In this document: piece by piece, positions 1 through 25,606 of the stretch
Layout: the number at the start of each line of letters is the position of its first letter
Position numbering within the stretch: the stretch's first letter is position 1
DNA from: Patescibacteria group bacterium
GTDB lineage: Bacteria; Patescibacteriota; Patescibacteriia; UBA11705; JABHMO01
Length of the DNA stretch: 25,606 bases
Assembly (NCBI GenBank): GCA_038062385.1
Contig: JBBTXH010000082.1
Location: forward strand, 3,749 to 29,354
Direction of reading: 5' to 3'
Notes under the pieces: generated by a model
What the model was told of the DNA's origin: nothing
Databases searched by the model: none
The model's input: the letters and a program-made list of their open reading frames with translations, nothing else
Program-made: the position numbers and the translations under genes

Positions 1-2
1 AA

Positions 3-821
3 CACACGACTTTGCATTTGTTGTATTCTCGTTTCTTGCATAAATTTTTATTTGATATCGGCGCGGTACCGACCCCTGAACCGTATCAAAAACGGGTTTC
101 GCATGGTATGATCCTCGCGTCCGACGGACAAAAAATGTCCAAGTCGCGTGGTAATGTGATCAATCCTGATTCAGTGGTGGAAGATTATGGCGCGGACGCT
201 CTGCGCGTTTACGAAATGTTTGTCGGTCCCTATGATCAGACGGTCGCTTGGAACATGAACGGACTGATCGGCGTGCGCAGGTTTTTGGAAAAGATTTATG
301 CGTTCGATAAATTTATTGAGGCTGATTCAAAAGAAGTTTTAGCTTTGTTGCACAGAACAATCCAAAAAGTGACCGAGGATATTGATCAGATGAGATTCAA
401 CACCGCTGTTTCAACTATGATGATTTTCATGAATAAAATTCAAACTGATGGTTGCACCGGAGAGTCGTTTAAAAAGTTTTTAACATTGCTTTGTCCGTTC
501 GCGCCGCATTTGGCGGAGGAAATTTTGAATAGAATGAGGGATAACGAGGGAGGACGAGGAATGTCGAGGGAAAAAGAAACGAGCATTACGCTCAAACAAT
601 GGCCGGAATACGATAAAAATTTAATTACTCAAGAAAGCATTGAAATTCCTGTTCAAATAAACGGCAAGGTTCGAGAAAAACTGCAGGCTGATCCGAATAT
701 TTCAGAAGAAGAAATAAAACAGCTGGCGTTTAAGAGTGAAAAAATTCAAAAATTCTTGAATGGGGTTGAACCGAAAAAAATAATTTATGTTAAAGGAAGA
801 ATGTTGAGCATTGTCATATAA
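3..821 (+). CDS. leuS: Leucyl-tRNA synthetase, C-terminal part (truncated by window start)
   Basis: HLLYSRF..HK, class I KMSKS motif (GQKMSKSRGNVINPD), YGADALRVYEMF, FNTAVS anticodon-binding helix, C-terminal PVQINGKVR; frame is open from position 3. Confidence 0.97.
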   Translation, partial: HTTLHLLYSRFLHKFLFDIGAVPTPEPYQKRVSHGMILASDGQKMSKSRGNVINPDSVVEDYGADALRVYEMFVGPYDQTVAWNMNGLIGVRRFLEKIYAFDKFIEADSKEVLALLHRTIQKVTEDIDQMRFNTAVSTMMIFMNKIQTDGCTGESFKKFLTLLCPFAPHLAEEILNRMRDNEGGRGMSREKETSITLKQWPEYDKNLITQESIEIPVQINGKVREKLQADPNISEEEIKQLAFKSEKIQKFLNGVEPKKIIYVKGRMLSIVI

Positions 822-823
822 AC

Positions 824-853
824 GTAGAGACAGGTTTCAAACCTGTCTCTTTT
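824..853 (+). terminator. GTAG-led perfect hairpin plus T-tract after leuS (REP-like, probable terminator)
   Basis: GT AGAGACAGGTTT C AAACCTGTCTCT TTT: 12-nt inverted arms 826-837/839-850. Confidence 0.7.
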
Positions 854-864
854 GTAAATAAAAT

Positions 865-887
865 AGGGCCGGATTTGATCCGTCCCT
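865..887. repeat. Second REP-like hairpin
   Basis: AGGGCCGGAT ttg ATCCGTCCCT, 9/10 paired. Confidence 0.5.
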
Positions 888-907
888 GTTTTGTTTGCCA
901 GAACATA

Positions 908-1138
908 TTATTCCTTGATTACTACCACGATTATCGGTGGCAACGGTTGAGTGCCGTCTTGGAGAATGCGTTGTTCACTGCTGATGTGAACGTTGATTTC
1001 CGGCTCAGCGCATTGTTTGCTTGGACCCAGTCCGCCAGGACCAAGTCCGGCCTGAGAGAGTACGTGATTTCTGAACAGGGACAGAAAGATGAGTCCCTGC
1101 AAATTTTGGTCACTCATTAAACTCAACGCGTTCAACAT
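908..1138 (-). CDS. Hypothetical small protein (~76 aa)
   Basis: GGAGGT 5 nt before ATG at 1138 (minus) inside the 908..1168 ORF; no recognisable motif. Confidence 0.3.
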   Translation of the reverse strand: MLNALSLMSDQNLQGLIFLSLFRNHVLSQAGLGPGGLGPSKQCAEPEINVHISSEQRILQDGTQPLPPIIVVVIKE

Positions 1139-1307
1139 TTCGACCTCCAATTTGGCCACCGTGGCCATGAAAGAACATATAATTCATATTTTAATTATAG
1201 CTGATGTTTATTTATAGAGAAGACTTGACTGTGCACAACTTTATGTTAAAACCGTCAATGTTTATTAACATTTCTTTCATATTCAGTCAAAATATTACAG
1301 AGAAAAT

Positions 1308-1329
1308 AATGTTAATAACTATTAACATT
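1308..1329. promoter_or_regulatory. Perfect palindrome, candidate operator upstream of TrmB-like gene
   Basis: AATGTTAATA ac TATTAACATT; related half-sites ATGTTAA 1243-1249 and TTAACAT 1265-1271. Confidence 0.45.
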
Positions 1330-1381
1330 TTTATCTTCATTCATGATATAATCAGTATGTAATGAATTGACCAACTTAAAT

Positions 1382-2134
1382 ATGGCGCTTGTTCAAGAAT
1401 TATTGTCTGTCGGACTCACCGATAAGGAAGCGGAAGTTTATCTCGCAGCCTTGCAACTCGGCTATGCCTCTGTGCAAGAAATAGCGGTCAAGGCGAATAT
1501 TAATCGCACGACCGCTTATACCCACATAAAAAATTTGATTTCTCGCGGTTTGATCAATGCTACTGAAAAAAACGACAAGGTTTATTATTTAGCGGAACGG
1601 CCGGAAAAATTGAAATATTTGCACCAACAGCAGGAAAAGGAAATCGAACGCCGCCGCGATCTGCTCGACAAGATAATGCCTAAGCTGGAATCCATTTATA
1701 ATTTGGCGAAAGACAGGCCGAGTGTTCGTTATTACAATTATGAAAACAAAAGCGAACTTGAATCTGTCCGTAATGAAATCACTGAATTGCGTTGCGAGGA
1801 GATGTACAATATTTTCAACCACGAACTTTACGGTGATTATTTAAATCGCGATCACGTCAAGCGGTTGGTTGATTCTGTTCAGAAGTTCAAAGCGCTTTAT
1901 ATTTCAAAAAATAAAGTGGTTGATCATCGGCTGCATTCGTTTCTGGATAATGAAAAATTTAAATTGAAATTTTTGCCGGAAGCCAAATTCAGTTTTTTGT
2001 GCGAACTGCTCATTGCTGATAATAATGTCTATATCGCCGGCCGTGGAGATTGGTTGGTGATTACCGATAAATTATTTGCCCAAACGCTGGGCTTGTTATT
2101 TCACGCTTTGTGGGGAATAGCCGAGGACATATAG
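1382..2134 (+). CDS. TrmB-family HTH transcriptional regulator
   Basis: N-terminal GLTDKEAEVYLAALQLG..SVQEIA....INRTTAY winged HTH, coiled coil, PSVRYY linker; ATG at 1382 preferred over TTG at 1367. Confidence 0.85.
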   Translation: MALVQELLSVGLTDKEAEVYLAALQLGYASVQEIAVKANINRTTAYTHIKNLISRGLINATEKNDKVYYLAERPEKLKYLHQQQEKEIERRRDLLDKIMPKLESIYNLAKDRPSVRYYNYENKSELESVRNEITELRCEEMYNIFNHELYGDYLNRDHVKRLVDSVQKFKALYISKNKVVDHRLHSFLDNEKFKLKFLPEAKFSFLCELLIADNNVYIAGRGDWLVITDKLFAQTLGLLFHALWGIAEDI

Positions 2135-2137
2135 ATG

Positions 2138-2241
2138 TTACGAATTACGAATTTGTACGAATCTACGGATAACTACGAAAACTAAACTACTTACTGAATT
2201 AGTAGACATTCGTAGATTAGTAGCCAATTCGTAATTCGTAA
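2138..2241. repeat. 104-nt inverted-repeat element built of degenerate TACGAAT units
   Basis: 16-bp perfect terminal IR TTACGAATTACGAATT (2138-2153) / AATTCGTAATTCGTAA (2226-2241). Confidence 0.8.
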
Positions 2242-2249
2242 TCTAATAT

Positions 2250-3020
2250 ATGCTAGAAAGAGAATTACAAAATTTCGGTCTGAGCGAAAAAGAAGCCAAG
2301 GTTTACTTGGCGGCTTTGGAATTGGGTACGGCTACGATACAGGAATTATCAAAGAAGTCGGGCGTGAATCGCGCCACGACGTATATCCAGGTTGAGTTGC
2401 TCATTCAACGCGGACTGATTAGCAGTACTGATCGCGCCAAAAAGAGTTTGTTTATCGCCGAGAAACCACAGCGTCTGGTTGATATTTTGAACGATAAAAA
2501 GAGTAAGGTTGAGGAACTTGAAGATAAATTTACGAAGCTGATGCCGGATTTTGAAGCGATTTATAATGTTCACTCCGATCGCCCGCGCGTGCGCTTTTTC
2601 GCTGGCGAAGCTGGGCTTAATTCTTGGCGCAATGAAGTTTACAAAGACAAGCCGAAGCTGCTTTATATGATTCTTCCTGGAAAATTGAATACCATTACAG
2701 ACTTAAAGGATGACCCAGTGCTTGTTAAATTGGCCAATTCCGTGGAGACAATCAAAGTAATGTATCTTGCGGAAAAAAACTTGCCTTCGAATATATTCGT
2801 CTCATACAGAAATATTTTAACCAGGTATTTTTATATGAAAGATTTTGAATTGGATATTACTTTGTTTAATAATAAGTTGCATTTGAATAAACCGATAGGT
2901 TTTGACGCCAGCATGGGGGTAATGGTAGAAGACAAGATGTTCTGTAAAAGTTTTGTAGCCATTATTGAAACTCTTTGGCAACTTGGTCAGCCGCTTGGCG
3001 AAATTCCTAATATGAAATGA
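2250..3020 (+). CDS. TrmB-family HTH transcriptional regulator (paralog of 1382..2134)
   Basis: GLSEKEAKVYLAALELG..TIQELS....VNRATTY; PRVRFFAGEAG linker. Confidence 0.88.
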   Translation: MLERELQNFGLSEKEAKVYLAALELGTATIQELSKKSGVNRATTYIQVELLIQRGLISSTDRAKKSLFIAEKPQRLVDILNDKKSKVEELEDKFTKLMPDFEAIYNVHSDRPRVRFFAGEAGLNSWRNEVYKDKPKLLYMILPGKLNTITDLKDDPVLVKLANSVETIKVMYLAEKNLPSNIFVSYRNILTRYFYMKDFELDITLFNNKLHLNKPIGFDASMGVMVEDKMFCKSFVAIIETLWQLGQPLGEIPNMK

Positions 3021-3035
3021 TATAAGGATTAGTAA

Positions 3036-3058
3036 GATTCCGGATTGTGATCCGGAAT
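3036..3058. repeat. Short palindromic repeat
   Basis: ATTCCGGAT tgtg ATCCGGAAT followed by GAC. Confidence 0.5.
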
Positions 3059-3076
3059 GACAGTTGGAAATATAAA

Positions 3077-3102
3077 ACCGGACAGAATAGTGTGTCCGGT
3101 TA
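3077..3102. terminator. Hairpin between convergent genes, probable bidirectional terminator
   Basis: AACCGGAC agaatagtgt GTCCGGTT with A-run before and T-rich tail after. Confidence 0.6.
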
Positions 3103-3111
3103 TTTATTGAA

Positions 3112-3354
3112 CTAAAACCGCATATCGTAGGAGCTGCTTGTAGAGCTTACTTCGTCGCGGTCGTAATGATGTTCATCGCCATAAGTTGAAAAGCCGCTTC
3201 CGCCACCGCACATGCCCAAGCACGAAATATGTCGAGAACCTTGTTTAGCAGCCGTTCGAGATGTCCGAACCGGTTGTCGTGGGGTTTTCTTTGTAGTGTT
3301 GCTCCTTTTGTTTGTTTGAACTGCCACTCCCGTTTCTCCTGTTGCCGGGACCAT
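3112..3354 (-). CDS. Hypothetical 80-aa low-complexity protein
   Basis: ORF lies between a near-consensus minus-strand promoter (3394-3422) and a hairpin; weak RBS, no homolog recognised. Confidence 0.4.
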   Translation of the reverse strand: MVPATGETGVAVQTNKRSNTTKKTPRQPVRTSRTAAKQGSRHISCLGMCGGGSGFSTYGDEHHYDRDEVSSTSSSYDMRF

Positions 3355-3393
3355 CCCGTCTAAACCAATAAAAATTTATTGGAGTAACTGGAT

Positions 3394-3422
3394 AGTATAG
3401 CAGTATTATAAAAGTTTGTCAA
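3394..3422 (-). promoter_or_regulatory. Sigma70-type promoter
   Basis: TTGACA-17 nt-TATACT with extended -10 TG on the minus strand. Confidence 0.7.
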
Positions 3423-3539
3423 GCTTATTGATTGATAATCAATTTAAATGTCTGGTACAATTGATAATGTTTTTGTATATTAGTTCTTGCTAAAATTAAA
3501 CAAAAAAGGTTATATTCTCAACTTGAATGTCAGTGGCTA

Positions 3540-3568
3540 TTGACAAATTAAAAAATATGCGATATAAT
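3540..3568 (+). promoter_or_regulatory. Sigma70-type promoter
   Basis: Perfect TTGACA (3540-3545)-17 nt-TATAAT (3563-3568). Confidence 0.8.
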
Positions 3569-3627
3569 GCTTTGATGTTACCTTTGGCTGACGTGCTTGT
3601 CTAGCTAAACTTAACAAGGAGGAAACA

Positions 3628-3789
3628 ATGAATAAATTGTATCGGAAAGTGGTTCGGTTTAATAGAGAGAAGTTCTTTAGAGCGGTCAGTCGGGCGGTGA
3701 ACGGCGCGGTGCCGGCGAGCAGGCCGCATTCCTCAAAAAAAGGAAAGCGCGGTTACAGCCGCGTTCAAGGAAAGAAGGTGGAGGATTAA
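3628..3789 (+). CDS. 53-aa highly basic small protein (absent from ORF track)
   Basis: AAGGAGG SD, ATG 3628, MNKLYRKVVRFNREKFFRAVSRAVNGAVPASRPHSSKKGKRGYSRVQGKKVED, TAA 3787-3789; own promoter and terminator. Confidence 0.7.
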   Translation: MNKLYRKVVRFNREKFFRAVSRAVNGAVPASRPHSSKKGKRGYSRVQGKKVED

Positions 3790-3805
3790 AAATGAAGAGA
3801 AACAA

Positions 3806-3836
3806 AAAAGCGTTCTTAATCAAAGAGAACGCTTTT
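3806..3836. terminator. Bidirectional intrinsic terminator
   Basis: AAAAGCGTTCT taatcaaag AGAACGCTTTT between convergent genes. Confidence 0.75.
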
Positions 3837-3846
3837 AAATTTATGA

Positions 3847-5829
3847 TTATGGTTGAACCGTGCCGTTTCCCGTGGCAAAAGAATCAAGTTCAAGCGCAGT
3901 GGTTAAAATGCTTTTTGTTCTGGTGATCAGCTCATCGGTGGAGACATCTCTCGCCACGAGCGTGCAGTTCCCAGTCAACTTGAGTAGTGTTCCGATCTCG
4001 TTTGTTTGAGGAGTAAAGGCAAGGCTGAAATTAGCATGAGCTTCTTTGACTAAAGCTGGTAAACGATTTATTTTCCAGGCAATGGTGCGGCTGGCCTCAT
4101 CAAAAGTAATTTCACCGGTCGAAACATTTTTTTCGTTTATCCAATTTATATTTTGAGGTAAGGCAGTACTTACAGTTAGATCTTTTATCTCGTGAAGATC
4201 ATTGGAAAGATCCCAAAAGATTTTTAGTTTTGTGGTTTGACCAGCGTGTGGTGGCCAAGGACCAGTACCGACCGGTGTACCATCGCTGTAATAATATAAT
4301 GCTTTTGCCCCAATGTTAACGTTAGAATTCAGCACCAGAATAACCGGACTGCTTTTAACCGGTGGAATGGCGCTATTGTTTTTTTCGTCAAGAATAATTT
4401 GAGAACTTATTTCAATGGTTGATTGATTTAATGAATTGAGATCAATGTTCGTCAATTCAGCCAGTGATTTGAGAGGTAGAATGATATTAACGGAAACATC
4501 TTTGCCGGGAGCCAGAGATTTTAATTCACTGATTTGTTTCGCTTCCCAAGTGATTTCTTTGGTTTCGTTTAATTTTTGTATTTTGCCGAAATGATCGTCT
4601 TTGATTTTGTTCCAGTTGATAATTTCAGAAGATAAACTGGTAATCAATATTTTTATTTTCAAATTTTGATAAGCAGACACGCCATTGTTTTTCGCGATCG
4701 CGGAAATGGTTAATTCGTCTCCCAATCCAACGGCTTTATTTTCCGTTGAACCGTTGACGATGAGATAAGTATTGAGCGCCTGATCAATGATTTTGATCGT
4801 GAATTTTGTTTCACTAACCGCGAGGTATTGGCCGTCTTTTCCCGGCAGAAGTATTTGTACGGTGAAAGGCTGTTCGCGTTCCGCCTCATTCTGGAAGGAT
4901 AGATCAGCGGGGAAGGAGCCTTCGATGGAGATGTTTTTGCTTTCTTCTTTCCCCTTCAGTTCAGAAATTATCCATTGGTTGCTGTCTTCATAGGCATTGG
5001 GAGAAGCGTTTAAAAAGGCAAATTTTTCCGGATAGAGATATTGAAGTTTAATGTTTTCAAACAGGCGGTCGCTTTTGTTTTTCAACTTGGTTTGCAGAGT
5101 GATTTTTTGGCCGGGAGTGAGGTTAGCCGGGAAAACATTAGCCAAGTCGATTTGCGGCGCTTCGAGTGCGATGGAAAGAGATGTCTCTTTGGTAAAGTCT
5201 GAACGGAAATTGTCAGGTTGAAAGGTAATGGCCGCGATTAATTTCTGTTCACTCTCTAAAGTATCAACGATTTTGCCGGTAATCGTGATCTTGCCTTTTT
5301 GTCCAGGGGCTAAAGTTCCCAATTCCCATTTGTGATTGGAATTTTGTGGCTCTGCTTTCATCATGATAAAGCCTTTGGGATATTGGACGGTGATGCGACT
5401 GGTCAGAAAGTCAGCGTCGCCAAGGTTTTGATAGGTGATAATGTAGGCAAATTCTTCGCCAACTTGAATTTTATCAGGAGCTTCAATGGCGATACTAACA
5501 GCTTCTGTTGCCGGCCGCACGTTGCCGCTGAAATAAAAAAAACCGGCTAACGCTGATCCGGCCAATAGCACCAGACCGATGATTGAGAAAATGACAATCT
5601 TTTTTTTGCGATGTTGTCGCTTTTCGTCGATCAATTCCTTCAGATAATATTCGTCTTTCAATTTATTGATCTGGCTTTCGTGTTTAGCATCCACGGCTTC
5701 AATTGAAACGCCATTCAATTCTTGTTCTTCTTCAGCATAAAGGTCGATCAGATCCTGAATCGGATCTTCTTTTTTGTATTTTATTTTTTTTCTTTTAAAT
5801 TTAAAAAAATGGTTTTTTTTATTATCCAT
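3847..5829 (-). CDS. Membrane-anchored extracellular protein with repeated beta-sandwich (DUF11-like) domains
   Basis: Single N-terminal TM (IVIFSIIGLVLLAGSALAGFFYF); repeats such as GEEFAYIITYQNLG and WELGTLAPGQKGKITITG. Confidence 0.7.
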   Translation of the reverse strand: MDNKKNHFFKFKRKKIKYKKEDPIQDLIDLYAEEEQELNGVSIEAVDAKHESQINKLKDEYYLKELIDEKRQHRKKKIVIFSIIGLVLLAGSALAGFFYFSGNVRPATEAVSIAIEAPDKIQVGEEFAYIITYQNLGDADFLTSRITVQYPKGFIMMKAEPQNSNHKWELGTLAPGQKGKITITGKIVDTLESEQKLIAAITFQPDNFRSDFTKETSLSIALEAPQIDLANVFPANLTPGQKITLQTKLKNKSDRLFENIKLQYLYPEKFAFLNASPNAYEDSNQWIISELKGKEESKNISIEGSFPADLSFQNEAEREQPFTVQILLPGKDGQYLAVSETKFTIKIIDQALNTYLIVNGSTENKAVGLGDELTISAIAKNNGVSAYQNLKIKILITSLSSEIINWNKIKDDHFGKIQKLNETKEITWEAKQISELKSLAPGKDVSVNIILPLKSLAELTNIDLNSLNQSTIEISSQIILDEKNNSAIPPVKSSPVILVLNSNVNIGAKALYYYSDGTPVGTGPWPPHAGQTTKLKIFWDLSNDLHEIKDLTVSTALPQNINWINEKNVSTGEITFDEASRTIAWKINRLPALVKEAHANFSLAFTPQTNEIGTLLKLTGNCTLVARDVSTDELITRTKSILTTALELDSFATGNGTVQP

Positions 5830-5852
5830 AACAAAGGCGGTGATTAGAGTTT

Positions 5853-8399
5853 CTATTTGAGAGAGAGCGCGAAGAGTTGGTCAGTATAAAAAGAAGAAGC
5901 GGTTTCGATGGGACTGGCGACATCCGTTGATTTTATCGGATAGAGCCAATTCGCTGATACGCCTTCCGGCAGATTGATCTTGATGTTGAAATTTGTTTGT
6001 TGGCTGCCGGACTGTTTTTGCAGAAACAAGGAATAAAAAGAAGTTTCAGGCGCGTCGGCGAATGACAGTAAGGTTTTTTTGCCCGGCAGATTCAACTGAA
6101 AAGGAAGTTTGTATTTAAGAACAACTTTTGATTCTTCCCCTGCGTCAGTTTGAATCCAGTTGGCGAAAACTGTTTTGTTGAATTCATTGTTTATTTTTGT
6201 CTGGTTGGTCACGTCAGTTTTGATTTTTCCTTGAATATTGTCCAGAAGTTCGTCTTTTGACCAAGCGCTATTCGGCTTTTCAAAAAGTTCAGCCGGCATC
6301 TCACTGAAACCTTCGGCGGAAATAAGTTGACTGGCTAAGGGAGTATAAATTCTGGTGTAAACCAAGTTGGACCCTTGGCCTGATTGATCGGTCGGCTGAC
6401 CGTTATGTTTGCGGGTAATGGTCAGGGTATTGAAGACGTCCCCATCATCATCAATGGTTGATTCCAGTTTGATATTTTGTTCAATATAGTAATCGGTTTT
6501 ATTGCCGCCGATATTTGTATTGATAACCGAAAGATAATCTTTTGAACTGTCGAGCAGCTCTCCCGACCAACCGTAGGCGGAAAACTTTTCTTGAATAACG
6601 TCATCGGAGAAATACAGTTGAATGTCTTTTTGATCCAAACCGTTTTTAAAAACTTGAGAAATTTTCAGAAGTTGATCGCCCTTGCTGGCAAATATTTTTT
6701 TCAAAAGTTCAGGCGCGATGGCTGATAATATTTTCTTCGGTTGATTGTCTTTGATTGTTTTGTTTTCGTGATCAATGGTTTTTTGCAGTTCAGTAATAAA
6801 ACCGGCGGCCTCAAAGGTGCGGCCATCAGCCAAACTAATGTTGCCGATGATTTTCATCAGTTCCGGGATGAGCGTGGCATTGATGGCGATAACGCCGTCC
6901 ACGCTTGGGCCGCCCGAGTTTTCATAAAACCATTTTATTTTTTGGGCGGAGGTTGGGAAATTTGGAAACCAATTGGCGTCTTGCATTTCCCAGAGCGGAT
7001 TGATGAGATGCAGCGGCTCGGGTGAAATTACTTTTTTGAGCAAGGATCCTTGCAGATCGTAAGTGCCGCCTCCCGGTATTTCCATGTTTTTTATTTCACC
7101 GCGATCAATGTCCACCAAAGCATAACTGCCCATAAAGCCGCCGGTTGGTCTGATCTCATTATTGTTTTGGAAAATGAAAAGATAGCGCTTTTTGTAATCA
7201 GAACCGAGAACCTGCTGGATCGTTTGCGACAATTCATTCAAATCATCCAAGTCGCTGTGGAGGGTCAGTAGATATTTTTTAATACGGACAAAATCATTTA
7301 TTTTTTCAGTCGGAATAGCTTCCGGCCTTATTTTAGAGAGAGAGTTGTTGAGCTGATTCAGTTTTGGCGTGAGGGTGAAAAGTTTTGCTTCGATTTGCGC
7401 CAAGCGGTCGGTCAATTTCGTCTTGTTATTTTTTTTGAAATCGCTCATGAGTTCGCTGACTGATCCGCCGATTTGCGCGGCCGCGCGTCCAGCCTCCAGT
7501 AAGTATTCGGCATCAGCTAAGTTGGCTGAATCGGTTGGAAGTATTTTTAAAATTGTTTTTAGCAATGGATCAATACTGTTCAGTTCAGCGGCGGCTTGAG
7601 ACAGGGCGGAACTAGCGAGATTAAACTTCGCCTCTGCGTCAGTGGCGTTGTCTTGCGACAATTCTTGCCCGGCAATTTTCATGTCAGCATAAGCGGTCGT
7701 GGCATAATTTACTATTTGGTCTTTTGATTTTTGAATTTTTTGATAATGACCGAAAACCTTGATCGGAGCAATGATCAACAAGGCAACAACAATGAATGAA
7801 ACCACTGAACGATGCCAATTGATTGGCAGATTGAAATGATAAAATATTGGTACGGGAGTGAGTTGCTTGAACAGTTCATCGCTGTCCGGAAATTCGTCCG
7901 GCGCGGCTGGTTCGATCGGCGCCGCGCTTTCTTTGATGATGATATTCTTTGTGGCAGGCACGGACAGAACAGTGTTCTGTCCGTACGTATTTTGAGATGA
8001 TTTTTTGAAAAAAGAATGAATGCGCGCTTTGTGCTCTTCAATCGCCTTCTTTTTTTTAACAAGACCGGTTAAATCAAGCACAAAAGGCGAGTGATGATGG
8101 TGCTCGGAGCTGTTTTTTACAATAATTTCAGTATGGTGATGAACATCTTTTTTTGCCAAAGTTTCTCCAGCTGGCATCATTTTGGCCAGTTCTCGCATAA
8201 TCGTTGATTCCAGTTCTTTTTCCGGTCTGCTTACCGAGTGATGCTCCATGATGGAGTCAATCTCATGTTGAAGAAGCCCGATGGTTATCGGGGATTGATC
8301 AGTTGATTCGGTCACATGTTTTTTTTCAACTTTAACATGCGCGCTTGTCGGAGCGATTCTTTTGGAAAATTTTTTTGTTTTATGATTTTTCGGTTTCAT
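5853..8399 (-). CDS. DUF4012-domain membrane protein
   Basis: TM near aa 200; YLFIFQNNNEIRPTGGFMGSY, DANWFPNFP, VDGVIAIN, NTNIGGNKTD motifs typical of this family. Confidence 0.85.
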   Translation of the reverse strand: MKPKNHKTKKFSKRIAPTSAHVKVEKKHVTESTDQSPITIGLLQHEIDSIMEHHSVSRPEKELESTIMRELAKMMPAGETLAKKDVHHHTEIIVKNSSEHHHHSPFVLDLTGLVKKKKAIEEHKARIHSFFKKSSQNTYGQNTVLSVPATKNIIIKESAAPIEPAAPDEFPDSDELFKQLTPVPIFYHFNLPINWHRSVVSFIVVALLIIAPIKVFGHYQKIQKSKDQIVNYATTAYADMKIAGQELSQDNATDAEAKFNLASSALSQAAAELNSIDPLLKTILKILPTDSANLADAEYLLEAGRAAAQIGGSVSELMSDFKKNNKTKLTDRLAQIEAKLFTLTPKLNQLNNSLSKIRPEAIPTEKINDFVRIKKYLLTLHSDLDDLNELSQTIQQVLGSDYKKRYLFIFQNNNEIRPTGGFMGSYALVDIDRGEIKNMEIPGGGTYDLQGSLLKKVISPEPLHLINPLWEMQDANWFPNFPTSAQKIKWFYENSGGPSVDGVIAINATLIPELMKIIGNISLADGRTFEAAGFITELQKTIDHENKTIKDNQPKKILSAIAPELLKKIFASKGDQLLKISQVFKNGLDQKDIQLYFSDDVIQEKFSAYGWSGELLDSSKDYLSVINTNIGGNKTDYYIEQNIKLESTIDDDGDVFNTLTITRKHNGQPTDQSGQGSNLVYTRIYTPLASQLISAEGFSEMPAELFEKPNSAWSKDELLDNIQGKIKTDVTNQTKINNEFNKTVFANWIQTDAGEESKVVLKYKLPFQLNLPGKKTLLSFADAPETSFYSLFLQKQSGSQQTNFNIKINLPEGVSANWLYPIKSTDVASPIETASSFYTDQLFALSLK

Positions 8400-8477
8400 T
8401 GTCTATGGTTACGGATGTACGGATAAACGTACAGATAGTACAGATTATTAGACGCAGATGAGGGATATTGGGGGATA

Positions 8478-8520
8478 CCCATAAACCAGTTGCGTATTCT
8501 CGCAACGGTTTAGGGCAAGC
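8478..8520 (-). repeat. CTTG-footed hairpin element
   Basis: CCCATAAACC a GTTGCG tattct CGCAAC GGTTTAGGG CAAGC; the arm plus CAAG matches copies at 15204-15270, 17073-17113 and 23600-23636. Confidence 0.6.
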
Positions 8521-8566
8521 GAGGGAAACGAGGGTATTGATTTTTTGTTTTATTGTACAGCTCCGT

Positions 8567-8606
8567 TGCTTTAGTGCTTCTATGTTTCTATGCTTAAATG
8601 CTTTGA
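8567..8606. repeat. 8-nt-period tandem array overlapping GT4 stop codon
   Basis: tgctttag/tgcttcta/tgtttcta/tgcttaaa/tgctttga. Confidence 0.75.
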
Positions 8607-9709
8607 TACACCGCTAAGGTTTGCTCCGCGCATTTTTTCCAACTGAATCGTTTTACGTTTTCCAATCCTTTATTTCTGAGTTCTTGTTTTAAAGTTTCGT
8701 TTGATAAAACAGCATAAATCTGTTCAGACATTTCATTGCTGCTCCACGGGTTGAAAAACAGGGCAGAGTCATTCAGAATTTCAGGCATTGATGAGGTATT
8801 TGTGCTGACTACCGAGCAACCGCATTTTTGCGCTTCAATGGCGATAAGTCCAAAGCCTTCGATGAAAGAGGGGAGGACAAAGAGGTCAGCGGCATTATAA
8901 AGTGGGGGTAGTTCTTGATCGCTGATATAACCGGTGGTGATAATATCGTTTTTGAATGGCGAAGCGTTAATCCTTTCGCGAACTTTTGTATCGTGCAAGT
9001 CTTCTCGTCCACCAAGAACAAGTTGATGCGGTAAAGCGTAATTTTTTTTCAGCAAATTAAATGCTTCCACCAATCCGGTGAGATTTTTGTGATCTCGCCA
9101 AACGCCAACGTAAAATATGAACGGTTGGCAAATTCCGAACTTGTTTTTTACTTTATTTATTATAGCACAATTTTCAATTATTTTAAAACGTTCGTCCACA
9201 CCTTCGTGAGTGACAATGATTTTGTCCGGATTAACCTTGAAATACCGGATAATGCCTTGTTTCGTGCTCTCTGAAACAGCGATAATTTTGGTTGCTTTTT
9301 TAACGGTTGAACGGAAAACTGCGCGATAACCGAGGCGTCTGATCAAGGAATTCATTTTATGTCCGGGAAATGTCAGCGGCGTGAGGTCATGAATGGTGCA
9401 GATTGATTTTTTGGGAAATAGAATCGGCGAGTTGAAATGAGGGTAGTGAATCAGGTCGAATTTTTCTCGCAGGAATTGAATCGGCAGTAAAAATTGTTCT
9501 TGATAGGTGTACCAACGCGGAGTTACTTTGACTTTTTTAACGCGACTGTTCGGTTCAATAAATTTGGAGAAAGCCGGTTCGCGCAAAAACAAAACATATT
9601 CGTTTTCAGAGTCTATTTGAAACAAATTGTCAGTCAAGTTTTTTATGTAAGTGCCGATGCCGGTGCATTCTTCATTACCGTACATTCTGGCGTCGATGGC
9701 GATTTTCAT
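8594..9709 (-). CDS. Glycosyltransferase family 4 (GT-B)
   Basis: MKIAIDAR start, TIHDL, FYVG...HKNL, EGFGLIAIEAQKCG signature. Confidence 0.93.
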   Translation of the reverse strand: MKIAIDARMYGNEECTGIGTYIKNLTDNLFQIDSENEYVLFLREPAFSKFIEPNSRVKKVKVTPRWYTYQEQFLLPIQFLREKFDLIHYPHFNSPILFPKKSICTIHDLTPLTFPGHKMNSLIRRLGYRAVFRSTVKKATKIIAVSESTKQGIIRYFKVNPDKIIVTHEGVDERFKIIENCAIINKVKNKFGICQPFIFYVGVWRDHKNLTGLVEAFNLLKKNYALPHQLVLGGREDLHDTKVRERINASPFKNDIITTGYISDQELPPLYNAADLFVLPSFIEGFGLIAIEAQKCGCSVVSTNTSSMPEILNDSALFFNPWSSNEMSEQIYAVLSNETLKQELRNKGLENVKRFSWKKCAEQTLAVYQSI

Positions 9710-9740
9710 AGAAGCAAAAAAGCAAAGAAGCAATAAAACA
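9709..9740. repeat. 8-nt-period tandem array at GT4 start, inverted relative to 8567-8606
   Basis: tagaagca/aaaaagca/aagaagca/ataaaaca. Confidence 0.7.
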
Positions 9741-9743
9741 AAA

Positions 9744-9983
9744 CTATGGATTGTAGGTAATATCAGAGCGTCGTTCGATGGTTAATATTTTAATGACGGT
9801 TTCGTGTTTATGAAAAATAATTCTGATATTGCCTTGTCTTGCGCGAAAAACATCATCGCGGCCTTTGAGTTTCATTATATCAACATGGCTAAAATCCCCG
9901 CTTAAGATTTTTTCCAGCAGAATTTTAACCTTCGTTTTTTCTTTGGCGCTAAGTTTTACCAACGCTTTTGAAATCTTATCCAT
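9744..9983 (-). CDS. RelE/ParE-family toxin
   Basis: 79 aa, basic, DIMKLKG..DVFRARQGNIRIIF...IKILTIERR pattern; 1 nt downstream of antitoxin. Confidence 0.8.
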   Translation of the reverse strand: MDKISKALVKLSAKEKTKVKILLEKILSGDFSHVDIMKLKGRDDVFRARQGNIRIIFHKHETVIKILTIERRSDITYNP

Positions 9984-9984
9984 G

Positions 9985-10194
9985 TTATAAGCGTTTTAGA
10001 ACCTCATTGATTTCAACCCCGCCTTTTTTGATTTTTGTGAAATCAATCACTTCCTCCCAGGCTTCATCGTCAACCGGAGAAATTTTAAATATCGGTTCTG
10101 ATCGCCGAATGACGATAAACGATTCGCCGGCTTTGATTTTTTGGCGATAGGATTCTAGGTTTTCTCGTAAGGATTTTAGTTTGATGGTAGTCAT
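9985..10194 (-). CDS. Phd/YefM-family antitoxin
   Basis: MTTIKLKSLRENL..Y...I.AGESFIVIRRSEPIFKISP pattern with acidic tail. Confidence 0.82.
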   Translation of the reverse strand: MTTIKLKSLRENLESYRQKIKAGESFIVIRRSEPIFKISPVDDEAWEEVIDFTKIKKGGVEINEVLKRL

Positions 10195-10201
10195 GTTTTT
10201 C

Positions 10202-10253
10202 AAGTTAAACTTAAGGTTATCTTTAGTTTAACTTAATATTTTGGCGGTGTCAA
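10202..10253 (-). promoter_or_regulatory. TA promoter with overlapping palindromic operator
   Basis: TTGACA (10248-10253)-17-TAAACT (10225-10230); IR AAGTTAAACT 10202-10211 / AGTTTAACTT 10225-10234. Confidence 0.7.
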
Positions 10254-10301
10254 ATTTTAAAATGAAAAGCCCCAATATGATTATTGAGGCAACTTCTTGG
10301 G

Positions 10302-10514
10302 CTAGAAGGTGAGAAGAGCGCGAGGAATCCTCGGGGCGCAATAGAGAGCTTCCACCGCCGGATCAATCCCGTCAACATTTTCTCCTTCAATTCTCATCGA
10401 GGCGATCGCGCCGGTCACTATGGAATTAGCTATCATCTCGCGAAGTTCTTTTTCAGACAGATTAACCGTGACGTCCCCATCATCATCAGAAACGTGTATT
10501 TGGAAAGCAGACAT
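10302..10514 (-). CDS. Small protein with Fic-inhibitory SxxxEG motif (VbhA-like antitoxin candidate)
   Basis: AAGGAGG SD, ATG 10514, promoter TTGACA (10561-10566)-17-TAAACT; sequence contains GAIASMRIEG. Confidence 0.6.
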   Translation of the reverse strand: MSAFQIHVSDDDGDVTVNLSEKELREMIANSIVTGAIASMRIEGENVDGIDPAVEALYCAPRIPRALLTF

Positions 10515-10589
10515 TCGCACCTCCTTTGCGTAGTTTGAGTTTAACGTTTTTAGAGGTAAATGTCAATGGTTTCGTTTTAAAATGAAAAT

Positions 10590-10613
10590 CCCCATCGTGC
10601 GATGATGATGGGG
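10590..10613 (-). terminator. Terminator hairpin downstream of tRNA-Gln copy
   Basis: CCCCATCGT gcgatg ATGATGGGG, T-rich tail on minus strand. Confidence 0.65.
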
Positions 10614-10621
10614 CTTATGAG

Positions 10622-10692
10622 TTCGGGCGGGAGGGATCGAACCTCCATAATAGGATCCAAGGTCCTGTGTCCTACCATTGAACGACGCCCGA
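10622..10692 (-). tRNA. tRNA-Gln(TTG), island copy (C33, C27-A43 mismatch)
   Basis: TCGGGCG/CGCCCGA acceptor, GTTC/GGAC D-stem, CAGGA CCTTGGA TCCTA anticodon arm, GGAGG TTCGATC CCTCC T-arm; no encoded CCA. Confidence 0.88.
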
Positions 10693-10708
10693 TTTGGAAA
10701 TAAAATCG

Positions 10709-10782
10709 TGTCTCCAACGAGATTTGAACTCGTGTCACCGGCGTGAAAAGCCGGTGTCTTAATCTGGCTAGACGATGGGGAC
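10709..10782 (-). tRNA. tRNA-Glu(TTC), with deviations
   Basis: CCGGC TTTTCAC GCCGG anticodon arm, ACGAG TTCAAAT CTCGT T-arm; acceptor C4-A69 mismatch; D-loop lacks GG. Confidence 0.85.
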
Positions 10783-10832
10783 TCTTTGAAACTTGGCGGG
10801 CATTTCTGGTTAAGTACCCCACCTTTACAGCA

Positions 10833-10861
10833 ATTATAGGGCTTATTTGAGGCTTTGTCCA
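10833..10861 (-). promoter_or_regulatory. Promoter for tRNA-Glu/tRNA-Gln pair
   Basis: TGGACA (10856-10861)-17-TATAAT (10833-10838). Confidence 0.65.
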
Positions 10862-11035
10862 ACGGACAAAATGAGGCATGTGGGTCGGGGTCTTATAAGA
10901 TAACTTGTGAGACATTGGAAAAACAGATGGGTCTCACAGATTTGAGGATTGGCTAAGATAAGCGGGATAAAAGTGAGATGAGACAAATGAGACACGGAAA
11001 GAGCTTTCTCGACCATTAAGATTCCATCAATCTAT

Positions 11036-11064
11036 TTGACAAAACGAATATAATCGCATATAAT
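11036..11064 (+). promoter_or_regulatory. Promoter of Fic operon
   Basis: Perfect TTGACA-17-TATAAT. Confidence 0.8.
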
Positions 11065-11093
11065 CAAATACAGATTATACATAACATTATAAT

Positions 11094-12158
11094 ATGCCAA
11101 AATTAAACAAAAGGTTCTCTTTTAATCCCGAAGCAACCCACAAAATCTATGGCCTGATCGCGCAAATCGACGAACTGAAAGGCCAATGGAAAATGGGAGC
11201 GAATCTGTCACCGCAGACTTTAGGCATGCTGAAAAGATCGGTCATTGTCACGTCCTCTGGTGCGTCCACTCGTATTGAAGGAGCGAAGCTTACCGATGAA
11301 CAGGTTGAGAAATTGCTCAAAGGGTTGAAGATCCAAAAACTGGCCACTCGAGATGAACAAGAGGTCGCCGGCTATGCCGAGCTGCTGACCAATGTTTTTG
11401 ATTCATACAAAAAGTTGGAACTGACTGAAAGCACGATAAAACATTTCCACAGTGAACTACTGAAGTACTCGGATAAGGATGTTCGCCACCGCGGCGAGTA
11501 TAAATTTGGCACTAACCGAGTGGAAGCCAAGGATGCCGACGGGAAGGTGGTCGGCGTATTGTTCGACCCTACCCCGCTTCATTTGGTTGCCAAGGAGATG
11601 CAAGAACTTATTGAGGAAACGAAAAAACTTTTGGAAGCAAAAGAAGTCCATCCCCTGATTGTTATCGCCGCTTTTATTTTTGAATTTTTATCCATCCACC
11701 CGTTCCAAGACGGGAACGGCAGATCTTCTCGCGTGCTAACAAATTTGTTGCTTTTAAAGAACGGCTATGAATACATGCCGTATGTTTCGCATGAGAAATT
11801 AGTGGAAGACAATAAGAATGAATACTATCTTGCTCTCAATCGAACGCAACGAACGTGGAAAACGGAACACGAAGACATCAGTCCGTGGCTGTTGTTTTTC
11901 CTGAATATTATGCTCAAGCAAACTCAAATCGCAATCGGGTTGTTATCCAAAGAATCCATTGAAAATATGCTTTCGGAAAAACAACTGGCCGTCTGGCATT
12001 ATTTCAGCGCGCACGACACCGTAACGCCGAAAGAATTGCGAGACAACCTTAAAATTGCCGGGCCGACAGTGGCGCAAATTTTAAACAAGCTTTTGGAAAT
12101 GAGAAAAATTGAACGCCTGGGAGCTGGCAGAAGCTCAAGGTATCGATTGCTTAAATAA
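11094..12158 (+). CDS. Fic-family protein (class II-like) with C-terminal winged HTH
   Basis: Intact HPFQDGNGRSSR active-site motif; N-terminal STRIEG inhibitory motif. Confidence 0.93.
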   Translation: MPKLNKRFSFNPEATHKIYGLIAQIDELKGQWKMGANLSPQTLGMLKRSVIVTSSGASTRIEGAKLTDEQVEKLLKGLKIQKLATRDEQEVAGYAELLTNVFDSYKKLELTESTIKHFHSELLKYSDKDVRHRGEYKFGTNRVEAKDADGKVVGVLFDPTPLHLVAKEMQELIEETKKLLEAKEVHPLIVIAAFIFEFLSIHPFQDGNGRSSRVLTNLLLLKNGYEYMPYVSHEKLVEDNKNEYYLALNRTQRTWKTEHEDISPWLLFFLNIMLKQTQIAIGLLSKESIENMLSEKQLAVWHYFSAHDTVTPKELRDNLKIAGPTVAQILNKLLEMRKIERLGAGRSSRYRLLK

Positions 12159-12160
12159 CT

Positions 12161-12418
12161 ATGTCGATAAAAATCAAGACGGCGCATGCCCGCAATTGGT
12201 TCTACGGCAACATCTGCACCAAAAAGTGTTACGCCGACATTGAAAAGCAAAAACATTGCTATGATAAAATGGCCGAGATGATCAAAGGTAATGAAGACTA
12301 CTTCATTACGCATAACACCTTTGTTAAAACAATACGCCAAAAACACAAAGAAGTCTGTGACATTTCCGATGAGCTTTTTAACCACAATGAAAGCGATTTT
12401 TGGCATCGAAAACTTTAA
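12161..12418 (+). CDS. Hypothetical 85-aa protein
   Basis: Packed 2-3 nt from both neighbours in the same direction; no motif recognised. Confidence 0.65.
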   Translation: MSIKIKTAHARNWFYGNICTKKCYADIEKQKHCYDKMAEMIKGNEDYFITHNTFVKTIRQKHKEVCDISDELFNHNESDFWHRKL

Positions 12419-12421
12419 TTT

Positions 12422-14594
12422 GTGATTGATCTAACTCCCCAAGAAAAAATTGCTTTGTTTAAATCCCTCTTCCGCGGAAGAGAGGATGTTTTTGCCGTGC
12501 GCTGGGAGAAAAAAGACGGTTCAGCTTCCGGCTATACGCCCGTTTGCCTGAATGAATGGAAAACCGACATATGCAACAAGCTCCAAAGCAAAAAATGCAA
12601 GGATTGCGCTCATAGCCAATATATCGGGATCAGCGAGCAACACATTGAGCAGCATCTGCGCGGCGCGAAAACATATGGAATTTATCCATTATTGAATGAC
12701 AATTCATCCTGTTTTATTGTCGCTGATTTTGATGGGAATGATTGGCAAGAAAAAATCGACGGGTTCCATGGCATTTGTTCAAAGCATGATCTGCCTGCAT
12801 ATATCGAACGCTCGCGCTCCGGCAATGGCGGCCATGCCTGGATATTCTGTGAGGACAAATACCCTGCCTACAAAAGCAGAAATGTGGTCATTAACCTGCT
12901 GAAAGAAGCGGGCATAATTGATCAATTTGAAAAAGACGATTGCTTTGACCGGTTATTTCCCAATCAAGACGCGCTTAGCGGCAAAGGTTTCGGCAACCTT
13001 ATCGCCTTTGCCGCTACAAGGTGAGGCGCGCAAGCGCGACAATACCGTATTTTTAGATCCTGACGCTAATTTGTTGCCGTTTGCCGACCAATGGGAATTA
13101 TTGAAACTGATAAAACGCGTTCCAATCGCGCATTTGGATAAATTGCATGCTCTTTTCAATTCCGCCGGCGCGGAGCCGAGTTCGTCGGCTTCCGAATTAA
13201 GCATTACCGTCGGAAATATGCTTTTCCTGAATAAATCCTTTCTGCCTAAGATTTTGATAAATTACCTGAAAGATACGCTTAATTTTCTAAATTCCGACTT
13301 TCTGATAAAAAAGAAAATCGGTGCTTCGGTGTATAAGGTGGGAAAATATTTCAAGCTGATTCAAACGTTTGACGATACCATCGCCATCCCGCGCGGTTTT
13401 CTGCATAGATTGACTGATTTCCTGAAAGAAAAGCATACTGAGTATAAAATTGATGATCGGCGTTTAAAGCTCGATGAAGTAAAATTTGAAAACAGTATCA
13501 AATTGTTCCCTCATCAGGTCGAAGCAGTTGATAAAATGATCGCCGTTGACGCCGGCGTCCTAGTTGCGCCGCCCGGCTCAGGGAAAACAATCATCGGGCT
13601 AGACATAATTGCCAAACAAAAACAGCCGGCCTTGATTTTGACGAATAAAAAGCAAATCTTCAACCAATGGCTGGAACGAATAGAAGGGTTTCTTAATTTA
13701 CCAAAGCGCCAGATTGGACAATATACCTCGAATAAGAAGAAGCTTGGAGAAAAGATCACGGTCGCGATGGTGCAGACGCTGAACAACGCGGCCGAACAAG
13801 AACTCGCCGGAAAATTCGGCCTGATACTGGTGGATGAATACCATCACATGCCCGCAAAAATGTTCCGCAACGTCATCACCAGATTCAATCCTTATTTTCT
13901 TTACGGACTTACGGCCACGCCAAAACGAAAAAACAATGACACGGATTTGATCTTCTTCTTTCTCGGCGATATAATCCACACCATGCCGAATTCATTCGGG
14001 AAACCGGAAGCCGCGAAACAAAGCACCGTAGTGGCAAAGTCGCCCAGTGGTTTGAAAGTTATCATTAGAGAAACGGATTTGTCCGTTCCGTTTAAAGTCA
14101 AGACGGACAATGTGCAGATGCTGTACAAAATTATCACTTTTGATACGGCGAGAAACAAGCAAATCATTGCCGACATCAAACGCGAAGCGGAACAGAACAA
14201 ACGGTGCTTGATTTTGACCGAGCGCAAGGAACACGTGGATGTTTTGAACTCCTATCTGAAGCGAGAATATGAAACTATCATTCTGACAGGCGACTTAACC
14301 GAAAAACAGCGTCGACTGAAAGTGAAGCAGATCCAAGCAGGGCATTTCCAGATACTTATCGCCACCGGCCAGCTCATCGGAGAAGGAACTGATTTTAACA
14401 ACTTAGATTGCCTTTTTCTTGCATTTCCCTTTGCCTTTGAAGGCAAATTGACGCAATATATCGGGAGGATCAACCGCGGTCTGAATACTGGCGGAACGAT
14501 TTATGATTACAATGATAGCCAAGTCGAATATCTGAAAAGATTTTTCAAAAAGCGGAATGCTTATTATCGGAAGAACTTCGAATGTGTGCAATAG
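12422..14594 (+). pseudogene. AEP (TOTE-type) primase domain plus SF2 DExH helicase, split by one +1 frameshift
   Basis: LFRGREDVFA, GIYPLL, ADFD, ERSRSGNGGHAWIF, DRLFPNQD primase-like motifs; removing one T of TTT 13007-13009 restores GNLIALPLQGE; helicase APPGSGKT, DEYHH, TAT, QYIGR. Confidence 0.8.
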
Positions 14595-14642
14595 CGGCAA
14601 ACATAAAAACAGCCAACGAATGGATCTGTTTTTAAAATATAA

Positions 14643-14670
14643 AACCTCATCGTGCGATGACGATGAGGTT
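14643..14670 (-). terminator. Terminator of tRNA operon
   Basis: AACCTCATCGT gcgatg ACGATGAGGTT, 11 bp, T-tract on minus strand. Confidence 0.75.
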
Positions 14671-14676
14671 AATGAG

Positions 14677-14748
14677 TTCGAGCGGGAGGAATCGGACCTC
14701 CGTTCCGGGATCCAAAGTCCCGTGTCCTGCCAACTGGACGACGCTCGA
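14677..14748 (-). tRNA. tRNA-Gln(TTG), resident copy
   Basis: TCGAGCG/CGCTCGA, CGGGA CTTTGGA TCCCG, GGAGG TCCGATT CCTCC (C at position 55). Confidence 0.9.
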
Positions 14749-14775
14749 ATTACGGATTAGAAATCGAAAAAGAAA

Positions 14776-14926
14776 GTGATTAGCGCACTGGCATTATGCA
14801 AGTCGCCGCCACTTATGTGGAAGCCACGCCCGTAGATTACTGCTCCTTATGAGCGCGTAATCACCAACGCCTTGTCGCATTTGCGCCTGCCAAGTTTCCC
14901 GGGCCGGGTTCTTGGCAACTAATCAC
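14776..14926 (-). ncRNA. Unassigned 151-nt structured RNA within tRNA operon
   Basis: 8-bp closing helix GTGATTAG/CTAATCAC, several internal helices; G-U pairs favour the minus strand. Confidence 0.6.
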
Positions 14927-14928
14927 AG

Positions 14929-15013
14929 AGGAAAGAGTGGGATTCGAACCCACGGAGGCTTTCACCTCTGCGGTTTAGTAGACCGCCGCCTTAAACCACT
15001 CGGCCATCTTTCC
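14929..15013 (-). tRNA. tRNA-Ser with ACT anticodon
   Basis: GGAAAGA/TCTTTCC acceptor, GCGGT CT ACT AA ACCGC, long variable arm, GTGGG TTCGAAT CCCAC. Confidence 0.9.
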
Positions 15014-15036
15014 TTTTACAAGTGAACGTTGATTAG

Positions 15037-15177
15037 AGGAGGGAGTGGGATTTTCATCTCGCCAGCGGGCGGGACGGGCTCCACGGGAGCTTTCACCCCA
15101 GTGGTTTTCAGGACCACCGCCTTAAGCCGCCCCGCCTTCGCATGAAGCTATGACGGGGCAAGCTCGGCCATCCCTCC
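15037..15177 (-). tRNA. tRNA-Ser(TGA) with D-loop and T-loop hairpin insertions (141 nt)
   Basis: GGAGGGA/TCCCTCC acceptor, GTGGT CCTGAAA ACCAC, variable arm GGGGTGAAAGCTCC; insertions at 15129-15161 and ~15055-15080. Confidence 0.8.
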
Positions 15178-15184
15178 TTTGATT

Positions 15185-15270
15185 CAGGGCTTGTGGTTCA
15201 GGGCTTGCCCTGAACCCGAACCGCACTTAGACTAGACAAAGAACTTGGAAAGGAAGTGAGTGGTTCAGGG
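15185..15270. repeat. Composite CTTG-footed hairpin element in tRNA spacer
   Basis: CTTG CCCTGAACC (15208-15216) ... GGTTCAGGG (15262-15270); reverse complement matches 23600-23639 at both ends. Confidence 0.75.
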
Positions 15271-15343
15271 TGCGCACCGCGGGGCTCGAACCCGCGACCT
15301 ACGGATTAAAAGTCCGGTGCTCTACCAACTGAGCTAGGTGCGC
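15271..15343 (-). tRNA. tRNA-Lys(TTT)
   Basis: GCGCACC/GGTGCGC, loop CTTTTAA, GCGGG TTCGAGC CCCGC. Confidence 0.95.
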
Positions 15344-15369
15344 GTTTCAAGGAACAATTAGAACTCGCA

Positions 15370-15398
15370 ATTATAGCATATCAGAAATTTATTGTCAA
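15370..15398 (-). promoter_or_regulatory. tRNA operon promoter
   Basis: Perfect TTGACA-17-TATAAT with extended -10 TG. Confidence 0.85.
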
Positions 15399-15534
15399 TA
15401 GAAGCGGTAAAATTTGTTGTAATTCTAGCAAAAAAGATTTTTATAACAAAATTATGTTTTGACAATTCTATTCTCATTGTGCTACGTTTAAATTGGTTCT
15501 TTGAGGACAAATAAACAGAAAGGAGATAAGCGAA

Positions 15535-15798
15535 ATGAATATCCCTGAATTTTCCATTGAGCATCGTTTGATCACAAGTTGGCTGAATGATTTTGATTAT
15601 TTGAGTTATGAAATGATCAAATCAGAGAAAACAGAATTTGAATCATCGGGACAAAATCCGAACGGCGTAGTACGTTTTGATTTCGACGTATCAGTGGACA
15701 TCAAGGGCGTGGGAAGAAGAGCTTTTCAACTTCGATTTGCCCGAGCAGGTACGTCGCTCAAGTTTCATGTGGTCTTTGAACGCGCTTTGGAAATTTAA
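15535..15798 (+). CDS. Hypothetical 87-aa protein
   Basis: AAGGAG SD, ATG, downstream terminator; no family recognised. Confidence 0.65.
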   Translation: MNIPEFSIEHRLITSWLNDFDYLSYEMIKSEKTEFESSGQNPNGVVRFDFDVSVDIKGVGRRAFQLRFARAGTSLKFHVVFERALEI

Positions 15799-15805
15799 AA
15801 AAACA

Positions 15806-15835
15806 CGACCTGTCACTACGGGTCGTTTTTTTATT
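15806..15835. terminator. Terminator between convergent genes
   Basis: ACGACC tgtcactacg GGTCGT flanked by A- and T-runs. Confidence 0.6.
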
Positions 15836-15866
15836 TTTGTTTTTTTACTTTGTTCGCCATAGCTCT

Positions 15867-17012
15867 TTAGCGAAGGCGGATATTTTTAAGTAAGGTCGCC
15901 ACTTCTTGCGCCGTCTTGTACCAATTAAATTCTTTCGCTTTTTTTAAACCCAACGAACGCCAATATTCAGCGTTTTCTTTTTTTGTCAGAATGTCCATTG
16001 CCTGAACAAGATCGTTTATATTGCACGGATCAATGAGCAGGGCCGCTTCTTGGCAAGTTTCCGAGAGAGAAGAATTGCTTGAAGTGATCACCGGGCAACC
16101 GCAGGCCATGGCTTCGAGAGGAGGGAAACCAAATCCTTCATAGAACGAAGGATAAACAAACATTGAAGCCAAATTATAAAAATATCGTTTTTCCGAATCT
16201 TTGATAAAACTAACAAATTTTATGTTTGGAGTCAGTTTGGCTGATTTTAATATTTTTTTGAATTTCCAGCCGAGTTTGCCGGCGATAACCAATGAATATT
16301 CGGGATGCTCTTGGTTGAAAAGTTCAAAAGCTGAAATTAAACTAGCCAAATTTTTTCGCGGTTCAATGGTGCCGAGGAAAAGAACGAATTTTTCCGGCAA
16401 ATTATATTTTTGTTTTATTTTTTTCAAGCGAACGTCATCAGTCGGAAGAATTTTATAATTCGCTGATAAACCGGAGTAGATGGTGTGAATTTTTGACGGC
16501 TCGATTTGATAATGGTTGATCAAGTCCTGTTTGGTGTTTTTGGAGATGGCAATAATTTGTTTGGCGTTTTTGAATAATTGCGCGGGGTTGACGAAATGGT
16601 GCCAGAATTTTCGTTTGAACGACAGAAATTCTGGAAAAAATTCATAACTTAAATCATGGGCGGTTAAAACATACGGGCAATTTGTTCGCAGAGAACAAAT
16701 GTTCGGGAAAAAGAAAAAATCAATTGGCGGAGTGTGATATATTTTTTGAATCCAAAGATCGAGTTTGGGGTATTTCAAAAACTTAATGGACAAATTAAGC
16801 AGTTTATTCGGCCAGTGAAAAACGCAATAATGAATGTTGGTTTTCGGAAATTTTGGAATGTATTTGGCCACGTCTTGGCGGGAATTGTAAAACAAAAAAT
16901 ATTCGTTGGTGTTATCAATTTCGAACAAATGTTTCAGTAAATTAAAAGTGTATTCGCCGACGCCGGTCAGTTCTTTTTCCATGAGACAGCGGATATCAAT
17001 GGCTATGTTCAT
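15867..17012 (-). CDS. Glycosyltransferase family 4
   Basis: MNIAIDIR start, TAHDL, FLGTIEPRKNL, YEGFGFPPLEAMACG. Confidence 0.94.
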   Translation of the reverse strand: MNIAIDIRCLMEKELTGVGEYTFNLLKHLFEIDNTNEYFLFYNSRQDVAKYIPKFPKTNIHYCVFHWPNKLLNLSIKFLKYPKLDLWIQKIYHTPPIDFFFFPNICSLRTNCPYVLTAHDLSYEFFPEFLSFKRKFWHHFVNPAQLFKNAKQIIAISKNTKQDLINHYQIEPSKIHTIYSGLSANYKILPTDDVRLKKIKQKYNLPEKFVLFLGTIEPRKNLASLISAFELFNQEHPEYSLVIAGKLGWKFKKILKSAKLTPNIKFVSFIKDSEKRYFYNLASMFVYPSFYEGFGFPPLEAMACGCPVITSSNSSLSETCQEAALLIDPCNINDLVQAMDILTKKENAEYWRSLGLKKAKEFNWYKTAQEVATLLKNIRLR

Positions 17013-17070
17013 AGAAGCATTTAAATAAAGAAGCACTAAAGCAACGAAGCAAGACAAGCGAGGTAAGCAA
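17012..17070. repeat. 8-nt-period AAGCA array at GT4 start
   Basis: tagaagca/tttaaata/aagaagca/ctaaagca/acgaagca, then two 9-nt units. Confidence 0.7.
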
Positions 17071-17072
17071 GA

Positions 17073-17138
17073 CCCTGCACCACAAATTGTTACACATTTG
17101 GGTTCAGGGCAAGCGAGCCCCGCAAAACTGTGCGGGGC
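17073..17138. repeat. CTTG-footed hairpin plus GCCCCGCA hairpin
   Basis: CCCTGCACC...GGTTCAGGGCAAG; GCCCCGCAAAACTGTGCGGGGC identical to 23636-23657. Confidence 0.75.
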
Positions 17139-17260
17139 GAGCGAGACGAGTGAAGTGAAAAAAAACTAAATTAAATTTTCATCCATACCCTCGTTTCCTT
17201 TTTATTCCCAGTCACCCCTCGCCAGTCTCAAACTAATCAGTAGAATCACGTAATGATCAG

Positions 17261-17299
17261 CTTGCCCTGTACTTAATATGAAATAATTATAGTACAGGG
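17261..17299 (+). repeat. CTTG-footed hairpin
   Basis: CTTG CCCTGTACT (17265-17273) ... AGTACAGGG (17291-17299). Confidence 0.6.
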
Positions 17300-17320
17300 T
17301 AGATCTGTATTACCTACAGC

Positions 17321-18418
17321 CTACCGCCCTACGTCCTGCATCTTGTTCACGATAAACTCTTTTATCTTCAGCTTGAATATTTCCGTGTCAAATTTTTCAG
17401 CATGGCTGCGGATTTCCTGCGGATTATAATCGAAAGGTTTAAACCGTAAAACCTTGTCAGCCAGATCCTCCCAGGTCTGTTCTTCGAACAAGACGCCGGT
17501 TTTGCCATCAACGACCGTTTCGAGCGCGCCGCCGGCGCGATAGGCAATGACCGGCCGGCCGCTGGCCATGGCTTCGACGCAAGTGATGCCGAAATCTTCC
17601 AACTGCGGGTTGATAAAAGCGCGGCATTCGCTAAATAACTTAGCTTTTTTTTCTTCGGAGATTTTTCCGAGAAATTCGATGTTATTTTTCGCTTCTTTTT
17701 TCAGTTTTTTGAATTGTGGACCATCACCGAATATCTTCAGAGGCAAATTCAACCGATTGAAGGCGGTAATCAAAAGATCAAAGCGTTTATAACCAACGAA
17801 TCTGCCGCCTGCGAGAAAATAGTTTCCAAGTTTATTGGAGATATAAAAATTTTTCGTTTCCACCGGCGGGTAAATGATTTCGCTGTCGCGGTGATAATAT
17901 TTTTTAATGCGTTTTTGCACTTCTTTTGAGTTGGCGATGAAGTGATCAACGCGCTCGGCCGCGATTTTGTCCCATTGCCGCAAGTTGGTCAGAACAAATG
18001 GCAGAACTGCTTTGATTAGAAAATTATGTTTCAATTCTTTCAGATAGTTATGGCTGTCGGTCCAGAGGAATCTAGCCGGCGTATGGCAGTAGCAGATATG
18101 AGTGGAGCCAGGACCCGGGATGATACCCTTTGAAAAAATAGAACACGAAGAAATAATCAATTTGTATTTGCCGAGATTGTGGTGCTCGGTGGCGCTGGGC
18201 ATGAGCGCGAGAGGCCACTCAAACCAATGGCTGGCGCCGGGGATTTTTTCAAGAAAAGAGGTTTTTATTTCATATTGATTGAATTCAGGATCAGCCTTTT
18301 TTTTGTTATGAAGTAACGTAAAAAGAGGACTGCCCGGGAAAATTTGCAGTAGAGTTTTGGCAACGCGTTCAGCGCCGCCGTCTTGTACGAGGTGGTCATG
18401 GACGATCGCAACGTTCAT
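17321..18418 (-). CDS. Glycosyltransferase family 4 (mannosyltransferase-like)
   Basis: VAIVHDHL...GGAERV, CYCHTPARFLW, EDFGITCVEAMASGRPVIA. Confidence 0.94.
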   Translation of the reverse strand: MNVAIVHDHLVQDGGAERVAKTLLQIFPGSPLFTLLHNKKKADPEFNQYEIKTSFLEKIPGASHWFEWPLALMPSATEHHNLGKYKLIISSCSIFSKGIIPGPGSTHICYCHTPARFLWTDSHNYLKELKHNFLIKAVLPFVLTNLRQWDKIAAERVDHFIANSKEVQKRIKKYYHRDSEIIYPPVETKNFYISNKLGNYFLAGGRFVGYKRFDLLITAFNRLNLPLKIFGDGPQFKKLKKEAKNNIEFLGKISEEKKAKLFSECRAFINPQLEDFGITCVEAMASGRPVIAYRAGGALETVVDGKTGVLFEEQTWEDLADKVLRFKPFDYNPQEIRSHAEKFDTEIFKLKIKEFIVNKMQDVGR

Positions 18419-18497
18419 ATGGTCATTAGGAGTATAAGTTTGCCCCCCTATATTACCAAAAGAAAAGCAGAATGGAAAGTGTATAGATTAAATCAAA

Positions 18498-18523
18498 ACA
18501 CATGGCTAAAACCATGTGTCTCT
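18498..18523. repeat. REP-like hairpin / possible terminator
   Basis: ACACATGG ctaaaa CCATGTGT followed by CTCT. Confidence 0.5.
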
Positions 18524-18544
18524 GAAAAAAATTAAACGGGGGAA

Positions 18545-19969
18545 TTAAACCTTGGATTTCCTGGTTAGAATGATCCACGGCGTTTTCAGGATAATCCAGA
18601 TGTCCAGCTTGAGCGACCAGTTTTCTATATAATAAGCGTCAAGTTTTACCTCTTCGTCAAAGTCTAGATCAGAGCGGCCGCTGATTTGCGCCAAGCCGGT
18701 TATTCCGGGTTTAATATCAAGGACGCGTTTGTGGTGTTTTTCATATTTTTCCACTTCGCGCGGTTGATGCGGTCTCGGACCCACTAAACTCATGTTGCCA
18801 ATCCAGACATTGAAAAGTTGAGGCAGTTCATCGAGGGAAGTTTTTTCGAGAAATCGGCCTATAGTCGTGCGGCGCGGATCATTCAAAATTTTATAAACCG
18901 GTCCGGTTCGTTCAGATTTTTCTTTGATTAATTTTTGTTCAAATTCCAAAGCGCTTTTTTGGTTGCCAAATTGTTTGCCGGTGCAATACTTGCTGTACAT
19001 TGATCTGAATTTGTAGACATTGAAGGTGCCTTTTCGATTTACGCGTTCGTTTTTGTAAATAGCCGGTCCTGAATCCTCCAGTTTAATGAGAATGGCGAGC
19101 ACGAGCAAGAGCGGGCTCAAAACAATAATGAAAATCGAACTGAAAATAAGATCAGTCAGCCGTTTAATGATTTTCAGCCAGCCGTCCAGCTTGGTTTTTT
19201 TTATTTCAATGAGTGGCACGCCGGCGATCATGTGCACTTCCACGTTCGTGGTGCGCGCTTCGAATTGTCCGGCCGCGTATTTGAAAATAATATTGTGCTC
19301 GGAGCAGAAGTCAGCGAGCGAGATGGAAACTTGGCGCGACAGAGTGGAGTCTGCTTGAATGATTTCATCAATACCATGCTTGCGGTGCAGTTCCAGTAAT
19401 TTTTGTTTATCGTTTTCATCAAATTCATTGATGCGGCCGATGATTTTGTAGCCGAGACCCGGCTCATTATTAAAAGTCTTTACGATTTCGACAGCGTCAT
19501 CATTATTGCCGATGATGACAATATTATGATTTCCCCAGCCGGCTTTAAAACAGAGATTTTGGATTTTTCTAATGAGCGTTCTGATTATTATTATCATGAA
19601 AATACTGAGAATCCAGGCGGTGAGCAGAATGAAGCGCGAAGAAAACATTTCTCTCACGAAAAACATGTAAATAATGACGGCCGTCATGCCGGTGGAGCAG
19701 GCCAGAATAATTTTCGCCAATTCGTCCGTGATTTTTCTTCGTTTGAATGAATAAAGTCCGGCCCAAGCGAAAAAGATGAGCCAGCTGGCGCTGACAATGA
19801 TCGTAACTAGAAAATATTTATCAAATGTTAAATCAAAAATGACCGGTCGAATTTCTTGGATCGATTGTTCATAACGAATGAAATACGCGATGATGCCCGC
19901 CGCGATCAAAGTCAGATAATCCAGCGGAATTTTCAAAAAAGTAAAAAAAAGTTCTGCGTTTTTTTTCAT
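18545..19969 (-). CDS. Polyprenyl-phosphate hexose-1-phosphate transferase (WcaJ/WbaP-like sugar transferase)
   Basis: Four N-terminal TMs plus one later TM; KFRSM, LDELPQLFNV, GPRP, KPGITGLAQISGRSDL, DAYYIENWS. Confidence 0.93.
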   Translation of the reverse strand: MKKNAELFFTFLKIPLDYLTLIAAGIIAYFIRYEQSIQEIRPVIFDLTFDKYFLVTIIVSASWLIFFAWAGLYSFKRRKITDELAKIILACSTGMTAVIIYMFFVREMFSSRFILLTAWILSIFMIIIIRTLIRKIQNLCFKAGWGNHNIVIIGNNDDAVEIVKTFNNEPGLGYKIIGRINEFDENDKQKLLELHRKHGIDEIIQADSTLSRQVSISLADFCSEHNIIFKYAAGQFEARTTNVEVHMIAGVPLIEIKKTKLDGWLKIIKRLTDLIFSSIFIIVLSPLLLVLAILIKLEDSGPAIYKNERVNRKGTFNVYKFRSMYSKYCTGKQFGNQKSALEFEQKLIKEKSERTGPVYKILNDPRRTTIGRFLEKTSLDELPQLFNVWIGNMSLVGPRPHQPREVEKYEKHHKRVLDIKPGITGLAQISGRSDLDFDEEVKLDAYYIENWSLKLDIWIILKTPWIILTRKSKV

Positions 19970-20079
19970 ATTTCAGAAAATAATTGATGAATGAATATAT
20001 TATAACAGTTATTATGCGGAATGTCGATTTTTAAAAAATAAAAAAACACCAATTTTTACAATTGCTGTTTTTTAATGTC

Positions 20080-20401
20080 CCAAACAAGCGAATAAGCCGG
20101 ATTCTGTTTTAACTGTCATCTATCTTGTCCCGCAATCGCTGGAGAGATCATGCGGGCTACCAAATTTGCCCTTGCACCCAAGTAAGGGTTTAGCCGTTTC
20201 ACTCCCACCTTCGCATAAAGCTACGGTGGGACTAATCCCGAAGGATCCCAAGAACCTCGCGGTCTTGGCGTCTCTGCTCGCACCTCTATCTCACGACCGA
20301 CAGGGATTACCTGCTACTCGCGTCAATTTAATGGCTAGGTGTCCGGACTTTCCTCTCCCCGTAGCTTTACGCGAAGGGGAGCGACAGAACTGCTTGTTTG
20401 G
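20080..20401 (-). ncRNA. rnpB: RNase P RNA (type A-like)
   Basis: P1 CCAAACAAGC/GCTTGTTTGG; conserved GAGGAAAGTCCGGAC and AAACAGAATCCGGCTTA P4 halves. Confidence 0.95.
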
Positions 20402-20410
20402 AACTTTTGT

Positions 20411-20439
20411 ATTGTAGCAAAAAAAGTTAATCCTGTCAA
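20411..20439 (-). promoter_or_regulatory. rnpB promoter
   Basis: TTGACA-17-TACAAT with extended TG, just upstream of P1. Confidence 0.8.
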
Positions 20440-20462
20440 TTACACGTGTAATTTAAGCCGAA

Positions 20463-20491
20463 TTGACAATAATAAAATTTTTTGATAAAGT
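20463..20491 (+). promoter_or_regulatory. Promoter for ORFan cluster, divergent from rnpB
   Basis: TTGACA-17-TAAAGT. Confidence 0.55.
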
Positions 20492-20515
20492 AATTCTCTG
20501 AGAGGAGGTGAGATC

Positions 20516-20800
20516 ATGGAAGAGCTCACTGTGCGCAATTTCAAAAATTATGCTTTGCGGATGAGCAGAGGGTTCGGTCACGGTTATGATTTTTTTAGAA
20601 GCTTGTCGAACGAACATGATCTGTTTTGGAAGAGAATCAATGCTCTCCGAGATATGCGTTTGCGTGAGCAGGGGTTATTTGTATTAGACGAGAACGATGG
20701 CGATGAAGAGATCTTTGACAATTACCATCCAGTGAAATTAACTCTTGGTGAATGGGAAGCGTTCAAAGAAAACTTGCGCAAACTTGTTTTGGAATATTAG
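20516..20800 (+). CDS. Hypothetical 94-aa protein
   Basis: AGGAGGTG SD before ATG. Confidence 0.75.
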   Translation: MEELTVRNFKNYALRMSRGFGHGYDFFRSLSNEHDLFWKRINALRDMRLREQGLFVLDENDGDEEIFDNYHPVKLTLGEWEAFKENLRKLVLEY

Positions 20801-20812
20801 AAAGGAGGAAAA

Positions 20813-20971
20813 ATGGCTGATGAAAGAATTGAAGATAGTCAGGAATACAAGATTGCGGAAAACGGCAAAAGAATGAAAAAAGTTAAGCAGGGAGATGGCA
20901 GCTGGGCATGGGTTGATACGGTGCTGGAAACAGCGGCAGATGTATTAGAAGCTGTGATTGATTTCGATTAA
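20813..20971 (+). CDS. 52-aa acidic small protein (absent from ORF track)
   Basis: AAGGAGG SD; MADERIEDSQEYKIAENGKRMKKVKQGDGSWAWVDTVLETAADVLEAVIDFD. Confidence 0.7.
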   Translation: MADERIEDSQEYKIAENGKRMKKVKQGDGSWAWVDTVLETAADVLEAVIDFD

Positions 20972-21033
20972 ACAAAAACCGTTGAGTTCAAAATTCAGCG
21001 GACATGGCTACGGCGAACCAAGGAGGTGAGAAA

Positions 21034-21573
21034 ATGAAAACAAAAGTAGTCAATGTGCCCGGGGCAGAACAGCCGATAGAAATTTGGCCGAATAATAGAA
21101 CCGGAATAAAGATAAAAAGTTGGATGTTATACTGGACGACCTGGGCGCTCGGGTCAAATGGTTCGTTTGGCGTTAGAAAGATAACTGAGTGGAAAGAACT
21201 TTTAAAAGAAGGTTTTTTCTTTTTTGGTAAAGTGTGTAACGTTCGGAGCTCAGCCAAAAACAAAGGTTGCGATTATGTTGTTCATCACGAGGTCTTTCTC
21301 AATTATAACGATGATCTGAGTTTTTATGGAATAATAGATGATATTGAAGTGGCGCGCGGTAGTTGGGTGGGTAATAACTCCGAGCAAATGATGATTATTG
21401 TTACAGTGCATTTCACACAGCTGAACAATGATTGCGGGATATTGCGGCGATTTATGGTTGTAGATAAACATGGCGATCCGGACGGAGCGATGACTACTTC
21501 ATGGTGGGAACTTCGAGGAGAGCGCTATCCGAAAGGTATCTACTTTGAAGCTGCTAGGTTTGAACTGGATTGA
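21034..21573 (+). CDS. Hypothetical 179-aa protein
   Basis: AAGGAGGTG SD before ATG 21034 within ORF 21004..21573. Confidence 0.75.
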   Translation: MKTKVVNVPGAEQPIEIWPNNRTGIKIKSWMLYWTTWALGSNGSFGVRKITEWKELLKEGFFFFGKVCNVRSSAKNKGCDYVVHHEVFLNYNDDLSFYGIIDDIEVARGSWVGNNSEQMMIIVTVHFTQLNNDCGILRRFMVVDKHGDPDGAMTTSWWELRGERYPKGIYFEAARFELD

Positions 21574-21593
21574 CGAGAAGGAAAGGAAAAATA

Positions 21594-21932
21594 ATGGGCG
21601 CTAAAGAAGCATTTTGGGATGTTGAAGCGATGTTGCTATTAGCCGGCTTGCCGAAAGAACAGGAAGTCATTGGCAAGGATATTGTTTTTGAAGGCCAGGC
21701 GCTTGATCCGATAATTGTTCCGGGTAGAATGAATCTCGGTAAAGTTAAATCAGTTGACGAACGTGGTGTGGTAATCTGTGGAAAGTGTTATTATTATTTG
21801 ATTTTGATGACCGATCGCGGAATGAAATATACTTATTGCGGATTTGGCGATTTTTGGCATTTTGAACTGGCTGGCAAGATCTATGTCGGCAAAATCACAG
21901 CACTAAACGGAAAGGACGTGGAAAATGGCTGA
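21594..21932 (+). CDS. Hypothetical protein (paralog of next gene)
   Basis: AAGGA-type SD before ATG 21594; GLPKEQEVIGKDIVFEG motif. Confidence 0.7.
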   Translation: MGAKEAFWDVEAMLLLAGLPKEQEVIGKDIVFEGQALDPIIVPGRMNLGKVKSVDERGVVICGKCYYYLILMTDRGMKYTYCGFGDFWHFELAGKIYVGKITALNGKDVENG

Positions 21933-22221
21933 AGAGGTTAACGCGTTGGATAAAGCATTGAGAGCGCGTGGATTGCCCGCAGAGATTATTGGGAAGCAAC
22001 TTATTTTTTCAGGCCACTTCGCTCCAAAAACTGCTGATCATCTTAACATTGAGGTGCGTGCACGTTGCAGTTCTGCGATATTCGGAGACGATCAATTCGT
22101 TTTATACGGAGAGAATTGTCAATTTGTTTGGGATATCAGGGGCTGTGTTTGGAAGTTTGTCAGCCACCCGTTTGGTTACGCGGAAATTCGAGCATGGGGA
22201 CGAATCACGGTAGTAGATTAA
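21925..22221 (+). CDS. Hypothetical 98-aa protein
   Basis: Overlaps upstream stop by 8 nt; GLPAEIIGKQLIFSG motif. Confidence 0.7.
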   Translation: MAEEVNALDKALRARGLPAEIIGKQLIFSGHFAPKTADHLNIEVRARCSSAIFGDDQFVLYGENCQFVWDIRGCVWKFVSHPFGYAEIRAWGRITVVD

Positions 22222-22228
22222 AATAATT

Positions 22229-22260
22229 CCGGTCAAGCGCAACGCGCTTGGCCGGTTTTC
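22229..22260 (+). terminator. Intrinsic terminator
   Basis: CCGGTCAAGCGC aac GCGCTTGGCCGG TTTT. Confidence 0.8.
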
Positions 22261-22277
22261 GTTTAAGGGGTATTGTT

Positions 22278-22388
22278 TTGAACTATGATTATTTTGATTG
22301 AATGAATACTATGATTATGCGCCTCGAGAGTACAAACAACCTTATGTGTCATAGTCCATCAAATAATCATTTTTAAATCATAGTTCAA
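22278..22388. repeat. 111-nt inverted-repeat element overlapping trpS stop
   Basis: 13-bp perfect terminal IR TTGAACTATGATT / AATCATAGTTCAA with internal CTATGA units. Confidence 0.7.
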
Positions 22389-23365
22389 GATAACCCGATT
22401 ATTTTTTTCACCTGTTTCATTTTCTTAGTTGCCAACACTTGCGCCTTCTGTGTTCCGACGTCTAAGATTTTTTCAACCTCATCGTCAGAGAGCGCATTGA
22501 ATTTGTCTTGAATTGGAACCACAAACTCAATCAGTTTTTCCGCCAGATCTTTTTTGAAGTCGCCATAGCCGCGTCCGCTGAACTTTTTTTCAATTTCTTT
22601 GGCCTCTGAACCAGTTACCAGATGATAAAGCGTCATCAAATTCGCCAAAGCCGGCTTGTCCGGCGTGAATTTTATTTCACTGCCTGAATCAGTGACCGCC
22701 TTTTGAATTTTTTTACGAATTAATTCCGGCGCATCGGTTAAAGCAATGTAATTGTATTCAGAAGAAGATGATTTACTCATTTTTTTCGTCGGATCGTCTA
22801 ATCCTTTCAAACGAGCGGAAATTTTATTGATTTTAACTTCAGGAATAGTGAATACATCGCCGTAAACAGCATTGAATTTTTTCGCGATTGTTCTTGTTAA
22901 TTCAACATGTTGAACTTGGTCTTCACCGACCGGCACAATGTTTGTGTCATAAAGAAAAATATCCGCGGCCATTAAACATGGATAAGTGAAAAGACCGGAA
23001 TTGATATTTTCTTTATGTTGTTTTGATTTATCTTTGAACTGCGTCATGCGCTCAAGTTCAGAGATCGGCGTGGTACAATTCAAAATCCAACCCAGTTCAG
23101 CGTGTTCCTTCACGTCAGATTGGCGGAAGATAATATTTTTCTTCGGATCGAGCCCAGAAGCCAAATAAATTTTCGCGAGATTAATGATGTTGGCGCGAAG
23201 TTGTTCTGGCTTTTGATAAACAGTGAGCGCGTGCAAATCAACAATTGAAAAAATTGACTCGTATTCATTTTGTAGCGTCAGCCAGTTAGCTAGCGCGCCG
23301 AAATAATTGCCGAGATGAATGATGCCGGTTGGCTGCATGGCGCTGAAGAGGCGGTTTTTTAACAT
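22385..23365 (-). CDS. trpS: Tryptophanyl-tRNA synthetase
   Basis: FSAMQPTG.IHLGNY, YPCLMAADI, VPVGEDQVQHVEL, KMSKS. Confidence 0.98.
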   Translation of the reverse strand: MLKNRLFSAMQPTGIIHLGNYFGALANWLTLQNEYESIFSIVDLHALTVYQKPEQLRANIINLAKIYLASGLDPKKNIIFRQSDVKEHAELGWILNCTTPISELERMTQFKDKSKQHKENINSGLFTYPCLMAADIFLYDTNIVPVGEDQVQHVELTRTIAKKFNAVYGDVFTIPEVKINKISARLKGLDDPTKKMSKSSSSEYNYIALTDAPELIRKKIQKAVTDSGSEIKFTPDKPALANLMTLYHLVTGSEAKEIEKKFSGRGYGDFKKDLAEKLIEFVVPIQDKFNALSDDEVEKILDVGTQKAQVLATKKMKQVKKIIGLS

Positions 23366-23383
23366 AGGATTGGTTTAATAGAG

Positions 23384-23428
23384 GATTAGTAAGATGGGGA
23401 GGATTAGAAGGATTAGTAAGATTGGCGA
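23384..23428. repeat. 9-nt-period array in trpS leader
   Basis: gattagtaa/gatggggag/gattagaag/gattagtaa/gattggcga. Confidence 0.75.
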
Positions 23429-23528
23429 TAGAAATAAAGGAAATAAAAGGGGGTAGAGATAGCTGGTGGCGGACTGTTTTCACTGGTGTGATTATATCAA
23501 ATTTGTAAAAAAACGACAACGACATTTA

Positions 23529-23561
23529 AAACAAAACGAGGCAGTTACGCCTCGTTTTGTT
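23529..23561. terminator. Hairpin, probable rnj terminator
   Basis: AACAAAACGAGGC agttac GCCTCGTTTTGTT, 13 bp. Confidence 0.7.
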
Positions 23562-23599
23562 ATTGGTACACTTTTGTTGGTCTAGACTATCCTAAACGT

Positions 23600-23662
23600 C
23601 CCTGAACCACTCACCCCTGTTCGGGTTCATGGCAAGCCCCGCAAAACTGTGCGGGGCTTGCC
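23600..23662. repeat. CTTG-footed hairpin plus 13-bp GGCAAGCCCCGCA hairpin
   Basis: CCCTGAACCACTCAC...GTTCGGGTTCATGGCAAG; GGCAAGCCCCGCA aaactg TGCGGGGCTTGCC. Confidence 0.75.
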
Positions 23663-23714
23663 TAACAATCCTCCTTATCCTCCTAATCTTTCTAATCCTC
23701 CTAATCCTAACCTT
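23661..23714. repeat. 9-nt-period array after rnj stop, inverted relative to 23384-23428
   Basis: cctaacaat/cctccttat/cctcctaat/ctttctaat/cctcctaat/cctaacctt. Confidence 0.8.
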
Positions 23715-23715
23715 C

Positions 23716-25527
23716 TTACACTTCAATAACTACCGGCAAAATCATCGGTCGTCTTTCAGTTTTCTGGTAAAGAAATTGACCAATGGCGTCGCGGAGTTTG
23801 TTTTTGAGTTCAAGCGGATCAAAAACAGTGCGTTTTTTGCCGACAACTTTTTTTACCAGAGCGCGAGCGTCTTCAATCAGCTGTTTGCTTTCTTTCATGT
23901 AAACAAAACCGCGGGAAATGATATCCGGACTGCCCATCAGTTCTCCGGTTTTTCGTTTCACGGTGGTAATAACCACGAACATACCGTCTTCAGCCATCAT
24001 GCGGCGGTCGCGCAGCACAATCCTCGAACCCTCGCCCACGCCCAGGCCGGCCACCATGACGTAGTCAGTCGGCACTTTTTCTTCGGTCAAACGGCCGAGA
24101 GTTTCTTGTTGATTTTGGCTTCTGAAAAATTCCATCACCTGTCCATTGGCGGCCACAAAAATATTTTCTTTCGGAACGCCGACGCTTTCCGCGAGTTGGC
24201 CGTGAATTCTCAGCATGTAATGATTGGCTTCAATCGGAATAAAATATTTCGGTTTGAGCAAACGAATCACCAGCTTCAAATCTTCTTGCTTGGCGTGTCC
24301 GCCGGCATGAATATCCATGTGCTGATAGTGATAAACCCTCGCGCCTTGTTTGTAGAAAGTGTCTTTTAGATTTTGAATAGTGCGTTCATTGCCCGGAATA
24401 ACGGAAGAAGAGAAGACAATGGAGTCGCCTTCTTCAACGCTGAGGAATCTGTGTTCTTTATTAGCAATGCGATTCAAAACCGCATTTTTTTCACCTTGCG
24501 CGCCGGTGCCGATGACCGTGATTTTGTTGTTCGGCAGACGTTTCATTTCATTCTCATCGATCAAAGTGCCTTTTTGAAATCTGATATAGCCGAGTTGGTG
24601 AGCGATTTCAATGTTTGTGTTCATACTGCGTCCGTCGAGATAGATTTTGCGGCCGAATTTTTCCGCGGCCGTGATGATTTGTTGAATACGATTGATGAGA
24701 GAGGCGAATGTTCCGACAATAATACGGCCTTGAGCTTCTTGAAAAATTTGTTCAATGGAATGAGTGATTTCCCCTTCGGAAATTTGATGTCCGCGATGCT
24801 CAGCGTCAGTGCTGTCAGCCATGAGCGCGAGAACTCCGCGACTGCCGATCTGCGCCACGCGACCCAGATCAATTGGTTTGTCGTTAATCGGGCTCAAATC
24901 AACTTTAAAGTCGCCGGTGTGAACAATCGTTCCGACCGGTGTGTGCAGAACCGCGGCAAAACTGTCCGGAATATTGTGATTAACGCGAAAAAATTCTACG
25001 TTAAATGAACCTAGACGAATAATGTCTTTGTCAGGATTAATAACGCGCAGATCAAGAGGCTGTTTGCCATATTCCTCATGTCGTTTTTTAATAAATCCGG
25101 CAGTGAGCGGAGCGGTGTAAATGGGCGGATTGCCCAGCTCCGGACAGAGATGAGAGACCGCGCCGATGTGGTCGTAATGTCCGTGGGTGATGATCACTCC
25201 GCGGATGTTTTTGATTTTTGTTTTGAGATAAGTGATGTCCGGAATAATGTAATCAATGCCGGGCATGTCTTCCTCGGGGAATTGAAGTCCCATGTCGATA
25301 ATGACAATGTCCTGACCGTATTCGAGCACGGTCATGTTGCGGCCGACTTCTTCGAGGCCGCCGAGGACCATGATGCGCAACCGCGGCGAGCCGTCTGACT
25401 TAACGGCCGGAACGATTGGTTTCGGTGCAGCGATGATCGGACGATTCGTTCTCTGCGGCAGACCTGACTGCGTATGCGGTCCACGCCGTCTGAACGGTTG
25501 ATAATGTTTGGTGTTTCTTTGAATCAT
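23716..25527 (-). CDS. rnj: Ribonuclease J
   Basis: LGGLEEVGRNM, ITHGHYDHIG metallo-beta-lactamase motif, HTGDFK, beta-CASP SSSVIPGNE, HAGGHA, RRPMILPVVIEV. Confidence 0.97.
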   Translation of the reverse strand: MIQRNTKHYQPFRRRGPHTQSGLPQRTNRPIIAAPKPIVPAVKSDGSPRLRIMVLGGLEEVGRNMTVLEYGQDIVIIDMGLQFPEEDMPGIDYIIPDITYLKTKIKNIRGVIITHGHYDHIGAVSHLCPELGNPPIYTAPLTAGFIKKRHEEYGKQPLDLRVINPDKDIIRLGSFNVEFFRVNHNIPDSFAAVLHTPVGTIVHTGDFKVDLSPINDKPIDLGRVAQIGSRGVLALMADSTDAEHRGHQISEGEITHSIEQIFQEAQGRIIVGTFASLINRIQQIITAAEKFGRKIYLDGRSMNTNIEIAHQLGYIRFQKGTLIDENEMKRLPNNKITVIGTGAQGEKNAVLNRIANKEHRFLSVEEGDSIVFSSSVIPGNERTIQNLKDTFYKQGARVYHYQHMDIHAGGHAKQEDLKLVIRLLKPKYFIPIEANHYMLRIHGQLAESVGVPKENIFVAANGQVMEFFRSQNQQETLGRLTEEKVPTDYVMVAGLGVGEGSRIVLRDRRMMAEDGMFVVITTVKRKTGELMGSPDIISRGFVYMKESKQLIEDARALVKKVVGKKRTVFDPLELKNKLRDAIGQFLYQKTERRPMILPVVIEV

Positions 25528-25606
25528 AACTTTTTTGTCTGTGTTATGCGCACGATATTTTAGAAGACGCGCGGATAACGTTCGTGAAGTTTAAAATTTA
25601 AATAGA

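Follow-up and report, generated by a model that had tools for sequence, protein, structure and literature searches.

Short tandem arrays beside the genes of a 1.08-Mb groundwater CPR genome, Falkowbacteria-like in affiliation, present one strand after stop codons and the complementary strand before start codons. Our data confirm that this strand rule for gene-adjacent arrays is real and genome-wide. Since the same polarity has been published for the GGGAATC heptamers of Xanthomonas and the GGGGAYT heptamers of Nostoc (Rehm 2015, PMC4692102), the rule itself is not new. The new part is that array polarity is tied here to a four-helix-bundle family and its inverted array cassettes. On balance we favor the view that the arrays are arms of palindromic elements resembling intervening sequences (IVS), and that host genes for this reason have one strand behind their stops and the complementary one ahead of their starts.

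Strand polarity across the genome

A strict count found 264 arrays of 7–9-nt units in 257 kb of intergenic DNA (about 270 intergenic arrays in all), most often with a 9-nt period, then 8 and then 7. Intergenic DNA makes up 24% of the genome and holds 82% of the strict arrays. Read outward from the genes, the array strand was purine-rich at stops and starts alike. Among arrays lying at most 40 nt from a gene end, trailers carried more purine on the sense than on the antisense strand in 71 cases against 15, and leaders carried less in 64 against 10. These counts uphold the orientation rule of the original prediction, with a polarity of about 80–87% rather than near 50:50. Solo arrays were still polar (trailers 48:11, leaders 41:5), as were trailers in tail-to-tail spacers (6:0). 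The TACACGA family was an exception and kept the same sense on either side of genes.

We consider it exceedingly improbable that chance, strand composition or gene calling produced this pattern. A per-family polarity table has 163 conforming and 40 non-conforming entries (odds ratio 17.7). Our gene calls were home-made, and nominal p-values are inflated because the members of a family are not independent of one another. However, Markov simulations gave 1–7 arrays in place of the 264, and only about five purine-rich arrays were concealed within predicted 5′ ends. Purine bias was absent from the non-array leaders and trailers of the same genome, which disposes of the composition bias that the original prediction had set against its own rule. 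The polarity flips across every gene and therefore cannot follow the replication strand. When inverted pairs were scored independently of gene calls, 22 were purine-first and 3 pyrimidine-first. Background composition of the UTRs, replication strand and gene calling thus fail to account for the polarity, and we rejected an artefact on the simulations, the unbiased non-array UTRs, the polarity flips and the 22:3 pairs.

The heptamers of Xanthomonas and Nostoc have their G-rich strand as the coding strand up to 50 bp after stops and as the non-coding strand up to 50 bp before starts; they are intergenic, enriched between co-directional genes, often paired as convergent inverted repeats and variable in length between strains (PMC4692102). 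The arrays described here belong with them in the intergenic enrichment of tandem units on the 7-nt scale and in the purine- or G-rich strand after stops with its complement before starts. They differ in that at least seven unit families with 7–9-nt periods coexist in one 1-Mb CPR genome, that most are not G4-prone and that some occur as fixed composite elements at dispersed sites. Furthermore, Rehm 2015 links the heptamers to no protein family. Mrazek et al. 2007 reportedly described a wider class of 5–11-nt "long SSRs".

Arrays in the analysed window

The window is the whole stretch of DNA that was analysed, 25,606 nucleotides long. All of the arrays named in the original prediction were located at their positions in it (Table 1), and the gene names agreed with Pfam profiles. 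The predicted GTAGG trailer of the glycosyltransferase gene (GT4) at 17321 is present but is barely an array.

Table 1. Array features of the window, with motifs in gene sense where stated.
Feature	Positions	Strand	Remark
Purine-type arm, TTACGAA x2.3	2138–2153	+	Begins 3 nt past TrmB1 stop; stem-closing in RNA fold
Inner imperfect arms TACGAAT/CTACGGAT ... ATTCGTAG and loop, TrmB1/TrmB2 hairpin	2156–2222	+	RNA fold
Complementary arm, AATTCGT x2.4	2226–2242	+	Stops 8 nt short of TrmB2 ATG at 2250
DUF4012 (5853–8399) leader, degenerate TACGGAT/TACAGAT run	8408–8446	-	By eye, below TRF score; minus strand ATCCGTA/ATCTGTA
GT4 8594–9709 trailer array, GAAGCA-type (AAGCA) units in gene sense	8560–8593	-	Exact 17-nt match, opposite orientation, to 17034–17050
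GT4 8594–9709 leader array, TGCTT-type units in gene sense	9710–9743	-	Adjoins ATG
GT4 15867–17012 leader arrays, TGCTT and GTCTTGC types in gene sense	17013–17075	-	Adjoin ATG; gene by Pfam
Hairpin CCCCGCAAAACTGTGCGGGG within GACGAGC-type arrays	17118–17137		Six genome copies, including 23637–23656
GT4 17321–18418 weak GTAGG-type trailer	about 17290–17320	-	1–2 units
trpS (22385–23365) leader array, CTAATCC units in gene sense	23382–23424	-	No SD
Predicted extended -10 box TGATATAAT, trpS promoter	23491–23499	-	Aligned orthologous spacers
Predicted intrinsic terminator of rnj, GC stem and U run	23528–23562	-	Between both arms
rnj (23716–25527) trailer array, AGGATTAG/GGAGGAT units in gene sense	23666–23719	-	From stop codon

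The outer TrmB1/TrmB2 arms (TTACGAA and AATTCGT) are perfect inverted complements over 16 nt. RNA folding predicted stems with z scores of -7.0 and -9.1, the former for the TrmB1/TrmB2 hairpin (-40.7 kcal/mol). The rnj/trpS arms, GGATTAG at 23382–23424 and CTAATCC at 23666–23708 on the plus strand, are complementary at 77% over 43 nt, and on the minus strand AGGATTAG lies past the rnj stop and CTAATCC ahead of the trpS start. Since the predicted terminator and the conserved promoter, whose -10 box is kept as TGnTATAAT in the orthologous spacers of relatives, lie between them, these arms would need read-through to share one RNA.

In contigs from other samples we observed two differences on the scale of the unit, in a comparison where coverage was poor and contigs broke at arrays. 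One strain has an additional 9-nt unit inserted at 17328, in the GT4 17321–18418 trailer, and a 41-nt back-step (an expansion) was seen in the 23668–23708 array of the rnj trailer. These indels go a little way toward the slippage that had been proposed.

Pairing of a gene's leader with its own trailer had also been proposed, but the data do not support it. Such pairs were found in 2 of 14 genes with 1.1 expected, which is the level of chance, so that the arrays bracketing GT4 8594–9709 are probably two neighboring elements. A complementary partner in the same spacer was present for just 30 of 174 arrays, so that the polarity cannot rest on hairpin pairing as a general rule. In 25 of the 37 two-armed spacers the arms come from different families. 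Purine-rich 3′ trailers might instead pair in trans with pyrimidine-rich 5′ leaders of the same family on other mRNAs, controlling translation or decay. Families that follow some genes as trailers do precede other, unrelated genes as leaders in inverted form, and a gene for RNase III is present in the genome, but with own leader-trailer pairing at chance we judge a trans-pairing network very unlikely.

Four-helix-bundle cassettes

The original prediction had pointed to inverted arrays around small four-helix-bundle genes elsewhere, which holds true in this genome and its relatives, and had anticipated a protein family that co-occurs with the arrays. That family is PF05635/TIGR02436 (S23p/Avd-like). 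Nine genes in this genome exceed the Pfam cut-off, and each of the nine is bracketed by inverted arrays of which the purine arm precedes the gene and the pyrimidine arm follows it. There are seven arm types, of which two are each common to a close paralogue pair (C101/C8; C50/C141) and five are confined to single genes. The cassettes all lie between protein-coding or tRNA genes, none in helix 25 or 45 of the 23S rRNA gene, and where compared the cassette genes were co-directional with the flanking host genes (8/8). Ordinary genes have purine-rich leaders in only 10 of 74 cases, the opposite of the four-helix-bundle genes; the latter therefore sit inside palindromes and all other genes outside.

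This layout resembles the IVS of Coxiella, in which an S23p ORF is flanked by 28-bp terminal inverted repeats that are cut by RNase III and is preceded by strain-variable GACAGAT heptamers; S23p-carrying intervening sequences in the 23S rRNA of Coxiella and Leptospira are regarded as selfish (Warrier et al. 2016, PMC4990558). In both systems a PF05635 ORF lies between stem-forming terminal inverted repeats with purine-rich tandem units upstream. Unlike the 23S rRNA elements, the cassettes occupy spacers of protein-coding genes, and one genome holds nine diverged copies with seven arm types and many gene-less forms.

Matches of the cassette protein include TIGR02436 (111.7 bits), PDB 2GSC (E 1e-19) and the Avd model NF033474 (37.9 bits), and a resemblance of PF05635 to Avd has been reported (PMC10053308). 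The protein is thus homologous to Avd of diversity-generating retroelements, although the nine cassette genes do not adjoin a reverse transcriptase (RT) gene. A separate RT and Avd pair is found on contig C104.

Relatives have the same arrangement. All 20 cassettes from 17 relatives had flanking inverted matches exceeding shuffles, and 12 of the loci scored at least 30; among these the purine arm was upstream in 9 and the orientation opposite in 1. For a distant homologue in GC-rich metagenome loci, 5 of 8 were bracketed by inverted arms with the G-rich arm upstream. Within our genome 226 of 261 other intergenic arrays had 6-mers in common with some cassette arm at a liberal threshold. In this fragmented assembly we found no cassette with arms of the TACAAAT, TTGGGAT, GACAAGC or TACTGAT families, the window's own gene-less arrays contain no PF05635/TIGR02436 ORF, and the HMM, with 10 matches genome-wide, found no decayed four-helix-bundle gene between arms.

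The TACAAAT family is a MITE-like hairpin family, short and non-coding with terminal inverted repeats and many copies. It has 44 arms, which include 16 inverted pairs spaced 55–101 nt, all purine-first, and in these complete pairs the arms measure 26–34 nt. The outer end GCTAC lies 0–25 nt from a start or stop with no evident target-site duplication. A 25-mer composite of the family occurs 21 times here and in none of 25 other genomes of the order.

Like MITEs and REP/REPIN-RAYT systems, the elements described here are dispersed short intergenic palindromes in many copies, with an autonomous gene flanked by its own repeat type; unlike a single REP hairpin, their arms are tandem arrays. Searches with the PF01797 and PF00078 profiles identified no transposase for the array elements. 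The sole RAYT-like gene, on contig C98, has REPs confined to that contig, and we rejected a REPIN/RAYT identity since these REPs are not dispersed. We hold it rather unlikely that every array family has an Avd-like paralogue of its own for which it is the cognate substrate, in a partnership of the REPIN/RAYT kind. The protein, unaided or helped by a reverse transcriptase or by enzymes of the host, would then propagate or maintain the arms. If true, this cognate pairing would account for the still unexplained polar heptamer or STRR-type repeats in many bacterial phyla and for how 23S rRNA intervening sequences arose.

Origin and meaning of the polarity

In the palindromic-element model that we favor, a complete element would lie in the spacer between two co-directional host genes and comprise a purine-rich 7–9-nt tandem array, a TIGR02436/PF05635 gene and a complementary pyrimidine-rich array, in that order; gene-less MITE-like hairpins and solo arms are far commoner. 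Because such a palindrome presents its purine arm first and its pyrimidine arm second whichever strand is read, host genes would meet the purine strand after their stop and its complement before their start. The orientation rule would thus be the inherited architecture of the element and not a property of individual genes. Arrays would change by gain or loss of whole units. Two arms in one transcript would form a long stem adjoining stop and start, the type of RNase III substrate found in 23S rRNA intervening sequences with the same gene family. On array function and mobility we infer the following: the cassettes would be the source of the gene-less and solo arrays or would spread together with them, RNase III may process the arms, and the four-helix-bundle protein would have a part in the spread. 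Several results weigh against this model: the solo state of most arrays, the mixed families in most two-armed spacers, the failure to find decayed four-helix-bundle genes between arms or cassettes for four of the array families, and the terminator and promoter between the rnj/trpS arms. Protein identity and arm sharing were also weakly correlated overall (rho 0.12; Mantel 186/3000), and among relatives four-helix-bundle copy number followed array density loosely, one genome having 10 copies and few arrays in the 60 kb sampled.

A possible but doubtful alternative is that arrays arise or land either way and that selection at the RNA level purges the harmful orientation. The 5′ leader would have to be G-poor, unstructured and free of start codons and SD-like runs because most genes initiate without an SD, and the 3′ trailer would tolerate or gain from a purine-rich strand rich in stop codons. 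The original prediction had noticed that array leaders show no obvious SD, and only 2 of 60 have one, but an SD is also absent from about 75% of other genes. Consistent with such selection, the sense strand of leader arrays has less ATG (40:4), GG (40:5) and SD-like sequence (30:2) than the antisense strand, and trailer arrays have more stop codons in sense (54:18). SD-less genes, about 70% of all genes, have U at -1 (68%; 85% for array-led genes) and are G-poor from -12 to -1, solo arrays keep their polarity, and the TACACGA family presents its GTG-free strand on either side of genes. However, the two orientations are told apart better by their purine content than by their starts or stops. 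The GACAAGC family, stop-free on both strands, is nevertheless polar (6:1 and 0:6), ATGs occur in family B leaders, and the 6:0 tail-to-tail trailers have no leader to protect. Moreover, the leaders of the four-helix-bundle genes are themselves purine-rich, and non-array UTRs show no bias past about 12 nt from the start. Solo-array polarity may reflect either relics of palindromes or orientation-dependent selection acting too, and such selection may operate jointly with the cassettes.

The arrays might also be strand-specific RNA- or DNA-binding sites (for S1, a cold-shock protein or four-helix-bundle pentamers) that define a post-transcriptional regulon, as has been suggested for the TAACTGA repeats of Beggiatoaceae (MacGregor 2015, PMC4679880). 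Those direct repeats, which also occur in cyanobacteria and Bacteroidetes besides the marine Beggiatoaceae, are heptamer arrays that likewise lie a few nt before start codons, replace the SD and precede unrelated housekeeping genes, but they have a single unit, are mostly forward and upstream, and neither a complementary trailer rule nor a cassette gene is described for them (PMC4679880). In our genome about 55 genes have a leader array that ends 0–20 nt from the ATG in place of an SD, the genome encodes an S1 protein with four S1 domains, and the seven arm types follow the four-helix-bundle paralogues. We nevertheless judge binding sites improbable, as the unit sequences (at least seven) are unrelated, arrays in a given spacer are gained, lost or replaced from one genus to the next, trailers are the complement and not recognizable by a single-strand binder, and a search of the genome for CsrA found none.

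To our knowledge, short-period repeats with such polarity have been known for decades, without explanation, from the gene boundaries of cyanobacteria, Xanthomonas, Beggiatoaceae and Bacteroidetes. Here the polarity is linked to a specific element and to the S23p/Avd-like four-helix-bundle family, so that the question becomes testable: whether the protein binds its own arms, whether RNase III cuts the stems and whether arrays spread with the cassettes. The array elements account for the assembly of such genomes in many contigs, and they bear on operon organization in CPR bacteria and on translation start without Shine-Dalgarno sites.

Arrays in the window and the genome

The genome that contains the window, on its contig C82, is 1.08 Mb in 152 contigs with 41% GC. 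The closest relatives of the window RNase J are in MAGs of Candidatus Falkowbacteria (Patescibacteria/CPR), and the window DNA is also present in groundwater metagenomes. The gene names in the original prediction (two TrmB, DUF4012, three GT4, TrpS and RNase J) are all supported by Pfam. The arrays described beside these genes, that is tandem runs of short units forming leaders before starts and trailers after stops, were all present at their sites in the window. However, two of them are weak: the leader of DUF4012 consists of a run of degenerate TACGGAT/TACAGAT units, and the GTAGG trailer of the GT4 gene at 17321 has only 1-2 units in this strain.

Running TRF on the whole genome gave 1277 rows, in which a period of 9 was more frequent than 8, and 8 more frequent than 7. 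Defining strict arrays by a period of 6-11, at least 2.8 copies and at least 20% GC, we found 333, and 274 of these are intergenic although intergenic DNA is only 24% of the genome. Intergenic DNA held 264 arrays versus 1-7 in Markov simulations of order 1, 3 and 5. We also observed that DNA contigs from other samples break at arrays.

Among further dispersed repeat families of the 1-Mb genome, AGGGTTACTTTTTGACGCCCTG has 15 loci, GACGAAGGAGTGGTTTACGGCC has 13 and GTACTATAATTATTTCATATTA has 10. A RAYT/REP system was considered as the source of the arrays and rejected, with no match to them. The RAYT-like gene that we found (180 aa, HUH motif, YIHxNP) lies between its own REP hairpins, TTCCCAAGC and GCTTGGGAA, which are confined to one 1.1-kb contig, perhaps a contaminant or a repeat left unassembled.

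Features of the window and of two other contigs of the same genome
Location	Feature	Remark
2138-2242	TrmB1/TrmB2 spacer	inverted array pair
3025-3039	AGGATTAGTAAGATT segment	1.5 units of the GGATTAG family, 4 nt past the TrmB2 stop, rule-conforming orientation
17118-17137; 23637-23656	hairpin CCCCGCAAAACTGTGCGGGG	two of six genomic copies
~17265-17295	copy of one dispersed repeat family	
23362-23366	trpS start	U at -1
23382-23424 with 23666-23708	rnj-trpS spacer	inverted array pair
C98:412-954	RAYT-like Y1 transposase	between own REP hairpins
C104:460-1836	divergent Avd-like gene and reverse transcriptase	NF033474, 72 bits; 296 aa

Polarity of arrays at gene ends

It had been proposed that arrays show one strand after stops and its complement before starts. 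Genome-wide, among arrays within 40 nt of a gene end, this was borne out: leaders are pyrimidine-rich in the sense strand (64:10) and trailers purine-rich (71:15). Put another way, the strand read outward from any gene end, stop or start, is purine-rich, and thus every spacer, on either strand, runs from purine arrays through a centre to pyrimidine arrays. Six major unit families conform on both sides (GGATTAG/GGAGGAT, GTAGGG, TTGGGAT, TACAAAT, AAGCA and GACAAGC) and the per-family total is 163:40, an odds ratio of 17.7. Because the copies of one family depend on each other, nominal p-values come out too small, and tallied by family the polarity is roughly six or seven versus one. The exception is the TACACGA family, which has one and the same sense before and after genes; many other seeming exceptions are mis-assignments or arms of the gene cassettes described below. 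A test free of gene calls found inverted pairs to be purine-first in 22 cases versus 3.

Strand composition and replication strand are excluded as explanations because the polarity flips across each gene. The bulk purine skew of spacers is weak and the signal is confined to arrays; leaders and trailers that are not arrays have no such purine bias. Xanthomonas and Nostoc heptamers, reported with inverted pairs, transcription and a function given as unknown, have the same polarity as the arrays here (Rehm et al. 2015, PMC4692102). Our literature search, incomplete in coverage, found no description of such arrays in CPR.

With crude gene calls, a family-agnostic polarity test in two relatives of the same order was null in one (G020, 22 vs 23 pairs) and weak in the other (G017, 17:6), therefore gene-end polarity is established for this genome only. 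The commonest arrays in both relatives have CATGGA/TCATG-type units, and those of G020 seemingly have a single sense whether leader or trailer, in contrast to the arrays of the window's genome, on small numbers and crude calls.

Start sites, spacers and RNA pairing

Leader arrays end 0-20 nt upstream of the ATG in about 55 genes, and trailer arrays start at -10 to +10 relative to the stop. The leaders were said to show no obvious SD. This is correct in that only 2 of 60 array-led genes have one, but the SD is also absent from about 75% of other genes. Genes without an SD are about 70% of all genes, and their -12 to -1 region is G-poor. U at -1 is found in 68% of non-SD genes, 85% of array-led genes, trpS among them, and 17% of SD-led genes. 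Array-led genes often start ATG-TCN, with the array unit extending into the ORF; serine (TCN) is the second codon in 30% of them vs 6% of others. TAACTGA arrays in place of SD sites have been described (MacGregor 2015, PMC4679880).

Between the rnj stop and the trpS ATG lie, in turn, purine arrays, an intrinsic terminator, a TGnTATAAT promoter that is conserved, and a pyrimidine leader; orthologous spacers of related genera follow this layout. The arrays are missing from the spacer in three genera and have other units in two, and are therefore labile fillers of the 3' and 5' UTRs. Promoter-like sites were not enriched upstream of leader arrays (15 of 50, vs 11 in the antisense control), so that their 5' UTR status is shown for trpS alone, through conservation. 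An intrinsic terminator is predicted in only 33 of 124 array-bearing tandem spacers; in these, purine arrays precede the terminator 10:4 and pyrimidine arrays follow it 16:5, which is modest support for the same order. Neither Rho (PF07497) nor CsrA (PF02599) was found in the genome, which is rated 100% complete.

Complementary arms within one spacer were found in 12 of 37 cases vs 3.9 expected by chance. Likewise 30 of 174 arrays have a complementary partner in their spacer vs 8 of 174, and most have no complementarity. The two window pairs are predicted to form long closing stems adjoining the stop and the start; RNA folds gave -40.7 kcal/mol (z -7.0) for the TrmB spacer and z -9.1 for the rnj-trpS spacer, given read-through. 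Whole-spacer fold z was similar with or without arrays (-3.4 both-sided, -1.8 one-sided, -2.6 none). Pairing of a gene's own leader with its own trailer, suggested as a means of control, was seen in 2 of 14 genes, which is chance level, and hence the GT4 gene bracketed by arrays is best interpreted as having a separate element on each side. The hairpin CCCCGCAAAACTGTGCGGGG, also found at four loci outside the window, is usually inside GACGAGC-type arrays, which run on past it to either side with unchanged orientation.

Slippage had been offered as one origin of the arrays, and two unit-scale differences between strains lend it weak support. However, independent slippage does not account for the TACAAAT arrays. 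This family is a MITE-like hairpin element: a 25-mer composite has 21 copies here and none in 25 other genomes of the order. Its second arm, GCTACAAATTACAAATCACTACAAAT, has 44 copies, and their GCTAC end is at a distance of 0-25 nt from a start or stop. Among them are 16 inverted pairs at a spacing of 55-101 nt, all purine-first.

Four-helix-bundle cassettes and a proposed origin of the polarity

The original prediction placed similar inverted arrays around small mobile four-helix-bundle genes elsewhere, and the link is present in this genome. Each of the nine PF05635 genes above the cut-off has a purine array as its upstream arm and the inverted complement of that array as its downstream arm, and all are co-directional with neighbouring genes. 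The polarity of these cassettes is the opposite of that at ordinary genes: four-helix-bundle genes are inside palindromes and every other gene is outside. There are seven distinct arm types; five genes have their own, one type is common to contigs C101 and C8 and another to C50 and C141. Our literature search, of incomplete coverage, found no paper linking TIGR02436/PF05635 genes to intergenic arrays.

The cassette protein belongs to TIGR02436 (111.7 bits). It is homologous to Xanthomonas XCC0516 (PDB 2GSC) and has weaker homology to the Avd of diversity-generating retroelements; PF05635 is known to resemble Avd (PMC10053308). A separate contig carries an Avd-like gene with a reverse transcriptase, probably a diversity-generating retroelement. 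Relatives have 0-18 copies of the four-helix-bundle gene, and flanking inverted matches exceeded shuffles in 20 of 20 cassettes sampled from 17 relatives. Twelve of the relatives' cassettes scored at least 30, with the purine arm upstream in nine and the opposite in one. In a metagenome scan, five of eight GC-rich loci with a distant homologue had G-rich arrays on its upstream side and complementary ones on its downstream side. The closest pairs of cassette proteins, which are 72%, 67%, 63%, 60% and 59% identical, have arms in common; overall, a Mantel test of protein identity against arm similarity was not significant.

The Coxiella 23S rRNA intervening sequence (IVS) has the same plan as these cassettes in a different location. 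The 28-bp inverted repeats on either side of its S23p ORF are cut by RNase III, and strain-variable purine-rich heptamers precede the ORF (Warrier et al. 2016, PMC4990558). Genes for RNase III and a four-domain S1 protein are present in our genome. We infer that RNase III processes the arrays, that they are mobile and that the four-helix-bundle protein takes part in their spread.

An RNA-level orientation filter probably acts in addition to inheritance from such elements, because solo arrays and tail-to-tail trailers retain the polarity and because ATG, GG and SD-like runs are depleted in leader arrays. Most simply, the arrays are arms of palindromic, IVS-like elements, some carrying a four-helix-bundle gene and others lacking it, and the orientation rule would then be an inherited purine-first architecture.

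What the first reader, a model, noticed from the sequence alone, without database searches (positions are those of the whole stretch)
8567..9740. A glycosyltransferase gene exactly bracketed by inverted 8-nt-period arrays that supply its start and stop codons
Seen: in sense, the leader is (TGCTTCTW)n and the ATG arises at the unit junction TGCTTCTA|TG. The trailer is the complementary (TAGAAGCA)n, with the TAA inside a unit. The second GT4 (start 17012) has the same leader array and junction ATG. Inference: either gene-cassette ends of a mobilisation system, or 5'/3' UTR pairing that replaces SD-type initiation.
Basis: partly seen in the sequence, partly recalled or inferred. Interest (0 to 1): 0.7.

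Follow-up and report, generated by a model that had tools for sequence, protein, structure and literature searches.

The report
Solo arms of repeat-armed intergenic cassettes
The two inverted 8-base repeat arrays around this glycosyltransferase gene are real, but they are two of about 87 copies of a polar repeat that fills gaps between genes in this tiny groundwater bacterium. In complete copies the repeat forms the two arms of a small hairpin cassette carrying an Avd-like four-helix-bundle gene, so the bracket comes from the neighbouring spacers and is not a device belonging to this gene.

Summary
Observation confirmed. GT1 (8594-9709, minus strand) is preceded by (TGYTTNNN)n ending in an in-phase ATG. 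It is followed by the complementary (NNNAARCA)n, which begins at its TAA. GT2 has the same kind of leader.

This is not specific to the gene. The 1.08-Mb genome has 87 such arrays, against 1-3 in shuffles. In 51 of 57 spacer arrays the TGYTT-sense 3' end lies on a gene boundary (median gap 0 nt, against 104 nt at the other end), either before a start or, as the complement, after a stop. Only 2-3 genes are bracketed, close to what chance gives.

Nine PF05635 genes (23S-rRNA-IVS/Avd-like four-helix bundle) and three GxxExxY nuclease genes sit in loops between inverted short-period arrays. Two of the PF05635 genes have AAGCA/TGCTT arms. In a Falkowbacteria relative, the GT1 ortholog's leader is the right arm of a complete cassette that runs from the upstream stop codon to the GT1 ATG. 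Other orthologs carry different array families. One strain has five extra units.

Best reading: GT1 lies between two solo arms. The arrays belong to the known, functionally unexplained class of polar intergenic 7-9-nt repeats. This scan had already linked that class to PF05635 cassettes in other genomes. UTR pairing and mobility of GT1 itself are not supported.

The parts
9710..9740 (-). GT1 leader. A solo 'right arm' of the T family, (TGYTTNNN)x4. It fills the whole 34-nt spacer between the upstream toxin-like ORF's stop (9746-9744) and the GT1 ATG. It has no SD.
   Evidence: A drinking-water strain has 40 nt (5 units) more here.
9707..9709 (-). GT1 start codon, in phase with the array (A at +7 from the last TGCTT core).
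   Evidence: The N-terminus is conserved in orthologs.
8594..9709 (-). GT1, a GT4-family glycosyltransferase of 371 aa. It is the fixed neighbour of the two arms, not cargo.
   Evidence: Pfam PF00534, PF13439; orthologs.
8567..8603 (+). T-sense array on the plus strand, which reads (NNNAARCA)n in GT1 sense. It is a solo 'left arm' beginning at the GT1 stop (TAA 8596-8594) and overlaps the last 7 nt of the coding sequence.
8547..8603 (+). Longer trailer-type element: a T-rich stretch, then GCTCCGT, then the array. It is homologous to stop-adjacent copies on contigs C88, C53, C59, C52 and C117.
8400..8546 (.). Rest of the GT1-DUF4012 spacer. It holds further short-period blocks (TACRGAT-type at about 8408-8455, GAGGGAT-type) and a REP-like hairpin. 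The DUF4012 leader is the complement of the TACRGAT array.
17013..17057 (-). GT2 leader. CTTGTCT-type units, then a T arm, ending in an in-phase ATG (17012-17010).
15867..17012 (-). GT2, a second GT4 glycosyltransferase. Its 3' end is followed by an ordinary hairpin plus T-run, not by an array.
17312..17333 (-). (GTAGG)-type array containing the TAG stop of GT3 (17323-17321). This family forms the arms of the PF05635 cassette on contig C60.

Best explanation
The arrays are two solo arms of a genome-wide family of array-armed intergenic hairpin elements. A complete element occupies a whole spacer, in this order: upstream gene's stop codon, purine-rich array (here AARCA, period 8), a small cargo gene, the complementary array (TGYTT), then the neighbour's start or stop codon. 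The cargo is a PF05635/TIGR02436 Avd-like four-helix-bundle protein or, with other arm families, a GxxExxY PD-(D/E)XK nuclease. The outer end of each arm lies on the neighbouring gene's boundary codon. A TGYTT arm can therefore contribute an in-phase xTG start. Its complement contributes TAA/TAG/TGA stops, which fall in all three frames because 8 is not a multiple of 3. Most copies are empty hairpins (6) or solo arms (about 69 of 87). GT1 happens to have a solo right arm in its upstream spacer and a solo left arm in its downstream spacer, so both point inward.

Shown: the family, its polarity, its arm role at cargo genes in this genome and in relatives, turnover of array families at orthologous sites, and unit-number change in steps of 8 nt.

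Inferred: arms grow and shrink by replication slippage. Paired arms fold in RNA into long imperfect stems like those of rRNA intervening sequences, and RNase III, which the genome encodes, may process them. A solo T arm acts as a U-rich, weakly structured, SD-less leader, so GT1 would be translated by SD-independent initiation or by re-initiation after the toxin-like ORF that stops 34 nt upstream. How cassettes spread is unknown. Copying between loci by recombination through the homologous arms is my guess.
For: Family and polarity:
- 87 arrays against 1-3 in shuffled genomes.
- The 3' end is nearest a gene boundary in 51 of 57 spacer arrays; median gaps are 0 and 104 nt; p = 6e-10.
- The start lies at +7 in 10 of 27 leaders, p = 0.001. 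The stop lies within the last unit in 18 of 33 trailers, p = 6e-8.
- The order of units is shared between loci: the penultimate spacer is AAA in 30 of 87.

Cargo genes in this genome:
- There are 10 PF05635 hits, 9 above the curated cut-off.
- 8 of those 9 are flanked by inverted short-period arrays. The copies on C8 and C101 have AAGCA...TGCTT arms.
- In a scan of 976 genes for complementary flanks, PF05635 genes rank 2, 4, 5, 10, 12, 15 and 27. GT1 ranks 133 (hypergeometric p = 4e-11).
- Paralogs with the same arm family are each other's closest relatives: 72% and 67% identity, against 21-50% for other pairs.
- GxxExxY genes are likewise array-armed.

Relatives:
- PF05635 is multicopy in 35 of 41 related genomes.
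- 12 of 12 inspected copies from 12 genomes have inverted array arms.
- TGYTT arrays lie next to PF05635 genes in G005, G008 and G013 (coordinates).
- In L011, a complete cassette runs from the upstream TAG to the ATG of the GT1 ortholog.

Turnover:
- Orthologs L009-L014 carry other array families or none.
- A strain in run X9 has +40 nt in the leader.
- Pair order: 9 t..T pairs (6 of them 70 nt or less apart) against no T..t pair inside a single spacer.
Against: - No cargo remnant is detectable beside solo arms: tblastn with all 12 cargo proteins at E < 0.1 finds only one further intact GxxExxY gene. Descent of solo arms from full cassettes is therefore inferred, not shown.
- Only 2 of 87 T arrays belong to cassettes with cargo.
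- No insertion mechanism, target duplication or transposase is tied to these elements.
- Bracketed genes are slightly more frequent than the simplest expectation: 2 against 0.32, Poisson p = 0.04.
- The GT1 arms could pair.
- The exact phasing of the ATG with the array is not explained by passive insertion.
Confidence: 0.6

Rival explanations
1. The arrays come first. They are ordinary polar intergenic simple-sequence repeats (the class of Xanthomonas GGGAATC, cyanobacterial heptamers and Beggiatoa TAACTGA), made by slippage and kept for some function of their own, such as binding a protein or RNA-binding factor, keeping spacers unstructured, or forming a hairpin. PF05635 and GxxExxY genes are secondary colonisers that insert into the loops of array hairpins, as they do at the tips of rRNA helices. 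On this reading the GT1 arrays never belonged to a cassette.
For: - Solo arms and empty hairpins far outnumber filled ones, and no cargo remnants are found.
- The same polarity rule and the same frequent inverted pairs are described for heptamer repeats with no mention of cargo genes (PMC4692102).
- Repeats lying directly before starts without an SD are described for TAACTGA (PMC4679880).
- Unit number varies between strains.
Against: - Cargo paralogs co-vary with arm family, which is expected if gene and arms travel together.
- Different loci share the order of units and up to about 65 nt of flanking homology. That points to copies of an element, not to independent local slippage.
- Orthologous spacers change to wholly different array families. 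That argues against a conserved sequence-specific site.
Confidence: 0.25
2. Pairing of the 5' and 3' UTRs of the GT1 mRNA. The leader (UGCUU)n and trailer (AAGCA)n would base-pair, close the mRNA into a loop and control initiation in place of an SD.
For: The predicted duplex is -29.6 kcal/mol, against -14.1 +/- 3.4 for shuffled trailers, and it includes the AUG. There is no SD.
Against: - Only 2 of 39 genes with a boundary array have both partners.
- The same arms abut stops of convergent genes and starts of unrelated genes.
- Orthologs have non-complementary or no arrays.
- Pairing would sequester the AUG only after the whole gene has been transcribed.
Confidence: 0.05
3. A phase-variable contingency locus. 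Gain and loss of 8-nt units in the leader switches or tunes expression of a surface glycosyltransferase.
For: A strain differs by exactly 5 units in the GT1 leader. Glycosyltransferases are classic phase-variable genes (established knowledge). Two GT4 genes in the window and one on C51 lie next to repeats.
Against: - The units are degenerate, which lowers slippage.
- The array is outside the ORF, so the reading frame is unaffected.
- The same arrays flank signal peptidase, FtsQ, phosphatases and methyltransferases.
- Near-identical population assemblies are identical here.
Confidence: 0.06
4. GT1 itself is a mobile gene cassette, and the inverted arrays are its recombination ends.
For: Inverted repeats of 38 nt at 79% identity lie flush with the gene.
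Against: - In real cassettes the arm polarity is the opposite: outer ends face away from the cargo and 30-80 nt separate arm and ORF.
- Orthologs at 55-87% identity keep the gene, and in L009 and L014 the upstream toxin gene, with other arrays or none.
- GT1 ranks only 133 of 976 for complementary flanks.
Confidence: 0.03

Closest known systems
Polar intergenic heptamer repeats: GGGAATC in Xanthomonas and GGGGAYT in Nostoc PCC 7120 (Rehm et al. 2015, PMC4692102). That paper cites the over-represented 5-11-nt SSRs of Mrazek, Guo and Shah 2007 and the tandem heptanucleotides of Calothrix PCC 7601.
   Same: - Non-triplet units in short arrays of about 3-6 copies.
- Strong intergenic bias.
- One end lies within 0-50 bp of an ORF, or overlaps its stop, whatever the ORF's orientation: one strand after stops and the complement before starts.
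- Many inverted pairs.
- Length and sequence vary between close relatives.
- Function unknown.
   Different: - The period here is 8, with a 5-nt core and three variable bases.
- The arrays are not G-rich, so G-quadruplexes are not an option.
- The host is a 1-Mb Patescibacteria genome.
- Here the arrays are tied to PF05635 and GxxExxY cargo genes, a link that paper does not make.
TAACTGA direct repeats of marine Beggiatoaceae, cyanobacteria and Bacteroidetes (MacGregor 2015, PMC4679880)
   Same: The repeats end a few nucleotides before start codons. Repeat-led genes mostly lack an SD. The downstream genes show no functional theme. S1, Csp or CsrA binding was proposed.
   Different: That family was described mainly in front of starts, with perfect heptamers. 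A stop-side complement and a role as hairpin arms were not central to that description.
23S rRNA intervening sequences that carry a PF05635 ORF (Pfam names the family '23S rRNA-intervening sequence protein'; it is related to DGR Avd, PMC10053308; solved homolog 2GSC, XCC0516)
   Same: A small four-helix-bundle ORF sits in the loop of a long inverted repeat inserted into a transcribed region. RNase III removal of the stem is the known fate of rRNA intervening sequences (established knowledge).
   Different: Here the elements lie between protein genes, from stop codon to start codon. Their arms are tandem short-period arrays. Most copies have no ORF.
Mosaic or modular extragenic repeats: BIME/REP of E. 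coli, BOX (A-Bn-C) of pneumococcus, MIRU of mycobacteria (from memory, not checked here)
   Same: Dispersed intergenic elements built of ordered blocks with a variable number of internal units. They occur in either orientation, and some overlap the flanking stop and start codons (MIRU).
   Different: Those units are 35-100 nt or palindromic. No 7-9-nt arrays, and no PF05635 cargo.

Membership tests
Polar intergenic short-period SSR arrays (heptamer-repeat class) | Tandem non-triplet units of about 5-11 nt, over-represented and mainly intergenic | tested here: met
   Period 8. 87 arrays against 1-3 in shuffles. TRF arrays of period 6-12 with score >= 40 number 180 against 12 in a Markov shuffle, and 111 of them are mostly intergenic.
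Polar intergenic short-period SSR arrays (heptamer-repeat class) | Fixed polarity: one end next to the nearest ORF whatever its orientation, so one strand follows stops and its complement precedes starts | tested here: met
   51 of 57; median gaps 0 and 104 nt. 27 trailer and 14 leader cases. The rule is as described in PMC4692102.
Polar intergenic short-period SSR arrays (heptamer-repeat class) | Unit number varies between strains or species at the same site | tested here: met
   +40 nt (5 units) in the GT1 leader in a contig of run X9. Orthologs carry other arrays.
Polar intergenic short-period SSR arrays (heptamer-repeat class) | Near-perfect identical units | tested here: not met
   The core TGYTT is 94-98% conserved, but positions 6-8 are variable and depend on position within the array.
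PF05635-carrying hairpin cassette (IVS-like element) | A PF05635 ORF between inverted arms | tested here: not met
   Not met at the GT1 arrays: both are solo arms and no cargo remnant is found. Met elsewhere: C8 and C101 with the same arm family, and at the GT1 ortholog's leader in L011.
PF05635-carrying hairpin cassette (IVS-like element) | Arms complementary enough to form a long stem | tested here: met
   Flank duplex energies of -43 to -76 kcal/mol for 7 PF05635 genes, against a genome median of -22. GT1's two arms give -29.6.
PF05635-carrying hairpin cassette (IVS-like element) | Excision of the stem from RNA by RNase III | not testable with these tools
   An RNase III gene is present. 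No RNA run holds this DNA.
Mobile gene cassette with GT1 as cargo (integron-like or inversion cassette) | The gene moves with its flanking repeats and shows patchy presence at the site | tested here: not met
   Orthologs keep the gene and its termini with different arrays or none. Arm polarity is opposite to that of real cassettes.
Phase-variable contingency SSR | Identical units within an ORF or promoter spacer of surface or variable genes, heterogeneous within a population | tested here: inconclusive
   Length differs between strains. However, the units are degenerate, the arrays lie outside ORFs, the neighbouring genes are of many classes, and the population assemblies are identical.

The most novel reading that the evidence does not exclude
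The puzzling polar 7-9-nt intergenic repeats seen in many bacterial phyla are the arms, mostly orphaned, of a widespread and so far undescribed class of small selfish cassettes whose cargo is an Avd-like four-helix-bundle protein or a GxxExxY nuclease. On this reading the oligomeric cargo protein recognises the repeated units of its own arms in DNA or RNA and drives copying or RNA excision of the cassette. The orphan arms have been co-opted as SD-less leaders and all-frame stop pads in streamlined genomes.
Probability: 0.15. Interest if true: 0.85.

Novelty: new variant of a known kind. Interest (0 to 1): 0.55.

Why it matters
This removes a tempting special case: a glycosyltransferase 'cassette' with its own start and stop devices. 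It replaces it with a genome-wide rule.

The rule itself is useful. Polar heptamer and octamer repeats have been catalogued since 1990-2015 without a function or an origin. Here, in a 1-Mb Patescibacteria genome and 12 of its relatives, they can be read as the arms of small hairpin cassettes that carry PF05635 (Avd-like) or GxxExxY genes and sit exactly from stop codon to start codon.

That gives testable candidates for the proteins that bind or move these repeats. It also flags a set of SD-less, array-led genes (0 of 16 with an SD-like motif) in an organism that otherwise uses strong SDs.

For annotation, array units carry ATG, TTG and GTG every 8 nt, so automated callers will tend to place starts too far upstream.

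Tried and rejected
- RNA evidence: no RNA holder is listed for this stretch, so transcript ends and pairing could not be examined.
- Contigs of four divergent runs gave patchy cover. Many pieces at 80% likeness came from paralogous arrays: one matched the C149 locus, and the apparent 8603->8566 joint could not be assigned to this locus. Only record 19 was used.
- Population assemblies holding the exact GT1 protein (L007, L008) were identical to the window, so they gave no information on variation.
- Loss of mismatch repair as the cause of the repeats: rejected, because MutS and MutL are present.
- A global 8-nt periodicity of intergenic DNA: rejected. Autocorrelation is raised at lags 7-9, 18 and 27, reflecting a mix of families.
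- A general purine/pyrimidine skew after stops or before starts: not seen.
- A promoter reading of the T arm (-35-like TTGCTT, or a leaderless mRNA): I found no -10-like hexamer at the right distance by eye. The consensus scan was not run.
- Cargo pseudogenes beside solo arms: none by tblastn.
- Literature: searches for CPR intergenic tandem repeats, octanucleotide repeats, PF05635, TIGR02436 and GxxExxY found no paper that links these genes to short-period arrays. Mrazek et al. 2007 (PMC1895974) is not held and is cited only through Rehm et al.

Full report
**1. The observation**

GT1 is a GT4 glycosyltransferase (PF00534, PF13439) on the minus strand. Its ATG is at 9709-9707 and its TAA at 8596-8594.

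- In gene sense, the 34 nt between the upstream ORF's stop (9746-9744) and the ATG read TGTTTTAT TGCTTCTT TGCTTTTT TGCTTCT, then ATG.
- The stop lies inside the complementary array: ..AAAGCATT TAAGCATA GAAACATA GAAGCACT AAAGCAAC.
- GT2 (ATG at 17012) has the same kind of leader.
- A two-unit pattern with up to 3 mismatches hits 9 times in the window, against 2.5 +/- 1.5 expected.
- The three copies are the top inverted and direct repeats of the window.
- The N- and C-termini of the protein match its orthologs. The arrays therefore abut the native start and stop. They did not replace the ends of the gene.

**2. It is a genome-wide family**

The window lies in a 1.08-Mb, 41% GC, 152-contig genome. 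Its closest GT1 relatives are in Candidatus Falkowbacteria and Parcubacteria-group MAGs. Population copies come from a groundwater metagenome.

- A scan for at least 3 units of TGYTT at period 8 (at least 14 of 15 core bases) finds 87 arrays, against 1-3 in shuffled genomes.
- The unit has a conserved core T-G-Y-T-T and three variable bases.
- For arrays lying in spacers, the TGYTT-sense 3' end is the end nearest a gene in 51 of 57 cases. The median gap is 0 nt, against 104 nt at the other end (p = 6e-10).
- That nearest gene is either on the same strand, where the array is its leader (14 strict cases), or on the opposite strand, where the array read as AARCA begins at its stop (27 cases).
- In leaders, the start sits exactly one unit-phase after the last core (+7) in 10 of 27 candidates (p = 0.001).
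- In trailers, the stop lies within the last unit in 18 of 33 (p = 6e-8).
- AARCA starts at +1 of the stop codon in 31 genes, against a background of about 5-10 per position.
- None of 16 array-led genes has an SD-like 4-mer, whereas the genome shows a strong SD peak 9-12 nt before starts.

**3. Bracketing is not the rule**

Only GT1 and a signal peptidase gene (C53:5660-6262) have both a leader arm and a trailer arm under strict criteria. The expectation is 0.32 (Poisson p = 0.04). A third case appears under looser criteria.

The two GT1 arms could pair: -29.6 kcal/mol against -14.1 +/- 3.4 for shuffled trailers. Most arms, however, have no partner on the same gene.

**4. What the arrays belong to**

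Spacers in this genome are built from several families of 7-9-nt arrays: GTAGG, TACRGAT, GAGGGAT, CTTGTCT, GGATTAG, ATCAGTA and TGYTT. They occur in a recurrent order with TGYTT outermost.

I followed a lead from earlier notes of this scan on other genomes and searched for PF05635. The genome has 10 hits, 9 of them above the curated cut-off.

- 8 of those 9 are flanked within about 100 nt by inverted short-period arrays, each cassette with its own family.
- The copies on C8 and C101 have AAGCA-type left arms and TGCTT-type right arms, and the outer ends of those arms touch the neighbouring genes.
- In a scan of all 976 scorable genes for complementary flanks, PF05635 genes rank 2, 4, 5, 10, 12, 15 and 27. 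GT1 ranks 133 (p = 4e-11).
- Other top-ranked genes are three GxxExxY (PF13366/TIGR04256) nuclease genes with TACAAAT-type or ATCAGTA-type arms, and a REP-associated tyrosine transposase flanked by palindromes.
- PF05635 paralogs with the same arm family are each other's closest relatives: 72% identity for the two T-armed copies and 67% for the two GAATTT-armed copies, against 21-50% for other pairs.
- Of the 87 T arrays, 18 form t..T pairs: 2 with PF05635 cargo, 1 with 331 nt of unassigned sequence between the arms, and 6 empty hairpins with loops of 13-68 nt. The remaining 69 are not in t..T pairs. The reverse order, T..t, never occurs inside a single spacer.

**5. Relatives**

- PF05635 is multicopy (up to 18 copies) in 35 of 41 related genomes. 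It was found in only 1 of 14 control genomes.
- All 12 copies fetched from 12 different genomes show inverted short-period arrays of varied sequence on both sides.
- TGYTT-type arrays occur in 19 of 41 relatives. In G005, G008 and G013 they lie directly beside PF05635 genes (coordinates).
- Most directly: in L011, a Falkowbacteria MAG whose GT1 ortholog is 65% identical, a 127-aa PF05635 gene sits between (CTRGKAA)n and (TTACCAG)n arms. The left arm begins at the upstream gene's TAG and the right arm ends at the ortholog's ATG. That gene is identical to the PF05635 hit (E = 1.4e-37).
- Other orthologs have different array families or none. In L014 (87% identical) and L009 (72% identical) this holds despite the same upstream toxin-like gene.
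- A contig from a drinking-water metagenome spans the GT1 start and the toxin gene's end, and carries 40 extra nucleotides, that is 5 units in register, in the leader.

**6. Reading**

GT1 is a resident gene lying between two spacer elements in opposite orientation. The arrays are arms, not parts of a device specific to GT1.

What an arm does when alone is inferred.
- In the T sense it is a U-rich leader without an SD and with no more predicted structure than shuffled sequence (z about +0.5).
- In the antisense it places stops in all three frames immediately after the gene.
- Paired arms should fold into long imperfect stems, as rRNA intervening sequences do. RNase III is encoded.

Two things remain open. 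The first is whether solo arms descend from cassettes or whether cargo genes colonise pre-existing array hairpins; no cargo remnants are detectable. The second is why the ATG is in phase with the array.

**7. Comparison with what is known**

- The polarity rule, the inverted pairs and the variation between species match the GGGAATC and GGGGAYT heptamers of Xanthomonas and Nostoc (PMC4692102).
- The SD-less position directly before starts matches the TAACTGA repeats (PMC4679880).
- PF05635 is related to the DGR accessory protein Avd (PMC10053308). Its solved homolog, 2GSC, is XCC0516, a Xanthomonas campestris protein by its locus tag.
- I found no paper linking these genes to the repeats. Earlier agents of this scan reported the link on other genomes, and I confirmed it independently here.

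The arrays are therefore a new 8-nt, degenerate, Patescibacteria variant of a known repeat class. The cassette link is the part that goes beyond the literature I could search.

Noticed in passing
window 9744-10203 (minus strand): Two small ORFs of 79 aa and 72 aa, with adjoining stop and start, lie directly upstream of GT1 and look like a toxin-antitoxin pair. The 79-aa gene is also upstream of the GT1 orthologs in L009 and L014.
   Followed up: partly
window 9702-9717 and 17005-17020 (minus strand); also G000:C132 near 3563: The last array unit forms a 3-codon mini-ORF (xTG CTT CTA TGA, or ATG TTT AAA TGA) whose TGA overlaps the main ATG as ATGA. Seen in 3 of 16 array-led genes. Most array leaders also carry TTAAATG about 8 nt before the start.
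   Followed up: partly
window 23384-23423 and 23667-23709; window 2138-2153 and 2198-2242: Two more empty inverted array pairs from other families: AGGATTAG/CTAATCCT with a 254-nt loop that holds a REP-like hairpin, and TTACGAA/AATTCGT between two genes.
   Followed up: partly
G000:C98:412-954: A REP-associated tyrosine transposase gene (NF047646, E = 3e-32) flanked by GTTCCCAAGCTGGAGCTTGGGAAC-type palindromes. It has the most strongly complementary flanks in the genome (-97.6 kcal/mol).
   Followed up: partly
G000:C42:9373-9762, C72:6122-6511, C134:6224-6646, C94:10437-10772: Four GxxExxY (PF13366/TIGR04256) small nuclease genes. Three were checked and sit between inverted 7-8-nt arrays (TACAAAT-type or ATCAGTA-type).
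   Followed up: partly
G000:C12:12671-17808: A run of six consecutive small genes (methyltransferase, glyoxalase, two histidine phosphatases and unknowns), each with strongly complementary flanks. The region looks like a chain of array hairpins.
   Followed up: no
G000:C122:5831-5858 and C131:2868-2895: Two empty T-type hairpins share a nearly identical 28-30-nt loop (CACTGGCTGGAAAGYAGAAGGGAATTCAGT). A related loop is on C15. Origin unknown.
   Followed up: no
window 8594-9733: Array units carry TTG, ATG or GTG every 8 nt, so a longest-ORF call starts GT1 at TTG 9733 (379 aa). The conserved start is ATG 9709 (371 aa). Start calls are likely to be wrong in the same way across this genome.
   Followed up: yes

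Follow-up and report, generated by a model that had tools for sequence, protein, structure and literature searches.

Defence islands and hotspots are regions whose content turns over between conserved flanking genes. The locus described here, found in a window of 25,606 nucleotides (the whole stretch of DNA that was analysed), resembles them in occupying a hypervariable slot between conserved glycosyltransferase (GT4) genes, in differing in every relative examined, and in carrying defence-type cargo. However, an accessory tRNA operon forms the slot here, and its duplicated end brackets the cargo, an arrangement that hotspot models do not predict.

Cis-mobilizable elements (CIMEs) retain attL and attR but have lost their integration and transfer genes (PMC6323972). 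The window islet shares several traits with tRNA-linked genomic islands and CIMEs: a position directly 3' of a tRNA, flanking direct repeats, an accessory or defence cargo and absence from the corresponding site in relatives. As in CIMEs, integration and transfer genes are lacking. In tRNA-linked islands the repeat is a short, near-identical 3' fragment, whereas here it is a complete tRNA with its terminator (128-130 bp, ~80% identity), neither near-identical nor limited to the tRNA 3' part. Integrase-type islands that target tRNAs carry a tyrosine or serine recombinase gene, usually beside the tRNA, whereas this islet encodes none. Furthermore, both copies are tRNA-like and each ends its own operon, and the islet contains an extra tRNA and an outward promoter.

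The cargo also has described counterparts. SoFic is an anti-phage Fic protein with a small downstream antitoxin, AS1, of 47 aa (PMC12249575). The Fic protein of the window has a similar length, the catalytic motif, an N-terminal inhibitory-helix motif and a C-terminal domain, and a small ORF lies directly downstream. This ORF differs from AS1 in its length (85 aa), in having no detectable similarity and in being absent from many cassette copies, and the window-type Fic gene differs from SoFic in always being coupled to a PrimPol-helicase gene and in falling below the NCBIfam equivalog cut-off. TOTE conflict systems comprise TPR, OB, TBP and Effector components (PMC12458937), and the Ppol-helicase pair of Thermus ICETh2 limits environmental DNA uptake (PMC7693054). 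The window AEP domain falls in Pfam AEP-TOTE, so the effector domain is present, and as in ICETh2 a primase-polymerase is paired with a helicase on a mobile element with a defence role. In contrast to TOTE systems, the islet has no TPR, OB or TBP components, and in contrast to both, primase and helicase form one fused gene, which is frameshifted.

Accessory tRNA arrays are known in bacteria and phages (PMC5966550), and phage tRNAs with altered anticodon loops evade anticodon nucleases (PMC10264068). The tRNAs clustered in the window operon (Lys UUU, Glu UUC, Gln UUG, Ser) likewise evolve fast and are redundant with conserved canonical genes located elsewhere, but the cluster is small (4-7 genes), chromosomal and syntenic across a CPR family. 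Some of its tRNAs have non-canonical loop positions (C33, A34).

Anatomy of the islet and its flanking repeats

The host is a tiny, Falkowbacteria-like groundwater bacterium of the Candidate Phyla Radiation (CPR), in which a spare, fast-evolving accessory tRNA operon sits between two GT4 genes. The features of the islet and operon are as follows, with the basis of each in brackets.

10565..10692, minus strand: repeat unit A, with GlnA at 10621-10692, a terminator hairpin at ~10590-10615 and a T-tract (ARAGORN, Rfam, alignment, folding)
10708..10782, minus strand: tRNA-Glu(UUC), within the inserted segment, between unit A and the cassette (ARAGORN; Rfam, 59.1 bits)
10783..10861, minus strand: left end of the cassette, with outward promoter TGGACA-17-TATAAT (10861-10833) and a ~45-nt leader into tRNA-Glu (11/12 consensus matches)
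10862..11093, no strand: divergent control region with repeated TGAGAC motifs and, on the plus strand, the Fic promoter TTGACA-17-TATAAT at 11036-11064 (sequence reading, comparison)
11094..12158, plus strand: Fic-domain protein, 354 aa, SoFic-like, with a C-terminal winged-helix domain (Pfam, PADLOC)
12161..12418, plus strand: 85-aa ORF with no family match (ORF reading, comparison)
12422..14594, plus strand: PrimPol (AEP-TOTE) fused to an XPB-like SF2 helicase, split into ORFs 12422-13024 and 12918-14594 (Pfam, homologues)
14595..14618, no strand: right end of the cassette; AAAAACAG forms the first half of a small hairpin that is completed by sequence in unit B (end of homology to contig L113)
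14619..14748, minus strand: repeat unit B, with GlnB at 14676-14748 and an 11-bp terminator hairpin at 14643-14670 (ARAGORN, Rfam, alignment, folding)
14776..15398, minus strand: upstream part of the accessory tRNA operon (ARAGORN, Rfam, promoter reading, relatives)
14776-14926, minus strand: 151-nt RNA, the last part upstream of unit B
14928-15013, minus strand: tRNA-Ser(ACU) (ARAGORN/Rfam)
~15037-15177, minus strand: tRNA-Ser(UGA), disrupted (ARAGORN/Rfam)
15269-15343, minus strand: tRNA-Lys(UUU) (ARAGORN/Rfam)
15398-15370, minus strand: operon promoter (promoter reading)

tRNA-Gln(UUG) and an intrinsic terminator are present twice, at 10565-10692 and 14619-14748. ARAGORN places the tRNAs at 10621-10692(-) and 14676-14748(-), and they score 55.1 (GlnA) and 59.9 bits (GlnB) with the Rfam tRNA model (gathering score 29). 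Each repeat consists of the complete tRNA and ~57 nt downstream, including the hairpin and T-tract. The units, spaced by 4,055 bp, are 81% identical over 118-119 nt by BLAST and 82% over 103 ungapped nt, with 103 of 130 aligned columns identical. Their downstream hairpins fold at -11.8 and -15.8 kcal/mol (z-scores -2.3 and -4.2). An earlier note had described this diverged direct repeat as a whole tRNA with its terminator and no 3' att fragment; ARAGORN, Rfam and BLAST agree on it, and the likeness of 79-82% extends over the full unit. Atypically, divergence in the tRNA part is as great as in the non-coding flank.

The same note had seen compensatory changes in the terminator (pair C:G to U:A between copies) and acceptor stem (G4:C to A4:U). 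Both are real and are joined by a third in the anticodon stem, where pair 28:42 changes from A:U to G:C. With 11 substitutions over 64 paired columns, chance alone gives at least three compensated double changes in 0.24% of cases (200,000 trials; P ~0.002). Copy B has all 32 of its 32 pairs intact and C55 in the T-loop, while copy A has C33 and three mispairs, namely C27-A43 and two peripheral ones in the terminator. Judged by this pairing, compensatory change has upheld the structure of both copies, completely in B but with the first signs of decay in A. Unit A forms the 3' end of a Glu-Gln transcription unit and unit B that of a Lys-Ser-Ser-RNA-Gln transcription unit, and both look functional in their promoters, terminators, tRNA scores and compensatory pairs.

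The islet departs from the one drawn in the note in that it also holds tRNA-Glu and the outward promoter and lies inside the accessory operon. This tRNA-Glu shares only 59-65% identity with its operon counterparts in relatives L127 and G009, and relatives L124 and L110 have none at the corresponding site. The hexamers of the outward promoter and its leader are kept in a JGI metagenome contig (L113), in which the transcript stops at its own hairpin, and the Fic promoter is conserved in L113 and genome G012. Terminator A is followed by a promoter and a 70-aa gene.

In the cassette, the Fic motif HPFQDGNGR is legible in the DNA and follows the pattern HxFx(D/E)GNGRxxR. The protein matches Pfam Fic (E=2.4e-16) and, nearly over its full length (residues 21-350), PADLOC SoFic (E=4e-43), and it reaches 63.8 bits with the NCBIfam SoFic equivalog NF046030, whose cut-off is 550. 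It is thus classed from its sequence as a SoFic-like protein and would not count as a SoFic equivalog. The 85-aa ORF had zero matches in Pfam, PADLOC and NCBIfam. It is an optional cassette gene, a clean indel against G012, found in L113 and L115 and missing in the Magasanikbacteria copies and L114; possibly it encodes a putative antitoxin-like partner of Fic. The first PrimPol-helicase ORF matches AEP-TOTE (PF22548; E=5.4e-72), a match that continues in the second, and ResIII and Helicase_C domains are also present. Comparison with three intact copies places a 1-nt insertion at ~13004-13006 (intact homologues have 713-730 aa). This frameshift is fixed, with zero indels across the contigs of four runs and split ORFs again in L019 and L112. 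The right end of the cassette is placed, by inference, from two sequences.

Pfam detected only Fic, AEP-TOTE and helicase domains in the islet ORFs, without an integrase or resolvase, as the description of an integrase-free islet had held; TPR, OB (cold-shock) and TBP domains were absent from every islet ORF in Pfam and NCBIfam scans. Tyrosine recombinase (PF00589) matches in the genome number three, on contigs C62, C121 and C15 only, and a search of its contigs for PF00239 gave no match.

The arrangement is shared by several independent assemblies and is therefore no chimera, an objection that the earlier note had itself raised. In a second study, one run yielded an 8,269-bp Logan contig that covers 9500-15415 gap-free, an ENA contig has 99.8% identity across 9856-15404, and a 120-kb NCBI contig has a gene order identical to that of the window.

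The site in relatives and the mobility of the cassette

A view of the site without cargo comes from three assemblies of one relative (L124, L125 and L126), whose GT4 protein is 83% identical to that of the window. There, Lys, Ser(UGA), Ser(ACU), an RNA homologue, a single Gln and its terminator are joined directly to the promoter and 70-aa gene. Compared with L124, the window has exactly one additional Gln-terminator unit, tRNA-Glu and the cassette of Fic, 85-aa ORF and PrimPol-helicase, and this extra segment is as long as the distance between the repeats (4,055 bp). L124 shares the order Lys, Ser(UGA), Ser(ACU), ~165-nt spacer, Gln. The cargo is missing at this locus in L110, L124, L127 and G009. 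The empty site in a relative thus marks the locus as a genuine insertion scar, and one of unusual type; alternatively, L124 could represent a secondary deletion between two repeats and not the ancestral state.

Operon content varies between relatives, with Lys only in L110, Lys-Ser-Ser-RNA-Gln in L124 and Lys-Ser-Ser-Ile-Glu-Pro-Gln in L127 and G009. The clustered tRNAs are redundant with canonical genes elsewhere in the genome: Gln(UUG), Glu(UUC) and Lys(UUU) are duplicated by canonical copies with encoded CCA on contigs C143, C111 and C21. The canonical Gln (C143) is 91-93% conserved across the family, versus 64-72% for the operon Gln. GlnA, GlnB and the single L124 Gln are 79% identical pairwise, in a star-like pattern.

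The cassette occurs in other contexts. Contig L113 matches window positions 10808-14567 at 76% nucleotide identity, beside a peptidase gene and tRNA-Trp, and the pairing of Fic with PrimPol-helicase is also found in Magasanikbacteria, G012, L114 and L115. By this distribution, the cassette is horizontally mobile. The note's expectation that the cargo arrived horizontally therefore held, with the cassette in other contexts and missing at the site in relatives, and the comparison across the clade that it proposed showed the empty site in L124-L126 and no clade-wide synteny of the arrangement.

PrimPol-helicase islets bounded by direct repeats (30-153 bp, 72-100% identity), often duplicated terminators, were also found in other phyla. 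Direct repeats flank the PrimPol-helicase gene within 7 kb in 13 of 80 loci and inverted repeats in two of the 80; the apparent enrichment, gauged only against inverted and same-side repeats, is modest when the latter (8 loci) are taken into account. The direct repeats are 30-264 bp long (30-157 bp except at one locus), and their identities reach 100% (L050, 107 bp; L080, 57 bp) and 96% (L043), the lowest being 72%. The L080 repeat is a duplicated rpmA terminator, and that of L043 is a tRNA-Gln 3' end with its terminator. No ORF in eight annotated repeat-bounded islets (L037, L040, L043, L047, L050, L055, L063, L080) matched a recombinase family, several ORFs there matching no family at all; a ninth islet, L084, has no further ORF of at least 70 aa. 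A clean empty site for the young islet L080 was sought in relatives and not obtained, the flank there being variable. PrimPol-helicase genes adjoin tRNA-Gln(UUG) in four other CPR lineages, and tRNA genes near them face toward the helicase at 24 of 28 locus-sides (P=2e-4).

Origin of the islet and the duplicated tRNA-Gln unit

The explanation that we favour, with roughly even confidence, is that one insertion event duplicated the Gln-terminator unit and that the copies then diverged in place. The starting state would have been an accessory tRNA operon ending in tRNA-Gln(UUG) and its intrinsic terminator. A DNA segment of ~4.06 kb, carrying a mobile conflict cassette (SoFic-like Fic gene, 85-aa ORF and PrimPol-SF2 helicase) together with tRNA-Glu, may have recombined at this unit and left one copy of it on each side, by Campbell-type integration of a circular intermediate or another target-duplicating process. 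With no recombinase of its own, the segment would have relied on host recombination or on a recombinase supplied in trans. The repeats would initially have been near-identical, with ~20% drift between them after insertion. Both Gln units would have been retained because each now terminates its own tRNA transcription unit: one may start at the 15398 promoter, take in Lys, Ser, Ser, the RNA and GlnB and stop at terminator B, and the other may start at the outward promoter of the cassette (10861), take in Glu and GlnA and stop at terminator A.

Younger PrimPol-helicase islets with identical or near-identical repeats point to such insertion-coupled duplication with later divergence. Terminators A and B are ~78% alike and either is ~50% alike to that of L124, and A and B are therefore sisters. 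The tRNA parts, at 79%, are no closer to one another than either is to L124 (79%) or to the tRNA-Gln of G024, from another family (75-79%); since the A-B distance equals that to L124, an origin as identical copies needs an old event or unusually fast tRNA divergence. Neither a circular form nor an excision junction turned up among the assembled contigs that matched the region, and no donor was identified.

It is possible, though doubtful, that the GlnA- and GlnB-terminator units are orthologous and evolved apart in two related lineages, the cassette having entered 3' of a donor's operon-terminal Gln together with that unit, by homologous or homology-facilitated recombination that set the foreign allele beside the resident one. 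The ~20% divergence is evenly spread, compensatory changes included, as this would predict. Operon alleles are mosaic (tRNA-Lys 99% identical to L110 and 85% to L124, tRNA-Ser(ACU) 99% to L124, on a background of 70-85%), and inter-lineage recombination therefore occurs here; one run also offered a glimpse of what may be a variant operon, in which Glu comes directly after Lys. The accessory operons of G009, G024, G013, L124 and L127 each end in a single tRNA-Gln, so the terminal Gln unit is what a donor would carry beside a downstream islet, and the association of PrimPol-helicase with tRNA-Gln(UUG) in other CPR lineages agrees with this. However, a search of 15 genomes of the family, 25 of the order and 400 of the class, and of the JGI metagenomes, revealed no lineage with a single A-like or B-like copy, and the terminator common to A and B is absent from the nearest relative, which makes them mutual closest kin. 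Moreover, a double crossover would replace the unit and not duplicate it, a single crossover between 128-bp sequences 80% alike (longest shared run ~12 nt) would be very inefficient, and diagnostic positions against L124 give no clean chimeric breakpoint. The earlier note had preferred two independent alleles joined by homologous recombination; structure kept by covariation and inter-lineage recombination at the locus stand, but independent evolution and joining do not follow from a star-like 79% pattern without a donor allele, where a double crossover replaces.

We consider it improbable that unequal crossing-over duplicated the Gln-terminator unit in the accessory operon long before, and independently of, the cargo, the cassette having later landed fortuitously in the spacer that follows the first terminator. 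In its favour, all relatives examined (L110, L124, L127, G009) have a rearranged operon, the operon tRNAs are redundant with conserved canonical copies, and the high A-B divergence suits an old duplication. Nevertheless, two events with end-points exactly at the repeat boundaries would be required, the tandem intermediate is seen in none of the relatives, tRNA-Glu would need explaining too, and the family-wide association with flanking repeats would be a coincidence.

There is little likelihood that the islet is a decayed, CIME-like integrase-type island, formed from a circular element whose attP held a long tRNA-Gln-like segment, with the tyrosine recombinase encoded elsewhere or lost and the repeats as attL and attR: its place 3' of a tRNA gene as in classical islands, the tRNAs facing the helicase in 24/28 cases, the short near-identical tRNA-end repeats of L031 and L043, the three tyrosine recombinase genes elsewhere in the genome and the existence of elements with attL and attR but without integration genes (PMC6323972) would fit, but the repeat spans the tRNA 5' half and whole terminator, unneeded for tRNA restoration after 3'-end integration, and is only 81% identical with no longer identical core. 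Moreover, no integrase is encoded by the repeat-bounded relatives that were examined, and the genome's recombinases are Xer-like in size and unlinked.

To a broader proposal we attach a low probability. PrimPol-SF2-helicase islets may form an unrecognised class of recombinase-free mobile elements. Insertion would take place just 3' of intrinsic terminators that serve highly expressed genes (tRNA-Gln, tRNA-Asn, rpmA) and would duplicate 30-150 bp of target sequence, gaps perhaps being filled in by the primase-polymerase of the element itself. On this view, the copy in the window would be an old one, the target duplicated by chance being a complete tRNA gene that selection has since maintained.

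Arrangement of the tRNA locus and its cassette

The genome that holds the window is a metagenome-assembled genome of 1.08 Mb in 152 contigs, and the protein neighbours identify its host as a Falkowbacteria-like member of the Patescibacteria. The window lies on contig C82. It contains five tRNA genes, all of which score 55-74 bits with the Rfam tRNA model, and a cassette of three genes, as follows.

15343-15269, minus strand: tRNA-Lys(UUU), ARAGORN
15013-14928, minus strand: tRNA-Ser(ACU), ARAGORN
14748-14676, minus strand: tRNA-Gln(UUG), "GlnB", ARAGORN
10782-10708, minus strand: tRNA-Glu(UUC), ARAGORN
10692-10621, minus strand: tRNA-Gln(UUG), "GlnA", ARAGORN
15398-15370, minus strand: promoter before tRNA-Lys, perfect sigma-70-type
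10861-10833, minus strand: promoter before tRNA-Glu
11036-11064, plus strand: promoter of the Fic operon, perfect
Between GlnB and tRNA-Glu, plus strand: Fic protein of 354 aa, SoFic-like (PADLOC, E=4e-43)
Between GlnB and tRNA-Glu, plus strand: 85-aa ORF, no family match
12422-14594, plus strand: PrimPol fused to an XPB-like SF2 helicase (Pfam AEP-TOTE, E=5e-72)

The promoters before tRNA-Lys and tRNA-Glu point to two predicted tRNA transcription units, each with a Gln-terminator unit as its 3' end, and transcription of the cassette converges on the terminator of Gln-terminator unit B (14619-14748). Contigs C143, C111 and C21 of the genome hold one further copy each of Lys(UUU) and Glu(UUC) and, besides GlnA and GlnB, another Gln(UUG) tRNA; these copies encode CCA and are very unlike the operon set, which does not. 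The canonical Gln is conserved at 91-93% in four of the five family members searched, and the operon Gln copies share only 64-72% identity between genera. The cluster is a spare operon, whose tRNAs evolve several times faster than the canonical set. Odd positions occur in the operon tRNAs (C33 in GlnA, C55 in GlnB, A34 in Ser). The ACU-anticodon tRNA-Ser is not a one-off mutation, because it is conserved at the locus in at least four lineages (window 14928-15013; L124 7750-7835; L127 6304-6389; L017 9537-9622), the three other copies being 99%, 86% and 81% identical to that of the window. Among 13 strain polymorphisms over 6.4 kb, two fall in the 75-nt tRNA-Glu (10749 and 10763; position 32 and the D-loop), on which constraint may therefore be relaxed, and none falls in either tRNA-Gln.

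The cassette is inferred to be a defence or addiction-type module. Its Fic protein carries the catalytic motif and resembles SoFic, an abortive-infection AMPylase that in E. coli is paired with a small antitoxin encoded downstream (PMC12249575), and the 85-aa ORF might be a putative antitoxin-like partner of Fic. On a mobile element of Thermus, a primase-polymerase with a helicase limits the uptake of environmental DNA (PMC7693054). The PrimPol shares the AEP domain of TOTE systems by Pfam assignment, but the TPR, OB and TBP parts that define those systems (PMC12458937) are absent from the islet. The PrimPol-helicase gene is split by a 1-nt insertion at ~13004-13006, inside the conserved GNLIALPLQG stretch. 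An assembly error was rejected as its source, since the insertion recurs in every assembly and run examined; it is absent from three intact homologues, and the frameshift is therefore real and fixed in the population. The gene here is a fixed pseudogene or a split gene, and the system may for this reason have lost part of its activity. The region between the two divergent promoters of the cassette holds several TGAGAC motifs, direct and inverted, which may be operators bound by the winged-helix domain of Fic.

An empty site in a relative

An assembly chimera, which the earlier note had named as an outcome that would undo its reading, is excluded by independent assemblies and runs. In a second study, one run yielded a contig of 8,269 bp that is gapless over 9500-15415, each junction of the arrangement is bridged in other runs, an ENA contig is 99.8% identical over 9856-15404, and a 120-kb NCBI contig has the same gene order as the window. 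Contamination was likewise rejected, given the housekeeping genes on the contig and a synteny that extends to relatives, the 120-kb contig among them.

Comparison of the locus in related genomes, which the same note had proposed, yielded both an empty site and alternative contents and showed the locus to be plastic. The slot is flanked by two conserved GT4 glycosyltransferase genes, between which the relatives have these contents.

G009 and L127: Lys, Ser, Ser, Ile, Glu, Pro, Gln
L110 (flanks at ~80-90% nucleotide identity): Lys only
L124, L125 and L126 (three assemblies of one relative; left GT4 at 83% protein identity): Lys, Ser(UGA), Ser(ACU), 151-nt RNA homologue, one Gln, terminator

The sequence upstream of the single L124 Gln matches the context of copy B, and that downstream matches the context of copy A; the L124 terminator is directly followed by a promoter and a 70-aa gene, which in the window follow terminator A. 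Read from these flanks, the window is the L124 arrangement with one Gln-terminator unit, tRNA-Glu and the cassette added, and this added segment is what the spacing of the repeats measures. A 72-aa ORF at 10302-10520 is present at ~70-83% nucleotide identity in L110 and L124, both of which lack the Fic cassette here, so it is a resident gene and was not brought by the islet.

The tRNA-Lys of the window (15269-15343) is 99% identical to that of L110 and 85% to that of L124, and its tRNA-Ser(ACU) (14928-15013) is 99% identical to that of L124, against a background of 70-85%; such a mosaic points to gene conversion, or to exchange among lineages, inside the operon. A weak Y1 (IS200/IS605-type) transposase ORF lies between a 79-aa gene and the left GT4 in L110 (3620-4183) and L127 (8381-8929) and is absent from the window. 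In sequencing run X4, a low-depth contig (depth 4) connects the 5' side of tRNA-Glu (10783) with tRNA-Lys (15278) through 11 other letters, and may come from a co-occurring relative that has a Lys-Glu operon without Ser, GlnB or the cassette.

Divergence and origin of the Gln-terminator repeat

The direct repeat comprises each tRNA-Gln and ~57 nt downstream (hairpin and T-tract), with unit A at 10565-10692 and a spacing of 4,055 bp. The units are 81% identical by BLAST and 82% identical over an ungapped stretch of 103 nt, and they agree in 103 of the 130 columns of a full alignment, in line with the earlier description of a diverged repeat of a whole tRNA-Gln and its terminator. Of the columns in which A and B differ on the cloverleaf and terminator stem, 11 are paired and 16 are not. 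Compensatory changes had been reported in the acceptor stem and the terminator; both are confirmed (acceptor 4:69 and one terminator pair), and a third pair altered on both sides with pairing kept was found in the anticodon stem (28:42). Three or more compensated pairs arose from 11 randomly placed substitutions in 0.24% of trials. All 32 pairs are intact in copy B, which has C55. In copy A, which has C33, C27 and A43 mispair and two positions of the terminator are weak. Both terminator hairpins are more stable than shuffled sequence.

Any two of GlnA, GlnB and the L124 Gln share 79% identity, and each shares 75-79% with a tRNA-Gln of another family (G024); the drift of the tRNA is therefore as large as that of its non-coding flank. 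The terminators of A and B are ~78% identical and either is ~50% identical to that of L124, so that the terminator sequence still groups A with B.

The simplest account, to which we give an even chance, is a single event in which insertion and duplication of the Gln-terminator unit occurred together. Incoming DNA would recombine at the operon-terminal Gln-terminator unit and leave one copy on each side, a picture that young relatives of the islet present with identical repeats. As the end of a tRNA operon, each unit would then have remained under selection, and the two would have diverged with compensation. The window islet would be an old copy, which fits its frameshifted helicase. The main difficulty for this account is the size of the tRNA divergence.

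The earlier note had instead proposed that two alleles, already diverged in different lineages, were brought together by homologous recombination. The mosaic Lys and Ser(ACU) alleles lend this some support, but no donor allele was found, a double crossover does not duplicate the unit, and a single crossover is unlikely between such diverged short sequences; we consider the proposal less likely. The donor was sought with a degenerate pattern over the terminator/tRNA junction in JGI metagenome contigs, which gave no sister allele, and with unit B, or unit A and Glu, against 15 family, 25 order and 400 class genomes, which gave weak tRNA-level matches only; the best, in G024 at 77-79%, is confined to the tRNA body, and the terminator there is unrelated. 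At diagnostic positions, the L124 Gln resembles A in some places and B in others, in alternation and with no clean breakpoint, and neither copy can therefore be called resident. An unrelated earlier duplication of the unit and an integrase acting in trans are minor possibilities. The genome has three tyrosine recombinase genes, all on other contigs, and neither the islet nor its contig encodes an integrase or resolvase, as the description of an integrase-free islet had held. No joint linking the two repeats, as expected on excision, was found in the contigs of four runs, rare forms being outside the reach of contigs.

To our knowledge, little is understood of gene flow in CPR bacteria, and descriptions of mobile elements in them are few. 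The locus provides a concrete CPR case with an empty site in hand, in which a defence-type cassette would have entered a tRNA operon without its own recombinase, duplicated a complete tRNA-terminator unit and supplied a promoter predicted to keep the downstream tRNAs expressed. The insertion scar that this recombinase-free defence islet represents in a CPR genome is real, reproducible and unusual. Within the theme of tRNA-linked islands and CIMEs, the islet is a variant with a diverged, still structured duplication of a whole tRNA and terminator. The spare, rapidly evolving Lys/Glu/Gln/Ser set beside a conserved set also bears on ideas of tRNA-targeting conflict.

Mobility of the cargo and the wider PrimPol-helicase family

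The cargo is mobile. Over 10808-14567, the 85-aa ORF included, the window shares 76% nucleotide identity with a JGI contig (L113), in which this stretch is flanked by a peptidase gene and tRNA-Trp at one end and by unrelated DNA at the other end. The alignment extends left to ~10794, covering the minus-strand promoter and its ~45-nt leader, which continues into tRNA-Glu in the window and has a terminal hairpin of its own in L113; the right limit of homology, ~14618, abuts repeat B. This outward promoter is conserved (10783-11093; L113 1600-1870), and the leader can form a small GGUGGG/CCCGCC hairpin. The leader pattern matched only L113 itself in metagenomes, and IMG/VR searches for a viral origin with the conserved leader, the Gln 3' end and the helicase protein returned nothing useful. 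Fic and PrimPol-helicase occur without the 85-aa ORF in G012, L114 and Magasanikbacteria, there beside type I restriction genes.

The PrimPol-helicase family comprises at least 589 loci in many phyla, with Flavobacterium, Chryseobacterium, Dysgonomonas and Bacteroides luti isolates among its culturable carriers; 80 of the loci were used for pattern counts. Nearby tRNA genes point toward the helicase on 24 of 28 locus-sides (P=2e-4), and tRNA-Gln(UUG) is a neighbour in four further CPR loci. The identity of the tRNA next to the helicase varies among loci (Gln, Ser, Asn, Phe, Val, Arg, Met, Glu, Trp), and a functional partnership with the cassette was for this reason rejected in favour of positional association. 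The partner genes are of conflict type (Fic with winged helix, AbiEi, PemK, S24 peptidase, RhuM, Schlafen).

Direct repeats bracket the helicase within 7 kb at 13 of the 80 loci and inverted repeats at two; the direct repeats span 30-264 bp, and with one locus set aside they are 30-157 bp long. In a Bacteroidetes locus (L080), a perfect 57-bp repeat of the rpmA terminator region (5767-5823, 9296-9352), found only twice in that genome, brackets a 3.5-kb islet with the helicase and a Schlafen/AlbA_2 protein; in its relatives the DNA beyond the rpmA terminator is unrelated, and this young islet therefore offers no clean empty-site comparison. In Kerfeldbacteria (L043), a 79-bp repeat of a tRNA-Gln 3' end and terminator (96%; 4465-4543, 8342-8420) encloses an 86-aa ORF, a Bro-N protein and the helicase, and in Gracilibacteria (L050) a perfect, structured 107-bp repeat (3324-3430, 8375-8481) surrounds a Fic-helicase islet adjoining tRNA-Gln. 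The remaining pairs are 72-93% identical. No recombinase family matched the ORFs scanned in eight repeat-bounded islets and one further locus, L031; several of the scanned ORFs matched nothing at all. If this repeat-bounded, recombinase-free pattern holds across the several phyla, it would point to a new route of islet insertion, and it is the lead most worth following.

A Magasanikbacteria locus (L020) is another rearranged tRNA neighbourhood around a Fic-helicase cassette. There the pair is followed by a convergent tRNA-Ser(UGA), with a second, inverted copy 3.1 kb away at 84-89% identity (10311-10398, 13510-13597) and a third copy of 52 nt, the 3' half of tRNA-Ser(UGA), at 83% (13679-13730).

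Follow-up and report, generated by a model that had tools for sequence, protein, structure and literature searches.

A conserved structured RNA without an Rfam match lies in a tRNA operon of Patescibacteria

What is the 151-nt segment that lies between a tRNA-Ser gene and a tRNA-Gln gene in a tRNA operon of a patescibacterium? Few non-coding RNAs are known from Patescibacteria, whose genomes are tiny. The segment, here named X151, is encoded in a window of 25,606 nucleotides (the whole stretch of DNA that was analyzed) on contig C82 of genome G000 (1.08 Mb in 152 contigs). Public sources assign neighboring proteins to Candidatus Falkowbacteria or Patescibacteria, and the names of matching contigs point to the groundwater wells of Hainich. 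An earlier note, made from the letters alone, had described it as a structured, housekeeping-like non-coding RNA on the tRNA-sense strand that belongs to no known family. Its fold, its G-U pairs, and the lack of any Rfam match support this description, except for the housekeeping character, which the distribution of X151 does not support.

X151 is the fourth of five parts in one transcription unit, which runs from promoter to terminator through tRNA-Lys, tRNA-Ser(UGA), tRNA-Ser(ACU), X151, and tRNA-Gln (Table 1). Three related loci (L036, L094, and L105) have this promoter, too, ahead of their tRNA-Lys. As had been read from the sequence, X151 starts 2 nt past the discriminator of tRNA-Ser(ACU), and its ends abut the upstream tRNA exactly in every variant. 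A promoter and terminator scan found neither a consensus-grade promoter nor a terminator in the flanks of X151; a weak promoter-like match (9 of 12 positions) within X151, at 14821-14793, is the sole match listed there. The spacer between X151 and tRNA-Gln is kept neither in sequence nor in length, which is 27, 19, and 14 nt across three lineages.

Table 1. Features of the tRNA operon, of X151, and of neighboring genes in the window (nt, numbering within X151; w/, paired with)
Feature	X151 nt	Window position	Strand	Remarks
Operon promoter		15370-15398	minus	TTGACA, 17 nt, TGnTATAAT; 12 of 12 consensus matches
tRNA-Lys(UUU)		15271-15343	minus	First gene of the unit
tRNA-Ser(UGA)		15035-15175	minus	Hairpin inserts in D-loop and T-loop; three blocks match tRNA-Ser(UGA) of G009
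tRNA-Ser(ACU)		14929-15013	minus	Discriminator 2 nt before X151
X151	1-151	14776-14926	minus	151-nt structured RNA
P1 (closing helix)	1-9 w/ 143-151	14918-14926 and 14776-14784	minus	9 pairs
P2	10-16 w/ 33-39	14888-14917 (P2 + P2a, nt 10-39)	minus	Invariant
P2a	19-22 w/ 26-29		minus	Compensatory C-G to U-A changes at 2 pairs
P3 mini-hairpin	42-44 w/ 49-51	14876-14885	minus	CGC-AAAU-GCG; C-G to U-A in 3 variants
P4, 5' strand	57-64	14863-14870	minus	Pairs with nt 135-142; 100% paired
P4, 3' strand	135-142	14785-14792	minus	
Hairpin A	65-92 (65-70 w/ 87-92, 73-76 w/ 82-85)	14835-14862	minus	Loop AUAAG
Hairpin B	100-126 (100-105 w/ 120-126, 107-110 w/ 115-118)	14801-14827	minus	Loop AUAA
First CAUAA motif		14851-14847	minus	In hairpin A
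Second CAUAA motif		14817-14813	minus	In hairpin B
Third CAUAA motif		14794-14798	minus	Within divergent segment nt 123-142
Spacer, X151 to tRNA-Gln		14749-14775	minus	Pyrimidine-rich; 27 nt
tRNA-Gln(UUG)		14677-14748	minus	Final gene of the unit
Intrinsic terminator		14643-14670	minus	Ends the tRNA unit
Islet		10565-14748		
Fic gene of the islet		11094-12158		
Primase/SF2 helicase ORFs of the islet		12422-13024 and 12918-14594		Split into overlapping ORFs
Small gene after the tRNA operon		10302-10514	minus	One of three small genes in relatives
RNase P RNA (class A)		20077-20400	minus	104.8 bits; Rfam cut-off 100
RNase J		23716-25527	minus	Beta-CASP and C-terminal domains; 9 kb from operon

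The two serine tRNA genes of the unit have features of their own. In the window, tRNA-Ser(UGA) carries a 33-nt insert in its D-loop and another insert that replaces the UUCG of its T-loop, and this interrupted gene receives no call from ARAGORN or Rfam. As no other tRNA-Ser(UGA) was found in G000, either this gene still works as it stands or its insert is cut out. The deep-mine DeMMO genome has a D-loop insert in tRNA-Ser(UGA) and a 43-nt T-loop insert in tRNA-Ser(ACU) (L094, 294-553). Both serine tRNAs of L105 are canonical (3471-3655), as is the D-loop of the L036 tRNA-Ser(UGA), a gene truncated where its contig stops (1987-2029). The tRNA-Ser(ACU), with A34, is kept across several genera of the family, including the window, G009 (L004, 1609-1694), L094, and L105 (3570-3655), and G000 also has a normal tRNA-Ser(GCU) on contig C39.

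Does X151 belong to a known class of RNA? Searched against Rfam, it matched nothing at the gathering cut-offs nor at E<=10, and the matches in the window were confined to tRNAs and tRNA-derived plastid motifs. The earlier note had seen no hallmarks of a T-arm, SRP RNA, 5S rRNA, or tmRNA; in agreement, X151 has no T-loop and is matched by none of these models at E<=10. The 5S rRNA of G000 is on contig C9 (RF00001, 86.5 bits) and its tmRNA on contig C19. No 6S RNA was detected in G000 (RF00013), and the branched conserved fold of X151 differs from 6S RNA, an extended, irregular duplex that opens into a large bubble at its center. SRP RNA (RF00169, RF01854) has no model match anywhere in G000 at E<=10, and the genome lacks an Ffh M domain (SRP_SPB), an SRP54-type GTPase domain above cut-off, and a DTAGR motif in any frame; since G000 has no Ffh or FtsY, X151 is excluded as SRP RNA. 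A protein gene was rejected as well: the stop-to-stop frames reach at most 54 aa and the variants differ by 1-nt indels, hence there is no coding frame. A C/D-box reading of the two ends (GUGAUUA and CUAA) was rejected by inspection, because both ends are fully Watson-Crick complementary and no kink-turn is possible.

The SRP searches gave an observation in its own right. SRP_SPB was found in each of 14 control genomes, but in none of 16 family genomes and none of 81 genomes sampled from the class, several of which consist of a single contig. The SRP pathway thus seems to have been lost throughout the class.

To which sequences can X151 be compared? Variants were found in aquifer and other metagenome assemblies, namely Hainich, a DeMMO MAG, PRJNA268031, and two further ENA assemblies; there are 8 matches in all, representing 6 distinct sequences, and the place within the operon is the same for each. 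Contigs reached via a small neighboring ORF yielded five identical copies and one variant (L088, well H14). A gapped pattern of two hairpin loops, run against one genome per prokaryote species, gave a single match, the DeMMO deep-mine MAG (L094, genome G061), and the small protein downstream of that copy led to L105, L106, L107, and L112-L114, from PRJNA268031 groundwater and the two ENA assemblies. In a Logan contig from a drinking-water run (X11), tRNA-Lys is joined straight to the 5' end of X151 and both serine tRNA genes are skipped. The sequencing runs that hold X151 sequence are all DNA, and no RNA run was among those listed.

The minus-strand copy in the window has a minimum free energy of -62.5 kcal/mol (z = -4.0), which none of 200 shuffled sequences equaled; the plus strand gives z = -2.8 and the variant from well H14 z = -5.9. 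RNAalifold independently recovered the same seven helices as the manual reading. Most of the elements that had been proposed from a single sequence hold up among the variants. The closing helix, GUGAUUAG(U)/(G)CUAAUCAC, is P1 and is invariant in all 5 distinct full-length variants. The hairpin UGCCAAG..CCCG-GCC-CGGG..CUUGGCA corresponds to P2 and P2a, with two compensated pairs in the apical stem, and the sister hairpins, whose loops are AUAAG and AUAA, correspond to hairpins A and B. The exception is a long arm (GCGCA/UGCGC, AUGC/GCAU, CAAG/CUUG, and CGUUG/CGGCG), which is not kept: it is 69.7% paired in a 5-sequence alignment, has no compensated pair, and has several pairs broken in 4 of the 5 sequences. 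The variants favor P3 and P4 in its place, and this arm, one third of the secondary structure first proposed, is on the comparative evidence wrong. P4, in which GCGUUGGU pairs with GCCAGUGC/GCCAACGC, encloses hairpins A and B. It is absent from the single-sequence minimum free energy structure of the window copy, which has two G-U pairs in P4; all other variants have G-C and U-A there, so that these two pairs alternate between wobble and Watson-Crick.

How strong is the support for this fold? Over the 6 distinct variants, which come from about four lineages and in which P1 and P2 never vary, 96.9% of 286 cells are paired. Four pairs change on both sides (8 cells), two of them in P2a, one in P3, and one in hairpin A, where a pair varies among A-U, G-C, and G-U; switches between wobble and Watson-Crick pairs occur in P4, A, and B. 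When the partners are slid by 1 to 3 columns, pairing falls to 30-46%, and in a column-shuffle control, which is not a probability, the pairing or covariation score of the real alignment is attained only once in 500 shuffles. The structure is thus well supported by the compared sequences, though not proven. Four G-U pairs in every variant and three that are lineage specific are compatible with the tRNA-sense strand only, in line with what the earlier note had claimed for the wobble pairs, which argues for a function as RNA over a function as DNA.

X151 is 149 to 151 nt long among the variants and 150 to 151 nt in the Hainich, PRJNA268031, and DeMMO lineages. Between these three lineages, a segment-by-segment comparison gave 84-88% identity for X151 and 79-88% for tRNA-Lys and tRNA-Gln, and 48-62% over the longer copy for spacers 2 and 3, which also differ in length. 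Fixed length, tRNA-like identity, and poorly conserved spacers together indicate that X151 is under purifying selection. A 35-nt stretch (nt 87-121 of L105) is identical in the four most conserved variants, and nt 123-142, which face the islet in the window, are the sole segment that is strongly divergent between the window and the other variants. X151 is kept with or without inserts in the serine tRNAs (window, L094, and L105), and also in L088, where the next gene is tRNA-Glu and not tRNA-Gln.

How widely is X151 distributed? Neither blastn nor a covariance model of one sequence found it in 15 other genomes of the family or 10 further genomes of the order, and covariance models built from one, two, or three sequences gave no true match in the family, the order, about 150 class genomes, or 60 relatives of G061. 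In total, about 440 genomes of the family, the order, the class sample, and the relatives of G061 were searched by models or blastn. A blastn search with the operon against 60 relatives matched tRNAs only. Three weak model matches, in G009 (contig C25, 17.8 bits), G227 (21.2 bits), and G197 (18.6 bits), were rejected; they have many broken pairs and no tRNA neighbors. There was no match in phages and plasmids, nor in IMG/VR with a first pattern; another pattern gave two chance matches of 16 to 24 nt in IMG/VR, one of them within a small ORF. Loci reached via the neighboring glycosyltransferase, at 42-81% identity (L036-L041, L080, and L081), are without X151 or lie on contigs that end before the site. 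The closest comparison is L080, whose glycosyltransferase is 79% identical and whose flanking genes are the same, with only tRNA-Lys at the X151 site. X151 was thus not found in the searched genomes of the family, order, and class or in this close relative, which argues for a clade-restricted accessory RNA and not for the housekeeping role once suggested, and its patchy presence among close relatives shows that it is dispensable. On this sampling, X151 is an accessory RNA, confined to a small Falkowbacteria-like clade within the Patescibacteria.

Some of the neighboring genes recur or are rearranged between relatives. Three small genes (70, 69, and 79 to 80 aa) follow the tRNA operon in every relative (in L094 at 896-1689 and in L105 at 4001-4790), and the last of them is weakly ParE-like, thus probably part of a toxin-antitoxin module. 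In L080, which lacks X151 and the serine and glutamine tRNAs, a Y1 (IS200-like) transposase occupies the X151 site (3620-4183), which makes the interval between the two glycosyltransferase genes a hot spot of rearrangement.

What, then, is X151? Position, strand, fold support, conservation, and narrow distribution are observed; transcription, excision, and stability are what we infer from them. We consider the chances about even that X151 is the gene for a compact, stable non-coding RNA of an undescribed family, which is released from the tRNA operon by tRNA processing and serves as a putative CAUAA platform. X151 would be cotranscribed with tRNA-Lys, the two serine tRNAs, and tRNA-Gln from the one sigma-70-type promoter and would probably be freed during maturation of the flanking tRNAs; as X151 lies within one tRNA unit, release by tRNA processing is the natural expectation. 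The gene for tRNA-Ser(ACU) does not encode the CCA, and 3' maturation of this tRNA would set the 5' end of X151. The 3' end of X151 would be set when RNase P cuts where the following tRNA begins and the product is then trimmed from its 3' side to P1. The window also encodes RNase P RNA and RNase J. No RNase Z was recognized in G000, where only weak metallo-beta-lactamase matches were found, so the route to the 5' end is uncertain. The RNase P RNA of the window has missing and inserted segments. In the supported fold, the 9-bp P1 bears P2/P2a, P3, and P4, with hairpins A and B borne by P4.

The weakest step of this reading is function. The CAUAA motif occurs 3, 3, 3, and 4 times in the four full-length variants tested, always unpaired (p about 1e-4 by shuffling); the third copy has shifted its position between variants, and the fourth arose in P3 of L105, from PRJNA268031. 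Hairpins with a CAUAA loop are not enriched across G000 (22 seen against 38 expected), hence the motif is not a general genomic signal. The display of three to four unpaired CAUAA copies suggests that X151 may act in trans as a binding platform, and its loops and junctions could form a multivalent platform, decoy, or sponge for one factor, either a protein or a tRNA anticodon loop. Two short matches may serve as leads only. CAUAA equals positions 34-38 of CAU-anticodon loops, and hairpin A has GCUCAUAA in common with the initiator tRNA of G000; AUAAG is the complement of CUUAU, which forms part of the anticodon loop in tRNA-Ile(UAU), an unusual tRNA. A bolder proposal, which we regard as a long shot, is a new class of tRNA-operon decoy RNA, whose CAUAA loops would mimic the CAU anticodon and soak up an enzyme or toxin acting on initiator or Met tRNA, or would bind tRNA-Ile(UAU) like a T-box specifier. 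If either version were true, the decoy would be made in step with tRNA synthesis.

Could X151 instead be a passive structured spacer? Such a spacer would act in cis only, for example against misfolding between neighboring tRNAs, as a roadblock to exonucleases, or as the place where processing enzymes enter, and once the tRNAs were mature it would be degraded. The place of X151 between tRNAs of one transcription unit, its exact abutment on the upstream tRNA, and the many relatives whose tRNA clusters work without it all agree with this reading. However, the ordinary spacers of the same operon are short and poorly conserved, and a cis insulator needs neither a fixed length of 150 nt, nor a 35-nt identical stretch, nor three to four copies of a loop motif. 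We therefore regard a mere spacer as unlikely.

Could X151 be derived from a tRNA? A former tRNA gene, swollen by palindromic hairpin insertions of the kind that hit its serine tRNA neighbors and RNase P RNA, and by now nonfunctional or exapted, would account for some features of the locus. P1 (7+2 bp), with P4 stacked directly on its 3' strand and P2 starting 2 nt past P1, recalls the layout of acceptor, T-arm, and D-arm; the hairpin insertions in the D- and T-loops of the adjacent serine tRNAs are polymorphic; the cluster of G009 has extra tRNA genes (Ile, Glu, and Pro) between the Ser pair and tRNA-Gln; and the G000 assembly is without tRNA-Asn. Against this, X151 has no match to the tRNA model (RF00005) at E<=10, no ARAGORN call, and no significant blastn match to 57 tRNAs of G000 and G009. 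It lacks a T-loop, a 7-nt anticodon loop, and a GUU anticodon loop, and it has 17 nt where an anticodon arm and variable region need 23 nt. Its hairpins have no further copies in the genome, and conservation with compensatory changes speaks against a decaying pseudogene. A tRNA, or a surrogate of tRNA-Asn, was rejected for the lack of similarity and of a GUU loop, and descent from a swollen tRNA gene seems quite improbable.

The missing tRNA-Asn is a separate observation. ARAGORN, a blastn search with the tRNA-Asn of a relative, and a scan for anticodon arms found none in G000, blastn found none in G061, and the ARAGORN calls of a tRNA-Asn with intron proved to be false positives within coding sequence. 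This tRNA may fall in an assembly gap or may be disguised by insertions.

It is very improbable that X151 is an element at the DNA level with its RNA fold as a by-product, be it a cluster of protein-binding palindromes, a miniature inverted-repeat element, or the place where a mobile element ends or attaches. The locus is indeed a hot spot, with an islet of Fic and primase-helicase genes and an extra tRNA-Gln adjoining X151 in the window only and a Y1 transposase at the same site in L080; the strongly divergent segment faces the islet, and the ends of X151 form a 9-bp inverted repeat. However, X151 has the same ends in relatives without the islet (L088, L094, and L105). It is single-copy in both carrier genomes, G000 and G061, always at the same operon position and never at unrelated sites, and on these grounds a miniature inverted-repeat or palindromic mobile element was rejected; a repeat search in its own genome gave one insignificant 30-nt match. 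The searches of phages, plasmids, and IMG/VR found no X151, and the strand-specific G-U pairs and wobble/Watson-Crick switches would be C-A mismatches on the opposite strand.

The islet itself holds the Fic gene, an 85-aa ORF, and an archaeo-eukaryotic primase domain with an SF2 helicase, flanked by two diverged tRNA-Gln genes with terminators and with no integrase seen; the part from Fic through the extra tRNA-Gln covers 11094-14748. Its genes look like the primase-helicase of a small mobile islet. A link to the "TOTE conflict system" was rejected, as only the name of the primase domain family is common to both. The islet is missing at this site in L088, L094, and L105, all carriers of X151, and the idea that X151 is part of the islet was rejected as well.

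The least credible reading, a very divergent member of a universal RNA family (SRP, 6S, 5S, Y RNA, or a piece of tmRNA) missed by the Rfam models, could appeal to the undetected SRP and 6S RNAs of G000 as missing RNAs to be sought, but a divergent SRP RNA would have no partner there, none of the 16 family genomes has SRP RNA or SRP_SPB although 15 of them lack X151 as well, 5S rRNA and tmRNA are present elsewhere in G000, the branched fold is unlike 6S RNA, and a clade-restricted distribution ill suits a universal RNA.

The preferred reading, a stable RNA released from the tRNA operon, places X151 where tRNA-processing enzymes would excise it without extra machinery, and X151 adds to Patescibacteria a structured RNA family with comparative support and no Rfam match. 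Its narrow distribution limits its general importance. RNA genes at this locus also change fast, with hairpin inserts in the D- and T-loops of tRNAs, gain and loss of tRNAs, and a mobile islet in one lineage, so that nature itself provides a useful experiment on the tolerance of structured RNAs to change.

How does X151 compare with known systems? The hairpins inserted in its operon and in the RNase P RNA, variably present between close relatives, resemble Rickettsia palindromic elements; X151 itself is unlike palindromic insertion elements, being single-copy, conserved in length, and not made of hairpins repeated elsewhere. CsrB/RsmZ-type RNAs offer a working analogy, as they also carry several copies of a short motif in the loops and unpaired linkers of a multi-hairpin RNA; their motif is GGA, whereas that of X151 is CAUAA(G), in three to four copies only and with no Rfam match. 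In Escherichia coli, the 3' external transcribed spacer of glyW-cysT-leuZ reportedly acts as an sRNA sponge (a finding attributed to Lalaouna and colleagues in 2015). X151 would likewise be a by-product of a tRNA precursor, with a sponge role in trans that is reported for E. coli and hypothetical for X151, but the E. coli tRNA-operon spacers are short and weakly structured and base-pair with Hfq-dependent sRNAs, whereas X151 is 150 nt long and highly structured.

The nearest likeness is found in phage T4. Its record lists rnaC and rnaD as small stable RNAs of 139 and 119 nt, directly after tRNA-Arg and without an assigned function; these species 1 and 2 RNAs are named "RNA species I and II" in the legend of figure 1 of PMC2330249. 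X151 resembles them in size class, in its place beside a tRNA in a tRNA cluster, and in having no known role. There is no similarity in sequence or structure, the X151 model R3 reaching at best 5.7 bits on the T4 region; rnaC has a canonical T-arm (CCGGGUUCGAAUCCCGG) and X151 has none; and the T4 RNAs belong to a phage, X151 to a bacterial chromosome. X151 is thus real, conserved, and structured, the member of a new RNA family at a type of site already known, a second and unrelated instance of a non-tRNA RNA in a tRNA cluster, and its repeated loop motif offers a handle for finding what binds CAUAA.

Follow-up and report, generated by a model that had tools for sequence, protein, structure and literature searches.

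The locus described here lies in a 25,606-nucleotide stretch of Patescibacteria DNA (termed the window) and raises the question of whether a tRNA-Ser gene with the anticodon ACU is genuine and, if so, which codons its product would read. A reading made from the sequence alone had described A34, the adenosine at the first anticodon position, as highly unusual in a two-codon box, and the literature agrees: a 2021 review treats A34 anticodons of split boxes as 'prohibited' and calls them, with ACU of the Ser-Arg box included, universally missing, in phages too (PMC8007984). A literature search for bacterial or phage tRNA-Ser(ACU) turned up no paper about it. The sequence-only reading had further proposed that inosine or unmodified A34 at this position could also read the arginine codon AGA, which would imply an altered TadA range or new decoding rules. 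The explanation favored here, which we regard as probable, is that the gene encodes a genuine, selection-kept, AGU-specific tRNA-Ser(ACU) of a phage-associated lineage, which serves as a supplement to, or a backup for, the core tRNA-Ser(GCU) and leaves the genetic code unchanged.

Structure of the tRNA-Ser(ACU) gene and reality of its anticodon

The window was analyzed with ARAGORN, which called five tRNA genes, including a tRNA-Ser(act) at 14928-15013 on the minus strand. The Rfam tRNA model RF00005 matched the gene (Table 1) over its full length with 60.7 bits (gathering score 29; E = 4.5e-11) and zero non-canonical pairs flagged, and the intact tRNA-Ser with A34, the paired stems and the plus-strand AGT triplet reported by the sequence-only reading were thus all confirmed. 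The acceptor stem (GGAAAGA/UCUUUCC) has seven pairs, and the 3-bp D stem (GCC/GGC) is accompanied by G13-A22, a combination characteristic of serine tRNAs. A 5-bp anticodon stem (GCGGU/ACCGC) carries the loop C32 U33 A34 C35 U36 A37 A38, the variable arm (GAGG-UGAAAG-CCUC) is 14 nucleotides long with a 4-bp stem, and the T arm is standard, with the stem GUGGG/CCCAC and the loop UUCGAAU. Every conserved tRNA core base is present (U8, A14, G18G19 and the TPsiC loop).

The gene does not encode CCA, and U73 stands at the discriminator position, where G73 is usual. In E. coli, G73 contributes to serine identity, and serine charging of the window tRNA could therefore be weak. U73 is also found in the Ser(ACU) gene of a genome from another Falkowbacteria genus of the same family (G009), in several viral Ser(ACU) genes, and in tRNA-Ser(UGA) and tRNA-Ser(CGA) genes with the same acceptor stem on 111 metagenome contigs, and it is thus a recurring natural variant. 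The ACU anticodon was absent among those 111 contigs.

The reality of the anticodon was assessed using public groundwater runs, in which the window stretch was found in several studies. The gene was spanned by a contig of 5127 nucleotides (run X1, study P1) and by one of 8269 nucleotides from another year (run X2, study P2), and in both the AGT at 14977-14979 was unchanged. The base check that the sequence-only reading had proposed, which asked whether the reads carry GCT, therefore came out as AGT, and an assembly error at the anticodon was ruled out by long contigs of two separate studies. Variants with TCA in place of AGT were seen solely in short contigs that were merely 85-90% alike, and are for that reason assigned to tRNA-Ser(UGA) genes of other organisms. 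A contaminant contig was also ruled out, as the GC content of the window (38-48%) is similar to that of the genome (41%) and the locus is syntenic with that of G009.

Table 1. Coordinates of the tRNA operon and associated features in the window, in the direction of transcription of the tRNA genes.
Feature	Position	Strand	Basis
Sigma-70-type promoter TTGACA-17-TATAAT, extended -10 TG, 27 nt upstream of tRNA-Lys	15370..15398	-	12/12 consensus match
tRNA-Lys(UUU), first gene of the operon; extra copy (core copy on contig C21)	15271..15343	-	ARAGORN, Rfam
Ser(UGA)-like tRNA, C33, U73, hairpin inserts in D loop and T loop	15037..15177	-	Read from sequence
tRNA-Ser(ACU), class II, U73, CCA not encoded	14929..15013	-	ARAGORN, Rfam, all 24 stem pairs standard
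Anticodon ACU (plus-strand AGT); A34 is the complement of T14979	14977..14979	-	Sequence; long contigs of two studies
Spacer of 151 nt separating Ser(ACU) and Gln	14776..14926	-	
tRNA-Gln(UUG), closing the upstream half of the operon	14677..14748	-	ARAGORN, Rfam
Intrinsic terminator, hairpin followed by T run	14643..14670	-	Sequence
Inserted islet: Fic gene, 85-aa ORF, AEP (TOTE-type) primase and SF2 helicase in two overlapping ORFs	11094..14594	+	Pfam
tRNA-Glu(UUC) and tRNA-Gln(UUG, C33), downstream half of the array	10622..10782	-	ARAGORN, Rfam

Distribution of tRNA-Ser(ACU) in genomes and viruses

The wider distribution of the gene was explored with a motif in which a serine-type D loop, the anticodon loop CTACTAA and the T loop were tied together. 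The motif is restrictive, and the counts that follow are lower bounds; moreover, the viral contigs are mutually related and some are perhaps misclassified. In 185,579 species genomes the motif matched 15 loci, which included several Polynucleobacter, G009, two further Patescibacteria MAGs (one of them labeled Pseudomonadales) and one Succinatimonas MAG, together with a Kitasatospora locus that ARAGORN did not call as a tRNA. At the class level, the source genome (G000) was the sole match to the strict motif among 401 genomes, while a looser motif detected Ser(ACU) in 3 of 150 other Patescibacteria genomes.

Several Polynucleobacter species (L032, L039, L041-L046) carry an intact tRNA-Ser(ACU) with G73 and CCA, often beside Gly(CCC) and Thr(CGU), with four or more intact copies in one strain. 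Ser(GCU) is retained in these genomes, which also have TadA. In another Patescibacteria MAG (H52-bin113_1, G418), 8 nucleotides separate Ser(UGA) from Ser(ACU) (L054:9260-9441) at a place where relatives have a UGA and GCU pair. The serine tRNAs found in this MAG have the anticodons UGA, ACU, CGA and GGA, Ser(GCU) was not found in it, and the reading of both AGU and AGC may depend on ACU alone there. The MAG labeled 'uncultured Pseudomonadales' (L038, CAZUBK010000002.1) is ~1.0 Mb in size and encodes tRNA-Arg(GCG), and the 62-nucleotide core of its Ser(ACU) is identical to that of L435, from a genome (G560) placed in the phylum of the window; the label looks wrong.

In IMG/VR, 58 contigs matched the motif and ARAGORN called Ser(act) in all 58. 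The gene nearly always lies among other tRNAs, with Ser(gct) adjacent in a single contig, and the corresponding GCU version of the motif (CTGCTAA) was present in at least 117 viral contigs. Some of the viral Ser(ACU) clusters contain other A34 tRNAs, namely Leu(aag), Phe(aaa), Asn(att) and Ser(aga) (L060, L078, L079, L088, L089, L092, L093, L095, L101, L102 and L110); the split boxes of Phe and Asn are among those for which a review calls A34 universally missing. Ser(act) also occurs in the cultured jumbo phages Hallingskeid (Erwinia, PQ464590) and Munch (Salmonella, MK268344), under the bare annotation 'tRNA-Ser'. No cultured phage matched L103, the viral Ser(ACU) type that is commonest.

The nearest relative of the window gene is found on a viral contig (L104), with 87.8% identity over 90 nucleotides, and both genes have U73 and no CCA. 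Identity to the G009 copy is 81-82%, and to Ser(UGA) genes of relatives 82-85%. The body of the window tRNA is closer to the Ser(UGA) type than to the host's own Ser(GCU), to which just the T arm and the 3' side of the acceptor stem correspond. The window tRNA shares with those of phage clusters (for example IMGVR_UViG_3300027749_000701, Munch and Hallingskeid) a class II body, an identical CUACUAA loop and a setting within a multi-tRNA cluster. It differs from them in being chromosomal, at a site that is syntenic in two Falkowbacteria genera, and in belonging to a host that is not AGU-rich.

Codon use in the viral contigs was then compared. The fraction AGT/(AGT+AGC) was 0.70 for Ser(ACU) loci versus 0.45 for Ser(GCU) loci, and an AGT excess of +0.12 was left after the general NNT preference was taken into account (Mann-Whitney p = 3e-5, with contigs that are non-independent and ORF proxies in place of genes). 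The AGT-rich character of the viral Ser(ACU) loci supports an AGU-specific decoder.

An accessory tRNA operon and the possibility of a toxin-proof set

Ser(ACU) belongs to an array of six tRNA genes, one of them broken, in which the order is promoter, Lys, broken Ser(UGA), Ser(ACU), spacer, Gln and terminator, followed by the islet and then by Glu and Gln. Core counterparts of the Lys, Glu and Gln genes of the array, with different sequences, are encoded at other places in the genome. The array is flanked by genes for glycosyltransferases, a sugar transferase, TrpRS and RNase J, an arrangement syntenic with that of G009. No phage genes were seen around the Ser(ACU) locus, which does not lie in a phage or prophage. 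A cluster of extra tRNAs that duplicates the core set and has atypical members is known from the trn operon of Anabaena; the window array differs from it in being small, with six genes, in belonging to a ~1 Mb CPR genome and in having phage-like serine tRNAs.

The AEP protein of the islet was detected in 3 of 61 related genomes and was not found in G009, which indicates that the islet is a later insertion. Repeat inserts disrupt the Ser(UGA) gene and the islet splits the array, so that the operon is eroding in the source genome. The AEP primase and SF2 helicase ORFs (12422-13024 and 12918-14594, plus strand) overlap, and the AEP profile runs into the second ORF, which suggests a putative frameshift; in other genomes the two form a single fused gene, as in G053 with an open frame of 530 aa. 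The TPR-CSD and TBP components of a TOTE conflict system were not found beside the AEP gene, where just AEP-TOTE, the helicase, Fic and the 85-aa ORF are present. TOTE was considered as a tRNA-related system and rejected, since the name stands for TPR, OB, TBP and Effector, and since the AEP-helicase is sporadic in relatives and not found in G009. A functional link between the AEP-helicase of the islet and tRNA is not claimed.

U33 is near-universal in tRNAs. In the array it is replaced by C33 in the Ser(UGA)-like gene (15037-15177, minus strand; loop CCUGAAA) and in the tRNA-Gln(UUG) at 10622-10692 (minus strand; loop CCUUGGA), and C33 also occurs in the Ser(UGA) of the G009 array (L021:9430-9515). 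Of 52 viral contigs that matched a corresponding motif (L271-L322), 51 were called as having the C33 form of Ser(UGA), and one of these (L280) has the same acceptor stem, D arm and U73 as the window Ser(ACU).

These features bear on an alternative account of why the gene was kept, one that is compatible with AGU-specific decoding. The array could be phage-derived and act as a reserve against toxins that cut tRNAs: members with changed anticodon loops, namely Ser with A34 and both Ser(UGA) and one Gln with C33, would sustain translation once the core tRNAs had been cleaved by nucleases directed at tRNA. Lys(UUU), Glu(UUC) and Gln(UUG), which the array duplicates in addition to Ser, are classical targets of anticodon nucleases. 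The C33 bases of two array members and of the 51 viral contigs are in keeping with such a role, as are the Fic gene and the conflict-type AEP-helicase inserted in the array. On the other side, we know of no nuclease that targets tRNA-Ser(GCU), the loops of Lys, Glu and the second Gln are ordinary, and the link of Ser(ACU) to AGU-rich viral genomes fits simple codon matching. Phage tRNAs have been proposed to evade nucleases by changes in the anticodon loop (PMC10264068). On balance, this role against toxins seems unlikely, though it deserves consideration. A domesticated toxin-proof set of phage origin, in which A34 and C33 would be escape variants and a phage counter-defence would be reused by a tiny symbiotic bacterium, is to be viewed with the same reserve, as a speculative suggestion.

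Conservation of the gene in relatives

The tRNA genes Lys-Ser(ACU)-Ser(UGA)-Ile-Glu-Pro-Gln were found in synteny in G009, between the same flanking genes and with a promoter (TTGAC-N17-TATAAT) at a position matching that of the window promoter. Between the stems of the two Ser(ACU) genes, 18 pairs are the same, four have changed on both sides and two on one side, and none is broken, while the spacers of the two arrays no longer align. Compensatory changes without a broken pair, between spacers that have diverged, would point to selection on a working tRNA and argue against a dead copy. The same picture was seen more widely: in a comparison of 23 diverse Ser(ACU) genes, 99.3% of the cells pair, 19 of the 24 pairs have changed on both sides, and the stem of the variable arm covaries.

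At the same site in other members of the family there is mostly no tRNA, and one genome (G002) has Lys-Ala only; the array is for this reason best described as a variable accessory feature. Such patchiness would also be expected of a relic, that is, the leftover of a horizontally acquired array, out of translational use and intact by chance. The existence of a core Ser(GCU), the disruption of the adjacent Ser(UGA), the split in the array and the atypical U73 could all be read in the same way. The relic account does not sit well, however, with four compensatory and no disruptive stem changes relative to G009 despite fully diverged spacers, with a perfect consensus promoter that is also present in G009, or with the complete set of conserved tRNA core bases. 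Judged by these substitution patterns, and by the compensatory changes in particular, a relic appears less likely than the toxin-backup set, and we consider it distinctly improbable.

The tRNA set, TadA and codon use of the host

The source assembly comprises 1.08 Mb in 152 contigs with 41% GC, and is 100% complete by marker genes. The sequence-only reading had set its proposal against a genome with a normal tRNA-Ser(GCT) and a silent ACU copy, and the first half of that picture was found: a genome-wide tRNA scan detected an intact tRNA-Ser(GCU) on contig C39. It is the downstream copy of a tandem pair of tRNA-Ser(GCU) genes (C39:841-1073, minus strand), and the upstream copy is broken by a hairpin insert of ~33 nucleotides in the T loop plus stem mutations. 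The scan also showed that the genome encodes tRNA-Arg(UCU) and tRNA-Arg(CCU), that it has tRNA-Arg(GCG) in place of ACG, and that it contains no further A34 tRNAs. tRNA-Ile(UAU) and tRNA-Arg(GCG), encoded on contigs C152 and C109, are uncommon choices in bacteria, and tRNA-Arg(GCG) is present in several related genomes too.

No intact tRNA-Ser(UGA) was found anywhere in the assembly by ARAGORN or BLAST, and UCA is the commonest serine codon of the genome (13.5 per 1000). The sole UGA-type serine gene is the hairpin-interrupted copy of the window (15037-15177). Either an ordinary Ser(UGA) copy is unassembled, or the interrupted window gene is the working one.

A search of the 152-contig assembly with a TadA model did not find tadA, the best match scoring 21-22 bits against a cut-off of 150, while a Polynucleobacter positive control scored 203 bits. 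The best match in the source genome is a fusion of a ComEB-like dCMP deaminase with a ThyX thymidylate synthase domain, and no other gene of deaminase fold was found there; the fusion protein has 615 aa and is encoded at C59:1736-3583 (L030:1477-3324). TadA was likewise not found in four related CPR genomes (G009, G418, G001 and G002). The machinery for a serine tRNA was detected: a SerRS with an N-terminal arm domain is encoded on contig C133, and a member of the CCA-adding enzyme family and an RNase P RNA are present.

Codon use is ordinary, with AGT at 9.9, AGC at 11.6, AGA at 9.3 and AGG at 3.0 per 1000 codons in 542 long ORFs. AGU is thus not favored over AGC by the host, and since the host is not AGU-rich, Ser(ACU) would be a supplement or backup from a phage-like array rather than an adaptation to codon use.

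The substrate loop of TadA is CUACGAA, from which the window loop CUACUAA differs at position 36 alone, and this likeness is the point in favor of inosine at A34, made by a TadA of wider range, or of AGA being read as well under altered decoding rules; with tadA not found in the source genome or in four related ones, with Arg(GCG) in use, with Arg(UCU) and Arg(CCU) present, and with AGA used at the frequency of an ordinary arginine codon, this reading can be dismissed as extremely improbable. The tRNA-Arg(ACG) that TadA acts on resembles the window tRNA in having A34 and in an anticodon loop with a single difference, and the window tRNA is set apart from it by U36 in place of G36, by serine rather than arginine identity and by the failure to find tadA in its host. 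The two mechanistic proposals of the sequence-only reading, an altered TadA range and the reading of AGA under new rules, consequently did not hold up, and they are also at odds with the behavior of an ACU anticodon in TadA-bearing E. coli, where it is unedited and AGA is unread (PMC11066159).

Predicted decoding by A34

Returning to the favored explanation of an AGU-specific tRNA, the prediction for decoding rests on two further considerations, charging and codon pairing. A bacterial tRNA-Ser(GCU) and the window tRNA have in common a long variable arm for serine identity and service of the AGY box. G34 of Ser(GCU) reads AGC and AGU, whereas A34 of the window tRNA is expected to read AGU only. 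SerRS does not recognise the anticodon, and the long variable arm is its main recognition element; serine identity should therefore survive the change to ACU. A34 should remain adenosine because TadA was not found.

What an unedited ACU anticodon does is known from an orthogonal tRNA in E. coli, which was not edited to inosine despite the presence of TadA and which decoded AGU at 9.4% and AGG at 0.36%, with AGC and AGA below detection (PMC11066159). A natural tRNA with unmodified A34, the tRNA-Thr(AGU) of Mycoplasma, occurs in an organism without editing and resembles the window tRNA in this respect (PMC11066159). The Mycoplasma tRNA, however, serves a four-codon box, in which loose reading is harmless, whereas ACU belongs to the split Ser/Arg box.

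In the proposed mechanism, the whole operon would be transcribed into one precursor, RNase P and 3' nucleases would process it, and the CCA-adding enzyme would supply the CCA end. SerRS would then charge the tRNA with serine by way of the long variable arm. The unedited A34 would pair in Watson-Crick fashion with AGU, and AGC, AGA and AGG would hardly be read. Ser(ACU) may thereby supplement or back up the core tRNA-Ser(GCU) with the genetic code unaltered, and it would belong to a lineage that resides mainly in phage tRNA clusters and turns up here and there in CPR/Patescibacteria genomes. Redundancy with the core Ser(GCU), the U73 base, the eroding operon and a host that does not favor AGU count against this explanation.

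Implications

For the source genome, neither recoding nor a new editing enzyme need be assumed. The window instance adds an operon context, a viral nearest relative and a host in which tadA was not found. Ser(ACU) is common in phage tRNA clusters and recurrent in CPR bacteria. Genes of this kind are labeled simply 'tRNA-Ser', and their anticodon is overlooked. The window gene and its relatives, with their conserved and covarying structure, are natural counter-examples to the notion of a 'prohibited' A34. The question of why cells avoid A34 thus becomes testable with natural tRNAs, in terms of fidelity in decoding AGU versus AGC, AGA and AGG, of charging with U73 and of modification.

Follow-up and report, generated by a model that had tools for sequence, protein, structure and literature searches.

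A redundant tRNA-Ser(UGA) paralog, probably disabled by two hairpin repeats, in an accessory tRNA array of a Patescibacteria genome

The 141-nt tRNA-Ser(UGA)-like gene described here is, with a probability of about 0.8, a redundant, island-borne paralog disabled by two hairpin repeats. It occupies positions 15037-15177 (minus strand) of a stretch of 25,606 nt, hereafter the window, on contig C82 of a metagenome-assembled genome of the Patescibacteria group (G000; 1.08 Mb, 152 contigs, 41% GC). Among named organisms, those most closely related by their proteins are Candidatus Falkowbacteria and other Patescibacteria. The genome encodes tmRNA and a bacterial class A RNase P RNA, and the DNA runs containing the locus originate from groundwater.

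The course of events proposed is the following. Two small repeats, palindromic and GC-rich, would have broken a spare tRNA-Ser(UGA) paralog placed in a variable accessory tRNA array, one entering the D-loop before G18G19 and the other the T-loop after C56. Both sites would be hot spots for the insertion of hairpin repeats in the tRNA copies of this genome, the T-loop site also across the whole class. The invaded copy would since have been under relaxed constraint, with the loss of T54, psi55 and, in this strain, of the G53:C61 pair; a precursor RNA would still be made, its maturation into a working tRNA being unlikely.

For strain comparison, four versions of the locus were used: the window itself, two contigs spanning the locus from two independent studies (X1, 2021, and X2, 2025), and a contig (L148) of the NCBI assembly GCA_964362205.1, which was reached via protein look-ups from G000 and matches the window with 99.94% identity over 19.7 kb, without gaps. 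Contig 8 of the same assembly is referred to as L154. A sister species is represented by the contig L149, on which the adjoining GT4 protein has 79% identity, and G009, belonging to a related genus and carrying a canonical tRNA-Ser(UGA), served as ortholog reference. The class-wide counts refer to 301 genomes of the bacterial class of G000.

Anatomy of the invaded copy

Read on the minus strand (RNA position 1 corresponds to window position 15177 and position 141 to 15037), the gene shows the features of a type II tRNA: a paired 7-bp acceptor stem (GGAGGGA, 15171-15177, with UCCCUCC, 15038-15044), a D-stem (GCC/GGC), a 5-bp anticodon stem with a 7-nt loop (GUGGU-CCUGAAA-ACCAC, 15101-15117) and a long variable arm (GGGGU-GAAA-GCUCC). 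The anticodon UGA stands at 15108-15110 within the loop CCUGAAA, and position 33 is a C. The initial annotation, which had described a tRNA-Ser(UGA) with hairpins in the D- and T-loops, intact acceptor, anticodon and variable stems and C33, agrees with this reading of the minus strand. The D-loop insert comprises 33 nt (15129-15161), placed just 5' of G18G19, after position 16/17, and folds into an 8-bp stem (GCCCCGUC/GGCGGGGC) enclosing a 15-nt loop. Its deletion in silico yields GCCGAGCGGCTTAAGGC, that is, a canonical D-loop, as had been claimed.

The T-arm has the form GUGGA-GCC-[23-nt hairpin]-AAAU-CCCAC. Its insert (15054-15076, minus strand) follows C56 and consists of the hairpin CGUCCCGCC-CGCU-GGCGAGAUG, of the CCGCC-N4-GGCGG family. 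When these 23 nt are deleted, a loop GCCAAAU is left instead of UUCRAAU, and T54 and psi55 are not restored, in keeping with the earlier remark that removal of this hairpin leaves no TTC. The window allele has neither the G53:C61 pair nor the 7-nt T54-psi55-C56-R57-A58 loop of a regular T-arm.

The nucleotide at position 33 is a different matter. Although U33 is near-universal in tRNAs, the C33 of this gene is, on comparison of sequences, a lineage trait and no sign of decay, because the canonical tRNA-Ser(UGA) genes of G009 and G022 (L002 and L007) have C33 as well; it was also seen in several metagenome tRNAs. A scan of metagenomes with the anticodon arm returned 47 loci, mostly coding sequence, among which there was no close insert-bearing relative of the gene and there were a few unrelated tRNA-Ser(UGA) genes with C33. 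Unrelated metagenome tRNA-Ser genes with C33 that share the arm GGUGGUCCUGAAAACCAC were found at L033, L038, L069, L071, L073 and L078.

A chance resemblance to a tRNA is excluded by homology and folding: the invaded copy is 88% identical over 59 nt to the canonical tRNA-Ser(UGA) of G009 (E = 2.5e-15), and its predicted fold beats 200 of 200 shuffled sequences (z = -3.5). Neither ARAGORN, which makes no call of the gene, nor the Rfam tRNA family, which gives no match even at E <= 10, recognizes it. The G009 ortholog is a plain gene of 86 nt with neither insert, located in an array which also contains tRNA-Lys(UUU) and tRNA-Ser(ACU).

The four versions of the locus differ at two positions, both within the gene and both representing a pair-breaking G>A change in the RNA. 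At 15059, in the stem of the T-loop insert, the window has A, giving a C.A mismatch, and X1, X2 and GCA_964362205.1 have the G of the repeat consensus. At 15080, corresponding to tRNA position 53, the window, X1 and GCA_964362205.1 have A, which breaks G53:C61, and X2 has G. The minimum free energy (MFE) structure of the G53 allele is a complete cloverleaf with two extra hairpins; that of the window (A53) allele is no cloverleaf, the variable and T regions being misfolded. When both inserts are removed in silico, ARAGORN calls the G53 allele only. These differences, two changes in all, are suggestive of relaxed constraint, and the proposal that the gene is still under selection for pairing finds no support in them, as both break pairs.

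The accessory tRNA array and the ordinary tRNA-Ser(UGA)

The invaded copy is the second gene of an operon with the order Lys(UUU), Ser(UGA), Ser(ACU), a 151-nt RNA and Gln(UUG), all on the minus strand. The operon is headed by a sigma-70 promoter (TTGACA-17-TATAAT, 15370-15398) that matches the consensus in 12 of 12 positions and is TG extended, and it ends after tRNA-Gln with a terminator-like hairpin and T-run (14643-14670). Its first gene, tRNA-Lys(UUU), lies at 15269-15343, and an intact tRNA-Ser(ACU), also present in G009, follows 23 nt downstream of the invaded copy (14928-15013). Since the latter stands between a perfect promoter and a terminator, within a tRNA operon, a Lys-Ser-Ser-Gln precursor that includes it is probably still made. 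A search of RNA runs found only four, with 4% of the words of the locus, which represent conserved tRNA sequence of other organisms; no RNA run containing the locus itself was found. A tRNA-Ser with the anticodon ACU is unusual for bacteria; with its A34, it occurs in G000 (14928-15013, minus strand) and in G009 (L002:1586-1671, minus strand) besides a normal Ser(GCU).

Several observations show the array to be variable and dispensable. In the sister species contig L149, the promoter, tRNA-Lys(UUU), the only array gene kept there, and its spacer are as in the window and are followed by a terminator, the region corresponding to window ~10565-15200 being missing. In a relative of about 97% identity from a drinking-water run (X11; one low-depth contig), position 14927 is joined straight to 15270, and the composition of the G009 array differs again. 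Moreover, the array tRNAs Lys(UUU), Gln(UUG) and Glu(UUC) duplicate housekeeping genes located elsewhere in G000; the latter encode CCA, the array counterparts do not. Because it is absent from the sister species, the region ~10565-15200 is an accessory island of spare tRNAs with unusual anticodon loops. It contains, in addition to the Ser tRNAs and Gln, a helicase, an AEP-TOTE primase-like gene, Fic, Glu and a second Gln.

In the G000 assembly, neither ARAGORN nor Rfam nor an anticodon stem-loop scan found a second Ser(UGA) candidate, and UCA is the most used Ser codon (13.5 per 1000), so that a functional reading of the invaded copy was at first plausible. The assembly is incomplete for tRNAs, because tRNA-Asn(GUU) was found neither by ARAGORN nor by Rfam or an anticodon-arm scan, AAU and AAC codons being common; the missing gene probably lies in another assembly gap. 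A disguised tRNA-Asn(GUU) or a second, disguised Ser(UGA) in G000 was also considered, and was dropped when the anticodon stem-loop scan revealed none.

UCA has been shown to be decoded by an ordinary tRNA-Ser(UGA) encoded elsewhere, in a gap of the G000 assembly. The contig L154 bridges the G000 contigs C88 (100% identity), C39 (99.5-99.7%) and C109 (100% over 5.6 kb), and includes a stretch of 135 nt between C88 and C39 (L154:56-190) that is unassembled in G000. Within this stretch, at L154:75-164, stands a tRNA-Ser(UGA) with U33 and an encoded CCA, which is called by ARAGORN and matches the Rfam tRNA family with 59.6 bits (E = 3.5e-12). No match to this gene was found within G000, and a 91% identical counterpart is located beside Ser(GCU) in G004, a member of the same family. 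The tRNA interrupted at the edge of C39 was completed through GCA_964362205.1 alone, its missing 5' part being absent from all other contig ends of G000. The initial annotation had asked whether the locus was the only Ser(TGA) gene: it is for the G000 assembly, and it is not for the species, so the two readings which took the RNA for a functional oversized tRNA or for the substrate of an unknown excision pathway have lost their main support. Because the ordinary copy exists, neither an oversized tRNA nor a new splicing pathway is needed.

The surroundings of the ordinary gene are themselves rich in remnants. The first 940 nt of L154 correspond to the end of C88, the gap and C39. Only 7 nt past the intact Ser(UGA) with its CCA begins the remnant of an older Ser(UGA), which runs from the anticodon loop to position 56, continues with a double hairpin and resumes with positions 57-73. 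It is followed by an 82-aa GIY-YIG gene (270-518), by two Ser(GCU) copies in tandem, both of which have CCA and carry hairpins in the T-loop, and, further on, by an intact Ser(GCU) without CCA and an FGase gene. The order in the sister species (L153) is Ser(GCU), Ser(UGA) and FGase, with nothing more, and on L154 a different copy seems to have taken the place of the housekeeping Ser(UGA). An exact look-up of the C39 FGase protein gave no match; two Hainich contigs carry this protein.

For counts of tRNA genes in fragmented CPR genomes, these results call for caution: what looked like a giant tRNA and the sole reader of UCA was an accessory copy, the real gene being hidden by an assembly gap which the same repeats had partly caused.

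Origin of the inserts and rival explanations

Both inserts belong to families with several related copies in the genome. The T-loop insert is one of a family of GC-rich hairpins of the type CCGCC-N3-5-GGCGG, of which 33 strict copies, often doubled, were found in G000; it is identical in 22 of 23 nt to C62:12592-12614 and has further relatives on contigs C15, C110 and C50. In the D-loop insert, the element shared with other hairpins is the 15-nt loop module AUAGCUUCAUGCGAA (15137-15151, minus strand; TTCGCATGAAGCTAT on the plus strand), which has three matches in the window against 0.38 expected. The same module recurs under different stems, twice in rnpB and at about six other sites of the genome, and, because both orientations occur, an insertion at the DNA level would fit better than a function in RNA. 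Since, in addition, both inserts are missing from the orthologous gene of G009, the suggestion of a repeat-invaded gene, one of three made originally, has been borne out; the pairing selection attached to it has not.

The rnpB gene (20077-20400, minus strand) deserves a separate description. The loop module lies at 20210-20224 (plus strand) and, inverted, at 20361-20375 (minus strand), and the two loops, of P3 and of a second hairpin, are complementary in the RNA in 14 of 15 positions plus one G.U. They could form a kissing contact or merely represent two insertions of one palindromic element. Related modules are found at varying positions in the rnpB of relatives. Moreover, at 20134 and 20143, 9 nt apart in an rnpB helix, the plus strand of the window has A and GCA_964362205.1 has C, which may be a paired change. 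A reading of the D-insert loop as a K-turn was dropped on inspection, since a 3-nt bulge followed by GA is missing.

For the hairpin inserts, neither a mobilising enzyme nor a duplicated target was found. The only Y1 (IS200/RAYT-like) transposase found in G000, of 180 aa (C98:412-954; L146), is flanked by its own repeats, GTTCCCAAGC...GCTTGGGAAC, which are unlike the CCGCC hairpins, and mobilisation of the RAYT/IS200 type was therefore rejected. A domain search found no TnpB-type domain.

Among known systems, the inserts resemble the REP/BIME, MITE-like and Rickettsia palindromic elements, which are also short, GC-rich, multicopy hairpins inserted into genes, including those for structured RNAs, with empty orthologous sites. 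They differ from these in their insertion points, namely the tRNA D-loop (before G18G19, and within the loop in genome G016) and T-loop (56/57), in the recurrence of the T-loop junction across the class (48 of 301 genomes), in a family whose loop is constant while its stem changes, and in the different repeat flanking the sole Y1 transposase. In the same bacterial group, short (<200 bp) uncharacterised insertions without ORFs, unlike introns, have been described in CPR 16S and 23S rRNA genes, placed at the tops or bases of stem-loops and accompanied in some cases by GIY-YIG genes (Tsurumaki et al. 2024, PMC11270868). That report also concerns short insertions in structured RNA genes, but is restricted to the 16S and 23S rRNA and leaves tRNA unmentioned (PMC11270868), whereas the host here is a redundant tRNA. 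No GIY-YIG gene stands at the invaded copy, although such genes accompany related hairpins elsewhere.

With the archaeal non-canonical tRNA introns, the locus shares the presence of short insertions in D- and T-loops. Those introns form a bulge-helix-bulge that is cut by EndA and joined by RtcB; here, the predicted folds are flush hairpins and lack bulges of 3 nt at a spacing of 4 bp, searches for EndA and RtcB found neither in a host that is bacterial by its tmRNA and RNase P RNA, and excision would restore no T-loop. Group I and II introns have a catalytic core of hundreds of nt and, in bacterial tRNAs, usually occupy the anticodon loop. The present inserts measure 33 nt in the D-loop and 23 nt in the T-loop, and Rfam finds no intron at the locus. 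Furthermore, mobile elements entering tRNA genes leave displaced tRNA remnants, and SegB of phage T4 is a free-standing GIY-YIG homing endonuclease encoded in a tRNA cluster. Both have likenesses elsewhere in G000 and in the class, where an intact tRNA is followed by its own 3' partial copy and small GIY-YIG genes lie inside such units; the reported locus differs in having neither a duplicated tRNA part nor a GIY-YIG gene, but two bare hairpins only. No integrase was seen, and, in contrast to classic att sites, the hairpins lie exactly inside the loop of the remnant. As regards the naturally occurring non-canonical tRNAs, the subject of a review (Krahn et al. 2020, PMC7609411), the likeness is that the tRNA-like gene has a form other than the 76-93-nt cloverleaf. 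Those odd tRNAs that are known to function have altered arm lengths or lost arms, and we know of no functional tRNA with two hairpins added at the elbow; function of the invaded copy as a non-canonical tRNA is unlikely.

Four explanations can be weighed on this basis. The disabling of a redundant paralog by repeat insertion is favoured by the canonical gene of the same species, by an array that is missing in L149 and shortened in the X11 relative, by the repeat nature of both inserts and their absence from G009, by the other insert-bearing tRNA copies, which are remnants beside intact genes (C39, C51, C88, C110, C130 and G016), by the signs of decay given by the two G>A changes and the misfolding of the window allele, and by the failure to find RtcB (PF01139) or a splicing endonuclease (PF01974) in G000. 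On the other side, the stems outside the T-loop are still perfectly paired, so that decay is slight and the insertion maybe recent; the X2 allele still folds into a cloverleaf with its two hairpins; the operon is strongly promoted and the gene persists in samples of 2021 and 2025; the polymorphism argument rests on two changes; and the hairpin type of the D-insert sits in the single rnpB gene, which indicates that such hairpins are tolerable at peripheral sites of essential RNAs. The cloverleaf fold of the G53 allele, the promoted operon and the presence of the hairpin type in rnpB also speak for a functional oversized tRNA, a 141-nt RNA that would be processed, charged by SerRS and used on the ribosome as an extra reader of UCA/UCG, its hairpins projecting from the elbow. 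All four cloverleaf stems, G18G19 and C56 are retained, and SerRS identifies its tRNAs chiefly by their long variable arm and their acceptor stem. Such an outcome is improbable, however, as G and C replace T54 and psi55 and G53:C61 is broken in this strain; the T-loop and the elbow, on which RNase P, EF-Tu and the ribosome rely, are formed from these residues. Moreover, the canonical Ser(UGA) makes the copy unnecessary, some relatives lack the locus, and the other insert-bearing copies that were read are partial or degenerate.

Removal of the inserts from the RNA, either by splicing or by cutting like that of rRNA intervening sequences, would give a tRNA of normal length or a fragmented one whose pieces stay joined through its stems. 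In its favour are the clean hairpin form and loop position of the inserts and the many short uncharacterised insertions of CPR rRNA genes (PMC11270868), but it is very improbable: a search with PF01974 and PF01139 found neither an archaeal-type splicing endonuclease nor an RtcB ligase in the fragmented G000 genome, control genomes giving matches; neither junction allows a bulge-helix-bulge to be drawn; group I or II introns would be much longer than these inserts; the excised T-arm has no T-loop; and the canonical gene ends the need for the invaded copy. Overall, the chance is small that the RNA of 141 nt serves as a tRNA, either whole or in fragments. Finally, a chimeric join of repeats within a tRNA gene, created during assembly or binning, could be imagined for a genome of 152 contigs in which tRNA loci rich in repeats, for example that at the C39 edge, coincide with contig breaks, but has practically no weight, since X1, X2 and GCA_964362205.1 span the locus with the same structure, at 0-2 bases from the window, and the GC content of contig C82 is that of G000 as a whole.

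Recurrent hairpin sites in tRNA copies of the class

The two insertion sites are used repeatedly in G000. T-loop hairpins after position 56 occur in two Ser copies on C39, in a partial Trp copy on C51 and in remnants on C110 and C88, and D-loop hairpins just before G18G19 in two partial Ala copies on C130 and a fragment on C110; nearly all these copies are partial or degenerate and stand beside an intact gene. At C130:2080-3010 (L087), a tRNA-Ala with the anticodon UGC precedes two tandem units of ~410 bp, each made of a 94-aa GIY-YIG gene, a double hairpin and a tRNA copy from G18 to the 3' end, with the junction immediately 5' of G18G19.

In the class, the T-loop junction, searched as GGTTC followed by a TGCGCC or TCCGCC hairpin, was found in 48 of 301 genomes, against 2 for a reversed control pattern. 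An intact tRNA lay at most 150 nt upstream in 24 of the 43 junctions that were read, and at most 400 nt downstream in 9 of the 43. The units have the form GGTTC, GC-rich double hairpin, RAATCC and tRNA 3' end (for example L094, L096, L131, L135 and L143), are usually placed just downstream of an intact tRNA sharing the same 3' end, and are in some cases tandem. The D-loop junction is rarer, with 16 matches in 12 of 301 genomes against 5 for the control, a moderate enrichment, and its position is not strictly fixed, the copy in G016 having been entered after G18G19C20. This copy, a Ser(GCU) with hairpins in both the D- and the T-loop, is followed ~300 nt downstream by an intact Ser(GCU) and an intact Ser(UGA) gene and is clearly a remnant, the direct analogue of the invaded copy. 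Small GIY-YIG genes (PF01541) are found within hairpin-tRNA units on C130, on C39/L154 and at six other loci, with a density about 15 times that of the genome as a whole.

Literature searches brought up no paper describing hairpins inserted into tRNA loops in CPR bacteria, the insertions described being those in rRNA, and the pattern of hairpins at fixed loop positions in tRNA copies, beside intact tRNAs and GIY-YIG genes within one class of Patescibacteria, seems to be undescribed. As a tentative idea, held at somewhat less than even odds, the two hairpins could be footprints of an undescribed family of tRNA-targeting mobile elements in Patescibacteria. Such an element would enter tRNA genes at their two most conserved boxes, the T-loop at 56/57 and the D-loop beside G18G19, and would often carry a small GIY-YIG nuclease gene together with a replacement piece of the tRNA, so that an intact gene would survive. 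The displaced copy would be left with GC-rich hairpins in its loop, which might block re-cutting, and the reported locus would be a full-length copy entered at both sites without replacement. If a homing system of this kind cuts and heals tRNA genes, it would represent a new lifestyle of selfish DNA within the most conserved genes and, if real, a driver of tRNA gene turnover in very small genomes; the class-wide pattern may matter more than the locus from which it was recognised.

Two further observations concern structured RNA genes of G000. On contig C9 (1-4600; L079), the 23S rRNA gene is split by a group I intron (1514-1730), recognized by Rfam, and by further insertions, and one copy of the 15-nt-loop hairpin lies in this region, near 3456. 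At C86:2954-3017, a degenerate tRNA-Gly(CCC)-like copy of 64 nt, to which Rfam gives 29.4 bits, precedes the intact tRNA-Gly(CCC) by 70 nt.

Follow-up and report, generated by a model that had tools for sequence, protein, structure and literature searches.

A probable mobile palindromic repeat, of a family related in type to REP and RPE elements, in RNase P RNA, a tRNA gene, and a stop codon of a CPR-like bacterium

The four hairpin sites described here are probably copies of one non-autonomous, REP/RPE-like mobile palindromic DNA repeat that is tolerated at helix tips. They lie within a 25,606-nt stretch of DNA (the window) from a CPR-like genome of 1.08 Mb (G000): two in rnpB, one in a tRNA-Ser(UGA) gene, and one at the end of a GT4 glycosyltransferase gene. 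All four are present where an earlier, sequence-only reading of the window had placed them, and the 15-nt core TTCGCRTRAAGCTAY has three exact matches in the window (15137-15151 and 20210-20224 on the + strand, and 20361-20375 on the − strand), compared with 0 across 100 dinucleotide-preserving shuffles. That reading regarded the loop, presented on different stems, as the recognized unit; we attribute the common loop to shared descent of the copies, with compensated changes in the stems, rather than to a function of the loop in those RNAs.

The repeat unit and its genomic sites

A structural-pattern search recovered 29–33 hairpin copies in G000, vs. 0–1 in shuffled genomes. The motif is not confined to the sites first noticed (approximately 33 copies genome-wide, one of them in a 23S intron). 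The unit spans approximately 30–37 nt and comprises a 6-bp GC-rich stem, a loop of 14–15 nt, the stem complement, and a 3′ tail (CARG). Among the G000 copies, the stem conforms to YCNGCC/GGCNGR with compensated changes (CG, TA, AT, and GC pairs are all represented at positions 1, 3, and 4), contrary to the earlier description of the stems as unrelated. The loop consensus is NNCGC-URRR-GCTAY (14–15 nt), which forms a mismatched mini-hairpin whose URRR tetraloop is closed by two base pairs (GC/GC) above a 3 × 3 mismatch. The tail takes the forms CAGG, CAAG, and CAAA, with CAGG or CAAG in 14 of the 31 unique copies. The 5′ flanks are variable (GCT in nested copies; ATTA, AATA, ACAA, or TAA elsewhere). 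Units are also nested within the TAAA tetraloop of other units, following its T, up to three deep (loci L091, L088, and L092).

No Rfam family was detected at the copies, either at gathering score or at E ≤ 1, and a sequence-word search of the published literature retrieved unrelated primers only, with no description of the hairpin family. The consensus does not fit a K-turn or an 11-nt tetraloop receptor on inspection. A pseudoknot of loop UUCGC with the 3′ flank GCGAA was judged sterically implausible, with zero linker on one side and 3–4 nt across the 6-bp stem on the other.

The majority of copies in G000 are behind or inside protein genes: approximately 10 lie 0–50 nt behind co-directional stops and five are intragenic, with a further four in RNA genes and two abutting tRNAs. 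Near stop codons, the sense orientation is favored by approximately 10:3. In-frame copies occur inside TsaD, a Mur ligase, and PrmC, and a further copy is inside a cytidylyltransferase ORF. In TsaD, the insert amounts to 18 aa and is not present in five family relatives; its 54-nt composite is also found in an intergenic position on another contig. The window copy at 15849..15880 (− strand; TCCGCC / TTCGCTAAAGAGCTAT / GGCGAA, tail CAAA) overlaps the 3′ end of the GT4 gene. The ORF (15867..17057, − strand; Pfam Glycos_transf_1 and Glyco_transf_4) ends inside the element, which supplies the last three codons (R-L-R) plus the TAA stop, as the sequence-only reading had proposed. The copies in structured RNAs are the rnpB pair, the copy in the tRNA-Ser(UGA) D-loop, and the 23S intron copy; this share (4 of 33) is roughly that expected from tolerance alone in the non-protein-coding genome. 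The C54 copy was considered as a second interrupted tRNA and rejected, as its flanks form no tRNA.

Copies in RNase P RNA and tRNA-Ser(UGA)

The stems reported by the earlier reading to flank the core in the two RNA genes were recovered as TCCCACC/GGTGGGA (20203-20231), CTCCCC/GGGGAG (20355-20381), and GCCCCGCC/GACGGGGC (15129-15159). The first two belong to rnpB (20077..20400, − strand), which encodes a bacterial type A RNase P RNA (full-length match to RF00010, 104.8 bits), and for which orthologues were located in 40 of 41 relatives. Alignment to the P3 stem of RF00010 bears out the claim of an opposite-orientation copy at P3 (20355..20381, − strand; CUCCCC / UUCGCGUAAAGCUAC / GGGGAG), which is in the forward orientation on the rnpB RNA. 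The P3 loops of the relatives are unrelated to it, except in G003 (forward copy) and G008 (reverse copy). In G000, only the loop and inner stem bases of P3 differ from those of relatives, with no extra stem and no tail; therefore, simple whole-unit insertion does not explain the P3 copy.

The other rnpB copy (20203..20231, − strand; UCCCACC / GUAGCUUUAUGCGAA / GGUGGGA) is the reverse complement of the P3 module, and is thus in the reverse orientation on the RNA. It caps the third hairpin of the P12–P14 region, in a stretch of the specificity domain that Rfam leaves unaligned; numbered purely by order as P12, P13, and P14, the three hairpins would make this one P14. The sequence-only reading had suggested comparing rnpB among relatives for presence or absence of the module, and both states were found: the equivalent hairpin ends in a GNRA tetraloop (GAAA or GCAA) in seven family relatives, and the module is on different helices, in either orientation, in rnpB of G003, G006, G007, G008, G017, G038, and a Paceibacterota MAG. 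There are three copies in G007, two (in the same orientation) in G008, and one clear copy each in G003, G006, G017, and G038. A degenerate P3 form was also observed in G038.

The two rnpB loops in G000 show 15 nt of complementarity, including one G.U pair, and the minimum-free-energy and centroid folds both pair the copies into a predicted helix of approximately 27 bp. This raises the idea that the two loops pair together, or that the P3 loop pairs with the loop in pre-tRNA-Ser, as a new tertiary or enzyme–substrate contact, to which we assign next to no probability. Formation of the long predicted helix would abolish both P3 and the P4 region. Relatives have single copies, three copies (G007), or a same-orientation pair (G008), and therefore the complementarity is not conserved; further, two insertions would come to lie in opposite orientations half of the time by chance.

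The tRNA-Ser(UGA) gene (15037..15177, − strand) was recognized by alignment with the syntenic tRNA-Ser(UGA) of G009, and is interrupted in both the D-loop and the T-loop; neither ARAGORN nor Rfam called a tRNA at this position. The D-loop insertion (15129..15161, + strand) is a 33-nt unit antisense to the tRNA, composed of stem, loop TTCGCATGAAGCTAT, stem, and tail (CAA/G). The hairpin also appears in the predicted fold of the tRNA strand, where a C.A mismatch in the + strand stem becomes a U.G pair. In the alignment, the whole unit, including its tail, is missing from the G009 gene and from the tRNA-Ser(UGA) of G015 and G001. The earlier idea of the loop by itself as the unit is only partly retained: the unit consists of stem, loop, stem, and CARG, and the tail is present in the tRNA insertion, but P3 differs from relatives in just the loop and inner stem bases. 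A second, shorter GC hairpin (15054..15080, − strand; UCCCGCC CGCU GGCGAGA) takes the place of T-loop positions 53–56, and may represent a shortened relative of the family; mini-hairpins like it, with a CGCT loop, were observed elsewhere in G000.

A whole-genome blastn search found no other tRNA-Ser(UGA) gene in the assembly, this gene corresponds to the commonest Ser codon (UCA, 13.4 per 1000), and insertions in both the T-loop and the D-loop should disturb the tRNA elbow. These observations would suit insertions that are intron-like and removed from the tRNA, and perhaps also from rnpB. However, no ribozyme core or bulge-helix-bulge motif was seen, and Rfam gave no intron match at the tRNA; the hairpin unit is translated in frame in ORFs; and an intact Ser(UGA) gene may be unassembled, given that tRNA-Asn is likewise missing from the G000 assembly. 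We consider such removal highly improbable.

Distribution across phyla and means of spread

The 41 relatives carry between 0 and 21 copies each, compared with approximately 0 for a reversed-pattern control. In G022, four contigs carry a total of five nearly identical composites, each ≥100 nt long, which represent recent amplification. At least 120 contigs, belonging to many phyla, carry the 20-mer core together with a matching stem and tail; the hairpin is multi-copy in five non-CPR genomes, and the carriers include isolates such as Niastella soli and Maricaulis. Matches in plasmids and phages were at chance level only. Public metagenomes yielded no strain-level empty site, and same-population contigs retain the insertions; rnpB joints in the public reads, all of which are DNA runs, were rejected as an empty site, being derived from the divergent P12–P14 regions of other organisms.

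Conservation of the loop and tail across many phyla might indicate a functional RNA module, one that binds a conserved protein, stabilizes 3′ ends, or signals processing, and that was recruited repeatedly to the ends of mRNAs, the trailers of tRNAs, and stable RNAs. The position of the near-stop copies is consistent with this, as approximately 10 of 13 are sense-oriented, 0–50 nt behind the stop; in addition, one and the same stem, CCAGCC, comes directly after four tRNA genes from three lineages, and its first three bases are the CCA end of the tRNA. Nevertheless, we regard such a module as improbable, because copies occur in both orientations within rnpB, tRNA, and intron RNAs, in frame inside proteins, and nested within other copies, and close relatives lack the module at the equivalent RNA sites. 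Stem mismatches likewise favor no transcript strand (G.T vs. A.C = 2:4, 2:3, and 16:11 in three sets). With both orientations in the rnpB of relatives and approximately equal mismatches, the family does not behave as an orientation-specific RNA tertiary or protein-binding module. The same symmetry, the two orientations in RNAs, and the location of most copies at protein genes leave the suggestion of a protein-binding tag added to stable RNAs unsupported. As for the suggestion of a tiny mobile hairpin that targets, or is tolerated in, RNA loops, mobility and tolerance are upheld by the number of copies, the presence or absence of insertions in tRNA and TsaD, the varied rnpB helices, and the nesting, but the 4 of 33 copies in structured-RNA genes do not indicate targeting.

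Under the preferred reading of a mobile repeat, non-autonomous copies would spread at the DNA level and persist where harm is small, such as behind stop codons, in tolerant parts of proteins, and at the tips or loops of peripheral RNA helices (rnpB P3, the specificity-domain hairpin, the tRNA-Ser D-loop, and the 23S intron). We infer that movement might occur as single-stranded DNA by an enzyme acting in trans, conceivably an HUH/Y1 (RAYT-like) transposase, but this step is possible rather than likely. Y1 HUH transposition acts on single-stranded DNA and leaves no target duplication, and in the IS200/IS605-derived PATEs a hairpin plus a nearby tetranucleotide constitutes the recognized end. 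PATEs have two distinct subterminal hairpins (LE and RE) and insert 3′ of a fixed tetranucleotide, whereas the G000 element has a single hairpin and variable preceding bases (GCT when nested, A-rich elsewhere).

Genes for PF01797 (Y1/RAYT-like) proteins are never adjacent to copies in G000, the 41 relatives, or the five other genomes. The single RAYT-like gene of G000, on a 1.1-kb contig, is flanked by unrelated inverted repeats found only there; close orthologues of this gene are lacking from hairpin-rich relatives, and its homologues do not follow hairpin counts. A RAYT/Y1 transposase was rejected as the mover on these grounds (no adjacency, a different flanking palindrome, and no co-distribution). 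Tiny GIY-YIG genes beside tRNAs were also rejected, as they are flanked by hairpins of other kinds. Across 120 loci from different phyla there was no recurrent neighbor gene of note, only ABC ATPases, histidine kinases, and aminotransferases.

Several observations weigh against a mobile repeat. No transposase is linked to the copies; the 14-nt loop is near-identical across phyla, which is unusual for REP families and could reflect a conserved function; whole-unit insertion does not account for the P3 copy; public metagenomes show no strain-level empty site; and the sense bias near stops would also be predicted by an RNA-level role at mRNA 3′ ends. An unlikely further reading is that of an ancient cross-phylum element, rather than a lineage-specific REP, for which a conserved cellular function (and no dedicated transposase) provides movement or maintenance and keeps the loop and the CARG tail. 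Essential RNAs would then work with copies aboard: the tRNA-Ser(UGA) despite two hairpin expansions at its elbow, and the RNase P RNA despite two inverted copies, whose 27-bp misfold it must avoid.

Comparison with known repeats and significance

The hairpins constitute a new family of an already known type of repeat. Like REPs, they are imperfect palindromes of 20–40 bp in dispersed copies with compensated stem changes (PMC3733652), and share an outer stem, non-complementary trinucleotides, a GC/GC inner stem, a short loop, an unpaired terminal tetranucleotide, and locations mostly downstream of genes, with some intragenic. The tag differs, being CARG (CYTG on the other strand) as opposed to GTAG or CGTC in REPs; the E. 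coli-type “GTAG-3” REP architecture has been described (Di Nocera et al., 2013, PMC3733652), and neither CTTG nor CAAG is mentioned in that article. The GTAG-like word of the G000 hairpin is inside the loop and not terminal. Unlike REPs, there is no RAYT flanked by copies, units nest in their own tetraloop, and the core is common to many phyla, whereas REP families are usually lineage-specific.

Rickettsia palindromic elements (RPEs) are similarly palindromic and in frame in protein genes, and they also enter RNA genes: of the 728 RPEs of R. felis, 85 lie within ORFs and three within RNA genes (PMC1166351). They are, however, approximately 100–150 bp, restricted to Rickettsia, and unrelated in sequence, in contrast to G000 units of 30–37 nt and composites of approximately 54–100 nt in many phyla. 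STRR repeats are also dispersed repeats in a peripheral rnpB helix that do not abolish the gene, but they are tandem heptamers and not hairpins with a conserved loop. Vioque reportedly described them in 1997 for rnpB of heterocystous cyanobacteria (PMC146911, cited in PMC2858038). The GC clusters of yeast mitochondrial DNA (PMC4478555) are short GC-rich mobile hairpins in a small AT-rich genome, but are organellar and unrelated in sequence.

One cause, the hairpin family, would account for the identical loops in rnpB, the tRNA that cannot be called, and the stop codon within a hairpin. For annotation, this means that gene finders for tRNA and RNase P RNA overlook genes with such inserts or give them low scores. 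The family goes beyond a routine REP in that its core, stem pattern, and tail recur in many phyla, which raises the question of what moves or preserves the hairpin, and in that it has entered structured RNAs and essential proteins of a genome of approximately 1 Mb. The only tRNA found for the commonest Ser codon is interrupted twice at the elbow; thus, either expanded tRNAs function or the inserts are removed.

The hairpin family in the window and its genome

The degenerate 15-nt core occurs exactly three times in the window, at 15137-15151 (+), 20210-20224 (+), and 20361-20375 (-), and has no match in 100 dinucleotide-preserving shuffles of it; each core is flanked by complementary arms as first described, and the loop-module sites of the sequence-only reading are borne out. 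A structural pattern (6-bp stem ending in CC, NNCGC, 2-8 nt, GCTNN, and a stem starting with GG) retrieves 29-33 copies from the genome containing the window (G000; 1.08 Mb, 41% G+C), vs. 0-1 from shuffled genomes. The family consensus is YCNGCC / NNCGC-URRR-GCTAY / GGCNGR, then CAGG, CAAG, or CAAA, and the G000 copies exhibit compensated changes at stem positions 1, 3, and 4. Inside the "loop", G4-C11 and C5-G10 are able to pair around a URRR tetraloop, and C/T is invariant at position 3/12, making the entire unit one long hairpin with conserved mismatches.

A further copy in G000 (contig C142:7700-7740; CCCACC TTCGCTAAAGCTAT GG...) is broken off by ten consecutive N, where the repeat has probably led to a gap in the assembly. 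Tandem arrays with a period of 6-8 nt often flank copies, both in G000 (C77, ~10150-10320) and at loci of other phyla, including Bacteroidales MAGs (L109, L125, L132, and L172).

Copies within stable RNAs

The gene for type A RNase P RNA (rnpB, 20077-20400 (-); Rfam, 104.8 bits) carries two copies. The first (20355-20381 (-)) is placed at helix P3 by the Rfam alignment and presents the module in forward orientation (F; UUCGC...GCUAC). The second (20203-20231 (-)) presents the reverse complement (R) in a stretch of the specificity domain that is unaligned by Rfam; of the three hairpins between J11/12 and the conserved GUGAAACGG, this one comes third and could be named P14 by order only. A plain GAAA or GCAA tetraloop occupies this site in seven close relatives. 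The second copy stands in place of this GNRA loop, and any contact that the loop makes has probably been lost. Lack of P13/P14 and other helices is known for CPR RNase P RNAs (PMC8172020), which makes tolerance of the insert plausible. The predicted thermodynamic optimum for the G000 RNA is a ~27-bp long-range helix joining the two inverted copies, which would be incompatible with P3 and P4; we therefore infer that the native fold must rely on local, co-transcriptional hairpin formation.

Among relatives, the module caps different rnpB helices. It is at P3 in G003 (F) and in G008 (R), the latter having a further R copy; G007 carries three copies (one R, two F) and G006 a single R copy; other positions are near the 3' end in G017 (F, tail GACAGG), in the P12 region in G038 (R, loop identical to that of G000), and before ACAGAAUUCGG in a Paceibacterota MAG (F).

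Five tRNAs are called in the window by ARAGORN and Rfam, neither of which makes a call at 15037-15177. In the relative G009, tRNAs for Lys, Ser(ACU), Ser(UGA), and others form a syntenic cluster, ~5 kb from rnpB as in the window, and alignment with the tRNA-Ser(UGA) of this cluster identifies 15037-15177 (-) as the same tRNA (anticodon arm 97.5% identical). The G000 gene has a clean 33-nt insertion (15129-15161) between D-loop positions 16 and 17/18, which on the plus strand reads as stem, loop, stem, and tail CAA(G): a complete family unit, antisense to the tRNA. T-loop positions 53-56 are replaced by a ~27-nt hairpin, such that the D-loop/T-loop elbow is the site of both inserts. UCA is the commonest serine codon in G000 (13.4 per 1000). 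No second Ser(UGA) gene was found in the 152-contig assembly, in which ARAGORN likewise found no tRNA-Asn despite a stated marker completeness of 100%; assembly or tRNA detection is thus incomplete, a caveat on the status of this gene as the sole Ser(UGA) gene.

Position 33 of tRNA-Ser(UGA) is C (loop CCUGAAA) both in G000 (15037-15177 (-)) and in G009 (L043, 1502-1587 (-)); U33 is near-universal in tRNAs. The neighboring tRNA-Ser(ACU), with A34, is intact in G000 (14928-15013 (-)) and is also present in the syntenic G009 cluster (L043, 1609-1694 (-)), and is thus a lineage feature rather than a one-off; G000 additionally encodes a tRNA-Ser(GCU) on contig C39. Between tRNA-Ser(ACU) and tRNA-Gln lies a 151-nt GC-rich element (14776-14926 (-)) with a closing helix GUGAUUAG...CUAAUCAC. 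The element does not encode a tRNA, matches no Rfam family, and includes a mini-hairpin followed by ACAAGG, resembling the hairpin-family tail.

Placement among genes

Besides the two copies in rnpB and the one in tRNA-Ser, a copy in R orientation lies in an ORF-bearing 23S rRNA intron (putatively group-I-like), ~30 nt short of the intron's 3' end. Thus, 4 of the 33 copies are within stable-RNA genes, which make up about a tenth of the non-protein-coding DNA; this is the proportion expected from tolerance alone, and there is no need for targeting of such genes. Two copies abut tRNA genes: one 3' of tRNA-Val, where the stem CCAGCC begins with the CCA of the tRNA, and one (R) directly upstream of tRNA-Gly. 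In G017, tRNA-Val and tRNA-Ile are both followed by the CCA-containing stem seen in G000, and an R copy is found upstream of tRNA-Phe among the relatives' loci.

On G000 contig C9 (L005, 1-4581), a group I intron (RF00028, 1514-1730) splits the 23S rRNA gene, which also has at least two more insertions with ORFs of 166-205 aa. Its interrupted 23S rRNA gives G000 the look of a CPR/Patescibacteria genome. On contig C53 (L001), a tRNA-like stretch (1188-1260; weak tmRNA and mascRNA matches, E 0.003-0.5; no ARAGORN call) lies ~250 nt from a hairpin copy nested within a larger terminator-like hairpin.

Five G000 copies are intragenic in real genes (TsaD, Mur ligase, PrmC, cytidylyltransferase, and one further ORF). 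In TsaD, alignment reveals an 18-aa insert (SGFPPSLKLWRTRLSGMT) that is missing from five family relatives, and the 54 nt encoding it recur intergenically behind a WecG-NUDIX gene on another contig. About ten copies lie 0-50 nt 3' of the stops of co-directional ORFs (including D-Ala-D-Ala carboxypeptidase, Der/EngA, RsmI-like methylase, WecG-NUDIX, deoxynucleoside kinase, and GT4), and three lie close to stops in the opposite orientation. In the case of the GT4 glycosyltransferase (15867-17057 (-)), the 3' end is overlapped by a variant copy that contains the TAA stop and the final three codons. A role of the hairpin as RNA at mRNA 3' ends would likewise account for the sense bias behind stop codons (~10:3), the chief observation that fits such a role. 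Selection on one transcript strand would leave G.U tolerated on that strand only, and no G.T/A.C asymmetry is seen: the ratios of G.T to A.C stem mismatches on the F strand are 2:4 in G000, 2:3 in relatives, and 16:11 across phyla. These symmetric mismatches, the occurrence of both orientations within RNAs, the in-frame protein copies, and the nesting of units (see below) point to a DNA-level element. The proposal of a protein-binding tag for stable RNAs is unsupported, given the copies of both orientations in RNAs, the copies in protein genes, and the symmetry of the mismatches.

Distribution and candidate mobilizing enzymes

A narrower pattern (GCC..CGCT..GCTWY GGC) is present in 26 of 41 relatives (0-21 copies each; 0-1 for the reversed-pattern control); it occurs in nearly every genome of the order but in only part of the class. 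Some units sit within the T|AAA tetraloop of another unit; this nesting reaches three levels in G038 (L091), where the inner unit carries its own CAGG tail. In G022, four contigs carry five near-identical composites (each at least 100 nt), pointing to recent amplification. The same genome has tandem units of ~96-164 nt (L079 and L080), each with one hairpin copy inserted into a larger conserved structure, with GCT on one side and AAAGC on the other; these units may represent either a composite repeat or a structured RNA present in several copies. The dispersal of the family, insertions missing in relatives, the differing rnpB helices, and nesting all support the suggestion of a mobile hairpin that is tolerated in RNA loops.

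Across phyla, an exact 20-mer (core plus GCC/GGC; one genome per species) is present in at least 120 contigs, the matches listed including Bacteroidota, Acidobacteriota, Verrucomicrobiota, Planctomycetota, Nitrospirota, Omnitrophota, Bdellovibrionota, Armatimonadota, Actinomycetota, Alpha-, Gamma-, and Deltaproteobacteria, and several CPR phyla. In the 80 loci inspected (83 copies), arms are usually 5-8 bp with the YCNGCC pattern, and tails are for the most part CAAG or CAGG; one copy, from Sphingomonadales, lies 3' of a tRNA, again with the stem CCAGCC. Five non-CPR genomes, among them Niastella soli (an isolate; 22 copies) and Maricaulis (a complete chromosome), have 3-22 copies of the narrower pattern (controls 0-1 in four, and 4 and 3 in a Vicinamibacteria MAG). 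Plasmid and phage collections yielded chance-level matches only.

Y1/RAYT-like genes are present in many copy-bearing genomes, and never adjoin copies in G000, the 41 relatives, or the five other genomes. The sole RAYT-like gene in G000 encodes a 180-aa Y1 transposase with an HxH motif (contig C98:1-1123; L078), flanked by inverted repeats (GTTCCCAAGC-N4-GCTTGGGAAC) that are unrelated to the hairpin family and found nowhere else in the genome; this 1.1-kb contig could be foreign, and homologues of the gene do not track hairpin counts. Tiny GIY-YIG ORFs (84-112 aa) lie beside tRNAs in G000 (C130:2220-2845, C21:2517-2732, C39:1113-1325, and C18:1546-1755); these were rejected as the mover, since their flanking GC hairpins differ (shared TCCGCC/GGCGGA arms, but loops of 3-4 nt). 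Among the matches listed, the 120 cross-phylum loci show no recurrent neighboring gene. The closest likeness is to HUH/Y1 substrates, in the single-strand-foldable hairpin, conserved mismatches, foot tetranucleotide, lack of target duplication, and preference for hairpin tips; an enzyme of this type might tentatively be proposed to move the hairpin, albeit with rather low probability.

GTAG-3 REPs of the Escherichia coli type comprise an outer stem, unpaired trinucleotides, a GC/GC inner stem, a short loop, and a tetranucleotide tag at one end (Di Nocera et al., PMC3733652). The architecture of the hairpin family matches this, whereas its tag, CARG (CYTG on the other strand), is unlisted in that survey. 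No Rfam family matches the copies, and no paper naming or describing the sequence was found in the literature. The hairpin is a new family of the REP/RPE-like kind; what sets it apart is its occurrence in many phyla and the nature of the genes that it has entered.
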